Below, one piece after another: positions 1 to 35,777 of a DNA stretch of 35,777 nt. This stretch comes from an uncultured virus (IMG/VR IMGVR_UViG_3300044612_002689) (Duplodnaviria; Heunggongvirae; Uroviricota; Caudoviricetes): IMG/VR virus record IMGVR_UViG_3300044612_002689; one strand, written 5' to 3'. The notes beneath the pieces are model-generated. The model was not told where the DNA came from. It saw nothing but the letters and a program-made list of their open reading frames with translations, and did not search any database. Numbering within the stretch: the stretch's first letter is position 1; each line of letters begins with the position of its first letter. Made by a program: the position numbers and the translations under genes.

Positions 1-55
1 ATTAAAAAATATTTCATTGAACGACATCAAGAACCTACCTGTGTCTTTCCAATAA

Positions 56-397
56 TTACCATCTTCTAGATCGTCTTTCATTCATAACCGGAGGTGATGT
101 ACTAATTTTTTGCAAAACACAATTCATGAATTTAATTCCATCTTGTGGTGTTTTATTTAATTTAGATAATTCCGTACCACAAGCCATTAATTTCACTAAA
201 TCAGTTGGGATTTTTTTAGAAGTAATAACCCCCATACCTAATTCCTTACAAGTAGGAATTGGATCAAGATTATTTAATGATAATACTTCAGTTGCACAAC
301 CAATAATTTCTGTTGGAATATCGTTTTGATTTTCTTTAATTACTCGTTTAACAATACGAACTAGATCTGCTTCTGTTAATCTTACAATTTTTTTCAT
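56..397 (-). CDS. Small hypothetical protein with N-terminal MKKIVRLTExDL-type tag
   Basis: Start moved to ATG at 397 (MKKIVRLTEADLVRIVKRVIKE). TATTTAT motif on the minus strand at 413-419. Confidence 0.75.
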   Translation of the reverse strand: MKKIVRLTEADLVRIVKRVIKENQNDIPTEIIGCATEVLSLNNLDPIPTCKELGMGVITSKKIPTDLVKLMACGTELSKLNKTPQDGIKFMNCVLQKISTSPPVMNERRSRRW

Positions 398-461
398 ATT
401 AAGTTTTTTAATATAAATATATGAATTGAAAAAAAACAATAATTTCAGAATATTTATTATC

Positions 462-1916
462 ATGAATAATAAAAAACTAATTAAAGAAATTCAAAAAATT
501 AAAAATTGTTTTGGATTAAATTTGTTGAATGAAAGTGTGGGACCAGGCGATAAATTAATTTTGGGTGCGTTAGATGCATCAAGTACAGGACTTGTAAAAA
601 CTTTGGGTACAGAACTTGCAACTCAGATTGAAAATTCAATTTTAACCTCCGTAAAAAATTCAGAATTAATTTTGAATAAAATGGGAAAAAAAATTGGTGA
701 CAATGTAAGTTTTGATGATATCAAAACACTTTATGGTCAAACAACAAAATCTTCAGCCGCAGAAATGGTTTTAAAAGAACTAGGATCGGAAGGTTCAAAA
801 GTTTTGGATGATCTTTTGTTAAATAAAATTAATCCAAAAAATTTAACTGCTTTAGGAAGTTATGTTAAACAACTTGATAAAACTAATCAACAAGCATTGA
901 AAACAAGTTTACAAGACTTACAGACACAATTTAGTAAAAGTATAGATGATGAGGCGACTTTTGAAACTGCTTGTGAGGTAATGGAGGCTACAATTCCAAA
1001 ATTAAAAGAACAGTTAAAAACCATCGAAATGGATCAAACTCTAAAAGTAGATTTAGAGAGAGTCTTAGATAGTTTTCAAACACAAATTAATACTCATAAA
1101 TTTTCAAAAGAACTTTCACCTTCTTCAACACCTCAAGTAAAAAATGTTGAGCCTAGTATTGACGACTGGCCCAACATGACTTTTCACGAAAAACCAAGTT
1201 ATACCCCAGTAAATCTAAAAACTTATTCTACGACATTTTCGAATAATAGTTTCGATCCAGAATTAATTGATTTCAATAACATTAAATTTAAGGAAGATGC
1301 ATTCCCTATGGAATGGATACAAAGACTTATTATTCAAGATGCGGAATCAATTGAAAAGTGGGGGTTGAAAAATTGGTTGGAAACAACAATAATCAGATCG
1401 ATTGGTGCCGGACTTCAACTTTTAAAAAGCATAGGTTTAGATATGTCCCCGATTGAAAAGGAGGCGACAATCAGAGATGCTGCCGAACTTTTTCCAATAA
1501 CAGGATTCGAAAAGTTTGGTACTGATAATTTTCGAGATTTCATTATTAAAAAATATAAAGATAATACTTTAAGGATTAATACGTCACTTCCTCCAAGTGA
1601 TTTGGCAAATTTTGACCCACGATGGTCAAGTCCCTTTAGTTGGGATTTTTCTATAGAGCCACCGACAACAAACACAAAAAATCAGTTAAATTATAATCAA
1701 CTTCAAAATTCTCAAGAAATACAAAAACAACTAGACAAATGGGATAAGTGGTACGATATGCCCAAAGAGGGTGATTATAATTATAAAACATGGATGGACA
1801 AACAAAAGAAAGATATGGAAGATTTGAAAAATAAAGGATTTTATAATATCAATACACTTCCTGGTATGAATGAATCATTGAACAGGGAAATAAATAAAAT
1901 AAAAAAACTTTTGTGA
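462..1916 (+). CDS. Polymorphic family member 1 (shared N-domain, variable C-terminus), putative virion protein
   Basis: Start moved to ATG 462 after TATTTAT at 451-457. N-domain aligns with 1913..3481 and 21475..23103. Tag-like helices at both ends (LIKEIQKIK; MNESLNREINKIKKLL). Confidence 0.75.
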   Translation: MNNKKLIKEIQKIKNCFGLNLLNESVGPGDKLILGALDASSTGLVKTLGTELATQIENSILTSVKNSELILNKMGKKIGDNVSFDDIKTLYGQTTKSSAAEMVLKELGSEGSKVLDDLLLNKINPKNLTALGSYVKQLDKTNQQALKTSLQDLQTQFSKSIDDEATFETACEVMEATIPKLKEQLKTIEMDQTLKVDLERVLDSFQTQINTHKFSKELSPSSTPQVKNVEPSIDDWPNMTFHEKPSYTPVNLKTYSTTFSNNSFDPELIDFNNIKFKEDAFPMEWIQRLIIQDAESIEKWGLKNWLETTIIRSIGAGLQLLKSIGLDMSPIEKEATIRDAAELFPITGFEKFGTDNFRDFIIKKYKDNTLRINTSLPPSDLANFDPRWSSPFSWDFSIEPPTTNTKNQLNYNQLQNSQEIQKQLDKWDKWYDMPKEGDYNYKTWMDKQKKDMEDLKNKGFYNINTLPGMNESLNREINKIKKLL

Positions 1917-3481
1917 AAAAAAGAACACTTAACGAAGAATTAGAAAAAATATCCCAGATTTTTAATGTTATGGGAATGGGATTTGGAGTTATAAAAGAAT
2001 CGTTGACACCAGGTCCCGGACCTACCGCATTATCAATTTTGGATGGTGCAACTCCAGGTATGGTTAAAACTTTAGGGTCAGAAATTGCAAGTCAGATTGA
2101 AACTTCAATTTTAAACACCGCAAAAAATTCAAAACTTATAACTCAAAAACTTGGAAAAAATGTCGGTGATAATCTTACCTTTGACGATCTTAAAACAATA
2201 ACTGGTGGAAGTACCAAAAGTGAAATTGCAAGTAATTTATTATCGATTGTCGGAAAAAGTCAGGCAGATTCGATATTACAAGATGTTGCGGATATAGTTG
2301 GTAATAAAAATTTTAAAATATTAGAAAGAAAAATTGTAGGTCTTGAAAAGATAGATAAGCAATTACATGATAGTGTAAAAAAATTTTTTAATAGTGCTTA
2401 TTTTGATTTGAGTCAGGGTCGAATGACACAAGGAGCAGTTGACATTTTGGAAATACAACTACCAATTATTTTGAAAAAAGTTGAAGAAAGTTTTATATCC
2501 CCGGACCTTAAAGATTTCATTAAAGAAAGTTGTTACAACACCCAACTCCAGTTAAACACTTTAAAACTTCAAGGACAATCTTCACCTATTTCTCAAAACC
2601 TACCAAATATAGATTCAACAGATCCACAATCATATTTAAACAAATACACAAAAGAAGAATTAGAAAAAATTCACAACTCTTTTGGTTGGAAAACGATCCG
2701 TACTGGATCTGGGGTTTCTAGTGGATGGAAATTTCATGTCTTTGGTGAAGACATAAAAGATTTGGTTTATTTGACTGATGCACTTACACCTGTAATTGAA
2801 AAATATGGAGCACATGGTAAGGTTGGGGGAACTGGACATCTCTCATTAGACGCATTTAAACCAGGTGGATATCAATATGGAAAACAGGGGGTAACAATTT
2901 ATATTCCAGTAGATGTTATAAATAGTAATTTACAAAAAAAAATGTTCGAAGATATACAAACTGCCATATCTGGATATAAAAAGGGTGGTACCATTTCAGG
3001 GGATAAAGCCTTGACCCCCGCAATTCATTATAGATATGAATTATTGGGACCCATTGATTATAAAACTGGGATCTCAACTGTATCACCAGGAATAGATCCA
3101 ATAACAAAAAAACCACTTCCGTCCGATTACTCAAACATGTATTCTAAAAACGAAGGAGGTCCCTATAAACCAAATGATGTACCTGACATTTTTGATTTAC
3201 CACCGGTTTCAATTCAAACACCACCACAAAAAAATACGAATTTCATATCGAATGTTCTTGGTGATGATAGTCTTATTGACTGGTCTAAAATTACCAATGC
3301 AAAAAACTCAAATGATTATAATTCATTAATAAAACAAGCATTAGACACTGGAGAGTTTAAATACATATCAAGAGGGGGTTTTGAAAATTATGGTATTCCA
3401 GATTTCAGACAATATCTCAAAGACAAATTTATTGATGATCAAGGTTTAACTGGTAATCCAGGAAAACCAGTTCAATTTTAA
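1913..3481 (+). CDS. Polymorphic family member 2 with OspF/LanKC-like phospho-Ser/Thr lyase domain
   Basis: GTG start overlaps the upstream stop (GTGA). Shared N-domain, then GWKFHV...HGKVG...QYGKQGVTIYIP...GDKALTPAIHYRYE, matching the order of class III/IV lanthipeptide lyase motifs. Confidence 0.65.
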   Translation: MKKRTLNEELEKISQIFNVMGMGFGVIKESLTPGPGPTALSILDGATPGMVKTLGSEIASQIETSILNTAKNSKLITQKLGKNVGDNLTFDDLKTITGGSTKSEIASNLLSIVGKSQADSILQDVADIVGNKNFKILERKIVGLEKIDKQLHDSVKKFFNSAYFDLSQGRMTQGAVDILEIQLPIILKKVEESFISPDLKDFIKESCYNTQLQLNTLKLQGQSSPISQNLPNIDSTDPQSYLNKYTKEELEKIHNSFGWKTIRTGSGVSSGWKFHVFGEDIKDLVYLTDALTPVIEKYGAHGKVGGTGHLSLDAFKPGGYQYGKQGVTIYIPVDVINSNLQKKMFEDIQTAISGYKKGGTISGDKALTPAIHYRYELLGPIDYKTGISTVSPGIDPITKKPLPSDYSNMYSKNEGGPYKPNDVPDIFDLPPVSIQTPPQKNTNFISNVLGDDSLIDWSKITNAKNSNDYNSLIKQALDTGEFKYISRGGFENYGIPDFRQYLKDKFIDDQGLTGNPGKPVQF

Positions 3482-3511
3482 AAAATTAAAATTTATTCTT
3501 ATTGATCGATA

Positions 3512-3543
3512 TTTGACTTATTAATTTGAATTTCCTATATTTG
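3512..3543 (+). promoter_or_regulatory. Bacteroidota primary-sigma promoter (-33 TTTG / -7 TAnnTTTG)
   Basis: TTTG 3512-3515, 20-nt spacer, TATATTTG 3536-3543, ATG 4 nt downstream. Confidence 0.7.
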
Positions 3544-3547
3544 ATGT

Positions 3548-3895
3548 ATGAGTAATTATTTAACACTTAGAAACACAGGGTGGTTGGTAACCGCACTTGT
3601 TTCGTTTATGCTAATTTTTTCTGGTTTCAACAAAGTAATCGGAAGCGAAGAAATGGTTCGTAATTTTACATCCATTAATTTACTTCCTTATTTGGCTCTT
3701 GTTGGTATTGCAGAATTACTGAGTGTTGGATTGTTGATTTATTCTCGAACTACATTGTACGGTTCGATTTTAATCACGTCCATCATGTCAGCAGCCGCTG
3801 TTATTCACCTATCTTACATGGGTGGATCAGGTATATTGATGCCAATTATGATTGGTGTTTTTTCGTGGGTTGCATATTATTTGAGAAACAAATAA
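3548..3895 (+). CDS. DoxX-like family membrane protein
   Basis: 115 aa, about four hydrophobic segments, SGFNK...GIAEL...AAVIHL pattern typical of DoxX-like proteins. Confidence 0.7.
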   Translation: MSNYLTLRNTGWLVTALVSFMLIFSGFNKVIGSEEMVRNFTSINLLPYLALVGIAELLSVGLLIYSRTTLYGSILITSIMSAAAVIHLSYMGGSGILMPIMIGVFSWVAYYLRNK

Positions 3896-3915
3896 TTTTT
3901 GGACCTATTTTAATC

Positions 3916-3946
3916 AAACCCTATCCTTTTGGTTAGGGTTTTTTTT
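3916..3946 (+). terminator. Rho-independent terminator
   Basis: AAACCCTA...TAGGGTTT hairpin followed by a T-run. Confidence 0.75.
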
Positions 3947-3967
3947 ATTTAATCATATTTATTATAA

Positions 3968-5020
3968 ATGGGAAAAAGATTTATTATAAGTGAAGAAGAA
4001 AAATCATCAATCAGGGGGTTATATCGTCTTGATGAGGAAGATACAACTAAACTTTGTACTGAATTCAATACTGAATCAAAAACACTAGTAGTTGATTATC
4101 AAGATATTTTGAACGCTTATTCAGCATCAACAGAAGAAGAAACATTCAAGATAATCAATACTAAGATAGAAGAGGTTGCTAAAACATTAGTTGATAAAGG
4201 TATCCCAGATAGAACCGCATGTGAAGCAGGATTAATATATATTAGACCCGGGTTCAAAGATAAAAAATATATGACAGTAGTGGATCCAAATTATCACACA
4301 ATATATTCTTTTGACCAAAATCTTAATGATGTTACCCCTTACTTAGATCCCAATCAAAAAAATCCTATACCAATTATTACCGGAAAAGAATCAGACTTGG
4401 TCCCAACAGGAAGAATAAAAGATTTTGTAAATCTTTCGCAATTTGACCAATACAAATGGGTAACGGCCATGAAAAAACTAAGTAAAAAATTTGAAGATGT
4501 TACCGATGAAGATTGGAAATCAATTACAGACGAAGATAAAAAAAATTATCCGGTAACAGTTAATGATCTTTTTTCAGTTTTGGGAAGTACAACAGTTTAC
4601 CCACAAATATTTTCTACAGAACCAGGAAAAATTAAGTTATATGGTGGAGATAAATATCCTGAAGGTAAAAATAAGTTTGACATTGCTTTTTTAAAGACTT
4701 TAAATGGAACACTCTTGTCGAATGCAATTCATAGAATGTTAAACAAACCAGAAAGAGTTCAAGCATTTGCAAACGCATTTAAAAGAACATCTAAAACAGT
4801 GGACGAACCATCAGATTATCTTAATTTAAGTCTTGGGTGTATCAATGTACCTTATAAAATCTATGACAATGAAACATTTAGAGAAATTTTAAGGAATTCA
4901 TGGATTTTTTATATTTCACCCGAAAAAGTTAATTACTATGTTCAATCGATTGAGCAAGTCATTGATAATCCAGAGAAATGTTATTCTCCGGATTCTTTGG
5001 GAGTTAAAAAAACTTCTTAA
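3968..5020 (+). CDS. Tagged protein with L,D-transpeptidase (YkuD)-like catalytic motif
   Basis: N-tag FIISEEEKSSIRGLY, then VVD..HTIY, PIITGK and AIH...LSLGCINV (His/Cys motif with longer than usual spacing). TATTTAT at 3956-3962. Confidence 0.55.
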   Translation: MGKRFIISEEEKSSIRGLYRLDEEDTTKLCTEFNTESKTLVVDYQDILNAYSASTEEETFKIINTKIEEVAKTLVDKGIPDRTACEAGLIYIRPGFKDKKYMTVVDPNYHTIYSFDQNLNDVTPYLDPNQKNPIPIITGKESDLVPTGRIKDFVNLSQFDQYKWVTAMKKLSKKFEDVTDEDWKSITDEDKKNYPVTVNDLFSVLGSTTVYPQIFSTEPGKIKLYGGDKYPEGKNKFDIAFLKTLNGTLLSNAIHRMLNKPERVQAFANAFKRTSKTVDEPSDYLNLSLGCINVPYKIYDNETFREILRNSWIFYISPEKVNYYVQSIEQVIDNPEKCYSPDSLGVKKTS

Positions 5021-5062
5021 TTGATTTTTTTGATACATTAAAATATTTATAAAATAAAATAT

Positions 5063-6058
5063 ATGAGTAAGGGACAATTAATTTCTGAACAAGAAAAAAA
5101 AAGAATATTAAATCTCCACAAAAACTATGATTTCAAACCTTTAATAAAAGAATCTAGGTATGATGGTCAATTAGATGCAAATGGTTCATTCACAACAACA
5201 ACAGAATTCAAATTTATTATACTATCAATTCTTGATAAAAAATATAGTTTTTTAAATGGGAAAAGTTTCACAATTAAGGTCGGAAAAAGGATATATGCCA
5301 CTAAAGATCAAAAAATGAGATTTTACATCGGTAAGTATAAGGGGGTTAATTTATACGCAGATCTTCCTTGTCCTAAAATTTCTCCAATTTTAAATGAATT
5401 TGAATGGAATGTGATTGCTCAAGGAACAAGTGGACTTATTAATATTGGCAAAGGTAAGTCAGGATCAGGTGCACCTGGTTTACCTGTAGGTTTAAGAAGT
5501 ATGTTTTGTTGTGGTGATAAAATGAAAAGTTACACGGAAAGACAATATGCTGTTGCATACCCCAAACCAGGTGAAAAAGGATATTGTAATGATAAAAAAC
5601 GAACCAAAGGATGTAGTGATCAATGTAATGCAAAACCTTGTTTTCCAGGATCACCTTGTCAACAAGTACAAGGATGGTTTGTAGATGAAGACGGATGTGA
5701 GTTTAGAACTGGACCTGGTGGATTCGAAAATAAAAGTAAATGTGAAAAATGTTGTTTTGGTAGAGACCCTAAACCAGAACCAAAACCAGAACCTAAAAGG
5801 TGTATAGATGGTTCTAAACAATGTACAAATTTTAAATCTTGTGAGGGAAAAACTGTCTATGAAAGATGTGAAAAGTGTGAAAAAATAAAAGAAATACAAA
5901 GATGTCTTAGTAAAGTACCAGATTTTGGAGATATTTTGATTGATGGTAAATTTGGTTGTGAAACAGATCATCTTCTTAACAAAATTGGTTATACTCAAAG
6001 ACCAGTCACTGATGAAATGATAAAAGAACTATGTGATTCAGTTGTTGTCCGAGGATAA
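5063..6058 (+). CDS. Tagged Cys-rich protein with C-terminal peptidoglycan-binding-like domain
   Basis: N-tag LISEQEKKRILNLH, many Cys, PKPE repeat linker, and IKEIQRCL...IDGKFGCET resembling the PG_binding_1 DGxFGxxT motif. TATTTAT at 5044-5050. Confidence 0.6.
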   Translation: MSKGQLISEQEKKRILNLHKNYDFKPLIKESRYDGQLDANGSFTTTTEFKFIILSILDKKYSFLNGKSFTIKVGKRIYATKDQKMRFYIGKYKGVNLYADLPCPKISPILNEFEWNVIAQGTSGLINIGKGKSGSGAPGLPVGLRSMFCCGDKMKSYTERQYAVAYPKPGEKGYCNDKKRTKGCSDQCNAKPCFPGSPCQQVQGWFVDEDGCEFRTGPGGFENKSKCEKCCFGRDPKPEPKPEPKRCIDGSKQCTNFKSCEGKTVYERCEKCEKIKEIQRCLSKVPDFGDILIDGKFGCETDHLLNKIGYTQRPVTDEMIKELCDSVVVRG

Positions 6059-6079
6059 TATCTTATAATCCATGATTTG

Positions 6080-6104
6080 AAAACCCTCTTGTGAGGGTTT
6101 TTTT
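6080..6104 (+). terminator. Rho-independent terminator
   Basis: AAAACCCTC-TTGT-GAGGGTTTT hairpin plus T-run. Confidence 0.75.
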
Positions 6105-6124
6105 ATTTAACACTATTTATTATT

Positions 6125-6421
6125 ATGAAGATAATAATTTCTGAAAAACAAGAAAAGATCATCAAAAATTATGAATTGATTAATTTTATAATTGACGAAA
6201 TATTGAATCAAAAAAATGTTTGTGAATATAAAGAAATGGGTTATTATGGATGGAATAAGTTTTTTAATGACGTAATTAACGAATCAATAATTAAACTTGA
6301 GGAATTAAGTGACGATATGGACACCAAAATGTCAATTTTTAGGTTTCTGACAAATGACTCGGAACATATTAAAAAATTTTATGATAAAAAAATTAAAAAA
6401 TGTAAAAATGGCAAAGGCTAG
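6125..6421 (+). CDS. Hypothetical protein with MKIIISEKQ tag
   Basis: ORF with tag. TATTTAT at 6114-6120. Confidence 0.7.
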   Translation: MKIIISEKQEKIIKNYELINFIIDEILNQKNVCEYKEMGYYGWNKFFNDVINESIIKLEELSDDMDTKMSIFRFLTNDSEHIKKFYDKKIKKCKNGKG

Positions 6422-6518
6422 AAAGGAAGGAAAAAAAAAGAGAAACAGATCAAACCTGAAAAAAAAATTAGAGATTATTAAAAATAATATGGAGATAATC
6501 TCTAAATTGAAAAAATAA
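6408..6518 (+). CDS. Small highly basic protein (36 aa), not in ORF track
   Basis: Hand translation: MAKARKEGKKKRNRSNLKKKLEIIKNNMEIISKLKK*. Overlaps the upstream stop and fills the gap. Confidence 0.55.
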   Translation: MAKARKEGKKKRNRSNLKKKLEIIKNNMEIISKLKK

Positions 6519-6529
6519 TTTCAAAAAAA

Positions 6530-6561
6530 TTTGTTTGGAAAGTTTTTTATTCTTATTTTTG
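6530..6561 (+). promoter_or_regulatory. Bacteroidota primary-sigma promoter
   Basis: TTTG 6530-6533, 20-nt spacer, TATTTTTG 6554-6561. Confidence 0.65.
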
Positions 6562-6592
6562 TAGAAATATTAAAACAATAAAAACAAGTAAT

Positions 6593-7075
6593 ATGAAAAA
6601 AACGTCGTCTAAACAAAAAATGAAACTTCAAGAAACCCTTAAAGATTTCAAAACATTACTTCCTCGTTATAGTGAAGTTCAAAGTTCTCCAAGATTAATG
6701 AAGTCTTTTCTAAGTAGAAATAGAAATCCACTTTGGGATATTACAAATACTAAAGCATTTTCTACTGGATTGGTCTCCAATGGGTATATATCCCGAGACG
6801 AAGAAACAAAAGTTTCTGTGGAACATTATATCCAAAGATCACTTGCCATGAGAATTATTTTTGATGAGTTATCAAAAAATCCTGAAATGTCCGTTCGTGA
6901 ATTTACCTCAATCTTGAAAAGATTTTGTTCAACTGTTAAAGTCACTAGAGAAGAACACAAATTGATTTCCAAAATGACGAAAAATACCGGAATATTCAAT
7001 TTTCGTCTTTATCAACAAGCGGGGATCGAAATTCAAGGTATGGAGGACTATTTGGTGAAAAATAATATTAAGTAA
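6593..7075 (+). CDS. Hypothetical basic protein (EH...VTREEH motif, possibly degenerate His-Me nuclease-like)
   Basis: ORF behind a host-type promoter. The function guess is weak. Confidence 0.6.
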   Translation: MKKTSSKQKMKLQETLKDFKTLLPRYSEVQSSPRLMKSFLSRNRNPLWDITNTKAFSTGLVSNGYISRDEETKVSVEHYIQRSLAMRIIFDELSKNPEMSVREFTSILKRFCSTVKVTREEHKLISKMTKNTGIFNFRLYQQAGIEIQGMEDYLVKNNIK

Positions 7076-7119
7076 TCATTTTTCTAATTTTAATCATATT
7101 TATTACTAAAATATAAAAT

Positions 7120-7638
7120 ATGAAAAATAACCTTTTTGAAGTTGATAGATCCGAGAAAAATAGGATCTTAGAAATGCACACCAAAGCATCCAAATTGAAT
7201 TACCTATTCGAATCTGGAAACTTGATGGATTTGACAGTCCAGGACATTATCGAAATGATTCTTACTTGTTATAATCTTTCTGCCTTGAATTACAAATTGG
7301 CAGATTTCATTCCCGATTTAACTGACGATGAAAGAAAGAAATTTACCGATTTTGCAGATTTGGACTCTCAAATCATCACTACCGGTAGAGAAAATGGTTT
7401 TCCACAACAGTTCAACGTTCCCGGACAGGAAACAATGAATGGTTTTTGGAAAAACAGACTTGATATTCTCACAAACCCAGATTTAACAGATGAAGAAAAA
7501 TCAACTAGAGTTAACCTGGAAGATATGAAAACTCTTTATTCCAAAATTTCAGATTTAATTATGGGGTATGGGTTCAACGATTTCCCATCACTTCAGACTG
7601 CGGTTGATGAATTTATCAGCACAGTATCTTTAAATTAA
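7120..7638 (+). CDS. Hypothetical protein with EKNRILEMH tag
   Basis: N-tag LFEVDRSEKNRILEMH...YLFE|S. TATTTAT at 7097-7103. Confidence 0.7.
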   Translation: MKNNLFEVDRSEKNRILEMHTKASKLNYLFESGNLMDLTVQDIIEMILTCYNLSALNYKLADFIPDLTDDERKKFTDFADLDSQIITTGRENGFPQQFNVPGQETMNGFWKNRLDILTNPDLTDEEKSTRVNLEDMKTLYSKISDLIMGYGFNDFPSLQTAVDEFISTVSLN

Positions 7639-7671
7639 GATTAATTTTTAGTAACCTTTAATTTATATTTT

Positions 7672-8007
7672 ATGAAAATTTATTTAGTATCCTTCTTTTT
7701 ATTTATTTCTACGTTTTTTGTCTCACAAACTAATGTTAAAGATTTTAGTCTCAACACTAATAATACATTCACACCCAATAATGACGGTGTAAATGACTTA
7801 TTTATGAGTAGATTATCCTTTACACCAAAAAAATATTATTTGGTTATCAGAGACAAGAAAAACCGGTTGGTTTACAAAACAAACAATCCTGGAGAATACT
7901 GGGATGGTGGCAAATCAGAAACAGGAATATATGATTTTAAAATTGTATGTGTTACTGATAATAACAAACGTTTTGTAAAAAAAGGAAAAGTAGTATTGTT
8001 TAGATAA
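7672..8007 (+). CDS. Signal peptide + stand-alone T9SS type-B C-terminal sorting domain (gliding motility-associated, CHU_C-like)
   Basis: NTFTPNNDGVNDLF...LVIRDKKNRLVY...YWDG...GIYDFKI...KKGKVVLFR matches the FTPNGDGxND/WDG/GxY type-B CTD pattern. Confidence 0.8.
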   Translation: MKIYLVSFFLFISTFFVSQTNVKDFSLNTNNTFTPNNDGVNDLFMSRLSFTPKKYYLVIRDKKNRLVYKTNNPGEYWDGGKSETGIYDFKIVCVTDNNKRFVKKGKVVLFR

Positions 8008-8048
8008 TTTTTTATTAGTGTTGTGGTATTTATATAAAAATCCACAAA

Positions 8049-8330
8049 ATGAAAAAAATAACACTTAACGAAACACAGTTATTACAGTTAATTAAAAAAA
8101 TAGTTAAAGAGTCCAGAAGAGACCCTAGAGAAACAGAATCCATGAGACTTGATCTTGTGGATTCTGTTGTTAATAGGTTTAGTGAATATGGTGACGAGTA
8201 TTACGATGCACTAAAACAGTTCAATGAAGATTACCCACTCACTAAAATCAAGGTTTTATCACCAAGAGATTTGTACGAACCAGAAAGAGTTGTTCCTGGG
8301 GTAAAAACCACATTTGGAAAAGATTTCTAG
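8049..8330 (+). CDS. Hypothetical protein with MKKITLNETQL tag
   Basis: Tag ends IVKE|S. TATTTAT at 8027-8033. Confidence 0.7.
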   Translation: MKKITLNETQLLQLIKKIVKESRRDPRETESMRLDLVDSVVNRFSEYGDEYYDALKQFNEDYPLTKIKVLSPRDLYEPERVVPGVKTTFGKDF

Positions 8331-8752
8331 GAAACTTCTAGTACCTCTAAATCAAAAATTAGTTTTTTACCTGCTAATGGGTGGTTAGCATCTAAAACTA
8401 CAGTTTCTTCTTTAACTTCTAATACTTTTACAGGCATAGGACCCTGAGGGGTCCAGGCTTGTAACATGTCACCCGGTTGTACAGTTTCTGGAACTTTATC
8501 TTTTGTAACCTCATCGATTAAATCTTCCCTAAACAAACCATATGCTTGATCAGGTTCAATTTCTATAGTCTTATTTTCACCTTCTGACATTTCTAATAAT
8601 CCTGATTCAAAACCAGGGATCAATTGTCCTTGACCTAAAGTCGCAACTAATGGTTCTCTACCTTCAGTAAGTGAAGAATCAAATACAGACCCATCTTCTA
8701 ATTTTCCTGTGTAGTTAAATTTTACAACACTTGTGTTTTCTACTTTTTTCAT
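8327..8752 (-). CDS. slyD: FKBP-type peptidyl-prolyl cis-trans isomerase, SlyD/FkpB-like with insert-in-flap domain and no His-rich tail
   Basis: YTGKLEDGSVFDSS, LGQGQLIPGFE, AYG, DANHPLAGKKLIFDLEV. Confidence 0.9.
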   Translation of the reverse strand: MKKVENTSVVKFNYTGKLEDGSVFDSSLTEGREPLVATLGQGQLIPGFESGLLEMSEGENKTIEIEPDQAYGLFREDLIDEVTKDKVPETVQPGDMLQAWTPQGPMPVKVLEVKEETVVLDANHPLAGKKLIFDLEVLEVS

Positions 8753-8826
8753 ATTATTTTTTTCTAAAATTTATTAAATATAAATCTTAAGTAAACATTT
8801 ATGAGTCGTTAAATATTTATTTAAGT

Positions 8827-9456
8827 ATGAAAATAGAATTAGATGACCTTGTCAAAGATCTTGAACTTGATCTCACAAATCCAAAAGATGTTTTAGATCA
8901 GATTATTGACCAAATTAACAAAAAATTAGACCTGATCCCGTCTTATACTGAGGATGAAGAAGATGAAACTCAATCTGTCACCGTTGGTTCGGTGGATATG
9001 AGTGATGATGAGGTCTATAAAAAAATATTACAGGGTATTGGAGCACCAATTACCGACGAAAATATGAAATTCTTCTATGCCTGGAGACAATCAGAAGGGG
9101 CACATGCAAGATATAACCCATTCAATACAACTCAACCAAAGGATGGATCAAGTTTTTATAATTGTTTAAAAAGAAAAAATGGAAAATGTAGTGGGGGAGT
9201 AAGAAATTATCCCAGTTTACAAGTGGGAATTGATGCAACCATAAAAACTTTATTAAACGGTCATTATGATTGTATAGTTGACCAACTTAGAAACAACGAA
9301 TCGTGTACAAAAAATTGTACGGCAAGATATATTGCCAGACATTGTCGAAAAGACCTTAAAACTTGGGGTACTGGGGACCTTGTAGGTAAGGTTTTGGATG
9401 GAAAAACCTTGAATCCTCCAGAAATAGAAACAGATTTAGTTAAAACAGTCACTTAG
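8827..9456 (+). CDS. Putative lysozyme-superfamily peptidoglycan hydrolase
   Basis: AWRQSEG...YNPFNT...GVRNYPS...GIDATIKTLLNGHY pattern with a candidate catalytic Glu. TATTTAT at 8814-8820. Confidence 0.5.
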   Translation: MKIELDDLVKDLELDLTNPKDVLDQIIDQINKKLDLIPSYTEDEEDETQSVTVGSVDMSDDEVYKKILQGIGAPITDENMKFFYAWRQSEGAHARYNPFNTTQPKDGSSFYNCLKRKNGKCSGGVRNYPSLQVGIDATIKTLLNGHYDCIVDQLRNNESCTKNCTARYIARHCRKDLKTWGTGDLVGKVLDGKTLNPPEIETDLVKTVT

Positions 9457-9729
9457 TAATTTAACCGATGAAGAAATGACTATTTTTTCTTGTTTTCCAT
9501 AAGCGGACCATGCTAATCTAATCAATTCTTCTAAACCATCCGGGTAAAGTTCTAAATTTTGATCCAAATTTTCAATATACAGAGTAACATGGACCATAAA
9601 ACACTTTTTTTGACTTAAAAACTGTATTAAAGTCACTTTTACTTGCGATTTTTCACCAAAAAGATTGTTTTTGTAAGTTTTTAGACCATAATTTATAAGA
9701 AATTCTATAATTTCCGTGTTTTTTTTCAT
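9436..9729 (-). CDS. Hypothetical protein
   Basis: 97-aa ORF filling the gap, convergent with 8827..9456. Confidence 0.6.
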   Translation of the reverse strand: MKKNTEIIEFLINYGLKTYKNNLFGEKSQVKVTLIQFLSQKKCFMVHVTLYIENLDQNLELYPDGLEELIRLAWSAYGKQEKIVISSSVKLLSDCFN

Positions 9730-9784
9730 TTACAATTGATTATACTTCAAAATATAAGTATATTTCTAAAAAAAACCATTAATT

Positions 9785-10039
9785 ATGATTTATTTACAAG
9801 TAATTTTGACAATTTTTAGTATTTTATTACTAACTACCATCATTTTGGGTGTAATTTGGTGGAAAAAATACGGAAAAACGTTATTTTCTTTAATAAAACC
9901 AGAAAATTTGATGAAAAATACAACATTTCCAAACTTTATTGATCAAAATCCAATGGAAATGATGAAAAATTTGGATAAAATGATGAAAAATATAGACCCA
10001 AACAACTTTTATAGGTCTAATAATAACAAAAAAAGGTGA
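9785..10039 (+). CDS. Single-pass membrane protein
   Basis: N-terminal hydrophobic helix followed by WWKK. Confidence 0.65.
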   Translation: MIYLQVILTIFSILLLTTIILGVIWWKKYGKTLFSLIKPENLMKNTTFPNFIDQNPMEMMKNLDKMMKNIDPNNFYRSNNNKKR

Positions 10040-10213
10040 TTAATTTCGTTTTTTTGGGGTTTTTTTGGTTATTTCCTGGGTTTTTTTGGGGTATTTGATC
10101 TCTACCTCTATAGGATGAAGAACGGACCTGGAAGTGTCATATTTCCAAATTACAGTACAGTCTTCAAAAACAAATGTTCTTTCGAACTTTTTAGTTTCAA
10201 TTTTTGATTTCAT
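10040..10213 (-). CDS. Small hypothetical protein (57 aa), not in ORF track
   Basis: Hand translation: MKSKIETKKFERTFVFEDCTVIWKYDTSRSVLHPIEVEIKYPKKTQEITKKTPKKRN*. TATCTTTG (-7 box) at 10225-10218, 4 nt before ATG. Confidence 0.65.
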   Translation of the reverse strand: MKSKIETKKFERTFVFEDCTVIWKYDTSRSVLHPIEVEIKYPKKTQEITKKTPKKRN

Positions 10214-10234
10214 ATCACAAAGATAATGAAAAAA

Positions 10235-10468
10235 TTATATATTTTCTTCTTCTTTGAAAAAATTTGTTAGGAATTTACCGATTACACCCAGTATTATTGA
10301 AGATACAATCATGATTTTGATTTCCGAGGGTGTGAATATTTCTTTAAGATTGTCAAATTGCCATAATCCACCTATTGCTAGTACTGAAGATACTGCCAAA
10401 AACGTATCCCCCCATTTTCTCCATTTTTTGGGGGTGGGTTTCCAGTAATTTCTCATCATTCGTTTCAT
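10235..10468 (-). CDS. Two-TM membrane protein, holin-like
   Basis: Start moved to ATG 10468 (MKRMMRNYWKPTPKKWRKWGD). Two hydrophobic helices and a basic N-terminus. Confidence 0.6.
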   Translation of the reverse strand: MKRMMRNYWKPTPKKWRKWGDTFLAVSSVLAIGGLWQFDNLKEIFTPSEIKIMIVSSIILGVIGKFLTNFFKEEENI

Positions 10469-10469
10469 A

Positions 10470-10598
10470 TTATCTTCCTTGACCTCTATATCTTTTTGGT
10501 CTTTCTTCTTTAGGACCAAATCTTTTTTTTAATTTTCCAGATTTCTTCTTACCAAAAGTAACTTTGACTGAAGAAGTTGTATTTGTTTTTTTTGCCAT
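10470..10598 (-). CDS. Small basic protein ending YRGQGR (42 aa), not in ORF track
   Basis: Hand translation: MAKKTNTTSSVKVTFGKKKSGKLKKRFGPKEERPKRYRGQGR*. Packs with 1-nt gaps between its neighbours. Confidence 0.8.
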   Translation of the reverse strand: MAKKTNTTSSVKVTFGKKKSGKLKKRFGPKEERPKRYRGQGR

Positions 10599-10599
10599 T

Positions 10600-11139
10600 T
10601 TAGATACCTTTAATTAGATTAATGCATTGTTTAAGATATTCCTTTGCTCTTGCTGATGGTGTTAGATCGTCATCTTTAGATTGTAAATCAAGTACTTTTT
10701 CTATATCTTTGACTAACTCAGTGCCATGTTCATTTTCTTTATAAAGTTGTACAATTTTTTCCATTGCCGGTAAACATTGACCGTTTGTCTCATCAAAATA
10801 ATTTTTATTTCTGAATTTATTCAAATGATTCATCATCTCGTATGCCAGGTGAGTTCCACCATCTTTAATACTTTTATTAAGTCTAATATTATTCAATAAT
10901 CCTAATGAATCAACAAGATGACCAATTCCTCCACGTCTTTTTTGTATTCCAGGACCGTAAGTTATAAAATCATCACTTAATCCAGCAATTTCATCTAGAG
11001 GAAGTACATTTTCAGGAATACACCTTGCATTTGGTTTTTTCTTATCTTTTTTTGGTGATGATCCCACACTTTGATCTTCTAATATGGTTTGTTTGATCAA
11101 ACTAATTAATTCATTTTCCGTCAATCTAATTTTTTTCAT
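10600..11139 (-). CDS. Hypothetical protein with MKKIRLTENEL tag
   Basis: Tag ends TILE|D. Minus-strand TATTTAT at 11155-11161. Confidence 0.75.
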   Translation of the reverse strand: MKKIRLTENELISLIKQTILEDQSVGSSPKKDKKKPNARCIPENVLPLDEIAGLSDDFITYGPGIQKRRGGIGHLVDSLGLLNNIRLNKSIKDGGTHLAYEMMNHLNKFRNKNYFDETNGQCLPAMEKIVQLYKENEHGTELVKDIEKVLDLQSKDDDLTPSARAKEYLKQCINLIKGI

Positions 11140-11208
11140 AAAAAAACTTTTTATATAAATATATTCAATTTAAATTATTGTGTATTTATTGGTATAAATA
11201 TAAGTTGT

Positions 11209-11790
11209 ATGATAAATGAAATAATCAAAAAAAATCTTAGTCAAACTTTCAATAGTCCAATGGAATTAATAAATACTGTTCATATTTCTGAAAATTTACG
11301 GTATCATTTAATTAATAAAATTCCACTTAGTGAAAACATTTTTGATTTATATTCAGAAGAATATTTGGAATTAATTAGAGAAGTAAGAAAACTTTATTAT
11401 AATCAGTTCATTTTCTTGAATGAGAACGATAGAGATTTAGTTGAAACGGACTTGGGTAAATTTATTATTTCGGAATCCGGTCAAAAAATTTGGTTAGATG
11501 TTCCCTATGAGGATGATAGTTACTTGTTTGAGGCGGAATACCAAGGAAGAAAAGTACAACTTGGGAAGATAATGCAAGGAGATATCAAAAAATTTAAAGT
11601 TTATGTTAAAAACGACAAAGGAAAAGTAGTAAAGGTGAACTTTGGTTTTGGTGGTAAATCGGCAAAGGGTAAAAGAATGGTAATTAAAAAAAATAACCCC
11701 GAAAGAAGAAGATCTTTCAGGGCTAGACATAATTGTGATAATCCAGGACCAAGATGGAAACCCAGGTATTGGGCTTGCAAGACTTGGTAA
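11209..11790 (+). CDS. Conserved phage protein with basic C-terminal KKFKVYV...SFRARHNC...YWAC domain
   Basis: C-domain of a type recalled from large T4-like phages, starting after YLFE|AEYQG. TATTTAT at 11183-11189. Confidence 0.7.
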   Translation: MINEIIKKNLSQTFNSPMELINTVHISENLRYHLINKIPLSENIFDLYSEEYLELIREVRKLYYNQFIFLNENDRDLVETDLGKFIISESGQKIWLDVPYEDDSYLFEAEYQGRKVQLGKIMQGDIKKFKVYVKNDKGKVVKVNFGFGGKSAKGKRMVIKKNNPERRRSFRARHNCDNPGPRWKPRYWACKTW

Positions 11791-11792
11791 CT

Positions 11793-12764
11793 CTACTGAT
11801 TACTTTTTACCACGAAATTTACGTTATTTAAACAATCAATAGTATTAGGATATCCACCAGCATATGAGATGGCACTTTGTATTGATTCCTCAATTTCCGT
11901 AAGTTTGGTGAAGATAGAAACATCCTTATAATCAACTAGTTTTTTAACACCTTCAATTCGATTAGTTTTTCCTGATTGAGATGAGGAAGCACTCCCCCAA
12001 AATTCTTTGTGCCAACTACCAGTTACAAGATTTTTAACTTTTTGACCTGGGGATTCTTGATAACCAGATAACATACCACCAACCATTACCATAGTGGCAC
12101 CCAAAACTAAACTTTTTACAATATCACAATTTTGTTTGATTGATCCATCTGCAATGATTGGGACTTTTGCAACCGAAGAACATTCAAGAATCATATTTGC
12201 TTGCCATCCTCGATTACCAAATCCAGTAGAATGGTATGTTGTACAAGCAGAACCTCCACCGATACCACATTTTATTGCGTCACAACCCCAATTTTGAAGA
12301 TCTATGACTGATTGTGGTGTACAAACATTACCACCTATTACAAATGTGTCTGGCATTCTATTTTTAATATAGTGAACCATTTTTTTCATTTTTATACAAT
12401 GACCATGAGCAATGTCAATTGTTATAAAATTGGGAATGTAGTTTTTTGAAACTAAAGAATCAATAAGTTCATATGAGTCATCATTTACACCTAGGGAAAT
12501 GGATAACATTAGATCTAGATCTGTTATTTTTTTACAAAAATCGACCATATCCACATCAAATCTATGCATAATATAAAAGTAACCATTTTCAGCCAATTTA
12601 ATTGCCAGACTTTCATCAATCACACTTTGCATATTTGCGGGAACTATTGGTAAATTAAATTTAAAACCTCCAAAATGACAACTTGCATCACAGTCCGAAC
12701 GAGATTCAATAATACTGTAAGAAGGAATTAAAGTGATTTCATCAAAGTCAAATTTTGTTTTCAT
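11793..12764 (-). CDS. guaC: GMP reductase (type 2)
   Basis: FDFDEITLIP...SRSDCD...LPIVPANMQ, YFYIMHRF, IDIAHGH, GIGGGSACTT (catalytic Cys), IIADG, WGSAS. No CBS domains. Confidence 0.9.
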   Translation of the reverse strand: MKTKFDFDEITLIPSYSIIESRSDCDASCHFGGFKFNLPIVPANMQSVIDESLAIKLAENGYFYIMHRFDVDMVDFCKKITDLDLMLSISLGVNDDSYELIDSLVSKNYIPNFITIDIAHGHCIKMKKMVHYIKNRMPDTFVIGGNVCTPQSVIDLQNWGCDAIKCGIGGGSACTTYHSTGFGNRGWQANMILECSSVAKVPIIADGSIKQNCDIVKSLVLGATMVMVGGMLSGYQESPGQKVKNLVTGSWHKEFWGSASSSQSGKTNRIEGVKKLVDYKDVSIFTKLTEIEESIQSAISYAGGYPNTIDCLNNVNFVVKSNQ

Positions 12765-12832
12765 ATTTTAATTAATTTTGGTAATGATAAAAAGATAAAA
12801 AAAATTAATTTTTAAATCAAATATTTATTACT

Positions 12833-13456
12833 ATGAGTTACAAAAAAATATTAAATGAATCAACTAGAATTTTTGATTTTGTCGAATCTATTGTTAGGGA
12901 CATAATCAAAATATTCAAAACGGTGGATGAGGGAGAATTTTATCTCCCTGAACATTTTGATCCGGATAAACTGGTTTATACTCTTTCTGAATTGTCGGAA
13001 AGTCTTACTGTTGAATTAATCATTGAAATTGATGATGAAATAGATGAATTTATTGTCAATTCAGACTATTATCGAGATGATGATGTAATTGTTGTGTTAA
13101 TAAAATATAATTCTAAAGAAAAATCAAATATTACTTTTAGTATAATGAATGAACTTCGGGAGGTGATTGCACATGAAATAAGACACATTCATCAGTCTAA
13201 CAACGATATGTTCAGGTTCAAAAATAAAAAAGAAGAAGACCCATATGAATATTATACCAGACCAGAAGAATTGGATGCTCAAGTTTTTGGTTTTGATCAT
13301 TTGGCAAAAATAACTAACAAGTCATTTGAGGAGGTGATGAAAAATTGGTTTAAAACTCACCAAGAAATACATTTAATGAATAATGAAGAAGTTCAAAAAG
13401 TTATGAAAAAATTAATCGATTATAAATTTTATCAAGGAAGATATAAAAAAGATTAA
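12833..13456 (+). CDS. HEXXH zinc metallopeptidase-like protein
   Basis: AHEIRHIHQ...YYTRPEELDA. N-terminal ILNE|S. TATTTAT at 12822-12828. Confidence 0.65.
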   Translation: MSYKKILNESTRIFDFVESIVRDIIKIFKTVDEGEFYLPEHFDPDKLVYTLSELSESLTVELIIEIDDEIDEFIVNSDYYRDDDVIVVLIKYNSKEKSNITFSIMNELREVIAHEIRHIHQSNNDMFRFKNKKEEDPYEYYTRPEELDAQVFGFDHLAKITNKSFEEVMKNWFKTHQEIHLMNNEEVQKVMKKLIDYKFYQGRYKKD

Positions 13457-14043
13457 TTTGAAAATTTATTGATTATTTCATCAACAATAACTCCAAGTTC
13501 TTGGTTTTGATTAGATCCCATAATTTGATCAATATCAATTTTATATTTAGAGTTATTTCCCATAAAATATAAATCCGGTATTACTGGTAACAAAAAAGAG
13601 TAACTTAATGGATCTTTCTTAAAAGTAATATCTAAACTCTTCATGAAGTTTTCAAAAGAATCTTTTAATGAGTTAAATTTTTCTAGACAAGTATCAAAGT
13701 AGTCAACCAGTTTTCTTTTTTTTATTTCTTCCAATAACTTTTTTATAGTTTTTAAATTTTTGGAAAAATAAGGAAGTAACGTGGTTGATATTATAAGACC
13801 AATATCTTCTTTTTTTAAGTTTTTTCCATCCTCATTCAAAAATTCATTTAAAAAATAAGACATTCCTCCAATTGCCATAGATTGGGATTTTAAATCATTT
13901 AAATCAACATCAAATATTTTTTCAGTTTTATTCATATGGGAAATAAATTTATTTCTGGCATTTTTGATTTTGTCAATAATAGTATTGATTTTTTCTTCTA
14001 ATAAAATCGTTTTATATTGTGATTCGGATACGACTAGTTTCAT
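13453..14043 (-). CDS. Hypothetical protein with MKLVVSESQY tag
   Basis: Tag ends ILLE|E. Minus-strand TATTTAT at 14051-14057. Confidence 0.7.
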   Translation of the reverse strand: MKLVVSESQYKTILLEEKINTIIDKIKNARNKFISHMNKTEKIFDVDLNDLKSQSMAIGGMSYFLNEFLNEDGKNLKKEDIGLIISTTLLPYFSKNLKTIKKLLEEIKKRKLVDYFDTCLEKFNSLKDSFENFMKSLDITFKKDPLSYSFLLPVIPDLYFMGNNSKYKIDIDQIMGSNQNQELGVIVDEIINKFSN

Positions 14044-14069
14044 TATTTAAATAAATATTATTATAAACA

Positions 14070-14081
14070 TATTTATAAATA
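14070..14081. promoter_or_regulatory. Palindromic double TATTTAT motif between divergent genes
   Basis: TATTTATAAATA is a perfect palindrome giving TATTTAT on both strands. Confidence 0.5.
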
Positions 14082-14084
14082 ATT

Positions 14085-14930
14085 ATGGGACAAAAACTTA
14101 TATTAAATGCACCGCTATCAGTAGATGATGTTGTAATTTGTAAACAAATGGATGACTTTGTTATTGATAGGAACACCGGAAACAAAGTTTACAATGGAAT
14201 TCCTATGGGAATGCGAGGAAAAGTCGATAAAGTCACTTCCGTTGGGGTTGAAACACATTATGGTGTAGAATGGCAAAATGGGGGTAAATTAAGTCTAATA
14301 GATCTTAAAGTATGTAAAGAATGTGACACCTCTAATAATAGTAAATCAACGGTATGCGAAAATTGTGGTAGTACTGATTTAAAAAATGTTGATGAATGGT
14401 GGAAAGTGGAAAACAACCCGGATCCAAATGTCACAGAAAATTTTAGAATTAAAAAACGTCAAATTACTGAATCGAATGAAAAATTAATTTATAAATTTTT
14501 AGACTTTGCAAATCAATTTGGTAATAAAAAAAATACATTAAATAATTTTTTACAAGTTCTAAAAAATAGTGGTTTTGTGAATATGTTAGGGGCCTCACCA
14601 TTTTTATATATGGGTGAAGATGAATTTAAAAGACAATATCATCATCGTATCAAAGAAATACAAAATATGAAGTGCGAGGATTTGAATACCGATGAAGAAA
14701 TCAAAAGTTGTGAAGATGAAAAAGAAAATTTAGAAATTTTAATTTCTTTAATTGAACCTGTTCGAAATATAATGATTAACTCAGGATACGAAAAAATTTC
14801 AGATAATAAAAGTTATGATGTGGACAAAAATCCTGACGAATTTTATAGTAGACTAAAGTCAATAATTCAGAACAATGCAAAAGAGTATATTAAACTATGG
14901 GCTCAAACATCTATGTTCCGAAAATTTTAA
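14085..14930 (+). CDS. Multidomain protein: DUF4314-like + zinc ribbon + DUF5049-like
   Basis: MDD...PMGMRGKV...VEWQNGGKLSLI, then CKEC...CENC, then LKNSGFVNMLGA. Confidence 0.55.
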   Translation: MGQKLILNAPLSVDDVVICKQMDDFVIDRNTGNKVYNGIPMGMRGKVDKVTSVGVETHYGVEWQNGGKLSLIDLKVCKECDTSNNSKSTVCENCGSTDLKNVDEWWKVENNPDPNVTENFRIKKRQITESNEKLIYKFLDFANQFGNKKNTLNNFLQVLKNSGFVNMLGASPFLYMGEDEFKRQYHHRIKEIQNMKCEDLNTDEEIKSCEDEKENLEILISLIEPVRNIMINSGYEKISDNKSYDVDKNPDEFYSRLKSIIQNNAKEYIKLWAQTSMFRKF

Positions 14931-14961
14931 TTAATAAGGTTATATTTATAAAATAAAAATT

Positions 14962-15588
14962 ATGGGACAATATTTCTTCAAAGTTAGTAAGGCAGAAAAA
15001 AATGACATTTTAGATCAACATAAAAAAATTTATGATGGATATGTTACTTTATATGGTCAAAATAATCAACAACCTTTAATGGTTCAGGATTTTGCAAATG
15101 ATAAAAATGGAATTACAGTATCAAATAAAGGAAACGTGATGTCTTATCAAAACATGAATATCAATGAGTCGCACACCATGAAAGATAAAATTGCAGACGG
15201 ACCAAATGACTTAAAAAATGGTACAGTAGATGTTGATAGTGTTTTTGATTATGAGGAACAAAACTTTGATTTTTTACACGATTTATATCCTTCACCAAAT
15301 GAAAACGAATTTGATATTGTGTCTTTGGGTGTTTCTCCTGAAGGAGAATGTTTAGAGTGTGAATCTAATACTCCAATGATGGAAACAGAAGACACGGGAA
15401 TCAATTTACGTGACTTCGACTTCGGTGATTATAATATACCCAGTGGAGATGATATTTTTTCTTATGAGATGAAAGAAATTGAAAATGGAATCAAATCTGA
15501 TATGACTGATCCAGATGATTATGAAAAATTAGAAGAGAGTTTGAACAGAACTAAAGAAATGTTCAACAAATTTAAGTCGTATAACTAA
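14962..15588 (+). CDS. Acidic hypothetical protein with tags at both ends
   Basis: FFKVSKAEKNDILDQH at the N-terminus, LEESLNRTKEMFNKF at the C-terminus. TATTTAT at 14943-14949. Confidence 0.7.
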   Translation: MGQYFFKVSKAEKNDILDQHKKIYDGYVTLYGQNNQQPLMVQDFANDKNGITVSNKGNVMSYQNMNINESHTMKDKIADGPNDLKNGTVDVDSVFDYEEQNFDFLHDLYPSPNENEFDIVSLGVSPEGECLECESNTPMMETEDTGINLRDFDFGDYNIPSGDDIFSYEMKEIENGIKSDMTDPDDYEKLEESLNRTKEMFNKFKSYN

Positions 15589-15589
15589 A

Positions 15590-15901
15590 ATGGAAGTTGT
15601 TGAAATTATTTCTTATTACATTTATGAAGAGACAAAGTCTATTGAGGTTTCTTTTAGGTTGTCTTATGATGCTGAAGATGAAGTAAGAAGTGATGTTTTG
15701 AGTATCGAAGAAGCAAAAGGAATGGGATTTGATTTGATACAGGATGATGTGGATTTTTTGGTTAACGAAGAAGAGGATGACTACTCATTTGTCGAGGACT
15801 TCTTTGATATCGAAACCCTCGACGAAGACGTATTAATTACCTACCTTAATGAGTACTATATTGTAAATCCCGATAGATTACCAAATTCGGAGTTATTCTA
15901 A
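15590..15901 (+). CDS. Very acidic small protein
   Basis: 31 D/E versus 5 K/R in 103 aa (hand count). Confidence 0.7.
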   Translation: MEVVEIISYYIYEETKSIEVSFRLSYDAEDEVRSDVLSIEEAKGMGFDLIQDDVDFLVNEEEDDYSFVEDFFDIETLDEDVLITYLNEYYIVNPDRLPNSELF

Positions 15902-16404
15902 GGACCAACTCTAGTCATATGTAATGTAAATGATTCATTTGAACCAGAATTTCCATTAACCCATTGACCCGAAGTTCTAATAGTTAAAGATTCAACACCA
16001 TCATCAATAATTTTCCAATACCTTCTTGTACCATCACAATTAAAATTGATGTAACCTAGATCATAAGAACTATATTGTCCACTTACATGATATGGGTATT
16101 GTACCGACCAATAAGAAGAACCGGAACCAGTAGGTATTGGTTGAAATCTAATCATGGAATAATCTAAATGCATTTTGAAAAAGCCAACATCAATTGAATC
16201 TAGAACATCAATTTCAGCAGGATTGATACACCAGTCTCCAGGTAAATAAACTACTTGAGATGGGTTTCCTGAGTTGTCAATTTCCTCATATGTTATTTTA
16301 TCTACCCTATATTCTCCACTGAGGGACAATAATTTTGGTTGACCATATTTAATACAAGAAGAAAATAATAAAAAGGGAGAAATTAAGATAAATAAATTTT
16401 TCAT
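15898..16404 (-). CDS. Lipoprotein, probable lipocalin-like beta-barrel
   Basis: Start moved to ATG 16404. Lipobox LLFSSC and LSGEYRV after the linker. TACATTTG (-7 box) at 16431-16424. Confidence 0.7.
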   Translation of the reverse strand: MKNLFILISPFLLFSSCIKYGQPKLLSLSGEYRVDKITYEEIDNSGNPSQVVYLPGDWCINPAEIDVLDSIDVGFFKMHLDYSMIRFQPIPTGSGSSYWSVQYPYHVSGQYSSYDLGYINFNCDGTRRYWKIIDDGVESLTIRTSGQWVNGNSGSNESFTLHMTRVGP

Positions 16405-16493
16405 AAAAAATAGTTTTAAACCACAAATGTAAATCAATTTTTTTAAAAAAAAAACTTTTTGGAATTTATTTACAAAAAAAGATATTTATTGTT

Positions 16494-16730
16494 ATGTTGT
16501 TTGATGACGTAATTAATATTTTGAATAAATATTCAAATGAGGATATTGAAAGTGAATTAGGTGAACAGGATGCACCTAGTGAACCAAGTGGGGGGTCGGC
16601 ACAGGGGTATCCCACTGTTACAAAATGGGAAACCGGTCTAACGAGGGGAGTTGCAAATACAATTGACGATAAAGTAACTTGGTCATCACTTTATAAAATT
16701 ACTAGAGGAAAAGCGAACACTTTACTATAA
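16494..16730 (+). CDS. Small protein with duplicated W..(x)TRGxANT motif
   Basis: KWETGLTRGVANTI and TWSSLYKITRGKANTL. TATTTAT at 16483-16489. Confidence 0.7.
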   Translation: MLFDDVINILNKYSNEDIESELGEQDAPSEPSGGSAQGYPTVTKWETGLTRGVANTIDDKVTWSSLYKITRGKANTLL

Positions 16731-18895
16731 TGGAACTCAAAAAATTAATTAAGGAAAGATTACTCGAAAAAAAAACAAATCAGGAAAAATTAGTGCTTCT
16801 TGAAAATAATCTTCCTGTACGAATTCCGATTATTAATAATACAGAAACAAAAAAAACTGATAAAGCAAATCAACCCAATCAGGGGATTGGTAAAATTATG
16901 AGTTGTAAGGATGGAAAAACACTAATAATTCCTGGGGCAACAACAGATGAAGAAAATAAATTTAAAGTTTGGACATTTGATCAATATACTAATTATTTAC
17001 TAGGAAAAAAACAAAAAGGCGAAACTGGTGAGATTGAAAAGTGTCAGTCATACACTGAAATACAGTGGTTGAAAAAAAGACAATTGGGTCTTAAATTACC
17101 TGACGAAAATACTTGGAAATCACAACAAACTCAACAGTGTTTAATTTTAATCTATAATTCTTGGATGAGCATACCGATAGGTTGTGATCAACAGTTTGCT
17201 ATGAATCGTGGGGCTTATAATGAACTGGTAGGAAAAGAAAAACAAGGGGTAAGTGGTGCAGAATACTTAGATGTAACCTGGTCAGAGAATTGGTGGTTTA
17301 CTCCTAAAGGATACCCACTTTATCAAAGTTGGTATGAACAAAACAAAAAAATTACAGATGCTAAAAAATGGACACCCATACCAGAGATCGTTTCACCCTG
17401 GGAACTTGTAAGTCCAGAAAATGTAATATATACTTCAAGATCAGCACCTAATGTGGAGACTGATTTAGGTAAATTCTCTTTACCTGCTGATCAAAAAACA
17501 TCTTTTAGTAATTTAAATAACCCTTTGAAACCCGAAATTCCATCTACTGAATCTGTTATGAACTATAGTTTTGAAATTTTGGCCTATAAAGATTCGGAAA
17601 TCGAATCGATGAAAAAACATAATATTGACCAAGAGGGTTATGTAATTGATAACACCGGGGATAGAGTAAAAAGTCCTGCATGTTTAAGAAATGGGGAGAT
17701 TTATGTAAATTTAAGAGAAGATCCGGGTGTTAATAAAGATGTGGGGCAATTTTTCGACTATTGGGATAATTATGCACAATGGACGGGTAAAAAAATAATT
17801 GGAGAATTTACCGGAGATGAAGTTTTACTTTGGTTACCACTATATCACAAAGTGGCTTGTAAACAAATGGGAAAAGAACAAGGTTTCAAAAACTCAGCGT
17901 GGAAAAGAATAGAAGTGAACGATTCACAAACTGCATTTTTTATGGTTGTCGACCAAGTATCTACTAAAGAACTTCCGAATCCTTGTGGGGTAGATTATGG
18001 GGTTTTCACATCATGTGGTGGAAATGCCTCAAAATTTACAGATGCGGATCAAAGTATTCTAAATCAATCACAAACAGTGGATAAAAGTGGTTGGCAAACA
18101 CTTTATGGTGGTGCCACAGGTTTAGCGGGTATGGCACCAAGTGAATGTGAACTTGAGTCATATGTAATTCCCACTAATACAGTTTTATCTAATAAAAAAT
18201 TAATGGACGCAGCATTATCAACAGGAGTTGCTAAAAGATGGGTGAGAATTAAATTGTTTGAAACAGCGAAAGCCGATAGTCCAATTGGTAAAGATATGAA
18301 TGTGAGTCATGTTTGGGTAACATCCAAATCTGTTGAGACATGTAGGACTAATGATTATTATTCCAAAAATAGATCTAAAGCAGATAATGAATATGATGAT
18401 GCATCTCACGGATCAATAAATCCAGATCAAAAAACAACTTATCAAAAAACAAAATTCATTTTAGATTTATTAGATGTGAACTCAAATGGCAAAATTGATG
18501 ATTCTGATTTTGATTCTTTGGGAAAACTATTACCAGTCGCTCACAGAAAGAAAATAATTAGAAAAATTAATCCATATATAATGAAAACCTATGGACAAGA
18601 TTTGGAACAACCGGGATCAAATCAAGGAACTATTGATATGTTATTTGTTGGAAAAAGTCAAGATGAGATCTTAGGGATGGCTAATGAAATCTGGAATGAT
18701 TTTTGCGACCCTAAATTAAATAGAGAACTAGTGACATGTTCCGATAATGTTTCCTCTCAGACAAGTTACGAACTAGAAATGTTTCGGTCATACCCAATGG
18801 CATTAATGGTTCCCCCATCAGGCGTGTTTACTAAAACCGTTTATGGTTTTAAAGATGATGGTTCATCAGTAATGGACAACATGGTTGGGCAGTAA
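16730..18895 (+). CDS. Large putative virion protein
   Basis: 721 aa. N-tag LKKLIKERLLE. EF-hand-like loop LDVNSNGKIDDSDF. SH3b-like VNLREDP fragment. Confidence 0.65.
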   Translation: MELKKLIKERLLEKKTNQEKLVLLENNLPVRIPIINNTETKKTDKANQPNQGIGKIMSCKDGKTLIIPGATTDEENKFKVWTFDQYTNYLLGKKQKGETGEIEKCQSYTEIQWLKKRQLGLKLPDENTWKSQQTQQCLILIYNSWMSIPIGCDQQFAMNRGAYNELVGKEKQGVSGAEYLDVTWSENWWFTPKGYPLYQSWYEQNKKITDAKKWTPIPEIVSPWELVSPENVIYTSRSAPNVETDLGKFSLPADQKTSFSNLNNPLKPEIPSTESVMNYSFEILAYKDSEIESMKKHNIDQEGYVIDNTGDRVKSPACLRNGEIYVNLREDPGVNKDVGQFFDYWDNYAQWTGKKIIGEFTGDEVLLWLPLYHKVACKQMGKEQGFKNSAWKRIEVNDSQTAFFMVVDQVSTKELPNPCGVDYGVFTSCGGNASKFTDADQSILNQSQTVDKSGWQTLYGGATGLAGMAPSECELESYVIPTNTVLSNKKLMDAALSTGVAKRWVRIKLFETAKADSPIGKDMNVSHVWVTSKSVETCRTNDYYSKNRSKADNEYDDASHGSINPDQKTTYQKTKFILDLLDVNSNGKIDDSDFDSLGKLLPVAHRKKIIRKINPYIMKTYGQDLEQPGSNQGTIDMLFVGKSQDEILGMANEIWNDFCDPKLNRELVTCSDNVSSQTSYELEMFRSYPMALMVPPSGVFTKTVYGFKDDGSSVMDNMVGQ

Positions 18896-18948
18896 ATATT
18901 TAGAACAATTATGAAAACTTTAGATAAAGTAATGAAAGATAGTTAAAA

Positions 18949-21414
18949 ATGACAAACAAAAATATAAATTTATTATCTGAAATAAAAAAAATTCATGAGT
19001 TGATGAATTTGGACATTATATTAACTGAAACTAAATTAAGTCCAAAACAATTTCATAAAAATATTTTACTTGAGCAGGGGTCTGATAAAGAAGGTCCCTT
19101 AGGTAGTTTTGATTTTGGTACTTACGGTAAAATTTGGTATGTTAAAAAAGGTTTTAATGCATTTTATTTACCTGAAGGTAATTTAGATATTGGAAAATTA
19201 TTTGGTTTGGAAAATAAGCCCAACCATTTCAAAGACGAGTTTGGGTGGCATGAGGCTTACGTTAAAAAAAGTTGGGATGATTACGATATAACTGTTACTC
19301 AGAACTCTCCTGGTCCCGTACAAAACGATCCTTACAAGGAACTTAGAAAACAAGGAACCATAGTTAAAAGATATTACCCGGCCGATGATTGGCAAACTTT
19401 AGAATGGGTAAGAAAAAATAAAATACCTTATGCATTCAAAACAAGTGAGGGTAAGATGTTTGTTTTGGCAATTAAATTGGTGGATTTGGAAAAATCCTTA
19501 TTTCCGGAAGTTATAAGAAAAGACCAAGTTCCTTTGAAACCTATGGAAAAATCTAGAGGATGGAATATTGTAGTTCCAGGGATGGCAGCAACAAGTTCGA
19601 GGTTTGATTTGGGAAGTGCGTATTTTAATGTTGAAACTAACGAGTCTTACAACCAAACAGCACCTATTGTAGAAGATGATCCATCAACATTTGATCTTGA
19701 TACAAGAACTAATTTTGTAAAATTTATGGGTTCATGGCAAGGAATGTTGGCACAAATTGCGGCGAGTCTTGCAATTTACCTTGTGGCAAAAAAATTGGTA
19801 GTTTTAACAAGTTTTTCAACCGTAGCAGGTACTGAGGGAGCGATGGCATTTACAAGTGCAAATCTTAGTCCGGCAAACCTAAGATTAAGATTGGTGCTTT
19901 TTCAAACGATTGGTGAGATTGGATTAAATTCGTTTTTGGCTTTCAATTATCTTAAAGCGGGACCTGAGTACGAATCAATGGCATTTATAACAATGGCGTT
20001 TGCTGCTTGGCCTGCAATCTCGGCATATTGTCCTGGATTAAAAAACTTTTTGGGAACGGAATATTCTAACAAATCGATGTTAGAAATAATAGGAAAACAA
20101 TTAACAGAACAAGCATTGTCTGGGGTTGATTTGGGGTTATCCATGACATTACTTAAAGGATCAATGCAACCAGAAGAATGGGCGGTTTTATATAAATTCA
20201 TGGAAGCAATGACAAAACCTGAGTTACAAGCGGAAATAAAACAAGCGTTTAAGATGTTGTTTGAAACCGGAGAGACAGGATTTTATGGTCAAGTAAATAA
20301 AACTTTGGTATCGAATGTGACGGAAGAAGGATTAGCGATGCAAGCACTTAGACAAAAATACGCAAAAGTGTTATCATTAATTGATGGGATAAATGATGAA
20401 TTGGCAAAACCTAATGCAGGATTTTTATCAACGTTTACAAAATCTCTTGGAACGGTGGTTGCTTATCAAAAAGTATTAATTAATATTTATGATCGTTTTT
20501 CTTCTAAACCAGAGAATAAAGATAAAATTAATGACCAAACAGCAAAACAACACGCACAAAACTCTAAAGCGGCCCTTGATAAAAAGTATAGTGAATGTCC
20601 TGGGTGGGAAAAGAAAATAATGTCAGAAAAAGATGCTCAAGATGAATTTTCATTAAGATCAATGACATTTAGTGAAGACACATTAAAGAAATTATTTGAA
20701 AATGGTGTGTTTACCGATGAAGCAACAAAGGTATGGAAAGAAACGGTACTTCTACAGTCCCTTCTTAATTTAAAAAAGAGACAACAACAAGGAGGTCAAA
20801 AAGTGGTTGAATACCTGGAAGGTGTCAGTGGTTTATTAAATTATTTTAATAGTGATCTATGTTGGGAAACTGATGTTGTGTCAAAAAATCCTGATTTGGC
20901 AAATCAAATTTTAACAATTTGTGAGGAATCAGGATATGTTTTAACAGATGATGATGAGGCTTGTAAAAAGAAAATTGGTGGTAGATCAATTAATTGTCTT
21001 CCTTGTATTGCAAAATCTACAGATGTTAGAGAAGGTTATAAAAAGTACGCAAAGGGTGAAGTTGTTACAAATATAGAAAATCCTTTGAATAGACCTGTGG
21101 ATCCAAATGTGGTAAAACCAGTTGAGCCCAAACCAGAAGAATGGACCGGAACTAATTGGGAAAAAGTAACACAGGTTAAATATAATAGTTACCGTATACA
21201 ACCCCATAAATATGATGTATACAGTGCTGGAACTCCACCAAACGTTGTTTATTACGGAAAAATAAAACAAACAAATCAATTTAGTAATAATCCGAATCAA
21301 CAATATCCTTCAAACAATTCTCAGTTACAACAACCAGAAACTACTACTGAACCAAAAAAACCAGGTATAAAACAAAAATTAAAAGATAAATTTGGTAAAA
21401 GGATTGGAAAATAA
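18949..21414 (+). CDS. Large putative virion/ejection protein with central hydrophobic helices
   Basis: 821 aa. N-tag LLSEIKKIHELM...ILLE|Q. Hydrophobic block at about aa 262-360. Confidence 0.65.
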   Translation: MTNKNINLLSEIKKIHELMNLDIILTETKLSPKQFHKNILLEQGSDKEGPLGSFDFGTYGKIWYVKKGFNAFYLPEGNLDIGKLFGLENKPNHFKDEFGWHEAYVKKSWDDYDITVTQNSPGPVQNDPYKELRKQGTIVKRYYPADDWQTLEWVRKNKIPYAFKTSEGKMFVLAIKLVDLEKSLFPEVIRKDQVPLKPMEKSRGWNIVVPGMAATSSRFDLGSAYFNVETNESYNQTAPIVEDDPSTFDLDTRTNFVKFMGSWQGMLAQIAASLAIYLVAKKLVVLTSFSTVAGTEGAMAFTSANLSPANLRLRLVLFQTIGEIGLNSFLAFNYLKAGPEYESMAFITMAFAAWPAISAYCPGLKNFLGTEYSNKSMLEIIGKQLTEQALSGVDLGLSMTLLKGSMQPEEWAVLYKFMEAMTKPELQAEIKQAFKMLFETGETGFYGQVNKTLVSNVTEEGLAMQALRQKYAKVLSLIDGINDELAKPNAGFLSTFTKSLGTVVAYQKVLINIYDRFSSKPENKDKINDQTAKQHAQNSKAALDKKYSECPGWEKKIMSEKDAQDEFSLRSMTFSEDTLKKLFENGVFTDEATKVWKETVLLQSLLNLKKRQQQGGQKVVEYLEGVSGLLNYFNSDLCWETDVVSKNPDLANQILTICEESGYVLTDDDEACKKKIGGRSINCLPCIAKSTDVREGYKKYAKGEVVTNIENPLNRPVDPNVVKPVEPKPEEWTGTNWEKVTQVKYNSYRIQPHKYDVYSAGTPPNVVYYGKIKQTNQFSNNPNQQYPSNNSQLQQPETTTEPKKPGIKQKLKDKFGKRIGK

Positions 21415-21474
21415 ACATTATTAAACTATAAATTAATTTTTTCATAATTAATAGTATTTATAAAAAAACAAGAT

Positions 21475-23103
21475 ATGCAAAGAAATAGAAAAATGACACT
21501 TAATGAGGAATTTGCTCTTATGAGAAAAATGTTTCATAAAATGGGTGTCACAGAAGTTCTGAAAGAAAACAAAATAAGATTAAATGAATCATTAGGATCA
21601 GGTTTACCAAGTGTATTGGATGGGCTCACACCGGGGTCATCTGTTGCACTAATCGGTAAAACAGTTCTTCCTGAAATCGAGAATGCAATTTTGATGTCGG
21701 CAAAAAATAGTGATTTAATCATGACTAAACTAGGTAAAAAAGTTGGTGATAATTTGACATTTGACGATATAATCAGTGGTGGTTTGATGGGTACAACTAA
21801 AAGAGAAGTTGCACAAAGTATTGTAGAAGAGTTAGGAGAAAGTGGTGTTACCCTTATGAAAAATTTAGGAGATATTTTAGGAGGTGCCAACGTAACTTCA
21901 CTAAAAAATCAAATTGCTGAATTATCAACTGAACCTCAAAGACAGGTACAAAGTAAATTACAGAACATTCAAAAACAAATTGATGTTCCTGATCAGGCAA
22001 AAAAGGCAGCAAATTTAGAAACAGTCGCTGACTTATTACCTGGTTTAAGAAATGCAGTAGATAGTGATATAAATTTAACCGCAACTCAAAAAACCGCAAT
22101 AAACGAATTATTTGATTCACTTGAAGCCCAGGCAAATGCTTATAAAACAAAAAGTAGTGATGTCTTTGAACTAGATCCGGCAATTCAAAAAACAATAAAT
22201 GAATTACAGGAGGGAAATTATTCATCAATAAGAAATGTAATGAACAGTAATCCCGACGTGAAACTCAAGTTGTCCGATGGAGAAATCACGAGTTTGAAAA
22301 ATGCTGTTGATGAAATGAGTGATGAAGAAATCAATAAGGTATTTGATGACTTAGTGGTGCCTATATTAAAAAATGAAAAACCAAAACCCTCAAGTGGTGG
22401 AGGTTATTTGTATAGTGGTATTCCAATACCCCCGAATATAAATGAAAAAACAGATCAAATCATAACTGTGATTCATAAGATTATTGCGGGTATATTTGGA
22501 ATTGTCCCAGCAATTTTGAACGGACTTTTGGGAGCATTAAAAGGAAACACAAGAAAGACTATAGTGTGGATACTAGTAATAGCAGCCGTTTTGTATCTTG
22601 GATATGAAGTATACCAATATTTTGCCAACGGTGGGTTTAAACGAGATGTAAAAGATACTATTACCGCAGATTCAAAGGACGAAGATTGTTGCGAGGCAAT
22701 AATTGGGTATAATGACCTTAATAGTGATCAGCAAAAATTTGTTGTCGTTAAATATGGGTGTAAAGACACAAAAAACAACACTACGAATGGGGTTGCGTCT
22801 TTTGGGGTTGATGAAAACACGGGGTGTGTAATTGCTGTGAGAAAAGGTGGTACTTCAGAAAAATGGACAGTAAGTGCTGGGGGTGTCGGGGAACCATGCA
22901 GCGGAAATAACGTAACTCCACCACCAAACAATTCTTGTAAATGTACACTAGCAACTATGCAAGCGAGTCTTACTGCCGATGGAATTAATTATTCTAATGA
23001 GGCATTTGACACTACAAGTTGTACTGGTACTTACGATGAAACAGTAACACTTGAGGATGGTAATACTAAAGTGGTTAACCAAACATTTGAATGTGATAAA
23101 TAA
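21475..23103 (+). CDS. Polymorphic family member 3: shared N-domain, TM helices, Cys-rich C-domain
   Basis: N-domain aligns with 462 and 1913 (IENAILMSAKNSDLIMTKLGKKVGDNLTFDD). TM segment IVWILVIAAVLYLGY. TATTTAT at 21455-21461. Confidence 0.75.
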   Translation: MQRNRKMTLNEEFALMRKMFHKMGVTEVLKENKIRLNESLGSGLPSVLDGLTPGSSVALIGKTVLPEIENAILMSAKNSDLIMTKLGKKVGDNLTFDDIISGGLMGTTKREVAQSIVEELGESGVTLMKNLGDILGGANVTSLKNQIAELSTEPQRQVQSKLQNIQKQIDVPDQAKKAANLETVADLLPGLRNAVDSDINLTATQKTAINELFDSLEAQANAYKTKSSDVFELDPAIQKTINELQEGNYSSIRNVMNSNPDVKLKLSDGEITSLKNAVDEMSDEEINKVFDDLVVPILKNEKPKPSSGGGYLYSGIPIPPNINEKTDQIITVIHKIIAGIFGIVPAILNGLLGALKGNTRKTIVWILVIAAVLYLGYEVYQYFANGGFKRDVKDTITADSKDEDCCEAIIGYNDLNSDQQKFVVVKYGCKDTKNNTTNGVASFGVDENTGCVIAVRKGGTSEKWTVSAGGVGEPCSGNNVTPPPNNSCKCTLATMQASLTADGINYSNEAFDTTSCTGTYDETVTLEDGNTKVVNQTFECDK

Positions 23104-23131
23104 TAAAGATCTATTAAAAAAATAAAAAAAA

Positions 23132-25672
23132 ATGCCATTTACAGAAGTAAAATGTAATTCAGAAGAAGCCAAATTGAAACTTAGTGGTTTCGAAAAAGTT
23201 AGCCAAGTAAAGTATAATTCCAAAAAGGTTGATCCCGCATATGAAACTAGAAAATTAGATTGCGTTAAGGGTGCAAGATATTTTATTAAAAAGAAATCTT
23301 CTCAAACTAAGAAGTACAAATGTAATGGTCAAAATTGTGTTCCGGATGTAAATGGACCATACACAACGTCAAATTGTGATGGAAAGTGTAAAGGATCAAA
23401 CCCAACTCCAACACCAAATCCTCCACAAAAAACAAAGTGTAAAAGTGGAAATTCAACAACCGGATTCAAAAATCAGGCTGAAGGGGATAGTTTTAGAGAA
23501 TTTATTCATAGATTTTATCCTGATGTTGCAAGTAAATATGATTTATGGATATCATATAGAAGATATGATAACTGCACAATAAGAGACGTATTTTATGCAC
23601 AAAATCTAAAAGACGAATTTAAAAGAAGTTATGGGGCTTTGTATAAACTTTACTTACAAAATCCGTCATTTGATCCAAATAATGCGAATACACCATCACA
23701 AAATAATCCAGAGGCTCAAAAGAAGGTTTTTGAAACCCTAATAGAAAATGGACAAATTACATCAAATGGGATTTTTGCAAAATTTGAGGGCAAAACAGTC
23801 TATATTACAAAAAATGATAAAGATGTCATTACAAAATATGATCCAAGTAAAGAGGTAAATTATTATCCGGTTACTAAAGATGAATTGACGGTCGAAAAAT
23901 TAAATGACAAAGATTTTGTATATTTTGTTCACTTTCCTTTAGTAGGTGATACTGGTCAATTAGGGCAACTCGTAAAAGAAAAAGATTTCAAAGGAGAAAA
24001 ATTAACAATTTTGGTAAATCCTAACTGGAAATGGTCTCCAAAGAAAAAAGTTGAACAAGTTACGTTTTATGAAAGTATCAGTAGAAGTTTAAAAAGGGCA
24101 TTAAAAAAAAAACTTCATGAACAAGTTTACAGTTTCTCAGCACCGTTTGTAAGTAATCAACAATCATCTATTAATTATTCTTTTCAAAACCCACAAAACC
24201 AAACTTTAAGTTCTTTTATGGGTTATAGTTTGAACCAAACGACACAAAATTTGAGTCAAACGGATATTCAAAAAATTGATAAACTCAAACAGGAGGCAAT
24301 TCAAATACTAACAAAATTAAGAGGATTAGCAACCAATCCTGATGATAAAAAACAAATTGATGAGGCAATCGCATTATTAAACTCAATTGATTCGTCACAA
24401 GTATGTACTCCCGATAATCAACAAAAAGTTATTTTAGGAAAACAACAATTGGAATTAATGAAATCAAAATTAACCGGATTTCAAAATGCTGCGATTGGAA
24501 AAGATGTTAATAGACTTATTCAAATAATGGATGAGGTAATTCAAATTTGTAAAAATCAAACACAAACTACCACTAATCAACCCACTACAAATCAACCTAC
24601 AACTAATCAACCTACAACTAATCAACCAACTACTAATCAACCAACTACCACCAATCAACAGACTACTGGTCAAGCAAGTGAATTAGATCAATTACGTATA
24701 CAATTTGGTTTTGTGACTGAGGATGGTAAACCTGTTTCCGCAAAAAATAGAATTATTCAAATGGATAAACTACCAAACTATGGGATAAATGGTCAGGGAA
24801 GTTTACAAAATGCAATTAATAATGGTGCGAGGTCTGATTATTTTCATATTTATAACAAATTAATCAAACTAGAGTTTGATGCCACAGAACAAGATGCACA
24901 TTTATTGAAGTATCCATCTAAAACCGAAACTGAGGTTTATGATGAACCAAAATACCAAACACAAACTACTGATATTACAAACACACCTGGAGGTCAAGGA
25001 GAAATGCAAGACAACTCCACAAATCAGACACAACAGACATCACAAGTTCAGGTAGGATCAGTCAAAAAAACAAGGGATGTTGTGAAGGGAGGTGACGAAA
25101 TTACTGAAAATAACTTCTCCGGATTATCTCCATTGACAGATGATGACTCAAAAATTAACTATAGAGAGACAAATTTTGGATTTTATTTGGGTAACAAATC
25201 TGCTTTGAAAATATTTGTTCTTAAGGGTAGTGAATCGTCAATCTCATCAGGTGGTTGTACTTGTGAATGGGATGATGTAAGAGCAATTGAAGAGTTAGAA
25301 AAATATATTGTTGAGGCTTTAACTTCTGATGGAGGAAGGTATCAAGGAAATAAATGGAAAAAATTATGTTCATGTTACCTTAAAGGTAGATTCGATAGTT
25401 TTGTCAATGGTACTTTGAAAATTGATCTTTCGGATTTAGCAACAAGATACGATCTATCACAAGAAGAGTTTGGTAGAGCGGCCGGAAAAAGACTTTCGTG
25501 GAAAGAAATTAAAGAACTGATTCAAACTGGTCAAACTGGAAATTTAAAACTTAAGAGTAGAGATTATAAAGATGTTGACTTTGGAGAATTAAATTGTCCT
25601 TGTGAGAGAAGTGGAACAATGAATGAATCCAAGGTTTCTAGATTAAGAAGAAGAATACTACAAAATCTCTAG
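23132..25672 (+). CDS. Large putative virion protein with Cys-rich N-region and TTNQP repeats
   Basis: 846 aa. Internal tag FYESISRSLKRALKKKLHE|Q and C-terminal MNESKVSRLRRRILQNL. Confidence 0.65.
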   Translation: MPFTEVKCNSEEAKLKLSGFEKVSQVKYNSKKVDPAYETRKLDCVKGARYFIKKKSSQTKKYKCNGQNCVPDVNGPYTTSNCDGKCKGSNPTPTPNPPQKTKCKSGNSTTGFKNQAEGDSFREFIHRFYPDVASKYDLWISYRRYDNCTIRDVFYAQNLKDEFKRSYGALYKLYLQNPSFDPNNANTPSQNNPEAQKKVFETLIENGQITSNGIFAKFEGKTVYITKNDKDVITKYDPSKEVNYYPVTKDELTVEKLNDKDFVYFVHFPLVGDTGQLGQLVKEKDFKGEKLTILVNPNWKWSPKKKVEQVTFYESISRSLKRALKKKLHEQVYSFSAPFVSNQQSSINYSFQNPQNQTLSSFMGYSLNQTTQNLSQTDIQKIDKLKQEAIQILTKLRGLATNPDDKKQIDEAIALLNSIDSSQVCTPDNQQKVILGKQQLELMKSKLTGFQNAAIGKDVNRLIQIMDEVIQICKNQTQTTTNQPTTNQPTTNQPTTNQPTTNQPTTTNQQTTGQASELDQLRIQFGFVTEDGKPVSAKNRIIQMDKLPNYGINGQGSLQNAINNGARSDYFHIYNKLIKLEFDATEQDAHLLKYPSKTETEVYDEPKYQTQTTDITNTPGGQGEMQDNSTNQTQQTSQVQVGSVKKTRDVVKGGDEITENNFSGLSPLTDDDSKINYRETNFGFYLGNKSALKIFVLKGSESSISSGGCTCEWDDVRAIEELEKYIVEALTSDGGRYQGNKWKKLCSCYLKGRFDSFVNGTLKIDLSDLATRYDLSQEEFGRAAGKRLSWKEIKELIQTGQTGNLKLKSRDYKDVDFGELNCPCERSGTMNESKVSRLRRRILQNL
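24569..24661 (+). repeat. 15-bp coding tandem repeat (TTNQP x5 + partial)
   Basis: ACnACnAATCAACCn units with synonymous variation. Confidence 0.9.
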
Positions 25673-25694
25673 GAATTTCTTAATATTTTAATTA

Positions 25695-26324
25695 ATGAAG
25701 GATTTGGACAACAAAGAAGGTTACTCTATTGTTATTGCTACAATGTGGAAGAGTGAGTTTCTACTTAAAATGTTACCAATTTATCAAAAAGAAGAAAAAA
25801 TTAAAGAAATCATTTTAATAGATAACGAATACCAATCAAGACCAAAAATCGAAGATTTGTCCAAAATTATATACTATTCTGAACACAAAAATTTATTTGT
25901 AAATCCTGCGTGGAATAAGGGAGTTTCATTGTCAAAATATAAACTAATTATTGCAAATGATGACATTTTGATCCCAAATATCGGAGATTTATTAGATTTA
26001 ATAGATAAAAACGACTATGATTTTTTAGGGATAAGTTGGGAAAATTCTGACGATTTAAGAATAGAACCGGTAAATGAATTTTTAAGAAAGGGATATGGTT
26101 GTTTTATGTACATAAAAAATTACTTTATTGTACCAGAGGAGTTTAAAATTTTCAGAGGAGATTTTTTTCAATACAACAATTCAAAAAATCCCGGGATTAT
26201 TTTCAACCCCGAATTAGATGGTGAAATTGCCGCAACTAGAAAATCAAATGAAATTTTCAGAGAAATTAGTATAAATGATTTGGAAACTTACAAAGATAAA
26301 TATGAAATAAAAACAGAAGAATGA
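25695..26324 (+). CDS. GT-A fold glycosyltransferase (GT2-like)
   Basis: YSIVIATMW, EIILIDN, NLFVNPAWNKG, IANDD (DxD-like). Confidence 0.75.
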   Translation: MKDLDNKEGYSIVIATMWKSEFLLKMLPIYQKEEKIKEIILIDNEYQSRPKIEDLSKIIYYSEHKNLFVNPAWNKGVSLSKYKLIIANDDILIPNIGDLLDLIDKNDYDFLGISWENSDDLRIEPVNEFLRKGYGCFMYIKNYFIVPEEFKIFRGDFFQYNNSKNPGIIFNPELDGEIAATRKSNEIFREISINDLETYKDKYEIKTEE

Positions 26325-27049
26325 AAATTGCCGTCTGTGTCCATTTATATCATATTGATATGTTAGATTCTATAAGATCATATTTGAGTAATCTAGAACA
26401 TGAATATGATTTATATATTGGATTGACTAAAAATTATCCTCAAAGTTTTCTTCATAATCTTAAACAAACAAATAAAAATACCAATATTGTTTTTGTACAA
26501 AATATAGGAATGGATGTGGGTGGTTTTTTACAAATATATAAAACAATAAGAGATTCATATGATTTAATTTTAAAAATTCACACAAAAAAAGGTTTGGGAT
26601 CACCCACCAGACCATCAATACATTTGTCAAGGCATGGTTTAGAAAGTGCAAATCATAGGGGACAGGTTTGGTTTAACGGTCTGATGCATGGAGTACTTGG
26701 TTCGAAAGAACGTGTTGATAGAATTATTGATAACTTTAAAAATAACCCCGATTGTGGAATGGTTGGGGCTAAAAAAAACAATAATTTTGCGGTAAATTTA
26801 AGTTGTATGAATGAAATATTTTCATGGGTCAATTTAAAAACAAATACTGATGGTCACTTTTTTGTTGGGGGGACAATTTTTTGGATAAATAATGATATTT
26901 TGAAAAAATATTTAACAGATGATGTTATTGATAAAATTTTAGAAATCTCTCCACCAGGTTATGTACATGAACCATCAATAAATCATGCAATGGAAAGAAT
27001 TTTTGGTTCATTAGTATATGTAGAAAATAAACAAATTTATATTCTATAA
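26321..27049 (+). CDS. Rhamnan synthesis protein F (RgpF) family protein
   Basis: IAVCVHLYH, NIGMDVGGFL, YDLILKIHTKK, FVGGTIFW, HAMERIF. Confidence 0.8.
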   Translation: MKIAVCVHLYHIDMLDSIRSYLSNLEHEYDLYIGLTKNYPQSFLHNLKQTNKNTNIVFVQNIGMDVGGFLQIYKTIRDSYDLILKIHTKKGLGSPTRPSIHLSRHGLESANHRGQVWFNGLMHGVLGSKERVDRIIDNFKNNPDCGMVGAKKNNNFAVNLSCMNEIFSWVNLKTNTDGHFFVGGTIFWINNDILKKYLTDDVIDKILEISPPGYVHEPSINHAMERIFGSLVYVENKQIYIL

Positions 27050-27050
27050 G

Positions 27051-29471
27051 ATGAATCATATAGTAATTACTAGAGTCAATTTCCAGGACGATACATTATT
27101 TCAAGAATACTTTGAAATAATGAAAAAGTACTATATCCCATCGATAAATTCTCAAACAAATAAAAACTTCAAGATAGGTCTTGTGATCAATCCAAAACAC
27201 ATAGACTTAATTAAACATTTATTGGACGATAATGTTATATTTTTTTCGACATTCGAAGAGGTAAGAAATTATTGTTACACAAATAATATAGAAATTCAGA
27301 CAAGACACGATTGTGATGACTGGATGAGAGAAGATTATATTGAAACGATTCAAAACTTATACACAAAAAATAAAGACTCTTTTGACAAATTCATAATTCA
27401 TTCTAAAGTATTCAAACTTGACCACAATACTGGTGAAATCTATGAACATGGTTTGGATTATAGTAAGGGTAATTTCACTTCTATGTTTTTAACTTTGTGT
27501 CAAAAAGAAGTTACTAATTTTGTCTATGATAAAAATCATAGATTTATGAATGAGATTACACCGAACATTTTTTTATTAAAAGATCAAAATACAAGATTAG
27601 TTGTTCATGGAAAAAATTCTTATTCTAAAATAAATCCTCAAGACAAAAAAATAGATAAAATAATAGATTACGATTTAACAATCGTGACCCCGACTTTTGA
27701 TAATATTGAATATTTGTCTGATTTTTTTCTTTCCATAATTAAATCGAAAAAAAAATACAATATAGAAGTTTTAATTGGTATTGATAATTGTAAGAAAACT
27801 AAGGAGTATGTCTCAAAAAGATTTAACTCACTCAAAAACGATTTTAAATTTTACTTTTTTGATAAAAGTGTAGGACCCTATGTTATTAGAAATTCTTTAT
27901 CTAAAATTTCGAATTCCAAAAAAATATTATTTGTTGATTCTGATGATATTTTACATGAAGATCTTATTACCGATACAATCAACGCACTTGACTCTCATGA
28001 TACATTCAGATTTAAATTTTATAATTTCAAGAATAACTCAGATATAACAAATTTCAAAAAAGAAAATATTAATAATTTTTTATCTATTGGTCAATTAGGA
28101 ATAAATAAAAAAATATTATTAGATTTCAAAGGTTTCGAACCTTGGGTTTGTAGTGCAGATTCTGAGTTTAAAATGAGAGAAGAAATAAAAAAAGTTAATA
28201 CCCTTTTATCAAATAAAATTCTTTATTACCGGAGAAGACACGAAAAAAATCTAACCAAAAAAAAGGAAACCGATTTAAATTCAAGTATTAGACAAAAATA
28301 TTTCTCAATTATAAGAAAAAGACGAGAAGAAAAAATAGTTGATAAAATTACAGAAATGACCATCACAAAATTTTATCAAATTTTATCAGAAAATGAATTA
28401 ATTTTAAAAAATGAACATTGTTCTTTATACCCCTATGATCTTGAAAAACCAGAATTATCAGTAATAATACCAACTTACAATAATGTTGATTTTATTGACG
28501 ATTGTTTGTCATCTGTTGAATTTTCGTCTTTAAATCAAAATGTTGAGATATTGATCGGAATTGATGGGTGTATTAATACTCTGGAACATTTTACTAAAAG
28601 AGCAATTGGACCAAACGTAAAGATATTTTACTTTGATGAGAATAATGGACCTTATTCTATTAAAAATACCTTGGCATCAATATCAAAAAGTAACAAATTA
28701 ATTTTTTTTGATTCGGACGACTTAATGTTAAAAGATATGATTACCTACATGAATGAAAAATTAGATCATTTTGTTTGTATCAAACCAAGAATGTTAAATT
28801 TTGATAACTTAACAAACACCGAAATTAAAGGTTTAAATAACTATGGTGAGGGAGTATTTGGAATACAAAAAGATGTTTTTTTGAATATGAATGGTTTTGA
28901 ACCATGGATGTGTGCTGCTGATTCAGATTTTATGGGAAGACTGTATAAATCAAATCCAAAAATTAATTTCAGCAAAAAACCACTGTTTAAGAGAAGAATT
29001 CACTCGAATAGTTTGACTACTAATAGAGATACTGGTATGAGGTCAGTATTAAGACATCACTATTTCAAAATTATGAAATCTAAAAAAGGGTCCGGTAATC
29101 CAGAAATATTGAACACAAGAAACTATACCTATTTTGATTCTATGATTGACTATTCTTTCATTGAAAATTCTTTTTTAGAAAAAAAACAAAATGCAATTAA
29201 TAATATTAATTCTGTCATCAACAAACCTGTAAGAAAAGTGGTTGAGTCACATAGACCAGATAAGTACAACAGAGTTGCGGATAGATCAATTACAGATAGA
29301 TTACTCAATAAAAGTAGAATTGTATTACCAAACCAAACAAAAACGGATTCAATCAATCAAAACGGAGAAGTTTTAAGAAAACCATCGAACGAAATTCCAA
29401 AACCTCAAGCCAAAAATAATAAAGATTATAAATCAGCAAATTTTGTTATTGGAAATAAATTTCATAGATAA
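27051..29471 (+). CDS. Triple-domain glycosyltransferase (putative rhamnosyltransferase-like domain + two GT2 domains)
   Basis: PSINSQTNKNF...TRHDCDD, then two homologous GT2 repeats (IGID.C, GPY.I.N.L, F.DSDD, GFEPW.C.ADS.F). Confidence 0.8.
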   Translation: MNHIVITRVNFQDDTLFQEYFEIMKKYYIPSINSQTNKNFKIGLVINPKHIDLIKHLLDDNVIFFSTFEEVRNYCYTNNIEIQTRHDCDDWMREDYIETIQNLYTKNKDSFDKFIIHSKVFKLDHNTGEIYEHGLDYSKGNFTSMFLTLCQKEVTNFVYDKNHRFMNEITPNIFLLKDQNTRLVVHGKNSYSKINPQDKKIDKIIDYDLTIVTPTFDNIEYLSDFFLSIIKSKKKYNIEVLIGIDNCKKTKEYVSKRFNSLKNDFKFYFFDKSVGPYVIRNSLSKISNSKKILFVDSDDILHEDLITDTINALDSHDTFRFKFYNFKNNSDITNFKKENINNFLSIGQLGINKKILLDFKGFEPWVCSADSEFKMREEIKKVNTLLSNKILYYRRRHEKNLTKKKETDLNSSIRQKYFSIIRKRREEKIVDKITEMTITKFYQILSENELILKNEHCSLYPYDLEKPELSVIIPTYNNVDFIDDCLSSVEFSSLNQNVEILIGIDGCINTLEHFTKRAIGPNVKIFYFDENNGPYSIKNTLASISKSNKLIFFDSDDLMLKDMITYMNEKLDHFVCIKPRMLNFDNLTNTEIKGLNNYGEGVFGIQKDVFLNMNGFEPWMCAADSDFMGRLYKSNPKINFSKKPLFKRRIHSNSLTTNRDTGMRSVLRHHYFKIMKSKKGSGNPEILNTRNYTYFDSMIDYSFIENSFLEKKQNAINNINSVINKPVRKVVESHRPDKYNRVADRSITDRLLNKSRIVLPNQTKTDSINQNGEVLRKPSNEIPKPQAKNNKDYKSANFVIGNKFHR

Positions 29472-29508
29472 AGTTGATTATAAGTTTTTTTTTACTTATA
29501 ATAGTCTT

Positions 29509-29581
29509 GTCCCTATGATGTAACTGGATAACATATTTCTCTTCTAAAGAAATCATTCAGGTTCGAGCCCTGATAGGGATA
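29509..29581 (+). tRNA. tRNA-Arg(UCU)
   Basis: Acceptor GTCCCTA/TAGGGAT, D stem ATGT/ACAT, anticodon arm TTTCT-CTTCTAA-AGAAA (TCT at 29543-29545), T arm TCAGG-TTCGAGC-CCTGA. No encoded CCA. Confidence 0.93.
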
Positions 29582-29593
29582 CTAATTAAAAAT

Positions 29594-29692
29594 ATGGAAG
29601 ATATTCATCAAACAATTCACGAAGAATTTATAAATTCTGAAGATTATTTCGTTTATCTTTACGAACTTTATTTATCGGAATTAAATCAATAA
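29594..29692 (+). CDS. Possible small acidic peptide (32 aa)
   Basis: Hand translation: MEDIHQTIHEEFINSEDYFVYLYELYLSELNQ*. Confidence 0.4.
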   Translation: MEDIHQTIHEEFINSEDYFVYLYELYLSELNQ

Positions 29693-30441
29693 ACTTTGTT
29701 TAATACAAAAAATTCAGAATAGATAAAATTCGCTGAGTTTGTAGAATTGAACTGTGCCGTTATATCGAGAGTGTTTGAGGATGTTGTATCAAAAGTAGTA
29801 TTATTCAAAGTACTAAAACTACCCCCTTCTTGATTACCTGATGCGTTTTGAGTGTATGTAAAAAATCCAGAGGAGACTATTGATGCCACGCCTGTAGTTC
29901 CAGTAGATCTTATTGTAAACCCGACATTTAACATGAAATGAGAATTGGTTACTGATGGCATTGTTAATGAACCTGTGGTTCCTAATATCACACTTCCACT
30001 TTTAATTTTTATTTGTAAAGTGTCGTTGTTCTGAGACCCCATGTCACCAAAAAGTTTAATTGTGAATGAATCACCAACACTAAAAGTATTTGCAGATACT
30101 GTTAGAGAACCAATACCAGGGCCAATAATCGTTGTTTCTGAAGTAGTGCCTGATACAGTTACACTATTTCCAGTTTGTGAAAATAAACCATAAACATATG
30201 GGTATGGACTGACAGGAGAAGTTCCGCTTGTTCCGTTGGTTCCGCTTGTTCCGTTGGTTCCGCTTGTTCCGTTGGTTCCGCTTGTTCCACCAGAGATTGC
30301 AGTTGCTAATTGCTGAATTGTAGCCTTGTATGATGATCCATCACTACTCTGCGTTGTGTCTCCCGTAATTACAATATGAAATAAATCATTCAAAGTAACT
30401 CCAGTTGCTAAAGTTCGGTCTGTTAGTTTTTCTTGAGACAT
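29686..30441 (-). CDS. Putative fibre/structural protein with Gly-X-Y (GTS/GTN) repeat
   Basis: N-terminal anchor-like segment, GTSGTN repeats and a Ser/Thr-rich beta domain. Minus-strand TATTTAT at 30454-30460. Confidence 0.65.
   Translation of the reverse strand: MSQEKLTDRTLATGVTLNDLFHIVITGDTTQSSDGSSYKATIQQLATAISGGTSGTNGTSGTNGTSGTNGTSGTSPVSPYPYVYGLFSQTGNSVTVSGTTSETTIIGPGIGSLTVSANTFSVGDSFTIKLFGDMGSQNNDTLQIKIKSGSVILGTTGSLTMPSVTNSHFMLNVGFTIRSTGTTGVASIVSSGFFTYTQNASGNQEGGSFSTLNNTTFDTTSSNTLDITAQFNSTNSANFIYSEFFVLNKVY
30221..30288 (-). repeat. Perfect 18-bp tandem repeat (3.8 copies) encoding GTSGTN
   Basis: gttccgcttgttccgttg x3 plus a 14-nt partial copy on the + strand. Confidence 0.9.
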
Positions 30442-30466
30442 AATTTATATATTATAAATATAACAA

Positions 30467-30769
30467 TTATTGATCTTGAAAAATAAAAGTAATTCCATCC
30501 ATAAATAAAAAGGTAACCCCATCTTCGAATATTTTTTCATCCAGAGTACATAGAAGAATTTCAGAATGTTCGCAACCGATTGCATCAACAAATTTTAACA
30601 TTATTTGAGGTGCTGTATCAAATTGTGGGGGAAGAGTTATAATATATGGTAAAGGTGTTACAGACGTTACACTAGCAACCAATGAGCAATTGTTTCCAAA
30701 ACTATCACAAGCATAGATGAAAATGGGAAAAGTACCTCCTATTACTGAAGAAACAATAACTTGTGTCAT
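30467..30769 (-). CDS. Hypothetical, probably structural beta-rich protein
   Basis: ORF with a duplicated C-terminal FxDGxTFxF motif. Minus-strand TATTTAT at 30777-30783. Confidence 0.65.
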   Translation of the reverse strand: MTQVIVSSVIGGTFPIFIYACDSFGNNCSLVASVTSVTPLPYIITLPPQFDTAPQIMLKFVDAIGCEHSEILLCTLDEKIFEDGVTFLFMDGITFIFQDQ

Positions 30770-30789
30770 ATATTATATAAATATTAAAA

Positions 30790-30821
30790 TTTGACATTTA
30801 AGTTTGTTTTTTTTACTTTTG
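30790..30821 (+). promoter_or_regulatory. Bacteroidota primary-sigma promoter
   Basis: TTTG 30790-30793, 20-nt spacer, TACTTTTG 30814-30821. Confidence 0.7.
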
Positions 30822-30840
30822 TGAAAGTTTAGAAATATGT

Positions 30841-31395
30841 ATGAAAAAAATTTTTGAAAAAATAATAGTTTGTTTTTTGAATAAAAAAACATTAGGTGAT
30901 AAGTTAGATTTTATAGATAAAGTTTTACCTTTGGAATTTTTATTTAATGACAAGTATAGGGAGGTTTCTTTGAGAGATTTTTTGAACATAGAAAATAATC
31001 AAAACAAAAGAATTAATGGTCCAGATTCACAACTATACTCTTTAAAGAGTTCGAAGATCGAACCCAATTCTGAAAATAAATTCAGGATAACAAAATCTAA
31101 GTCATTAGGTGAGATAGGTAGGATCAATATGGACACCCCACATGATCAAAAAGACACTTATTGTGGATTATTTACGCCAAAAGGTAGATTAGTGTTTGTT
31201 ATAAAAATATTTTATGATAGTAATTTTGAAAATTTTTTCAATGTTGAACGCTCGAAAAAACAACGATTTTTCGAGGTAAACAATAGAGGAAGGGATTCTG
31301 CCAAATTAAGTTTTGCGGTGATAGAGGAGTTCGGTTTAAAATATGAAATCTTAAAAATGGATAGTTGCGTTGAGTTAGGGTTTGAACTTATTTGA
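30841..31395 (+). CDS. Hypothetical protein
   Basis: 184-aa ORF behind a host-type promoter. Confidence 0.6.
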   Translation: MKKIFEKIIVCFLNKKTLGDKLDFIDKVLPLEFLFNDKYREVSLRDFLNIENNQNKRINGPDSQLYSLKSSKIEPNSENKFRITKSKSLGEIGRINMDTPHDQKDTYCGLFTPKGRLVFVIKIFYDSNFENFFNVERSKKQRFFEVNNRGRDSAKLSFAVIEEFGLKYEILKMDSCVELGFELI

Positions 31396-31416
31396 TTTGG
31401 TGATATTTATTATAAT

Positions 31417-31959
31417 ATGAAAAAAGTAATTAGACTTTCAGAATCTCAACTTCGAAATATCGTTAAAAAGGTAATTTTAGAAATTGGTGGGTATGATGAC
31501 CCGTTTGTTATGGCTTCACACGGAAGACATGTTTTTAGTAATTCATTAGAAATGATAAGTGAATTATCTTTGATGATGGCAAAAATAATTTCCTTATTAC
31601 TGGATACAGACTTCGATAATGTGGAAAAGAAAGAGTTTTTTGAGTCGATCGCAATGAAACTAGAACGAGTAATTTTTAGGTTGGATAAAATACTAGGAGA
31701 TTTTACTGAGGATGAACTCAGAGAAAAATCCAAAGTTTTAATCAAAAAACTTGGAAAATTAAAAGATAAATTTATCATGCTGGATCAAATGGATGTTTCA
31801 GATTATGAGTCTTACAATATTGATTTTAATTATTTGGTTGAAGAAACTTCATCGATTTTAGAGTTTTTAAGTGATTTTTCCGGTTCATTAAGAAGAACGG
31901 TAGATACTTTTAGTGATAGGTTTAACCGAGACAATGACCCCAATTTCGGATTTAATTAA
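31417..31959 (+). CDS. Helical hypothetical protein with MKKVIRLSESQL tag
   Basis: Tag ends VILE|I. TATTTAT at 31404-31410. Confidence 0.75.
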   Translation: MKKVIRLSESQLRNIVKKVILEIGGYDDPFVMASHGRHVFSNSLEMISELSLMMAKIISLLLDTDFDNVEKKEFFESIAMKLERVIFRLDKILGDFTEDELREKSKVLIKKLGKLKDKFIMLDQMDVSDYESYNIDFNYLVEETSSILEFLSDFSGSLRRTVDTFSDRFNRDNDPNFGFN

Positions 31960-31990
31960 TTTGACTTTTTAATTTTTTTTACTATCTTTG
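31960..31990 (+). promoter_or_regulatory. Bacteroidota primary-sigma promoter
   Basis: TTTG 31960-31963, 19-nt spacer, TATCTTTG 31983-31990. Confidence 0.7.
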
Positions 31991-32002
31991 AATAAAAAAG
32001 TT

Positions 32003-32209
32003 ATGTTAGAAAAATTTAAAGAGTTTTTATCAATTTTTATTGGGACAATGATTGTTCTGATATCTTCATTCATGGTATCTTATTATTTCTATAATGATGT
32101 TTCTATATTATCAATGATTTTAGTGATTTTGGGAGTATTAATACTTTATCCCGCTTATGAATACTGGAGTACTGAAATTTCAAATTTTCTTAACAAAAAA
32201 AACAAATAA
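32003..32209 (+). CDS. Two-TM small membrane protein
   Basis: Start moved to ATG 32003 because the track's TTG start lies inside the -7 box. Two hydrophobic helices. Confidence 0.6.
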   Translation: MLEKFKEFLSIFIGTMIVLISSFMVSYYFYNDVSILSMILVILGVLILYPAYEYWSTEISNFLNKKNK

Positions 32210-32515
32210 ATGAAAAAGTTCTTTTGGATTCTTTTTATATCTCCCATGATTTATGGACAGGATATGTTAATGACAAATAAAACAAGATTAAATATTCCTA
32301 TCAGAAGCGCAGTTTCTGATAGTGTTGTAATCACTTATAATGATGGGTTTTATCTTCCACCCATCGGAATGGATAAAGTAAAAAATATAAAATTTTGGAA
32401 TTTACAAGTCGGGATTTATGACTTAATTGTCTACTCCCGAGGAGAGATTGTGGAAGAAAAATGTATTGAGATTATTCCGACTAGACTAAATTTAGTCACA
32501 ATTAAGAATGATTAA
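32210..32515 (+). CDS. Secreted small protein resembling a T9SS type-A C-terminal sorting domain
   Basis: Signal peptide ending YG|Q. C-terminal NLQVGIYDLIV...EKCIEII matches the LxxGxY...Kxx(I/K) pattern. Confidence 0.5.
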   Translation: MKKFFWILFISPMIYGQDMLMTNKTRLNIPIRSAVSDSVVITYNDGFYLPPIGMDKVKNIKFWNLQVGIYDLIVYSRGEIVEEKCIEIIPTRLNLVTIKND

Positions 32516-32522
32516 AAAGATT

Positions 32523-32634
32523 AATCGAATGGCGAAATGACAGTACGAAGGTACTTGATGTGGTAGACGCTATCCAGTTAAACGGAGATGCTGAGTTAAA
32601 AACAGTAGTAAAGGTTCGAACCCTTTTTCGATTA
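32523..32634 (+). tRNA. Aberrant tRNA-Leu(UAA)-like RNA with D-loop hairpin insertion
   Basis: Acceptor AATCGAA/TTCGATT, T arm AAAGG-TTCGAAC-CCTTT, Leu-type D arm GCGAAAT...TGGTAGACGC, long variable arm TGCTG/CAGTA, discriminator A, irregular anticodon stem. Confidence 0.7.
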
Positions 32635-32648
32635 CAATTTAAATTACA

Positions 32649-32882
32649 ATGTTAAAATTTTTAAATTATTTATTTGACCTGGTCATCACATTTTTATACA
32701 TAAAATGGGCAATTTACTTTGGTACTTCATTGTCCGGACTTCCATTGATTTTTATGACAGTAATTTGGTATTCTGTAATTGGTGAAAATTATTTTAATAA
32801 GTCCAAAATTTATGTTCTAAAAAGGTACAGAAGATTTATAAGTAAAAAAATTCAAAAAAAAAATAATAATGAAAATATCTGA
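32649..32882 (+). CDS. Small membrane protein
   Basis: Two hydrophobic segments and a basic tail. Confidence 0.55.
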   Translation: MLKFLNYLFDLVITFLYIKWAIYFGTSLSGLPLIFMTVIWYSVIGENYFNKSKIYVLKRYRRFISKKIQKKNNNENI

Positions 32883-32967
32883 AATTATTTCTCTCTCTAT
32901 TCCTATGGGTCTATTTGTATGGATTTTAATTTTGTTTCTAATTGACAAAAAACAAAATCATCAGTAA
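32869..32967 (+). CDS. Possible single-TM peptide (32 aa)
   Basis: Hand translation: MKISEIISLSIPMGLFVWILILFLIDKKQNHQ*. Confidence 0.4.
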   Translation: MKISEIISLSIPMGLFVWILILFLIDKKQNHQ

Positions 32968-33031
32968 GAATATATAATTTTACTTTTGTTTACATATTTA
33001 TTTAGTAAATAAACTTTTAACTAAATTAATT

Positions 33032-33205
33032 ATGAAACTTACAAAAGAACAAATATTAGGAATTGTGAGACATTCTTTAACATTTGTTGGTGGTATTTTG
33101 GTAATGAAAGGTATTGTTGACGAAAAAACATTAACTGAAATCATCGGTGGAGTAATCACATTAACAGGAACTATCTGGTCCATAATCGAAAAAAACAACT
33201 CATAA
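33032..33205 (+). CDS. Putative small two-TM phage holin (57 aa), not in ORF track
   Basis: Hand translation: MKLTKEQILGIVRHSLTFVGGILVMKGIVDEKTLTEIIGGVITLTGTIWSIIEKNNS*. The RH.LT..GG.L...G / WS pattern matches Pam3-gp28-like putative holins. TATTTAT at 32995-33001. Confidence 0.8.
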   Translation: MKLTKEQILGIVRHSLTFVGGILVMKGIVDEKTLTEIIGGVITLTGTIWSIIEKNNS

Positions 33206-33214
33206 AATTTTTTC

Positions 33215-33244
33215 ACCCCCCGGGTTTATTTCTGGGGGGTTTTT
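33215..33244 (+). terminator. Rho-independent terminator
   Basis: ACCCCCCGGG...TCTGGGGGGT stem followed by TTTT. Confidence 0.75.
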
Positions 33245-33258
33245 AAATATTACATAAC

Positions 33259-33870
33259 ATGGAGAATTTTGTAACTATTGCAGTCGCATTTATCACCGGG
33301 GTATTAGGACCAGTATTAATAATTTACATTAGAGATTTTTTAGAGAAAAGAAAAGTTAAACCAGATATGGTCATGGATACGCTTAGAGTAAGTGAATTAA
33401 TAAATCAAAAAATTGATCACATCAAAGACGAATTTAAAGCGGACCGAGTTTGGATCTCTCAATTTCATAATGGTGGTAATTTTTATCCAACAGGTAAATC
33501 GATGGCTAAATTCTCAATAATGTATGAAACAGTCGGTGCTAGTACTCAATCAGTACAATCTAATTTCAAAAATATACCGGTTCAGTTATTTTCAAGAGCA
33601 ATAAATGAACTTTATCAAAATGACATAATTCAAATTTCCGACTTCAAAGATGAAACAATTGCAACCTTCGGACTTAAATATATTGCAGAAGAATGTGGAT
33701 CTAAATCATCATATTTGTTTGCAATTAAGACTATTGAGGGACGGTTTATTGGTGTATTAGCAATTGATTTTACTCGTAGAAAAACAAATCTGGACATGGA
33801 GTCTATTAATCACCTCCAGGTTCACGCATCATCTATCGGTGGTGTTCTAATGACATATTTGGCACAATAA
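33259..33870 (+). CDS. N-terminal TM + GAF-like domain protein (T4 holin T-like architecture)
   Basis: TM helix, then ADRVWISQFHNG...FSIMYE...GRFIGVLAIDF (GAF pattern). Confidence 0.7.
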   Translation: MENFVTIAVAFITGVLGPVLIIYIRDFLEKRKVKPDMVMDTLRVSELINQKIDHIKDEFKADRVWISQFHNGGNFYPTGKSMAKFSIMYETVGASTQSVQSNFKNIPVQLFSRAINELYQNDIIQISDFKDETIATFGLKYIAEECGSKSSYLFAIKTIEGRFIGVLAIDFTRRKTNLDMESINHLQVHASSIGGVLMTYLAQ

Positions 33871-33889
33871 AAAAAATTTTATACCTTTG
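33858..33889 (+). promoter_or_regulatory. Bacteroidota primary-sigma promoter
   Basis: TTTG 33858-33861, 20-nt spacer, TACCTTTG 33882-33889, ATG 4 nt downstream. Confidence 0.7.
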
Positions 33890-33893
33890 TGGT

Positions 33894-34382
33894 ATGAATA
33901 TTTTTATTTTAGATTACAACACGAAAAAATGTGCTCAATATCATTGTGATAAGCACGTAGTAAAAATGATCCTTGAAACAGCACAACTTTTATGTGGTGT
34001 TCATCATATGACCCCCCAAGTTACCCCTCAAGTTCCCTACAAGTTATCTCACAAAAATCACCCCTGTGCGATTTGGGCTCGAGAATCACTATCTAATTAT
34101 CTTTATCTTTGTGATCTCGGATTGGAGTTGTGTAAAGAGTATACTTATCGTTACGGTAAACGACACAAGTCCCAACAAGTTATTGAGTGGTGTATGATTA
34201 ACAAACCACAAATACCGGACATTGATTTTACAACTCCTCCTAAAGCAATGCCAGATGAATACAAAGTTATCGATGTGGTAGAATCTTACAGAAATTACTA
34301 CATGGGATCGAAAAAGAATTTTGCCGTGTGGAAAAATAGAAATATACCTGAGTGGTTTTCAAAGAATGAAGTATTTATGTAA
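33894..34382 (+). CDS. Pyrimidine-dimer DNA glycosylase / endonuclease V (DenV)-family protein
   Basis: MNIFILD...HCDKHVVKMILETAQLL...HKNHPC..W...EYTYRYGKRH...AMPDEYK...YRNYY. Confidence 0.8.
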   Translation: MNIFILDYNTKKCAQYHCDKHVVKMILETAQLLCGVHHMTPQVTPQVPYKLSHKNHPCAIWARESLSNYLYLCDLGLELCKEYTYRYGKRHKSQQVIEWCMINKPQIPDIDFTTPPKAMPDEYKVIDVVESYRNYYMGSKKNFAVWKNRNIPEWFSKNEVFM

Positions 34383-34384
34383 AT

Positions 34385-35533
34385 ATGAAATTAGTTTATC
34401 CATTATCTAAAAAAGGAACTAAGACCTCTGGATTTGGTCCTAGATGGGGAAAACATCATAATGGTATTGACATTGCCATACCTGATGGTTCTGATGTGAT
34501 TTCAGTTGCAGATGGTGAAGTTGTTAGATCCGACATGAGAAATAAACGTGGTTATGGTAATTTTATAATAATCAAACATAATGTTGATGGAGAAAATTTC
34601 TATTCAGCCTACGCACATTTAACTCAAAGACTTGTTGATGTGGGTGATAAAGTTAAACAGGGTCAAAAAATTGCCGAATCTGGTGGTGGACAAGGTTTAG
34701 AAGGTGGTGGTGGTAAGTCAACTGGGCCACATTTACATTTTGAAATTAGAAAATCAGAATCTGGAAATTGGGTAAATCCTGAGAAATATCTATCTGGGGC
34801 GGAAATAGTAAGTGGTGAAATCGGTAATAAAGAGACAGTCACAATGACCGTAGCACAAAAGAAAAAAGTTCCAAAAATGGAATCTAAGACTTTTTTTTCT
34901 GGAGGAAACCCAATAAAAATTATATCAACACCAAGTGATCATGCCAAAAGATCCACACCAGATTGGTCATCCAGACATGCTTGGGATATACAAGCACCAA
35001 TAGGCACTTCAGTTTATTCTTTGACACATGGAAAAGTGGCAAAAAAACACGAATCTAGTAAAAAGAAAAAAAATATTTTCGGGACTCAGTTGTCCATTTC
35101 TGGTGAAAATGGTGATCCAAGTGTTTTTTACACACATTTGGATTCTGTAAAGTTAGAACCCGGAGACAAAGTAAAACCTGGTGATTTCATTGGGAAAATA
35201 ACAGAGTGGCCTTCCTATCCAAGTTCAAGCCACGTACACATAGGAACGGATCAAGGAAAAGATATTTTTGAATTTATGGATAAGGAGGGTAATATCAAGA
35301 ATGCTCCAGAAGTACCTTCAGAAGAAGAAGCACCAGAACAAGTAGAGTTCAATGTAGTAAAAGTTGATAAAGAAAAAATAAAAAAGGCATTAGAAGATTT
35401 TTTTTCAACCGGAACTAAAAAACTTGATGATATTGAGGCAGAATTAAACAAACAGAACGCCACAATGTATCCCAACAAAAAAATTTCAGAAGAAAAAAAT
35501 AGAATTCTGGATATTTTTTCAAAAATTTTATAA
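34385..35533 (+). CDS. Tandem M23 peptidase (peptidoglycan endopeptidase) with C-terminal tag
   Basis: Domain 1: HNGID...YAHL...GPHLHFE. Domain 2: AWDI...YTHL...HVHIG. C-terminal ISEEKNRILDIFSKIL. TATTTAT at 34372-34378. Confidence 0.88.
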   Translation: MKLVYPLSKKGTKTSGFGPRWGKHHNGIDIAIPDGSDVISVADGEVVRSDMRNKRGYGNFIIIKHNVDGENFYSAYAHLTQRLVDVGDKVKQGQKIAESGGGQGLEGGGGKSTGPHLHFEIRKSESGNWVNPEKYLSGAEIVSGEIGNKETVTMTVAQKKKVPKMESKTFFSGGNPIKIISTPSDHAKRSTPDWSSRHAWDIQAPIGTSVYSLTHGKVAKKHESSKKKKNIFGTQLSISGENGDPSVFYTHLDSVKLEPGDKVKPGDFIGKITEWPSYPSSSHVHIGTDQGKDIFEFMDKEGNIKNAPEVPSEEEAPEQVEFNVVKVDKEKIKKALEDFFSTGTKKLDDIEAELNKQNATMYPNKKISEEKNRILDIFSKIL

Positions 35534-35538
35534 AAAAA

Positions 35539-35570
35539 TTTGTTTTTTAATTTAAATTTACCTAATTTTG
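35539..35570 (+). promoter_or_regulatory. Bacteroidota primary-sigma promoter
   Basis: TTTG 35539-35542, 20-nt spacer, TAATTTTG 35563-35570. Confidence 0.65.
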
Positions 35571-35593
35571 TATCAAATTAATTAATAGAAACT

Positions 35594-35740
35594 ATGACAG
35601 AAGAAATCACAGTCGAAAAAATTGAAATTTATTATTACTTTAATGAGAGAGGTCTTAAATTTTATACCCCAAATTTAGGTTTTGCACGGGAAAGAGCAAA
35701 CTTTTTTGGGACCGATAAAGTTTACGTTGAAAGTTTTTAA
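35594..35740 (+). CDS. Small hypothetical protein (48 aa), not in ORF track
   Basis: Hand translation: MTEEITVEKIEIYYYFNERGLKFYTPNLGFARERANFFGTDKVYVESF*. Confidence 0.6.
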   Translation: MTEEITVEKIEIYYYFNERGLKFYTPNLGFARERANFFGTDKVYVESF

Positions 35741-35777
35741 AAAAAATTTTCGTTTCGAGTTGACTTTTTCAAATGTT

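Follow-up and report, generated by a model that had tools for sequence, protein, structure and literature searches.

Do the short helical sequences that recur at the ends of otherwise unrelated phage proteins form an address and, if so, to which compartment? The window, i.e., the whole stretch of 35,777 nucleotides analysed here (uncultured virus, IMG/VR IMGVR_UViG_3300044612_002689), is part of a 187-kb genome fragment from a freshwater jumbo phage that is T4-like and encodes bS21. A sequence-only reading had claimed that about 20 of its mostly unrelated proteins carry portable terminal tags. Such tags are real and more numerous than claimed: terminal modules (types A, As, N, B, C and D) were found on 58 of the 264 ORFs of the genome, approximately a fifth, in a crude ATG-only ORF call and with 18 of the 58 tags assigned by eye. 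BLAST sorts the bodies of the tagged proteins, defined as everything from residue 33 onwards, into 55 groups. Tags are 13–22 residues long, belong to at least five classes and occupy N-terminal, C-terminal and internal positions.

Every tag coordinate proposed earlier translates as described, and tags are commoner at protein termini than in shuffled proteomes. Among the 45 proteins of the window, the type A regular expression matched four, compared to none in any of 1000 residue shuffles; type B also matched four (shuffle mean 0.03), and a loosened type C matched three (shuffle mean 0.005). Profiles likewise scored far above shuffled sets. Over the 264 ORFs and against 20 shuffled proteomes, the A profile gave 13 matches at ≥15 bits vs. 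0, the N profile 22 at ≥10 bits vs. 1 and the B profile 7 vs. 0, all counts that include the seed sequences, which match their own profile by construction. The proposed C-terminal helices are present, with modest enrichment (strict pattern 8 vs. 2.7 ± 1.7, 8 being reached in 1 of 200 shuffles), and the internal helix at 23132 contains no recognisable tag.

Types A and N have a common core, [DN]-L-x-R-I-[IV]-K-[KR]-V-[IL]-x-E, to which type A adds a preceding KKIIRLTE strand. The type A helix is amphipathic and cationic, with hydrophobic L12, I15, V16, I19 and I20 set against R14, K17, R18 and K21. Four type A tags lie in the window. MKKIVRLTEADLVRIVKRVIKE (332–397, minus strand; translation and A profile, 43.6 bits) belongs to a gene listed as ORF 56–463 whose true start is 397, with the promoter-like motif ATATTTAT upstream at 413–420(−). 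MKKITLNETQLLQLIKKIVKE (8049–8111, plus strand; translation and profile, 32.2 bits) heads a 93-aa orphan, MKKIRLTENELISLIKQTILE (11077–11139, minus strand; translation, profile and AF2) a 179-aa protein, and MKKVIRLSESQLRNIVKKVILE (31417–31482, plus strand; profile, 38.4 bits; upstream motif at 31403) a 180-aa orphan. The short form, As, was read from translation in MKIIISEKQEKIIKNYE (6125–6175, plus strand) and MKLVVSESQYKTILLEE (13993–14043, minus strand; upstream motif at 14051–14058(−)).

All other tags of the window are on the plus strand. Type B is represented by ..FIISEEEKSSIRGLY (3968–4024; 20.1 bits), ..LISEQEKKRILNLH (5063–5119; 25.1 bits) and ..VDRSEKNRILEMH (7120–7179; 24.7 bits), each matching both profile and regular expression and preceded by the upstream motif at 3955, 5043 and 7096, respectively, and by ..VSKAEKNDILDQH (14962–15021; profile, 23.1 bits; upstream motif at 14942). 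The protein starting at 14962 also ends in a tag-like helix. Type C leaders comprise MNNKKLIKEIQKIKNCFGLNLLNE on a 484-aa protein (462–533; translation; upstream motif at 450) and, supported by translation and regular expression, KKRTLNEELEKISQIFNVMGMGFGVIKE (1913–1999, only if a GTG start is used), MTNKNINLLSEIKKIHELMNLDIILTE on an 821-aa orphan (18949–19029) and ..MTLNEEFALMRKMFHKMGVTEVLKE on a 542-aa protein (21475–21567). A weak leader assigned by eye, MELKKLIKERLLE on a 721-aa orphan (16730–16768), is an addition to the earlier list. The type C leaders are there as claimed, but not all of their bodies are unrelated: the genes at 462, 1913 and 21475 encode proteins, three of the five with type C, that are paralogous over approximately 190 aa behind the tag. 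At C-termini (a slash marks the junction), MNE/SLNREINKIKKLL (1866–1913), MNE/SKVSRLRRRILQNL on an 846-aa orphan (25619–25669) and ISE/EKNRILDIFSKIL on an M23 peptidase (35483–35530 in gene 34385–35533) were identified by translation and the C-terminal pattern, as was LEE/SLNRTKEMFNKFKSYN (15529–15585); the orthologue of the last in the related genome G001 ends in LQE/QINKTLDMFKRFKKY. The G001 orthologue of the M23 peptidase is likewise helix-ended.

Tags move between bodies. Among 30 distinct orthologues of one body, RYMFFSNLEQMRRQ, the tag is type N in 20 and type A in 10. In the family encoded just after the capsid gene, 9 sequences have an untagged C-terminus and 18 a helix tail, in some a full type A, a count that leaves out 10 sequences without an anchor; in P0022, the same tag sits on another body. 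A homologue in G001 was found for 11 of 58 tagged and 94 of 206 untagged proteins (p = 2.3e-4), and the tag is kept while the body is replaced, which implies that the tag itself is selected. In metagenomes, type A was found on 8,013 representative protein clusters (E ≤ 0.001); among the best 150 of these 8,013 proteins, 137 of 203 instances are N-terminal. Each of the four related jumbo genomes searched has 9–14 type A copies. In type A, 46% of the codon pairs for a same residue differ, and divergence is 0.54 at the third codon position vs. 0.33 at positions 1–2; this synonymous variation indicates that the constraint acts on the peptide. In a tandem array of approximately 10 type N genes (genome 128147–136481), only 18% of such pairs differ.

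No tag was found in cultured phages, either by tblastn searches of 50,697 GenBank phage records (E ≤ 10) with a type A (27 aa) and a type D (25 aa) tag as queries, where the two matches were chance ones in Microviridae, or by the type A profile (alignment A1) in T4 (E ≤ 1), Flavobacterium phage immuto and Microcystis phage Mel-JY01. The same profile gave three weak matches in the 484-kb record LR756508.1 (best E 1.7e-5). A word-indexed search with residues 1–40 of one tagged protein returned 43 candidates, mostly near-identical orthologues. The tag motif strings had no match in a full-text literature search. In the available portion of Chen et al. 2022 (PMC9723584), supplements aside, the terms “motif”, “propeptide” and “internal protein” do not occur, and “N-terminal” appears twice, both times about the bS21 helix.

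In two ortholog alignments, A5 and A6, the only invariant residue before the body is Glu, plus Met1 in A5 (A5: M1, E8, E21; A6: E14); P3 is aliphatic throughout, P2 is free and an indel-rich linker follows. P3 is Val or Met in 7 of the 27 A6 rows, and T4 gp21 is described as cutting after L/I-x-E. In the best type A matches, T8, E9, S10, D11 and E22 are conserved at 82–98% (E22 at 96%), I20 reaches 87%, and conservation drops abruptly right after E22. The AF2 model of the 179-aa protein has a helix at residues 8–22, a disordered stretch at 23–34 (pLDDT < 50) and a compact body (pLDDT 85–90). Conserved head-module families have the junctions ..[IL]xE/ATS and ..[IVL]xE/AP, comparable to the T4 cleavage sites IAE/A, ITE/A and LTE/A. 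The idea that the tags form a T4-style capsid-targeting and maturation system is partly supported and fits the sequence-level predictions examined, but an aliphatic P3 is mostly absent from the C-terminal junctions of one family, that of the gene after the capsid gene, where 12 of 18 helix tails are joined via K/N/Q-x-E-S. In addition, [LI]xE is frequent in this AT-rich proteome (14.6 per 1000 residues). To judge from its sequence, L7-T8-E9...L12 of type A is also compatible with a helix N-cap plus hydrophobic staple, for which no protease is needed. Since the first Glu is structurally explicable and many C-terminal junctions have no aliphatic P3, we keep only as a possibility that both type A Glu residues are cleavage sites around an excisable helix. 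Complex prediction of the protease (alignment A4) with a type A tag (A1) scored 0.00 in both runs, which were made without controls and weigh on neither side.

The genome encodes head machinery of T4 type. A prohead protease of the gp21 family (PF03420 Peptidase_S77, 80.6 bits; phrog_207) is 33% identical to T4 gp21, whose H85 and S140, which we take to be the catalytic residues, align with H95 and S158. The capsid protein is of the Gp23 family (PF07068, 248.9 bits) and its HLINE/A aligns with FLTE/A, where T4 gp23 is cut; the portal is of the T4 gp20 type (PF07230, 247.8 bits). Gene order is T4-like: portal, two small genes, protease, a scaffold-like gene and capsid. The scaffold-like protein ends in a conserved basic helix, ..FLRMKDLMKKL. 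A resemblance of the capsid N-terminus (MGALLESGLVGNIG..) to the type D tag was dropped, the capsid protein being outside the best matches of a gapless profile. The bS21 gene (PF01165, 33.1 bits; genome 47261–47413(+)) lies between the minus-strand portal and protease genes, i.e., on the opposite strand inside the head-gene block, and the accessible text of Chen et al. 2022 (PMC9723584) describes this same placement, within a block of terminase, portal, protease and capsid, for bS21-encoding Bacteroidota jumbo phages.

The motif ATATTTAT is common to tagged and head genes. Of its 91 occurrences, 54 are located 8–45 nt before a start on the same strand, compared to 9 of 91 for its reverse complement, and it is found ahead of the genes for capsid, scaffold-like protein, portal and terminase. 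Among tagged genes, 25 of 58 have the motif upstream, compared to 40 of 206 untagged ones (Fisher p = 4.6e-4). Contigs from four lake metatranscriptome runs match the window at ≥99%, with depth in 24–29 of 30 bins of positions 1–20000, and the tagged genes at 7120–8739 are spanned by single contigs; as contigs cannot rank expression and RNA libraries may contain DNA, they indicate only the presence of the phage in these libraries.

The payload had been expected to comprise wall enzymes, a peptidase, a lyase and membrane proteins. Wall-active enzymes and a peptidase are indeed among the tagged bodies, no lyase was found, and membrane proteins are a minor part, since only 4 of the 58 tagged proteins have a strongly hydrophobic 19-mer. 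Identified bodies are M23 peptidase, VanY, PG_binding_1 and DUF2237, with a sub-threshold ART-PolyVal match in another. Tagged bodies are acidic (median pI 5.3), nearly all remain orphan in PHROGs and Pfam, and PADLOC returned just two marginal matches. Structure-directed searches were similarly unfruitful: the best E value for the ART-like protein in a PDB sequence search was 0.04, the 846-aa protein had no usable match in the ESM Atlas, and the AF2 model of the 179-aa protein reached E 0.068 in Foldseek against PDB and Z 7.6 in VIA-align wide, among generic helical repeats, so that it was given no fold.

Taken together, the reading that we favour, at roughly even odds (about 0.5), is that the tags act as portable propeptides that address proteins to the prohead, in effect the T4 capsid targeting sequence (CTS) in expanded and diversified form. 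A disordered linker joins each tag, a basic amphipathic helix, to an unrelated body. The helix would dock its protein onto a conserved component of the head interior, either the scaffold/core or the inner capsid face. The gp21-family serine protease would then cut where helix meets body, behind the invariant Glu of aliphatic-x-Glu, and the freed cargo, fast-changing and mostly small (wall-active enzymes, the ART-like protein and many orphans), would leave the head with the DNA. Both packaging and cleavage of the tagged proteins are purely our inference. At least 58 cargo genes would be, to our knowledge, more than in any documented case, which counts against the CTS reading. More tentatively, these jumbo phages might possess a protein-export code of their own, with a few excisable address cassettes that work regardless of position, whether terminal (N or C) or between fused bodies; new genes would enter the head by acquiring one, giving a renewable arsenal of dozens of effectors injected with the DNA. 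Where a protein docks, in how many copies it is loaded or what becomes of it may depend on its tag class (A/N, As, B, C or D).

The most credible competitor, with a real but clearly smaller chance, is that the tag is never cut and works as a docking or oligomerisation helix, gathering accessory proteins on a hub other than the capsid, such as an AAA+ chaperone-like protein, a host complex or a helical bundle of the tags themselves. Polar residues are strongly conserved over thousands of clusters, which suggests binding to a specific protein; the genome encodes, beside an Hsp20, a conserved AAA+ protein of 684 aa (phrog_4871); the N-cap/staple accounts for L7, T8, E9 and L12 without a protease; and internal tag copies are tolerated. 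However, such a helix leaves unexplained the invariant terminal Glu with aliphatic P3 in both tag types, the T4-like E/A in conserved head-module members and the upstream motif common to tagged and head genes. We consider a membrane-targeting role improbable, in which the tags, as amphipathic helices comparable to those at the ends of MinD and FtsA, would keep wall-active or other late proteins at the inner membrane. Helices of this kind typically sit at either terminus, type A is cationic and amphipathic, and several tagged bodies are peptidoglycan-active; nevertheless, lipid-binding helices preserve amphipathicity rather than near-invariant T8, E9, S10, D11 and E22, an inner-leaflet anchor would not carry a peptidase to the wall, and an invariant Glu at the helix end is unexpected.

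Similarly doubtful is a tag with no addressing role, being simply the conserved first element of a fast-diverging multigene family, spread by duplication or gene conversion, whose bodies have drifted past recognition. Tandem arrays such as that of type N, with its low codon divergence, and the three true type C paralogues are what this would produce, but it is difficult to reconcile with unrelated known folds among the bodies (M23, VanY, DUF2237, ART-like), the type A/type N swap on one orthologous body, tags at C-termini and retention of the tag through body replacement. A nucleic-acid constraint, either a start-region signal for bS21-modified ribosomes or a recombination cassette, is very improbable. 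The tags do begin at ATG, bS21 is encoded within the head module, and selective late translation is proposed for bS21 phages in the accessible part of Chen et al. 2022 (PMC9723584). Against this stand the excess of third-position divergence in type A, conservation that spans 22 codons and stops at a defined residue, and the occurrence of the same module at C-terminal and internal positions.

Known systems offer partial parallels to the prohead-addressing reading. Encapsulin cargo-loading peptides and the coat-binding helix of phage scaffolds demonstrate that a short terminal peptide suffices to address cargo inside an HK97-fold shell; the end of our scaffold-like protein resembles the C-terminal tags, but encapsulin peptides and the scaffold helix are uncleaved by a protease and usually C-terminal. 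Polymorphic toxins, with their N-terminal trafficking domains, and phage polyvalent proteins combine a constant addressing module with variable effectors, as the body with the sub-threshold ART-PolyVal match recalls; there, however, whole domains sit on large multidomain proteins, compared to a helix of 13–22 residues on mostly small single-domain proteins. The closest relative in logic is the T4 CTS of IPI, IPII, IPIII and Alt, also a short terminal helix with an aliphatic-x-Glu end (cut by gp21) on unrelated, fast-evolving, non-essential-looking proteins, and the gp21-family protease, Gp23-family capsid protein and T4-type portal extend the likeness. Yet the CTS, MKTYQEFIAE, has no sequence similarity to the tags (A1 profile against the T4 genome, E ≤ 1), a handful of genes carry it compared to at least 58 per 187 kb here, T4 internal proteins are basic where tagged bodies are acidic, and the present tags, putative signals, are of several classes and placements. 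A C-terminal propeptide is also known in T4, in Alt, and CTS-like sequences occur on varied internal proteins, according to PMC9026906. In the phiKZ-like jumbo phage SPN3US, as far as the available text of PMC7411985 goes, a gp21-related protease processes many head and ejection proteins after a Glu-ending motif: eight cleaved head proteins are reported, gp47, gp53 and gp54 have protein-specific N-terminal propeptides of 111–130 residues, the protease gp245 has a C-terminal one, and such propeptides have been suggested to direct proteins to the prohead interior. These are long, and the short common cassette seen here does not figure in that part of the paper.

If the head-addressing reading is true, the tags would provide a sequence rule with which to read the injected proteome from metagenomic jumbo-phage genomes, covering more than 8,000 clusters that are now plain “hypothetical” and revealing many candidate effectors for host takeover and anti-defence. 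The CTS principle, so far documented for a few proteins in one phage group, would extend to a modular system over a fifth of a genome, and a cassette of 13–22 residues would be a compact handle to package foreign proteins in T4-like capsids. If the tags dock elsewhere, they would nonetheless point to a conserved hub around which, in an abundant clade of freshwater phages, much of the accessory proteome is organised.

The tags, short helices at protein ends, extend far beyond the window. All the tag coordinates of the sequence-only reading translate as it described them, and the patterns stand clear of chance: type A matches 4 of the 45 window proteins and is found in none of 1000 shuffles, type B also matches 4 (mean 0.03 over 1000 shuffles) and a loosened type C pattern matches 3 (mean 0.005 over 1000 shuffles), all at the N-terminus. 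No tag is recognisable in the supposed internal helix at 23132. The suggestion that similar helices also end proteins holds as an enrichment (strict pattern, 8 against 2.7 ± 1.7 in shuffles) and is less secure than the N-terminal cases, as 8 was reached by 1 of 200 shuffles; five C-terminal cases are convincing, four of them inside the window and two with tagged orthologues in a relative.

The window corresponds to positions 63941-99717, read on the minus strand, of a 187,384-bp IMG/VR virus record. On this record, a crude ORF caller, restricted to ATG starts and a minimum of 50 aa with greedy removal of overlaps, yielded 264 ORFs, of which a few are spurious. Tag profiles, whose seeds match them by construction, were scored on these ORFs and on 20 shuffled copies of the proteome. 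Profile A found 13 ORFs at ≥15 bits (0 in 20 shuffled proteomes), profile N 22 at ≥10 bits (1 in 20 shuffled proteomes) and profile B 7 at ≥10 bits, all of them also ≥15 bits (0 in 20 shuffled proteomes). Overall, 58 of the 264 ORFs are tagged (13 A, 14 short A or As, 16 N, 7 B, 5 C and 3 D), 40 recognised by regular expression and the other 18 by eye. Types N (MNLQESIRRILREE) and D (RFKQLLESxLGNVKPLLTE) are both absent from the window. About ten type N genes with near-identical first codons (ATG AAC CTA CAA GAA) form a tandem array on the whole record (genome C1:128147-136481 (-), locus L009). Three proteins of this array have an internal second tag copy (genome 129125, 131610, 132446), which looks like the fusion of adjacent tagged genes.

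The tags are portable, as had been proposed: they sit on unrelated bodies, are selected as peptides, occur on a large scale, are swapped and are used at either terminus. With the first 32 residues cut off, the 58 bodies fall into 55 groups by BLAST (E < 1e-3); the only relatedness is among three type C paralogues and within one pair, in which the As-tagged body is the portion of an N-tagged protein after its internal N-tag copy. Same-residue codon pairs in type A use different codons in 46% of cases, and divergence is 0.54 at third positions versus 0.33 at positions 1-2; therefore, type A is constrained as a peptide rather than as DNA or RNA. In all, 8,013 representative proteins out of 1.84 billion match a profile built from the 13 type A tags (E ≤ 0.001), and 137 of the 203 instances in the best 150 proteins begin at the N-terminus. 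Ten tag-bearing clusters were checked and all are metagenomic, their listed members unnamed or "hypothetical" except for three with stray automatic labels. Each of the four related jumbo genomes searched has 9-14 type A copies.

Swapping was seen among orthologues drawn from 80 loci surrounding the capsid gene, where the 30 distinct sequences of one conserved body (RYMFFSNLEQMRRQ..) divide into 20 with a type N tag and 10 with type A. Type N is type A minus its first strand, the core common to both being [DN]LxRI[IV]K[KR]V[IL]xE. The family of the gene adjoining the capsid gene (37 distinct sequences) has an N-terminal tag followed by a T4-like junction, [LIVM]xE↓(A/V/I/M)(T/D)(S/T/G), mostly E↓ATS, in 27 of 37 (the arrow marks the presumed cut). 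At the other end, 9 have no tail and 18 have a helix tail, 10 of the 37 being without the anchor used for this count, and some of the tails are full type A motifs.

The anatomy of the tags is simple. Among 32 orthologues of window gene 10600-11139, only M1, E8 and E21 are invariant in the first 39 residues; the residue two before each Glu (P3) is always aliphatic and P2 is free, and an indel-rich linker after E21 gives way to a strongly conserved body. In the tag-swapping family, the sole invariant residue ahead of the body is the terminal Glu. The best database matches to type A conserve E9 (98%), L12 (96%), E22 (96%), L7 (90%) and I20 (87%), after which conservation drops abruptly into a D/E/N/Q/S/G/P-rich stretch. 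AlphaFold2 on the 32-row alignment placed a helix at 8-22, fell below pLDDT 50 at 23-34 and then modelled a compact body (pLDDT 85-90), so the module is predicted to run from helix through flexible linker to cargo.

The record (GC content 0.31, CheckV completeness 64%, no end repeats found) carries a T4-type head module: a capsid protein of the Gp23 family (PF07068, 248.9 bits), a prohead protease of the Peptidase_S77 family (PF03420, 80.6 bits), a portal of T4 type (PF07230, 247.8 bits) and a large terminase. A gene for ribosomal protein bS21 (genome C1:47261-47413 (+), locus L006; PF01165, 33.1 bits) lies on the opposite strand within the portal-protease-capsid block. The text of Chen et al. 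2022 (PMC9723584) gives this arrangement as a signature of bS21-encoding freshwater Bacteroidota phages, and we place the phage in those clades because its bS21 gene sits inside the head block. A related capsid protein is encoded by more than 855 IMG/VR contigs, the best 80 being 61-99% identical over the best aligned segment, on contigs of up to 321 kb; the closest cultured relatives, Flavobacterium phage immuto and Microcystis phage Mel-JY01, are distant (capsid identity ~41%). Contigs of four lake metatranscriptome libraries match window 1-20000 at ≥99%, with depth in 24-29 of 30 bins, and single contigs cover the tagged genes at 7120-8739; these matches indicate phage presence only, as contigs give no expression level.

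Further genes were noted. A small protein at window 7672-8007 (+), with a signal-peptide-like N-terminus and a CHU_C type IX secretion sorting domain (PF13585, E 4.5e-9), is a candidate phage-encoded substrate of the host T9SS, which supports a Bacteroidota host. Three consecutive glycosyltransferase genes occupy window 25695-29471 (+), namely a GT2, an RgpF rhamnan-synthesis-like gene and one whose 806-aa product has two GT domains; more genes for sugar modification occur at 13.7-28.9 kb of the genome. A tRNA-Arg (anticodon TCT) is found at window 29509-29582 (+). At the contig end, a giant protein with collagen-like GTNGTSG repeats (genome C1:1-4042 (-), locus L004) is probably a fibre; a 338-aa ORF that overlaps it in a different frame of that strand is probably spurious.

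We hypothesize that the tags are putative head-addressing propeptides working like the capsid-targeting sequence (CTS) of T4 internal proteins, and give this reading a probability of about 0.5. The helix would address the protein to the head, a flexible linker would join it to its cargo, and the tag would be removed at an aliphatic-x-Glu junction. Protease family, head type and junction motif all appear, from sequence, to be as in the T4 system. The prohead protease (genome 45951-46688) is 33% identical to T4 gp21, and T4 H85 and S140, which we take to be the catalytic residues, align to H95 and S158. The T4 gp23 cut site FLTE↓AEIGG aligns to HLINE↓ATSEG in the capsid protein (genome C1:42155-44017 (-), locus L006). 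Compared with gp23, this protein is ~15 residues longer at the N-terminus and has a large insertion (~200 residues); ~22 residues precede the motif common to both, and its first 25 residues (MGALLESGLVGNIGLKHLKVIKEDT) are near-identical in 72 distinct relatives, with one Leu/Ile change. T4 head proteins (NC_000866) begin MKTYQEFIAE↓A (IPII, IPIII), ..STITE↓A (IPI), MLKEQLIAE↓A (gp22), MAKINELLRE↓S (gp24) and MEGLIE↓A (gp67), with cuts placed by the L/I-x-E rule and propeptides of 10-19 residues, as stated in the review PMC9026906. Two conserved tagged families within the head module here read ..[IL]xE↓ATS and ..[IVL]xE↓AP.

The commonest upstream 8-mer, ATATTTAT, is strongly orientation-specific: 54 of its 91 occurrences lie 8-45 nt ahead of a start codon on the same strand, as against 9 of 91 when its reverse complement is scored. 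It is found ahead of the genes for capsid protein, scaffold-like protein, portal and terminase and, by eye, of none of the nameable nucleotide-metabolism, repair or glycosyltransferase genes; it is upstream of 25/58 tagged versus 40/206 untagged genes (Fisher p = 4.6e-4). Window copies of ATATTTAT(A), at 450, 3955, 5043, 7096, 8813, 12821, 14069, 14942, 16482 and 31403 (+) and at 413-420, 11155-11162, 14051-14058, 30454-30461 and 30777-30784 (-), lie 11-30 nt ahead of start codons and follow a T-rich stretch. Common to head genes and many tagged genes, the motif is probably the late promoter, and its sharing favours the head-addressing reading.

Several observations weigh against head addressing. 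[LI]xE is frequent in the proteome (14.6 per 1000 residues), and L7-T8-E9-x-[DEQ]-L12 of type A also resembles a helix N-cap with hydrophobic staple, so its first Glu is explicable without a protease. In the capsid-adjacent family, 12 of 18 C-terminal tails are joined via K/N/Q-x-E-S, where P3 is not aliphatic, and 7 of the 27 rows of the tag-swapping alignment have Val or Met at P3. At least 58 cargo genes would be unprecedented, the tagged bodies are acidic (median pI 5.3), and the tag is absent from all cultured phages searched, T4 included.

Four rivals each account for part of the pattern. The tag may be a docking helix for a hub outside the head, which we consider rather unlikely; a 684-aa AAA+ protein (phrog_4871, "ATP-dependent protease"; genome C1:57307-59879, locus L007), which adjoins an Hsp20-like gene and is conserved in one relative, G001, could be an alternative partner. 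Membrane targeting by an amphipathic helix is improbable, and so, to the same degree, is a relic of a diverged multigene family; a nucleic-acid signal, to which the peptide-level constraint on type A runs contrary, is very improbable indeed. None of the four, however, explains jointly the invariant junction Glu, the E↓A junctions of head-module members, the tag swapping and the common upstream motif.

The tags differ from the T4 CTS in several respects. No sequence similarity to the CTS was found; the tags are 13-22 residues long, form five or more classes of which two are interchangeable, are used at either terminus and internally, mark far more proteins than in T4 and are spread across thousands of metagenomic protein clusters. 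A full-text literature search with motif strings found no published description, and the main text of the bS21-phage paper (PMC9723584) does not mention the tags. The review PMC9026906 describes CTS-like sequences on varied internal proteins of T-even phages and processing of both ends of T4 Alt, and regards the CTS as a possible evolutionary device to load diverse proteins.

Tagged proteins turn over fast: 11 of 58 have a homologue in relative G001, versus 94 of 206 untagged proteins (p = 2.3e-4). T-even phages have variable internal-protein loci, which this turnover resembles, in line with head addressing. Recognisable cargo includes an M23 peptidase with a C-terminal tag (window 34385-35533), directly downstream of a pyrimidine-dimer DNA glycosylase-like gene (33894-34382 (+); PF03013, E 6e-6; phrog_624, E 4e-62), and VanY and PG_binding_1 domains preceded by tags of types B and As. 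Another protein, with a type N tag, has a sub-threshold ART-PolyVal match, reminiscent of T4 Alt, an ADP-ribosyltransferase that is packaged. Such cargo fits the head-addressing reading, in which the tagged proteins would be ones that act on arrival.

Follow-up and report, generated by a model that had tools for sequence, protein, structure and literature searches.

A predicted phospho-Ser/Thr lyase domain of the LanKC/LanL type in a leader-bearing protein of a T4-like jumbo phage

The window analysed here, i.e. the whole stretch of 35,777 nt, is part of a 187-kb IMG/VR virus record (IMGVR_UViG_3300044612_002689) which is 64% complete. It contains P0001, a single open frame with a GTG start coding for 522 aa. 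The GTG codon overlaps with the stop of an upstream paralogue by 4 nt, and orthologues with 78-89% identity share the N-terminal start. P0001 consists of a leader helix, a disordered (I/L)-x-E/S site, a helical domain, and the lyase with a small C-terminal module. The features at the locus are:

59..397, minus strand: small leader-bearing, Cys-containing protein with homologues at related loci
412..419, plus strand: octamer TATAAATA, 43 nt upstream of the ATG at 462, before a two-gene unit
426..1916, plus strand: upstream paralogue (E 1.3e-28), sharing leader, site and helical domain with P0001
1913..3481, plus strand: whole P0001 gene, from the translation; orthologue N-termini agree
1913..1999, plus strand: predicted propeptide, aa 1-29 (AF2 model, paralogue alignment, family motif count)
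2027..2578, plus strand: all-helical N-terminal domain, aa 39-222 (AF2 model), common to two further paralogues
2645..3208, plus strand: predicted phospho-Ser/Thr lyase domain, aa 245-432 (AF2, Foldseek, VIA-align, profile against PDB)
3242..3439, plus strand: three-helix C-terminal module, aa 444-509 (AF2 pLDDT about 90)
21475..23103, plus strand: 542-aa second paralogue (E 2.4e-22), related through the N-terminal module

A preceding sequence-only reading had ascribed the gene to a phage. The record bears this out as it codes for a T4-type major capsid protein (Gp23), a gp20 portal, a large terminase and a gp21-type protease (Peptidase_S77 at C1:45951-46688, E 1.4e-22). In five related records Peptidase_S77 was found just once, a point against prohead processing of the lyase, though their completeness is 17-42%. 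Many glycosyltransferases are encoded by the phage. For cultured relatives, a tblastn search of P0001, P0068 and P0101 against 50,697 GenBank phage records gave no match, and the related-locus search with P0101 gave no viral relative. A GTDB scan with one narrow pattern, which divergent cellular relatives could escape, returned two weak matches (archaeal MAG, 27% identity; 21-residue match).

The domain at aa 245-432 was modelled by AF2 with a pLDDT of 96.5 and a pTM of 0.91. In a Foldseek search of this model against PDB the top match was CuvL (E 3.2e-6). The 28 rows listed for ranks 1-32, in which similar chains are left out after rank 10, were exclusively CuvL, ThurKC, SalKC, PneKC, LxmKY chain B, HopA1, SpvC, VirA and OspF; the first four are class III lanthipeptide synthetases. 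The whole-protein model again retrieved lyases alone from PDB; against BFVD it had 0 matches at E <= 0.001. In a VIA-align comparison of the lyase domain model with 48,161 chains, Z-scores were 11.5 for CuvL (155 aligned, rmsd 4.7), 11.2 for SalKC and 10.9 for ThurKC, followed by SpvC (2q8y) with 8.8 (140 residues aligned, rmsd 3.2), LxmY with 8.4 and HopA1 with 7.8. The first unrelated chain after the lyases was eIF4E at Z 5.7. An eIF4E-like or ferredoxin-like fold of the lyase domain was rejected, with Z <= 5.7 well under the lyases. Thus, in the comparison with SpvC/OspF and LanKC lyases that had been proposed as a check, the predicted fold matched these enzymes and none comparable elsewhere.

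As a single sequence P0001 had no match in Pfam, PHROGs or PDB, and its lyase domain had none among the Pfam HMMs including RamC_N. Profile A1, built from whole proteins (24 sequences, 412 positions), had no match in PDB, and profile A2 yielded PneKC at E 0.27 and nothing better. Significance against PDB was reached by the domain-limited profile A4 alone (lyase domain only, 27 sequences). All 11 of its matches fell on LanKC N-terminal lyase domains, ThurKC being detected at E 6.3e-11. The sole recurring Pfam family was RamC_N (PF25816), with E <= 0.01 for 23 of the 93 family members. In a scan of 30 distant representatives it matched 12, with one relative, P0141 at 27.7 bits, above the 27-bit cut-off. 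The lyase kinship of P0001 is visible through profiles and structure only. As fold and profile agree and the catalytic Lys/His/Lys/Lys/Asp/Arg are kept, P0001 almost certainly carries a domain of the claimed OspF/SpvC/LanKC superfamily; the span initially assigned to it, 2680..3180, falls within aa 245-432.

The assignment had originally been derived from five short motifs. All five were found in the P0001 translation in the claimed order (nt 2723-3040):

2723-2740, plus strand: GWKFHV, aa 271-276
2813-2827, plus strand: HGKVG, aa 301-305
2873-2908, plus strand: QYGKQGVTIYIP, aa 321-332
2999-3013, plus strand: GDKAL, aa 363-367
3023-3040, plus strand: IHYRYE, aa 371-376

They are invariant columns of the family (71 word-index matches, 96 exhaustive-search matches). 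Because of these invariant columns, the profile match to ThurKC and the fold match to solved lyases, the motif pattern is well beyond chance.

The residues with counterparts in studied lyases, together with a conserved Tyr, were located by translation as well:

2726-2728, plus strand: codon of W272
2729-2731, plus strand: codon of K273
2735-2737, plus strand: codon of H275
2819-2821, plus strand: codon of K303
2882-2884, plus strand: codon of K324
2900-2902, plus strand: codon of Y330
3002-3004, plus strand: codon of D364
3032-3034, plus strand: codon of R374

In the alignment of profile A4 with PDB, K273, H275, K303, K324, D364 and R374 correspond to K65, H67, K94, K117, D152 and R163 of ThurKC (numbering as given in PMC10604976, i.e. 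chain index + 3 in the profile alignment). These six residues are invariant in A1 (24/24 sequences). In ThurKC, dehydration is reported to be abolished by the mutations K65A, K94A and R163A and impaired by H67A, K117A and D152A (PMC10604976). Similarly, the VenL set W50, K51, H53, K80, K103, D137 and R149 is matched by P0001, and all of its positions are invariant in A1. W272 and K324 correspond to VenL W50 and K103, which are described as specific to class III/IV lyases (PMC8341899). The conserved Trp, and Lys in place of SpvC Arg148, assign the domain to the LanKC/LanL type and not to the OspF type. The composite label used before is thereby narrowed to LanKC/LanL (class III/IV) within the common superfamily. 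For ThurKC R191 or SpvC R220, no conserved Arg was found downstream of R374 in A1 or A4; the profile alignment ends earlier, at chain index 167. Judged by its conserved residues, P0001 is probably a catalytically active pSer/pThr lyase.

A catalytically dead phosphopeptide-binding module which serves only for docking to a phosphorylated protein of host or phage is hardly credible. Its proponents could point to P0115 and P0137, where neither the second Lys nor the Asp remains, and to the Arg191/Arg220 equivalent, which was not seen. Yet the six mapped catalytic residues are invariant in P0001 and throughout A1, and such invariance is typical of selection for catalysis.

As had been stated, neither kinase nor cyclase is fused to the lyase. 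None of 93 relatives carries such a Pfam family, and the rest of P0001 is made up by the helical domain and the three-helix module. Pkinase was not found in the phage's own 187-kb record. Kinase families, including APH-like ones, and cyclases were not found among the 145 ORFs of >= 130 aa outside the window plus the 29 ORFs inside it, and five related records likewise yielded neither. Since the record covers 64% of the genome, the remainder could encode a partner kinase. No lanthipeptide-type precursor gene was recognisable beside P0001. The small leader-bearing Cys proteins near the lyase gene resemble the many other leader-tagged proteins of the phage; four related phages have a homologue of the one at 59..397 directly 5' of their lyase gene.

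These data bear on the reading of P0001 as the lyase half of a split dehydratase, similar to class V LanK/LanY. In that case Ser/Thr in phage proteins or peptides would first be phosphorylated by a kinase of phage or host that has escaped recognition; the lyase would then convert them into dehydro-amino acids, e.g. for cross-links or a RiPP-like product. RiPP lyases actually are nearer to P0001 than OspF (LanKC chains alone by profile; Z 11 versus 8.8). Stand-alone LanY lyases are reported to form a working complex together with a kinase encoded separately (PMC9486802), a precedent to which LxmKY (PDB 9dk1) among the Foldseek matches may be added. Small leader-bearing Cys-containing proteins adjoin the gene in several phages, and 36% of the genome is outside the record. 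Nevertheless, kinase and cyclase families were missing in the own-record ORFs scanned, the five related records and the 93 family members. In addition, LanY has no Lys-x-His pair according to PMC9486802, whereas the phage family retains it, and leader-bearing enzymes of about 300 aa are unlike RiPP precursors. We consider a split dehydratase quite improbable.

In the AF2 whole-protein model the leader of P0001 forms a helix at aa 3-19, and pLDDT is < 50 at aa 20-35. The disordered linker ends with V-I-K-E29/S30, a candidate prohead-protease site; E29, S30 and G34 are invariant across three paralogues. Among 30 non-redundant family members, 20 had the pattern [LI]xE[SG] after the leader, versus 8 of 415 control windows (1.9%). 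At least 15 ORFs of the own genome have a related N-terminal leader (N-terminal versus elsewhere 15 versus 0; shuffles averaged 0.1), with three or four leader types over at least 15 genes. These counts come from degenerate regular expressions and are under-counts; some unmatched proteins show related leaders by eye. Leaders are also carried by cell-wall enzymes, i.e. PG_binding_1 and VanY proteins, and some of the proteins with a leader are enzymes of about 300 aa. In T4, Alt is reported to be cut by gp21 at ITE-6 and LTE-619 (PMC5694885), and the internal head proteins are described as all using a capsid-targeting sequence (PMC3012670). The earlier term 'injected' can be kept in so far as leader and (I/L)-x-E pattern fit, indirectly, capsid targeting of the T4 kind and cleavage by a prohead protease. 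From this pattern, chances are even that P0001 is packaged and processed. Both the leader and the (I/L)xE pattern may also have a function other than packaging.

Possibly the same enzyme is not packaged and is an intracellular protein of infection, its leader being used for assembly, localisation or regulation. The virion association of P0001 is deduced, not direct, and in its own genome the gene is about 45 kb away from the head genes. The PG_binding_1 and VanY enzymes which bear leaders could act at lysis, and a leader is lacking altogether in the short relatives (about 170 aa). Against this, the succession of leader, disordered linker and (I/L)xE[SG] resembles known gp21 sites and was found in 20/30 proteins versus 1.9% of controls, a gp21-type protease is encoded in the genome, and in four of 11 related viral loci the lyase gene stands between the genes for tail sheath and tail tube. 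An unpackaged enzyme therefore appears rather unlikely.

Another option is an eliminase directed to the envelope, which would operate in the periplasm or cell wall at entry on Ser/Thr carrying phosphate or another O-substituent, or on a non-protein phosphoester, instead of phosphoproteins of the cytoplasm. The distant relative P0122 joins the lyase domain to the peptidoglycan-binding PG_binding_1, pointing to the envelope over the cytoplasm. Other leader-bearing proteins of the phage are cell-wall enzymes, and its glycosyltransferases are numerous. Yet a wall-binding domain is present in one of 93 relatives, and neither a signal peptide-like nor a wall-binding part is visible in the P0001 model. 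Further, the characterised members all act on peptide pSer/pThr as far as described in PMC10604976, PMC8341899 and PMC9486802, and the phosphate-binding Lys and Arg are kept. We regard an envelope substrate as very improbable.

Our preferred reading is that P0001 is a stand-alone LanKC/LanL-type phospho-Ser/Thr lyase of a T4-like jumbo phage which is processed in the prohead and ejected; taken as a whole, we hold this to be evenly poised. The leader helix would direct P0001 into the prohead core, as the T4 capsid-targeting sequence does, and the gp21-type protease of the phage would cleave after E29. The mature form, comprising the helical domain, the lyase and the C-terminal module, would be ejected along with the DNA. 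The chemistry is proposed on the basis of residues conserved with experimentally mutated enzymes. K303 would take the alpha-proton from the pSer or pThr residue. K273, probably with help of Y330, would stabilise the enolate, and H275, positioned by D364, would protonate the leaving phosphate, which may be bound by K324 and R374. Products would be dehydroalanine or dehydrobutyrine plus phosphate, and such a site could never be phosphorylated again. Speculatively, targets may be exposed pSer/pThr residues of host proteins, e.g. in activation loops of Ser/Thr kinases or in kinase substrates; the small C-terminal module may assist target choice. A role in counter-defence against kinase-based immunity, as suggested earlier, is speculative and, in our view, unlikely; that HipA-like toxins are what the lyase counteracts is speculation as well.

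Among known systems, the class III/IV LanKC/LanL synthetases are similar in fold (Z 10.9-11.5), profile (E 6.3e-11) and catalytic set including W272 and K324. They combine the lyase with a Ser/Thr kinase and a LanC-like cyclase, whereas P0001 has neither fused. Further, P0001 is phage-encoded, has an N-terminal leader and helical module and a C-terminal three-helix module, is not accompanied by an evident precursor peptide, shows no Arg191 equivalent and stays under the Pfam threshold. The LanY lyases (LxmY, CaoY; HopA1-like, PF17914) of class V lanthipeptide and thioamitide pathways belong to this superfamily as free-standing polypeptides (LxmY Z 8.4). In LanY, Arg is reported to replace Lys104 and a catalytic His to be missing (PMC9486802); in contrast, the P0001 family retains Lys-x-His. 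LanY is also described there as forming complexes with the LanK kinase, and no such kinase was among the phage ORFs scanned.

The type III effectors OspF, SpvC and VirA are stand-alone lyases delivered to another cell, a property shared by P0001 if the delivery reading holds. The likeness to SpvC includes the fold (Z 8.8) and the Lys104/His106/Lys136/Asp201/Arg213 set, mapped indirectly through ThurKC (PMC10604976). OspF/SpvC and P0001 both have Lys-x-His, the base Lys, Tyr, Asp and Arg. P0001 differs from SpvC by Lys (K324) instead of Arg148 and by the Arg220 equivalent, which was not seen; profile A4 had no match with OspF, SpvC or VirA chains at E <= 10. Phage ejection is proposed instead of type III secretion, and a bacterial target instead of a MAP kinase. 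With T4 Alt and the internal head proteins the P0001 phage shares a T4-like genome, a gp21-type protease, a short leader on many unrelated cargo proteins and (I/L)-x-E sites comparable to ITE-6 and LTE-619, packaging and cleavage being predictions here. The leader sequences themselves are unrelated to the T4 capsid-targeting sequence.

Irreversible dephosphorylation of proteins by beta-elimination is known in a few effectors injected by pathogens into animal or plant cells and in lanthipeptide biosynthesis. Shigella OspF uses the same chemistry on MAP kinases. In the full-text literature no description of a phage-encoded phospho-Ser/Thr lyase was found among the matches listed. If the reading of P0001 as a delivered lyase is true, it would make P0001 the first 'phospho-eraser' known from a phage, and a viral counterpart of type III effectors. 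An active and injected enzyme could enable the phage to permanently shut down host Ser/Thr-phosphorylation signalling or kinase-based defences. If active, it would provide compact, kinase-independent lyases for phosphoproteomics and for installation of dehydro-amino acids. The common leaders and the modular N-terminal domain suggest that T4-like phages outside the model species have a cargo-packaging code which can be tested. In its widest form, T4-like jumbo phages, probably of Bacteroidota, would pack into the head a large and polymorphic set of leader-tagged, protease-matured cargo enzymes, of which one, an injected LanKC-type lyase, would permanently erase host phosphosites, with bacterial kinase signalling or kinase-based immunity as its target; this generalisation is tentative and we would not yet count on it.

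The other parts of P0001 are shared in a mosaic manner. The N-terminal helical domain had no known fold among PDB and BFVD (Foldseek) or ESM Atlas, and a homologue search with aa 1-240 retrieved 5 near-identical orthologues and no others. The upstream paralogue, for which the ATG at 462 is probably the true start, differs from P0001 in its C-terminal domain; an ESM Atlas search with that part gave no usable match. The second paralogue at 21475..23103 has yet another C-terminal domain. The C-terminal module of P0001 accompanies the lyase domain in 8 of 12 phage lyase proteins from the own genome and the loci, and in P0040 a module of this type precedes the lyase domain. Apart from lyase proteins, only the adjacent paralogue had it, and there the copy is partial. 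Finally, the octamer TATAAATA at 412..419 resembles the T4 late promoter consensus. Octamers of this type had 13 matches in the window versus 6.3 expected, with a shuffle maximum of 12, a weak hint that it may be a late promoter of the two-gene unit.

The candidate lyase domain lies in P0001, a 522-aa protein. The sequence-only reading had quoted five lyase motifs in a fixed order, and all five were located in P0001 in that order. A whole-protein model (pLDDT 76.5) divides the chain as follows.

Features of the P0001 gene and protein (domain limits from the whole-protein model)
1913..3481, + strand: P0001 gene, single open frame, GTG start, 522 aa
aa 3-19: leader helix
aa 20-35: disordered stretch
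aa 39-222: all-helical domain, followed by a linker
aa 245-432: lyase domain, followed by a linker
aa 271-276: motif GWKFHV
aa 301-305: motif HGKVG
aa 321-332: motif QYGKQGVTIYIP
aa 363-367: motif GDKAL
aa 371-376: motif IHYRYE
aa 444-509: three-helix module, confidently predicted

As a single sequence P0001 had no match in Pfam, PHROGs or PDB. A word-index search retrieved 71 relatives, and an exhaustive HMMER search of 1.84 billion representatives 96 (64 at E <= 1e-10). BLAST of the 71 against P0001 showed a conserved core (aa ~250-427) and module (~449-505), with a variable N-terminus. The AlphaFold2 model of aa 245-433, built from 93 sequences, reached pLDDT 96.5 and pTM 0.91. Among the matches listed (28 rows, ranks 1-32, with similar chains collapsed below rank 10), Foldseek against PDB returned lyase-superfamily chains only: class III lanthipeptide synthetases, namely CuvL (8cav, E 3.2e-6), ThurKC, SalKC and PneKC, then LxmY from the class V complex LxmKY, Pseudomonas syringae HopA1, SpvC, VirA and OspF; after these came unrelated designed proteins with E > 0.1. 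A second, independent structural search, run all-against-all over 48,161 chains, gave Z-scores of 11.5 (CuvL), 11.2 (SalKC) and 10.9 (ThurKC) for the LanKC type and 8.8 (SpvC), 8.4 (LxmY) and 7.8 (HopA1) for other lyases; the first non-lyase chain was eIF4E (Z 5.7). A domain-only profile (A4) of the window lyase domain and 26 short relatives had matches at E <= 10 to 11 distinct PDB sequences, every one of them the N-terminal lyase domain of a class III synthetase (ThurKC 6.3e-11; 9wop/9wj0 6e-9; PneKC about 5e-6; SalKC 1.6e-4). No OspF or SpvC chain was matched at that threshold, and at the sequence level P0001 is not an OspF-family effector. RamC_N (PF25816) was the sole Pfam family to recur among the relatives, in 2 of 12 in one scan, 12 of 30 distant representatives (one above the curated cut-off) and 23 of the 93 members of alignment A2. 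The domain thus belongs to the OspF/LanKC lyase superfamily and to its LanKC/LanL branch: the proposed OspF/SpvC/LanKC type held for the fold, which matches LanKC lyases best and also SpvC and OspF, and at the sequence level its OspF part did not.

The phage setting of this domain is new here. We found no description of a phage phospholyase in the literature, and searches of 50,697 deposited phage genomes and of BFVD yielded no relative. A GTDB scan gave a weak archaeal match (27% identity).

The A4 profile alignment pairs ThurKC K65 and H67 with P0001 K273 and H275, K94 with K303, K117 with K324, D152 with D364 and R163 with R374 (ThurKC chain index + 3 gives the paper numbering, verified on K94, K108, K117, D152 and R163). 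According to the ThurKC study, K65 and R163 are the equivalents of SpvC Lys104 and Arg213, and the acid/base residues of SpvC, His106, Lys136 and Asp201, are matched by H67, K94 and D152; K117 occupies the position of SpvC Arg148, and mutation of any of the six abolishes or impairs dehydration (PMC10604976). The Trp and second Lys specific to classes III and IV are both present in P0001 as W272 and K324. These catalytic residues and W272 are invariant in alignment A1 (24 sequences) and at least 90% conserved in A2 (93 sequences). A counterpart of ThurKC R191 (SpvC R220) was not found in P0001. LanY-type lyases are described as devoid of the Lys-x-His pair (PMC9486802); P0001 keeps it and is therefore not of the LanY type. 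A rival reading makes P0001 a catalytically dead binding module. Such loss probably did occur in the short relatives P0115 and P0137, which, judged by their residues, have given up the second Lys and the Asp, whereas P0001 keeps both. P0001 shows an intact active-site signature of the LanKC type, set in a lyase fold that is predicted with confidence. By homology, it would remove phosphate from pSer/pThr by beta-elimination, with K303 as the base, K273 and Y330 engaging the carbonyl, the pair H275 and D364 as the acid, and K324 and R374 holding the phosphate.

The IMG/VR record containing the window (187,384 bases, completeness estimate 64%) was scanned with Pfam outside the window on 145 ORFs of at least 130 aa, from 165 of at least 110 aa (20 of 110-129 aa were left out). 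It encodes a Gp23 major capsid protein (E 1.5e-73), a Peptidase_S77 prohead protease of the gp21 family (E 1.4e-22), a gp20 portal (E 2.4e-73) and a T4-type large terminase, which shows that it is a T4-like myovirus. With any deposited phage its capsid protein shares no more than about 47% identity; the nearest relatives are from a Microcystis phage, Flavobacterium phages and huge uncultured phages.

In this T4-like phage the lyase domain stands alone. The absence of a fused kinase or cyclase, proposed beforehand, was borne out, since none of 93 relatives carried a kinase or LanC-like family; P0001, having neither, is therefore not a lanthipeptide synthetase. Alternatively, P0001 might be part of a split LanK/LanY-like dehydratase whose kinase went unseen. 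A PF00069 search had no match in its own record, against matches in 12 of 14 control genomes, nor in five related viral records, and no kinase family appeared among the 145 ORFs outside and 29 inside the window; these negatives cover the larger ORFs of a record that lacks 36% of the genome, and Pfam could miss highly divergent kinases.

P0001 begins with a leader, and neighbouring genes carry related ones. A degenerate expression built from those leaders matched 15 of 272 ORFs of the genome, always inside the first 45 residues and never in the 46,102 residues beyond; with the N-termini shuffled, the mean was 0.1 matches and the maximum 2. Thirteen of the 15 fall in C1:93,660-122,865, around the lyase gene.

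Leader-bearing ORFs
56-463, - strand; 3968-5020; 5063-6058; 31417-31959: in the window
6125-6421; 7120-7638; 8049-8330; 10600-11139, - strand: in the window, by eye
C1:59,882-122,865: at least 15 ORFs in the whole record

These leaders fall into a few highly similar types of about 20 residues, often ending in or containing (I/L)-x-E, and the same leaders occur on unrelated proteins of other uncultured phages. Of the 142 lyase-family proteins that start with Met, 16 were assigned by expression to the type found on the neighbouring genes, 48 to a second type and 78 to neither, many of the last having a third, similar leader by eye; forms of ~170 aa are without one. After N-termini at least 70% identical were collapsed, [LI]-x-E-[SG] followed the second-type leader within 30 residues in 20 of 30 proteins; of 415 windows of that length elsewhere in them, 8 had the motif. 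In T4, a short capsid-targeting sequence brings all internal head proteins into the prohead, and gp21 removes propeptides, cutting Alt at ITE-6 and LTE-619 (PMC5694885, PMC3012670); these proteins form a diverse anti-defence set with only the targeting sequence in common (PMC3012670). The P0001 layout of leader and (I/L)-x-E would be a close parallel, and the leader set may work as a code for capsid targeting or for propeptides. P0001 would then be targeted to the prohead, cut after E29 by a gp21-type protease and ejected into the host. A rival account has the same enzyme without packaging. One leader-bearing protein (window 5063-6058, 331 aa) is very Cys-rich, with a short Pro/Glu/Lys repeat, and had no family match.

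Should P0001 be ejected, its targets might, speculatively, be host phosphoproteins such as the activation loops of Ser/Thr kinases, by analogy with OspF and HopAI1, which act on MAP kinases (PMC9486802). Abortive-infection systems based on kinases, Stk2 among them, have been reported. The leader-bearing ORFs include PG_binding_1 and VanY proteins, and the rival here is an eliminase directed at the envelope.

Two other ORFs of this phage, 426..1916 (E 1.3e-28) and 21475..23103 (E 2.4e-22), are paralogous to P0001 over its N-terminal ~240 residues, and each has a different C-terminal domain. The motif (I/L)-x-E29 | S30 ... G34 in the disordered stretch is invariant in the three-way alignment. 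From this common N-terminus with its invariant site and the differing C-termini, the family layout reads as leader, putative site, helical module and variable 'warhead'. New here are this modular N-terminal domain, the predicted leader and propeptide layout and the companion C-terminal module. The last, of three helices, is present in 8 of 12 lyase proteins (loci and own genome) and otherwise only as a fragment in the adjacent paralogue. The family is polymorphic and often tandem (L005:3415-10682; L004:59-4946), with four paralogues in a row on the related contig L005; its non-lyase C-terminal domains had no Pfam, PHROGs or Atlas match. In the wider lyase family, P0122 has the domain fused to a peptidoglycan-binding domain, and P0141 and P0143 carry zinc-ribbon regions C-terminal to it.

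The locus has eleven relatives on IMG/VR contigs 10-138 kb long; five records checked have completeness estimates of 17-42%, which implies genomes of ~300 kb. Four loci (L006, L007, L009, L010) share the gene order tail sheath, small leader protein, lyase protein, 272-aa protein, tail tube. PHROGs identified the L009 sheath at E 6.2e-62 and its tube at E 1.7e-23, and the other three loci were assigned by BLAST clustering. The small protein (103-114 aa), immediately 5' of the lyase gene in these four phages, has conserved Cys residues and might serve the lyase as partner, inhibit it or be its substrate.

Small leader-bearing Cys proteins
L006:1806-2117; L007:4642-4953; L009:4558-4902; L010:5004-5327
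59-397 of the window, - strand: near the lyase gene

The octamer TATAAATA, which resembles a T4 late promoter, lies 43 nt 5' of the codon at which the upstream paralogue (ORF 426..1916) probably starts. With 13 copies in the window against 6.3 expected, the octamer is slightly enriched and gives a weak hint of late transcription.

A small ORF (7672..8007) carries a CHU_C type IX secretion sorting domain (Pfam E 4.5e-9). Together with a G+C content of ~30% it hints at a Bacteroidota host, and by itself at use of the host secretion system by the phage. Other genes of the record were as follows.

3548-3895: DoxX-like membrane protein (E 4.2e-9), directly 3' of the lyase gene
11793-12764, - strand: auxiliary protein of the IMPDH/GMP-reductase family
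25695-29471: glycosyltransferase block (GT2, RgpF, rhamnosyl transferase)
33894-34382: pyrimidine-dimer DNA glycosylase
34385-35533: M23 peptidase, two matched stretches
C1:62272-62940, outside the window: arginyl-tRNA-protein transferase C-terminal domain
C1:118195-119442, outside the window: TnpB/OrfB_IS605 gene within the phage
C1:128623-129108, outside the window: ART-PolyVal ADP-ribosyltransferase, weak match
C1:160995-163309, outside the window: cREC_REC and HAD_SAK_2 pair, an RNA-repair-type module
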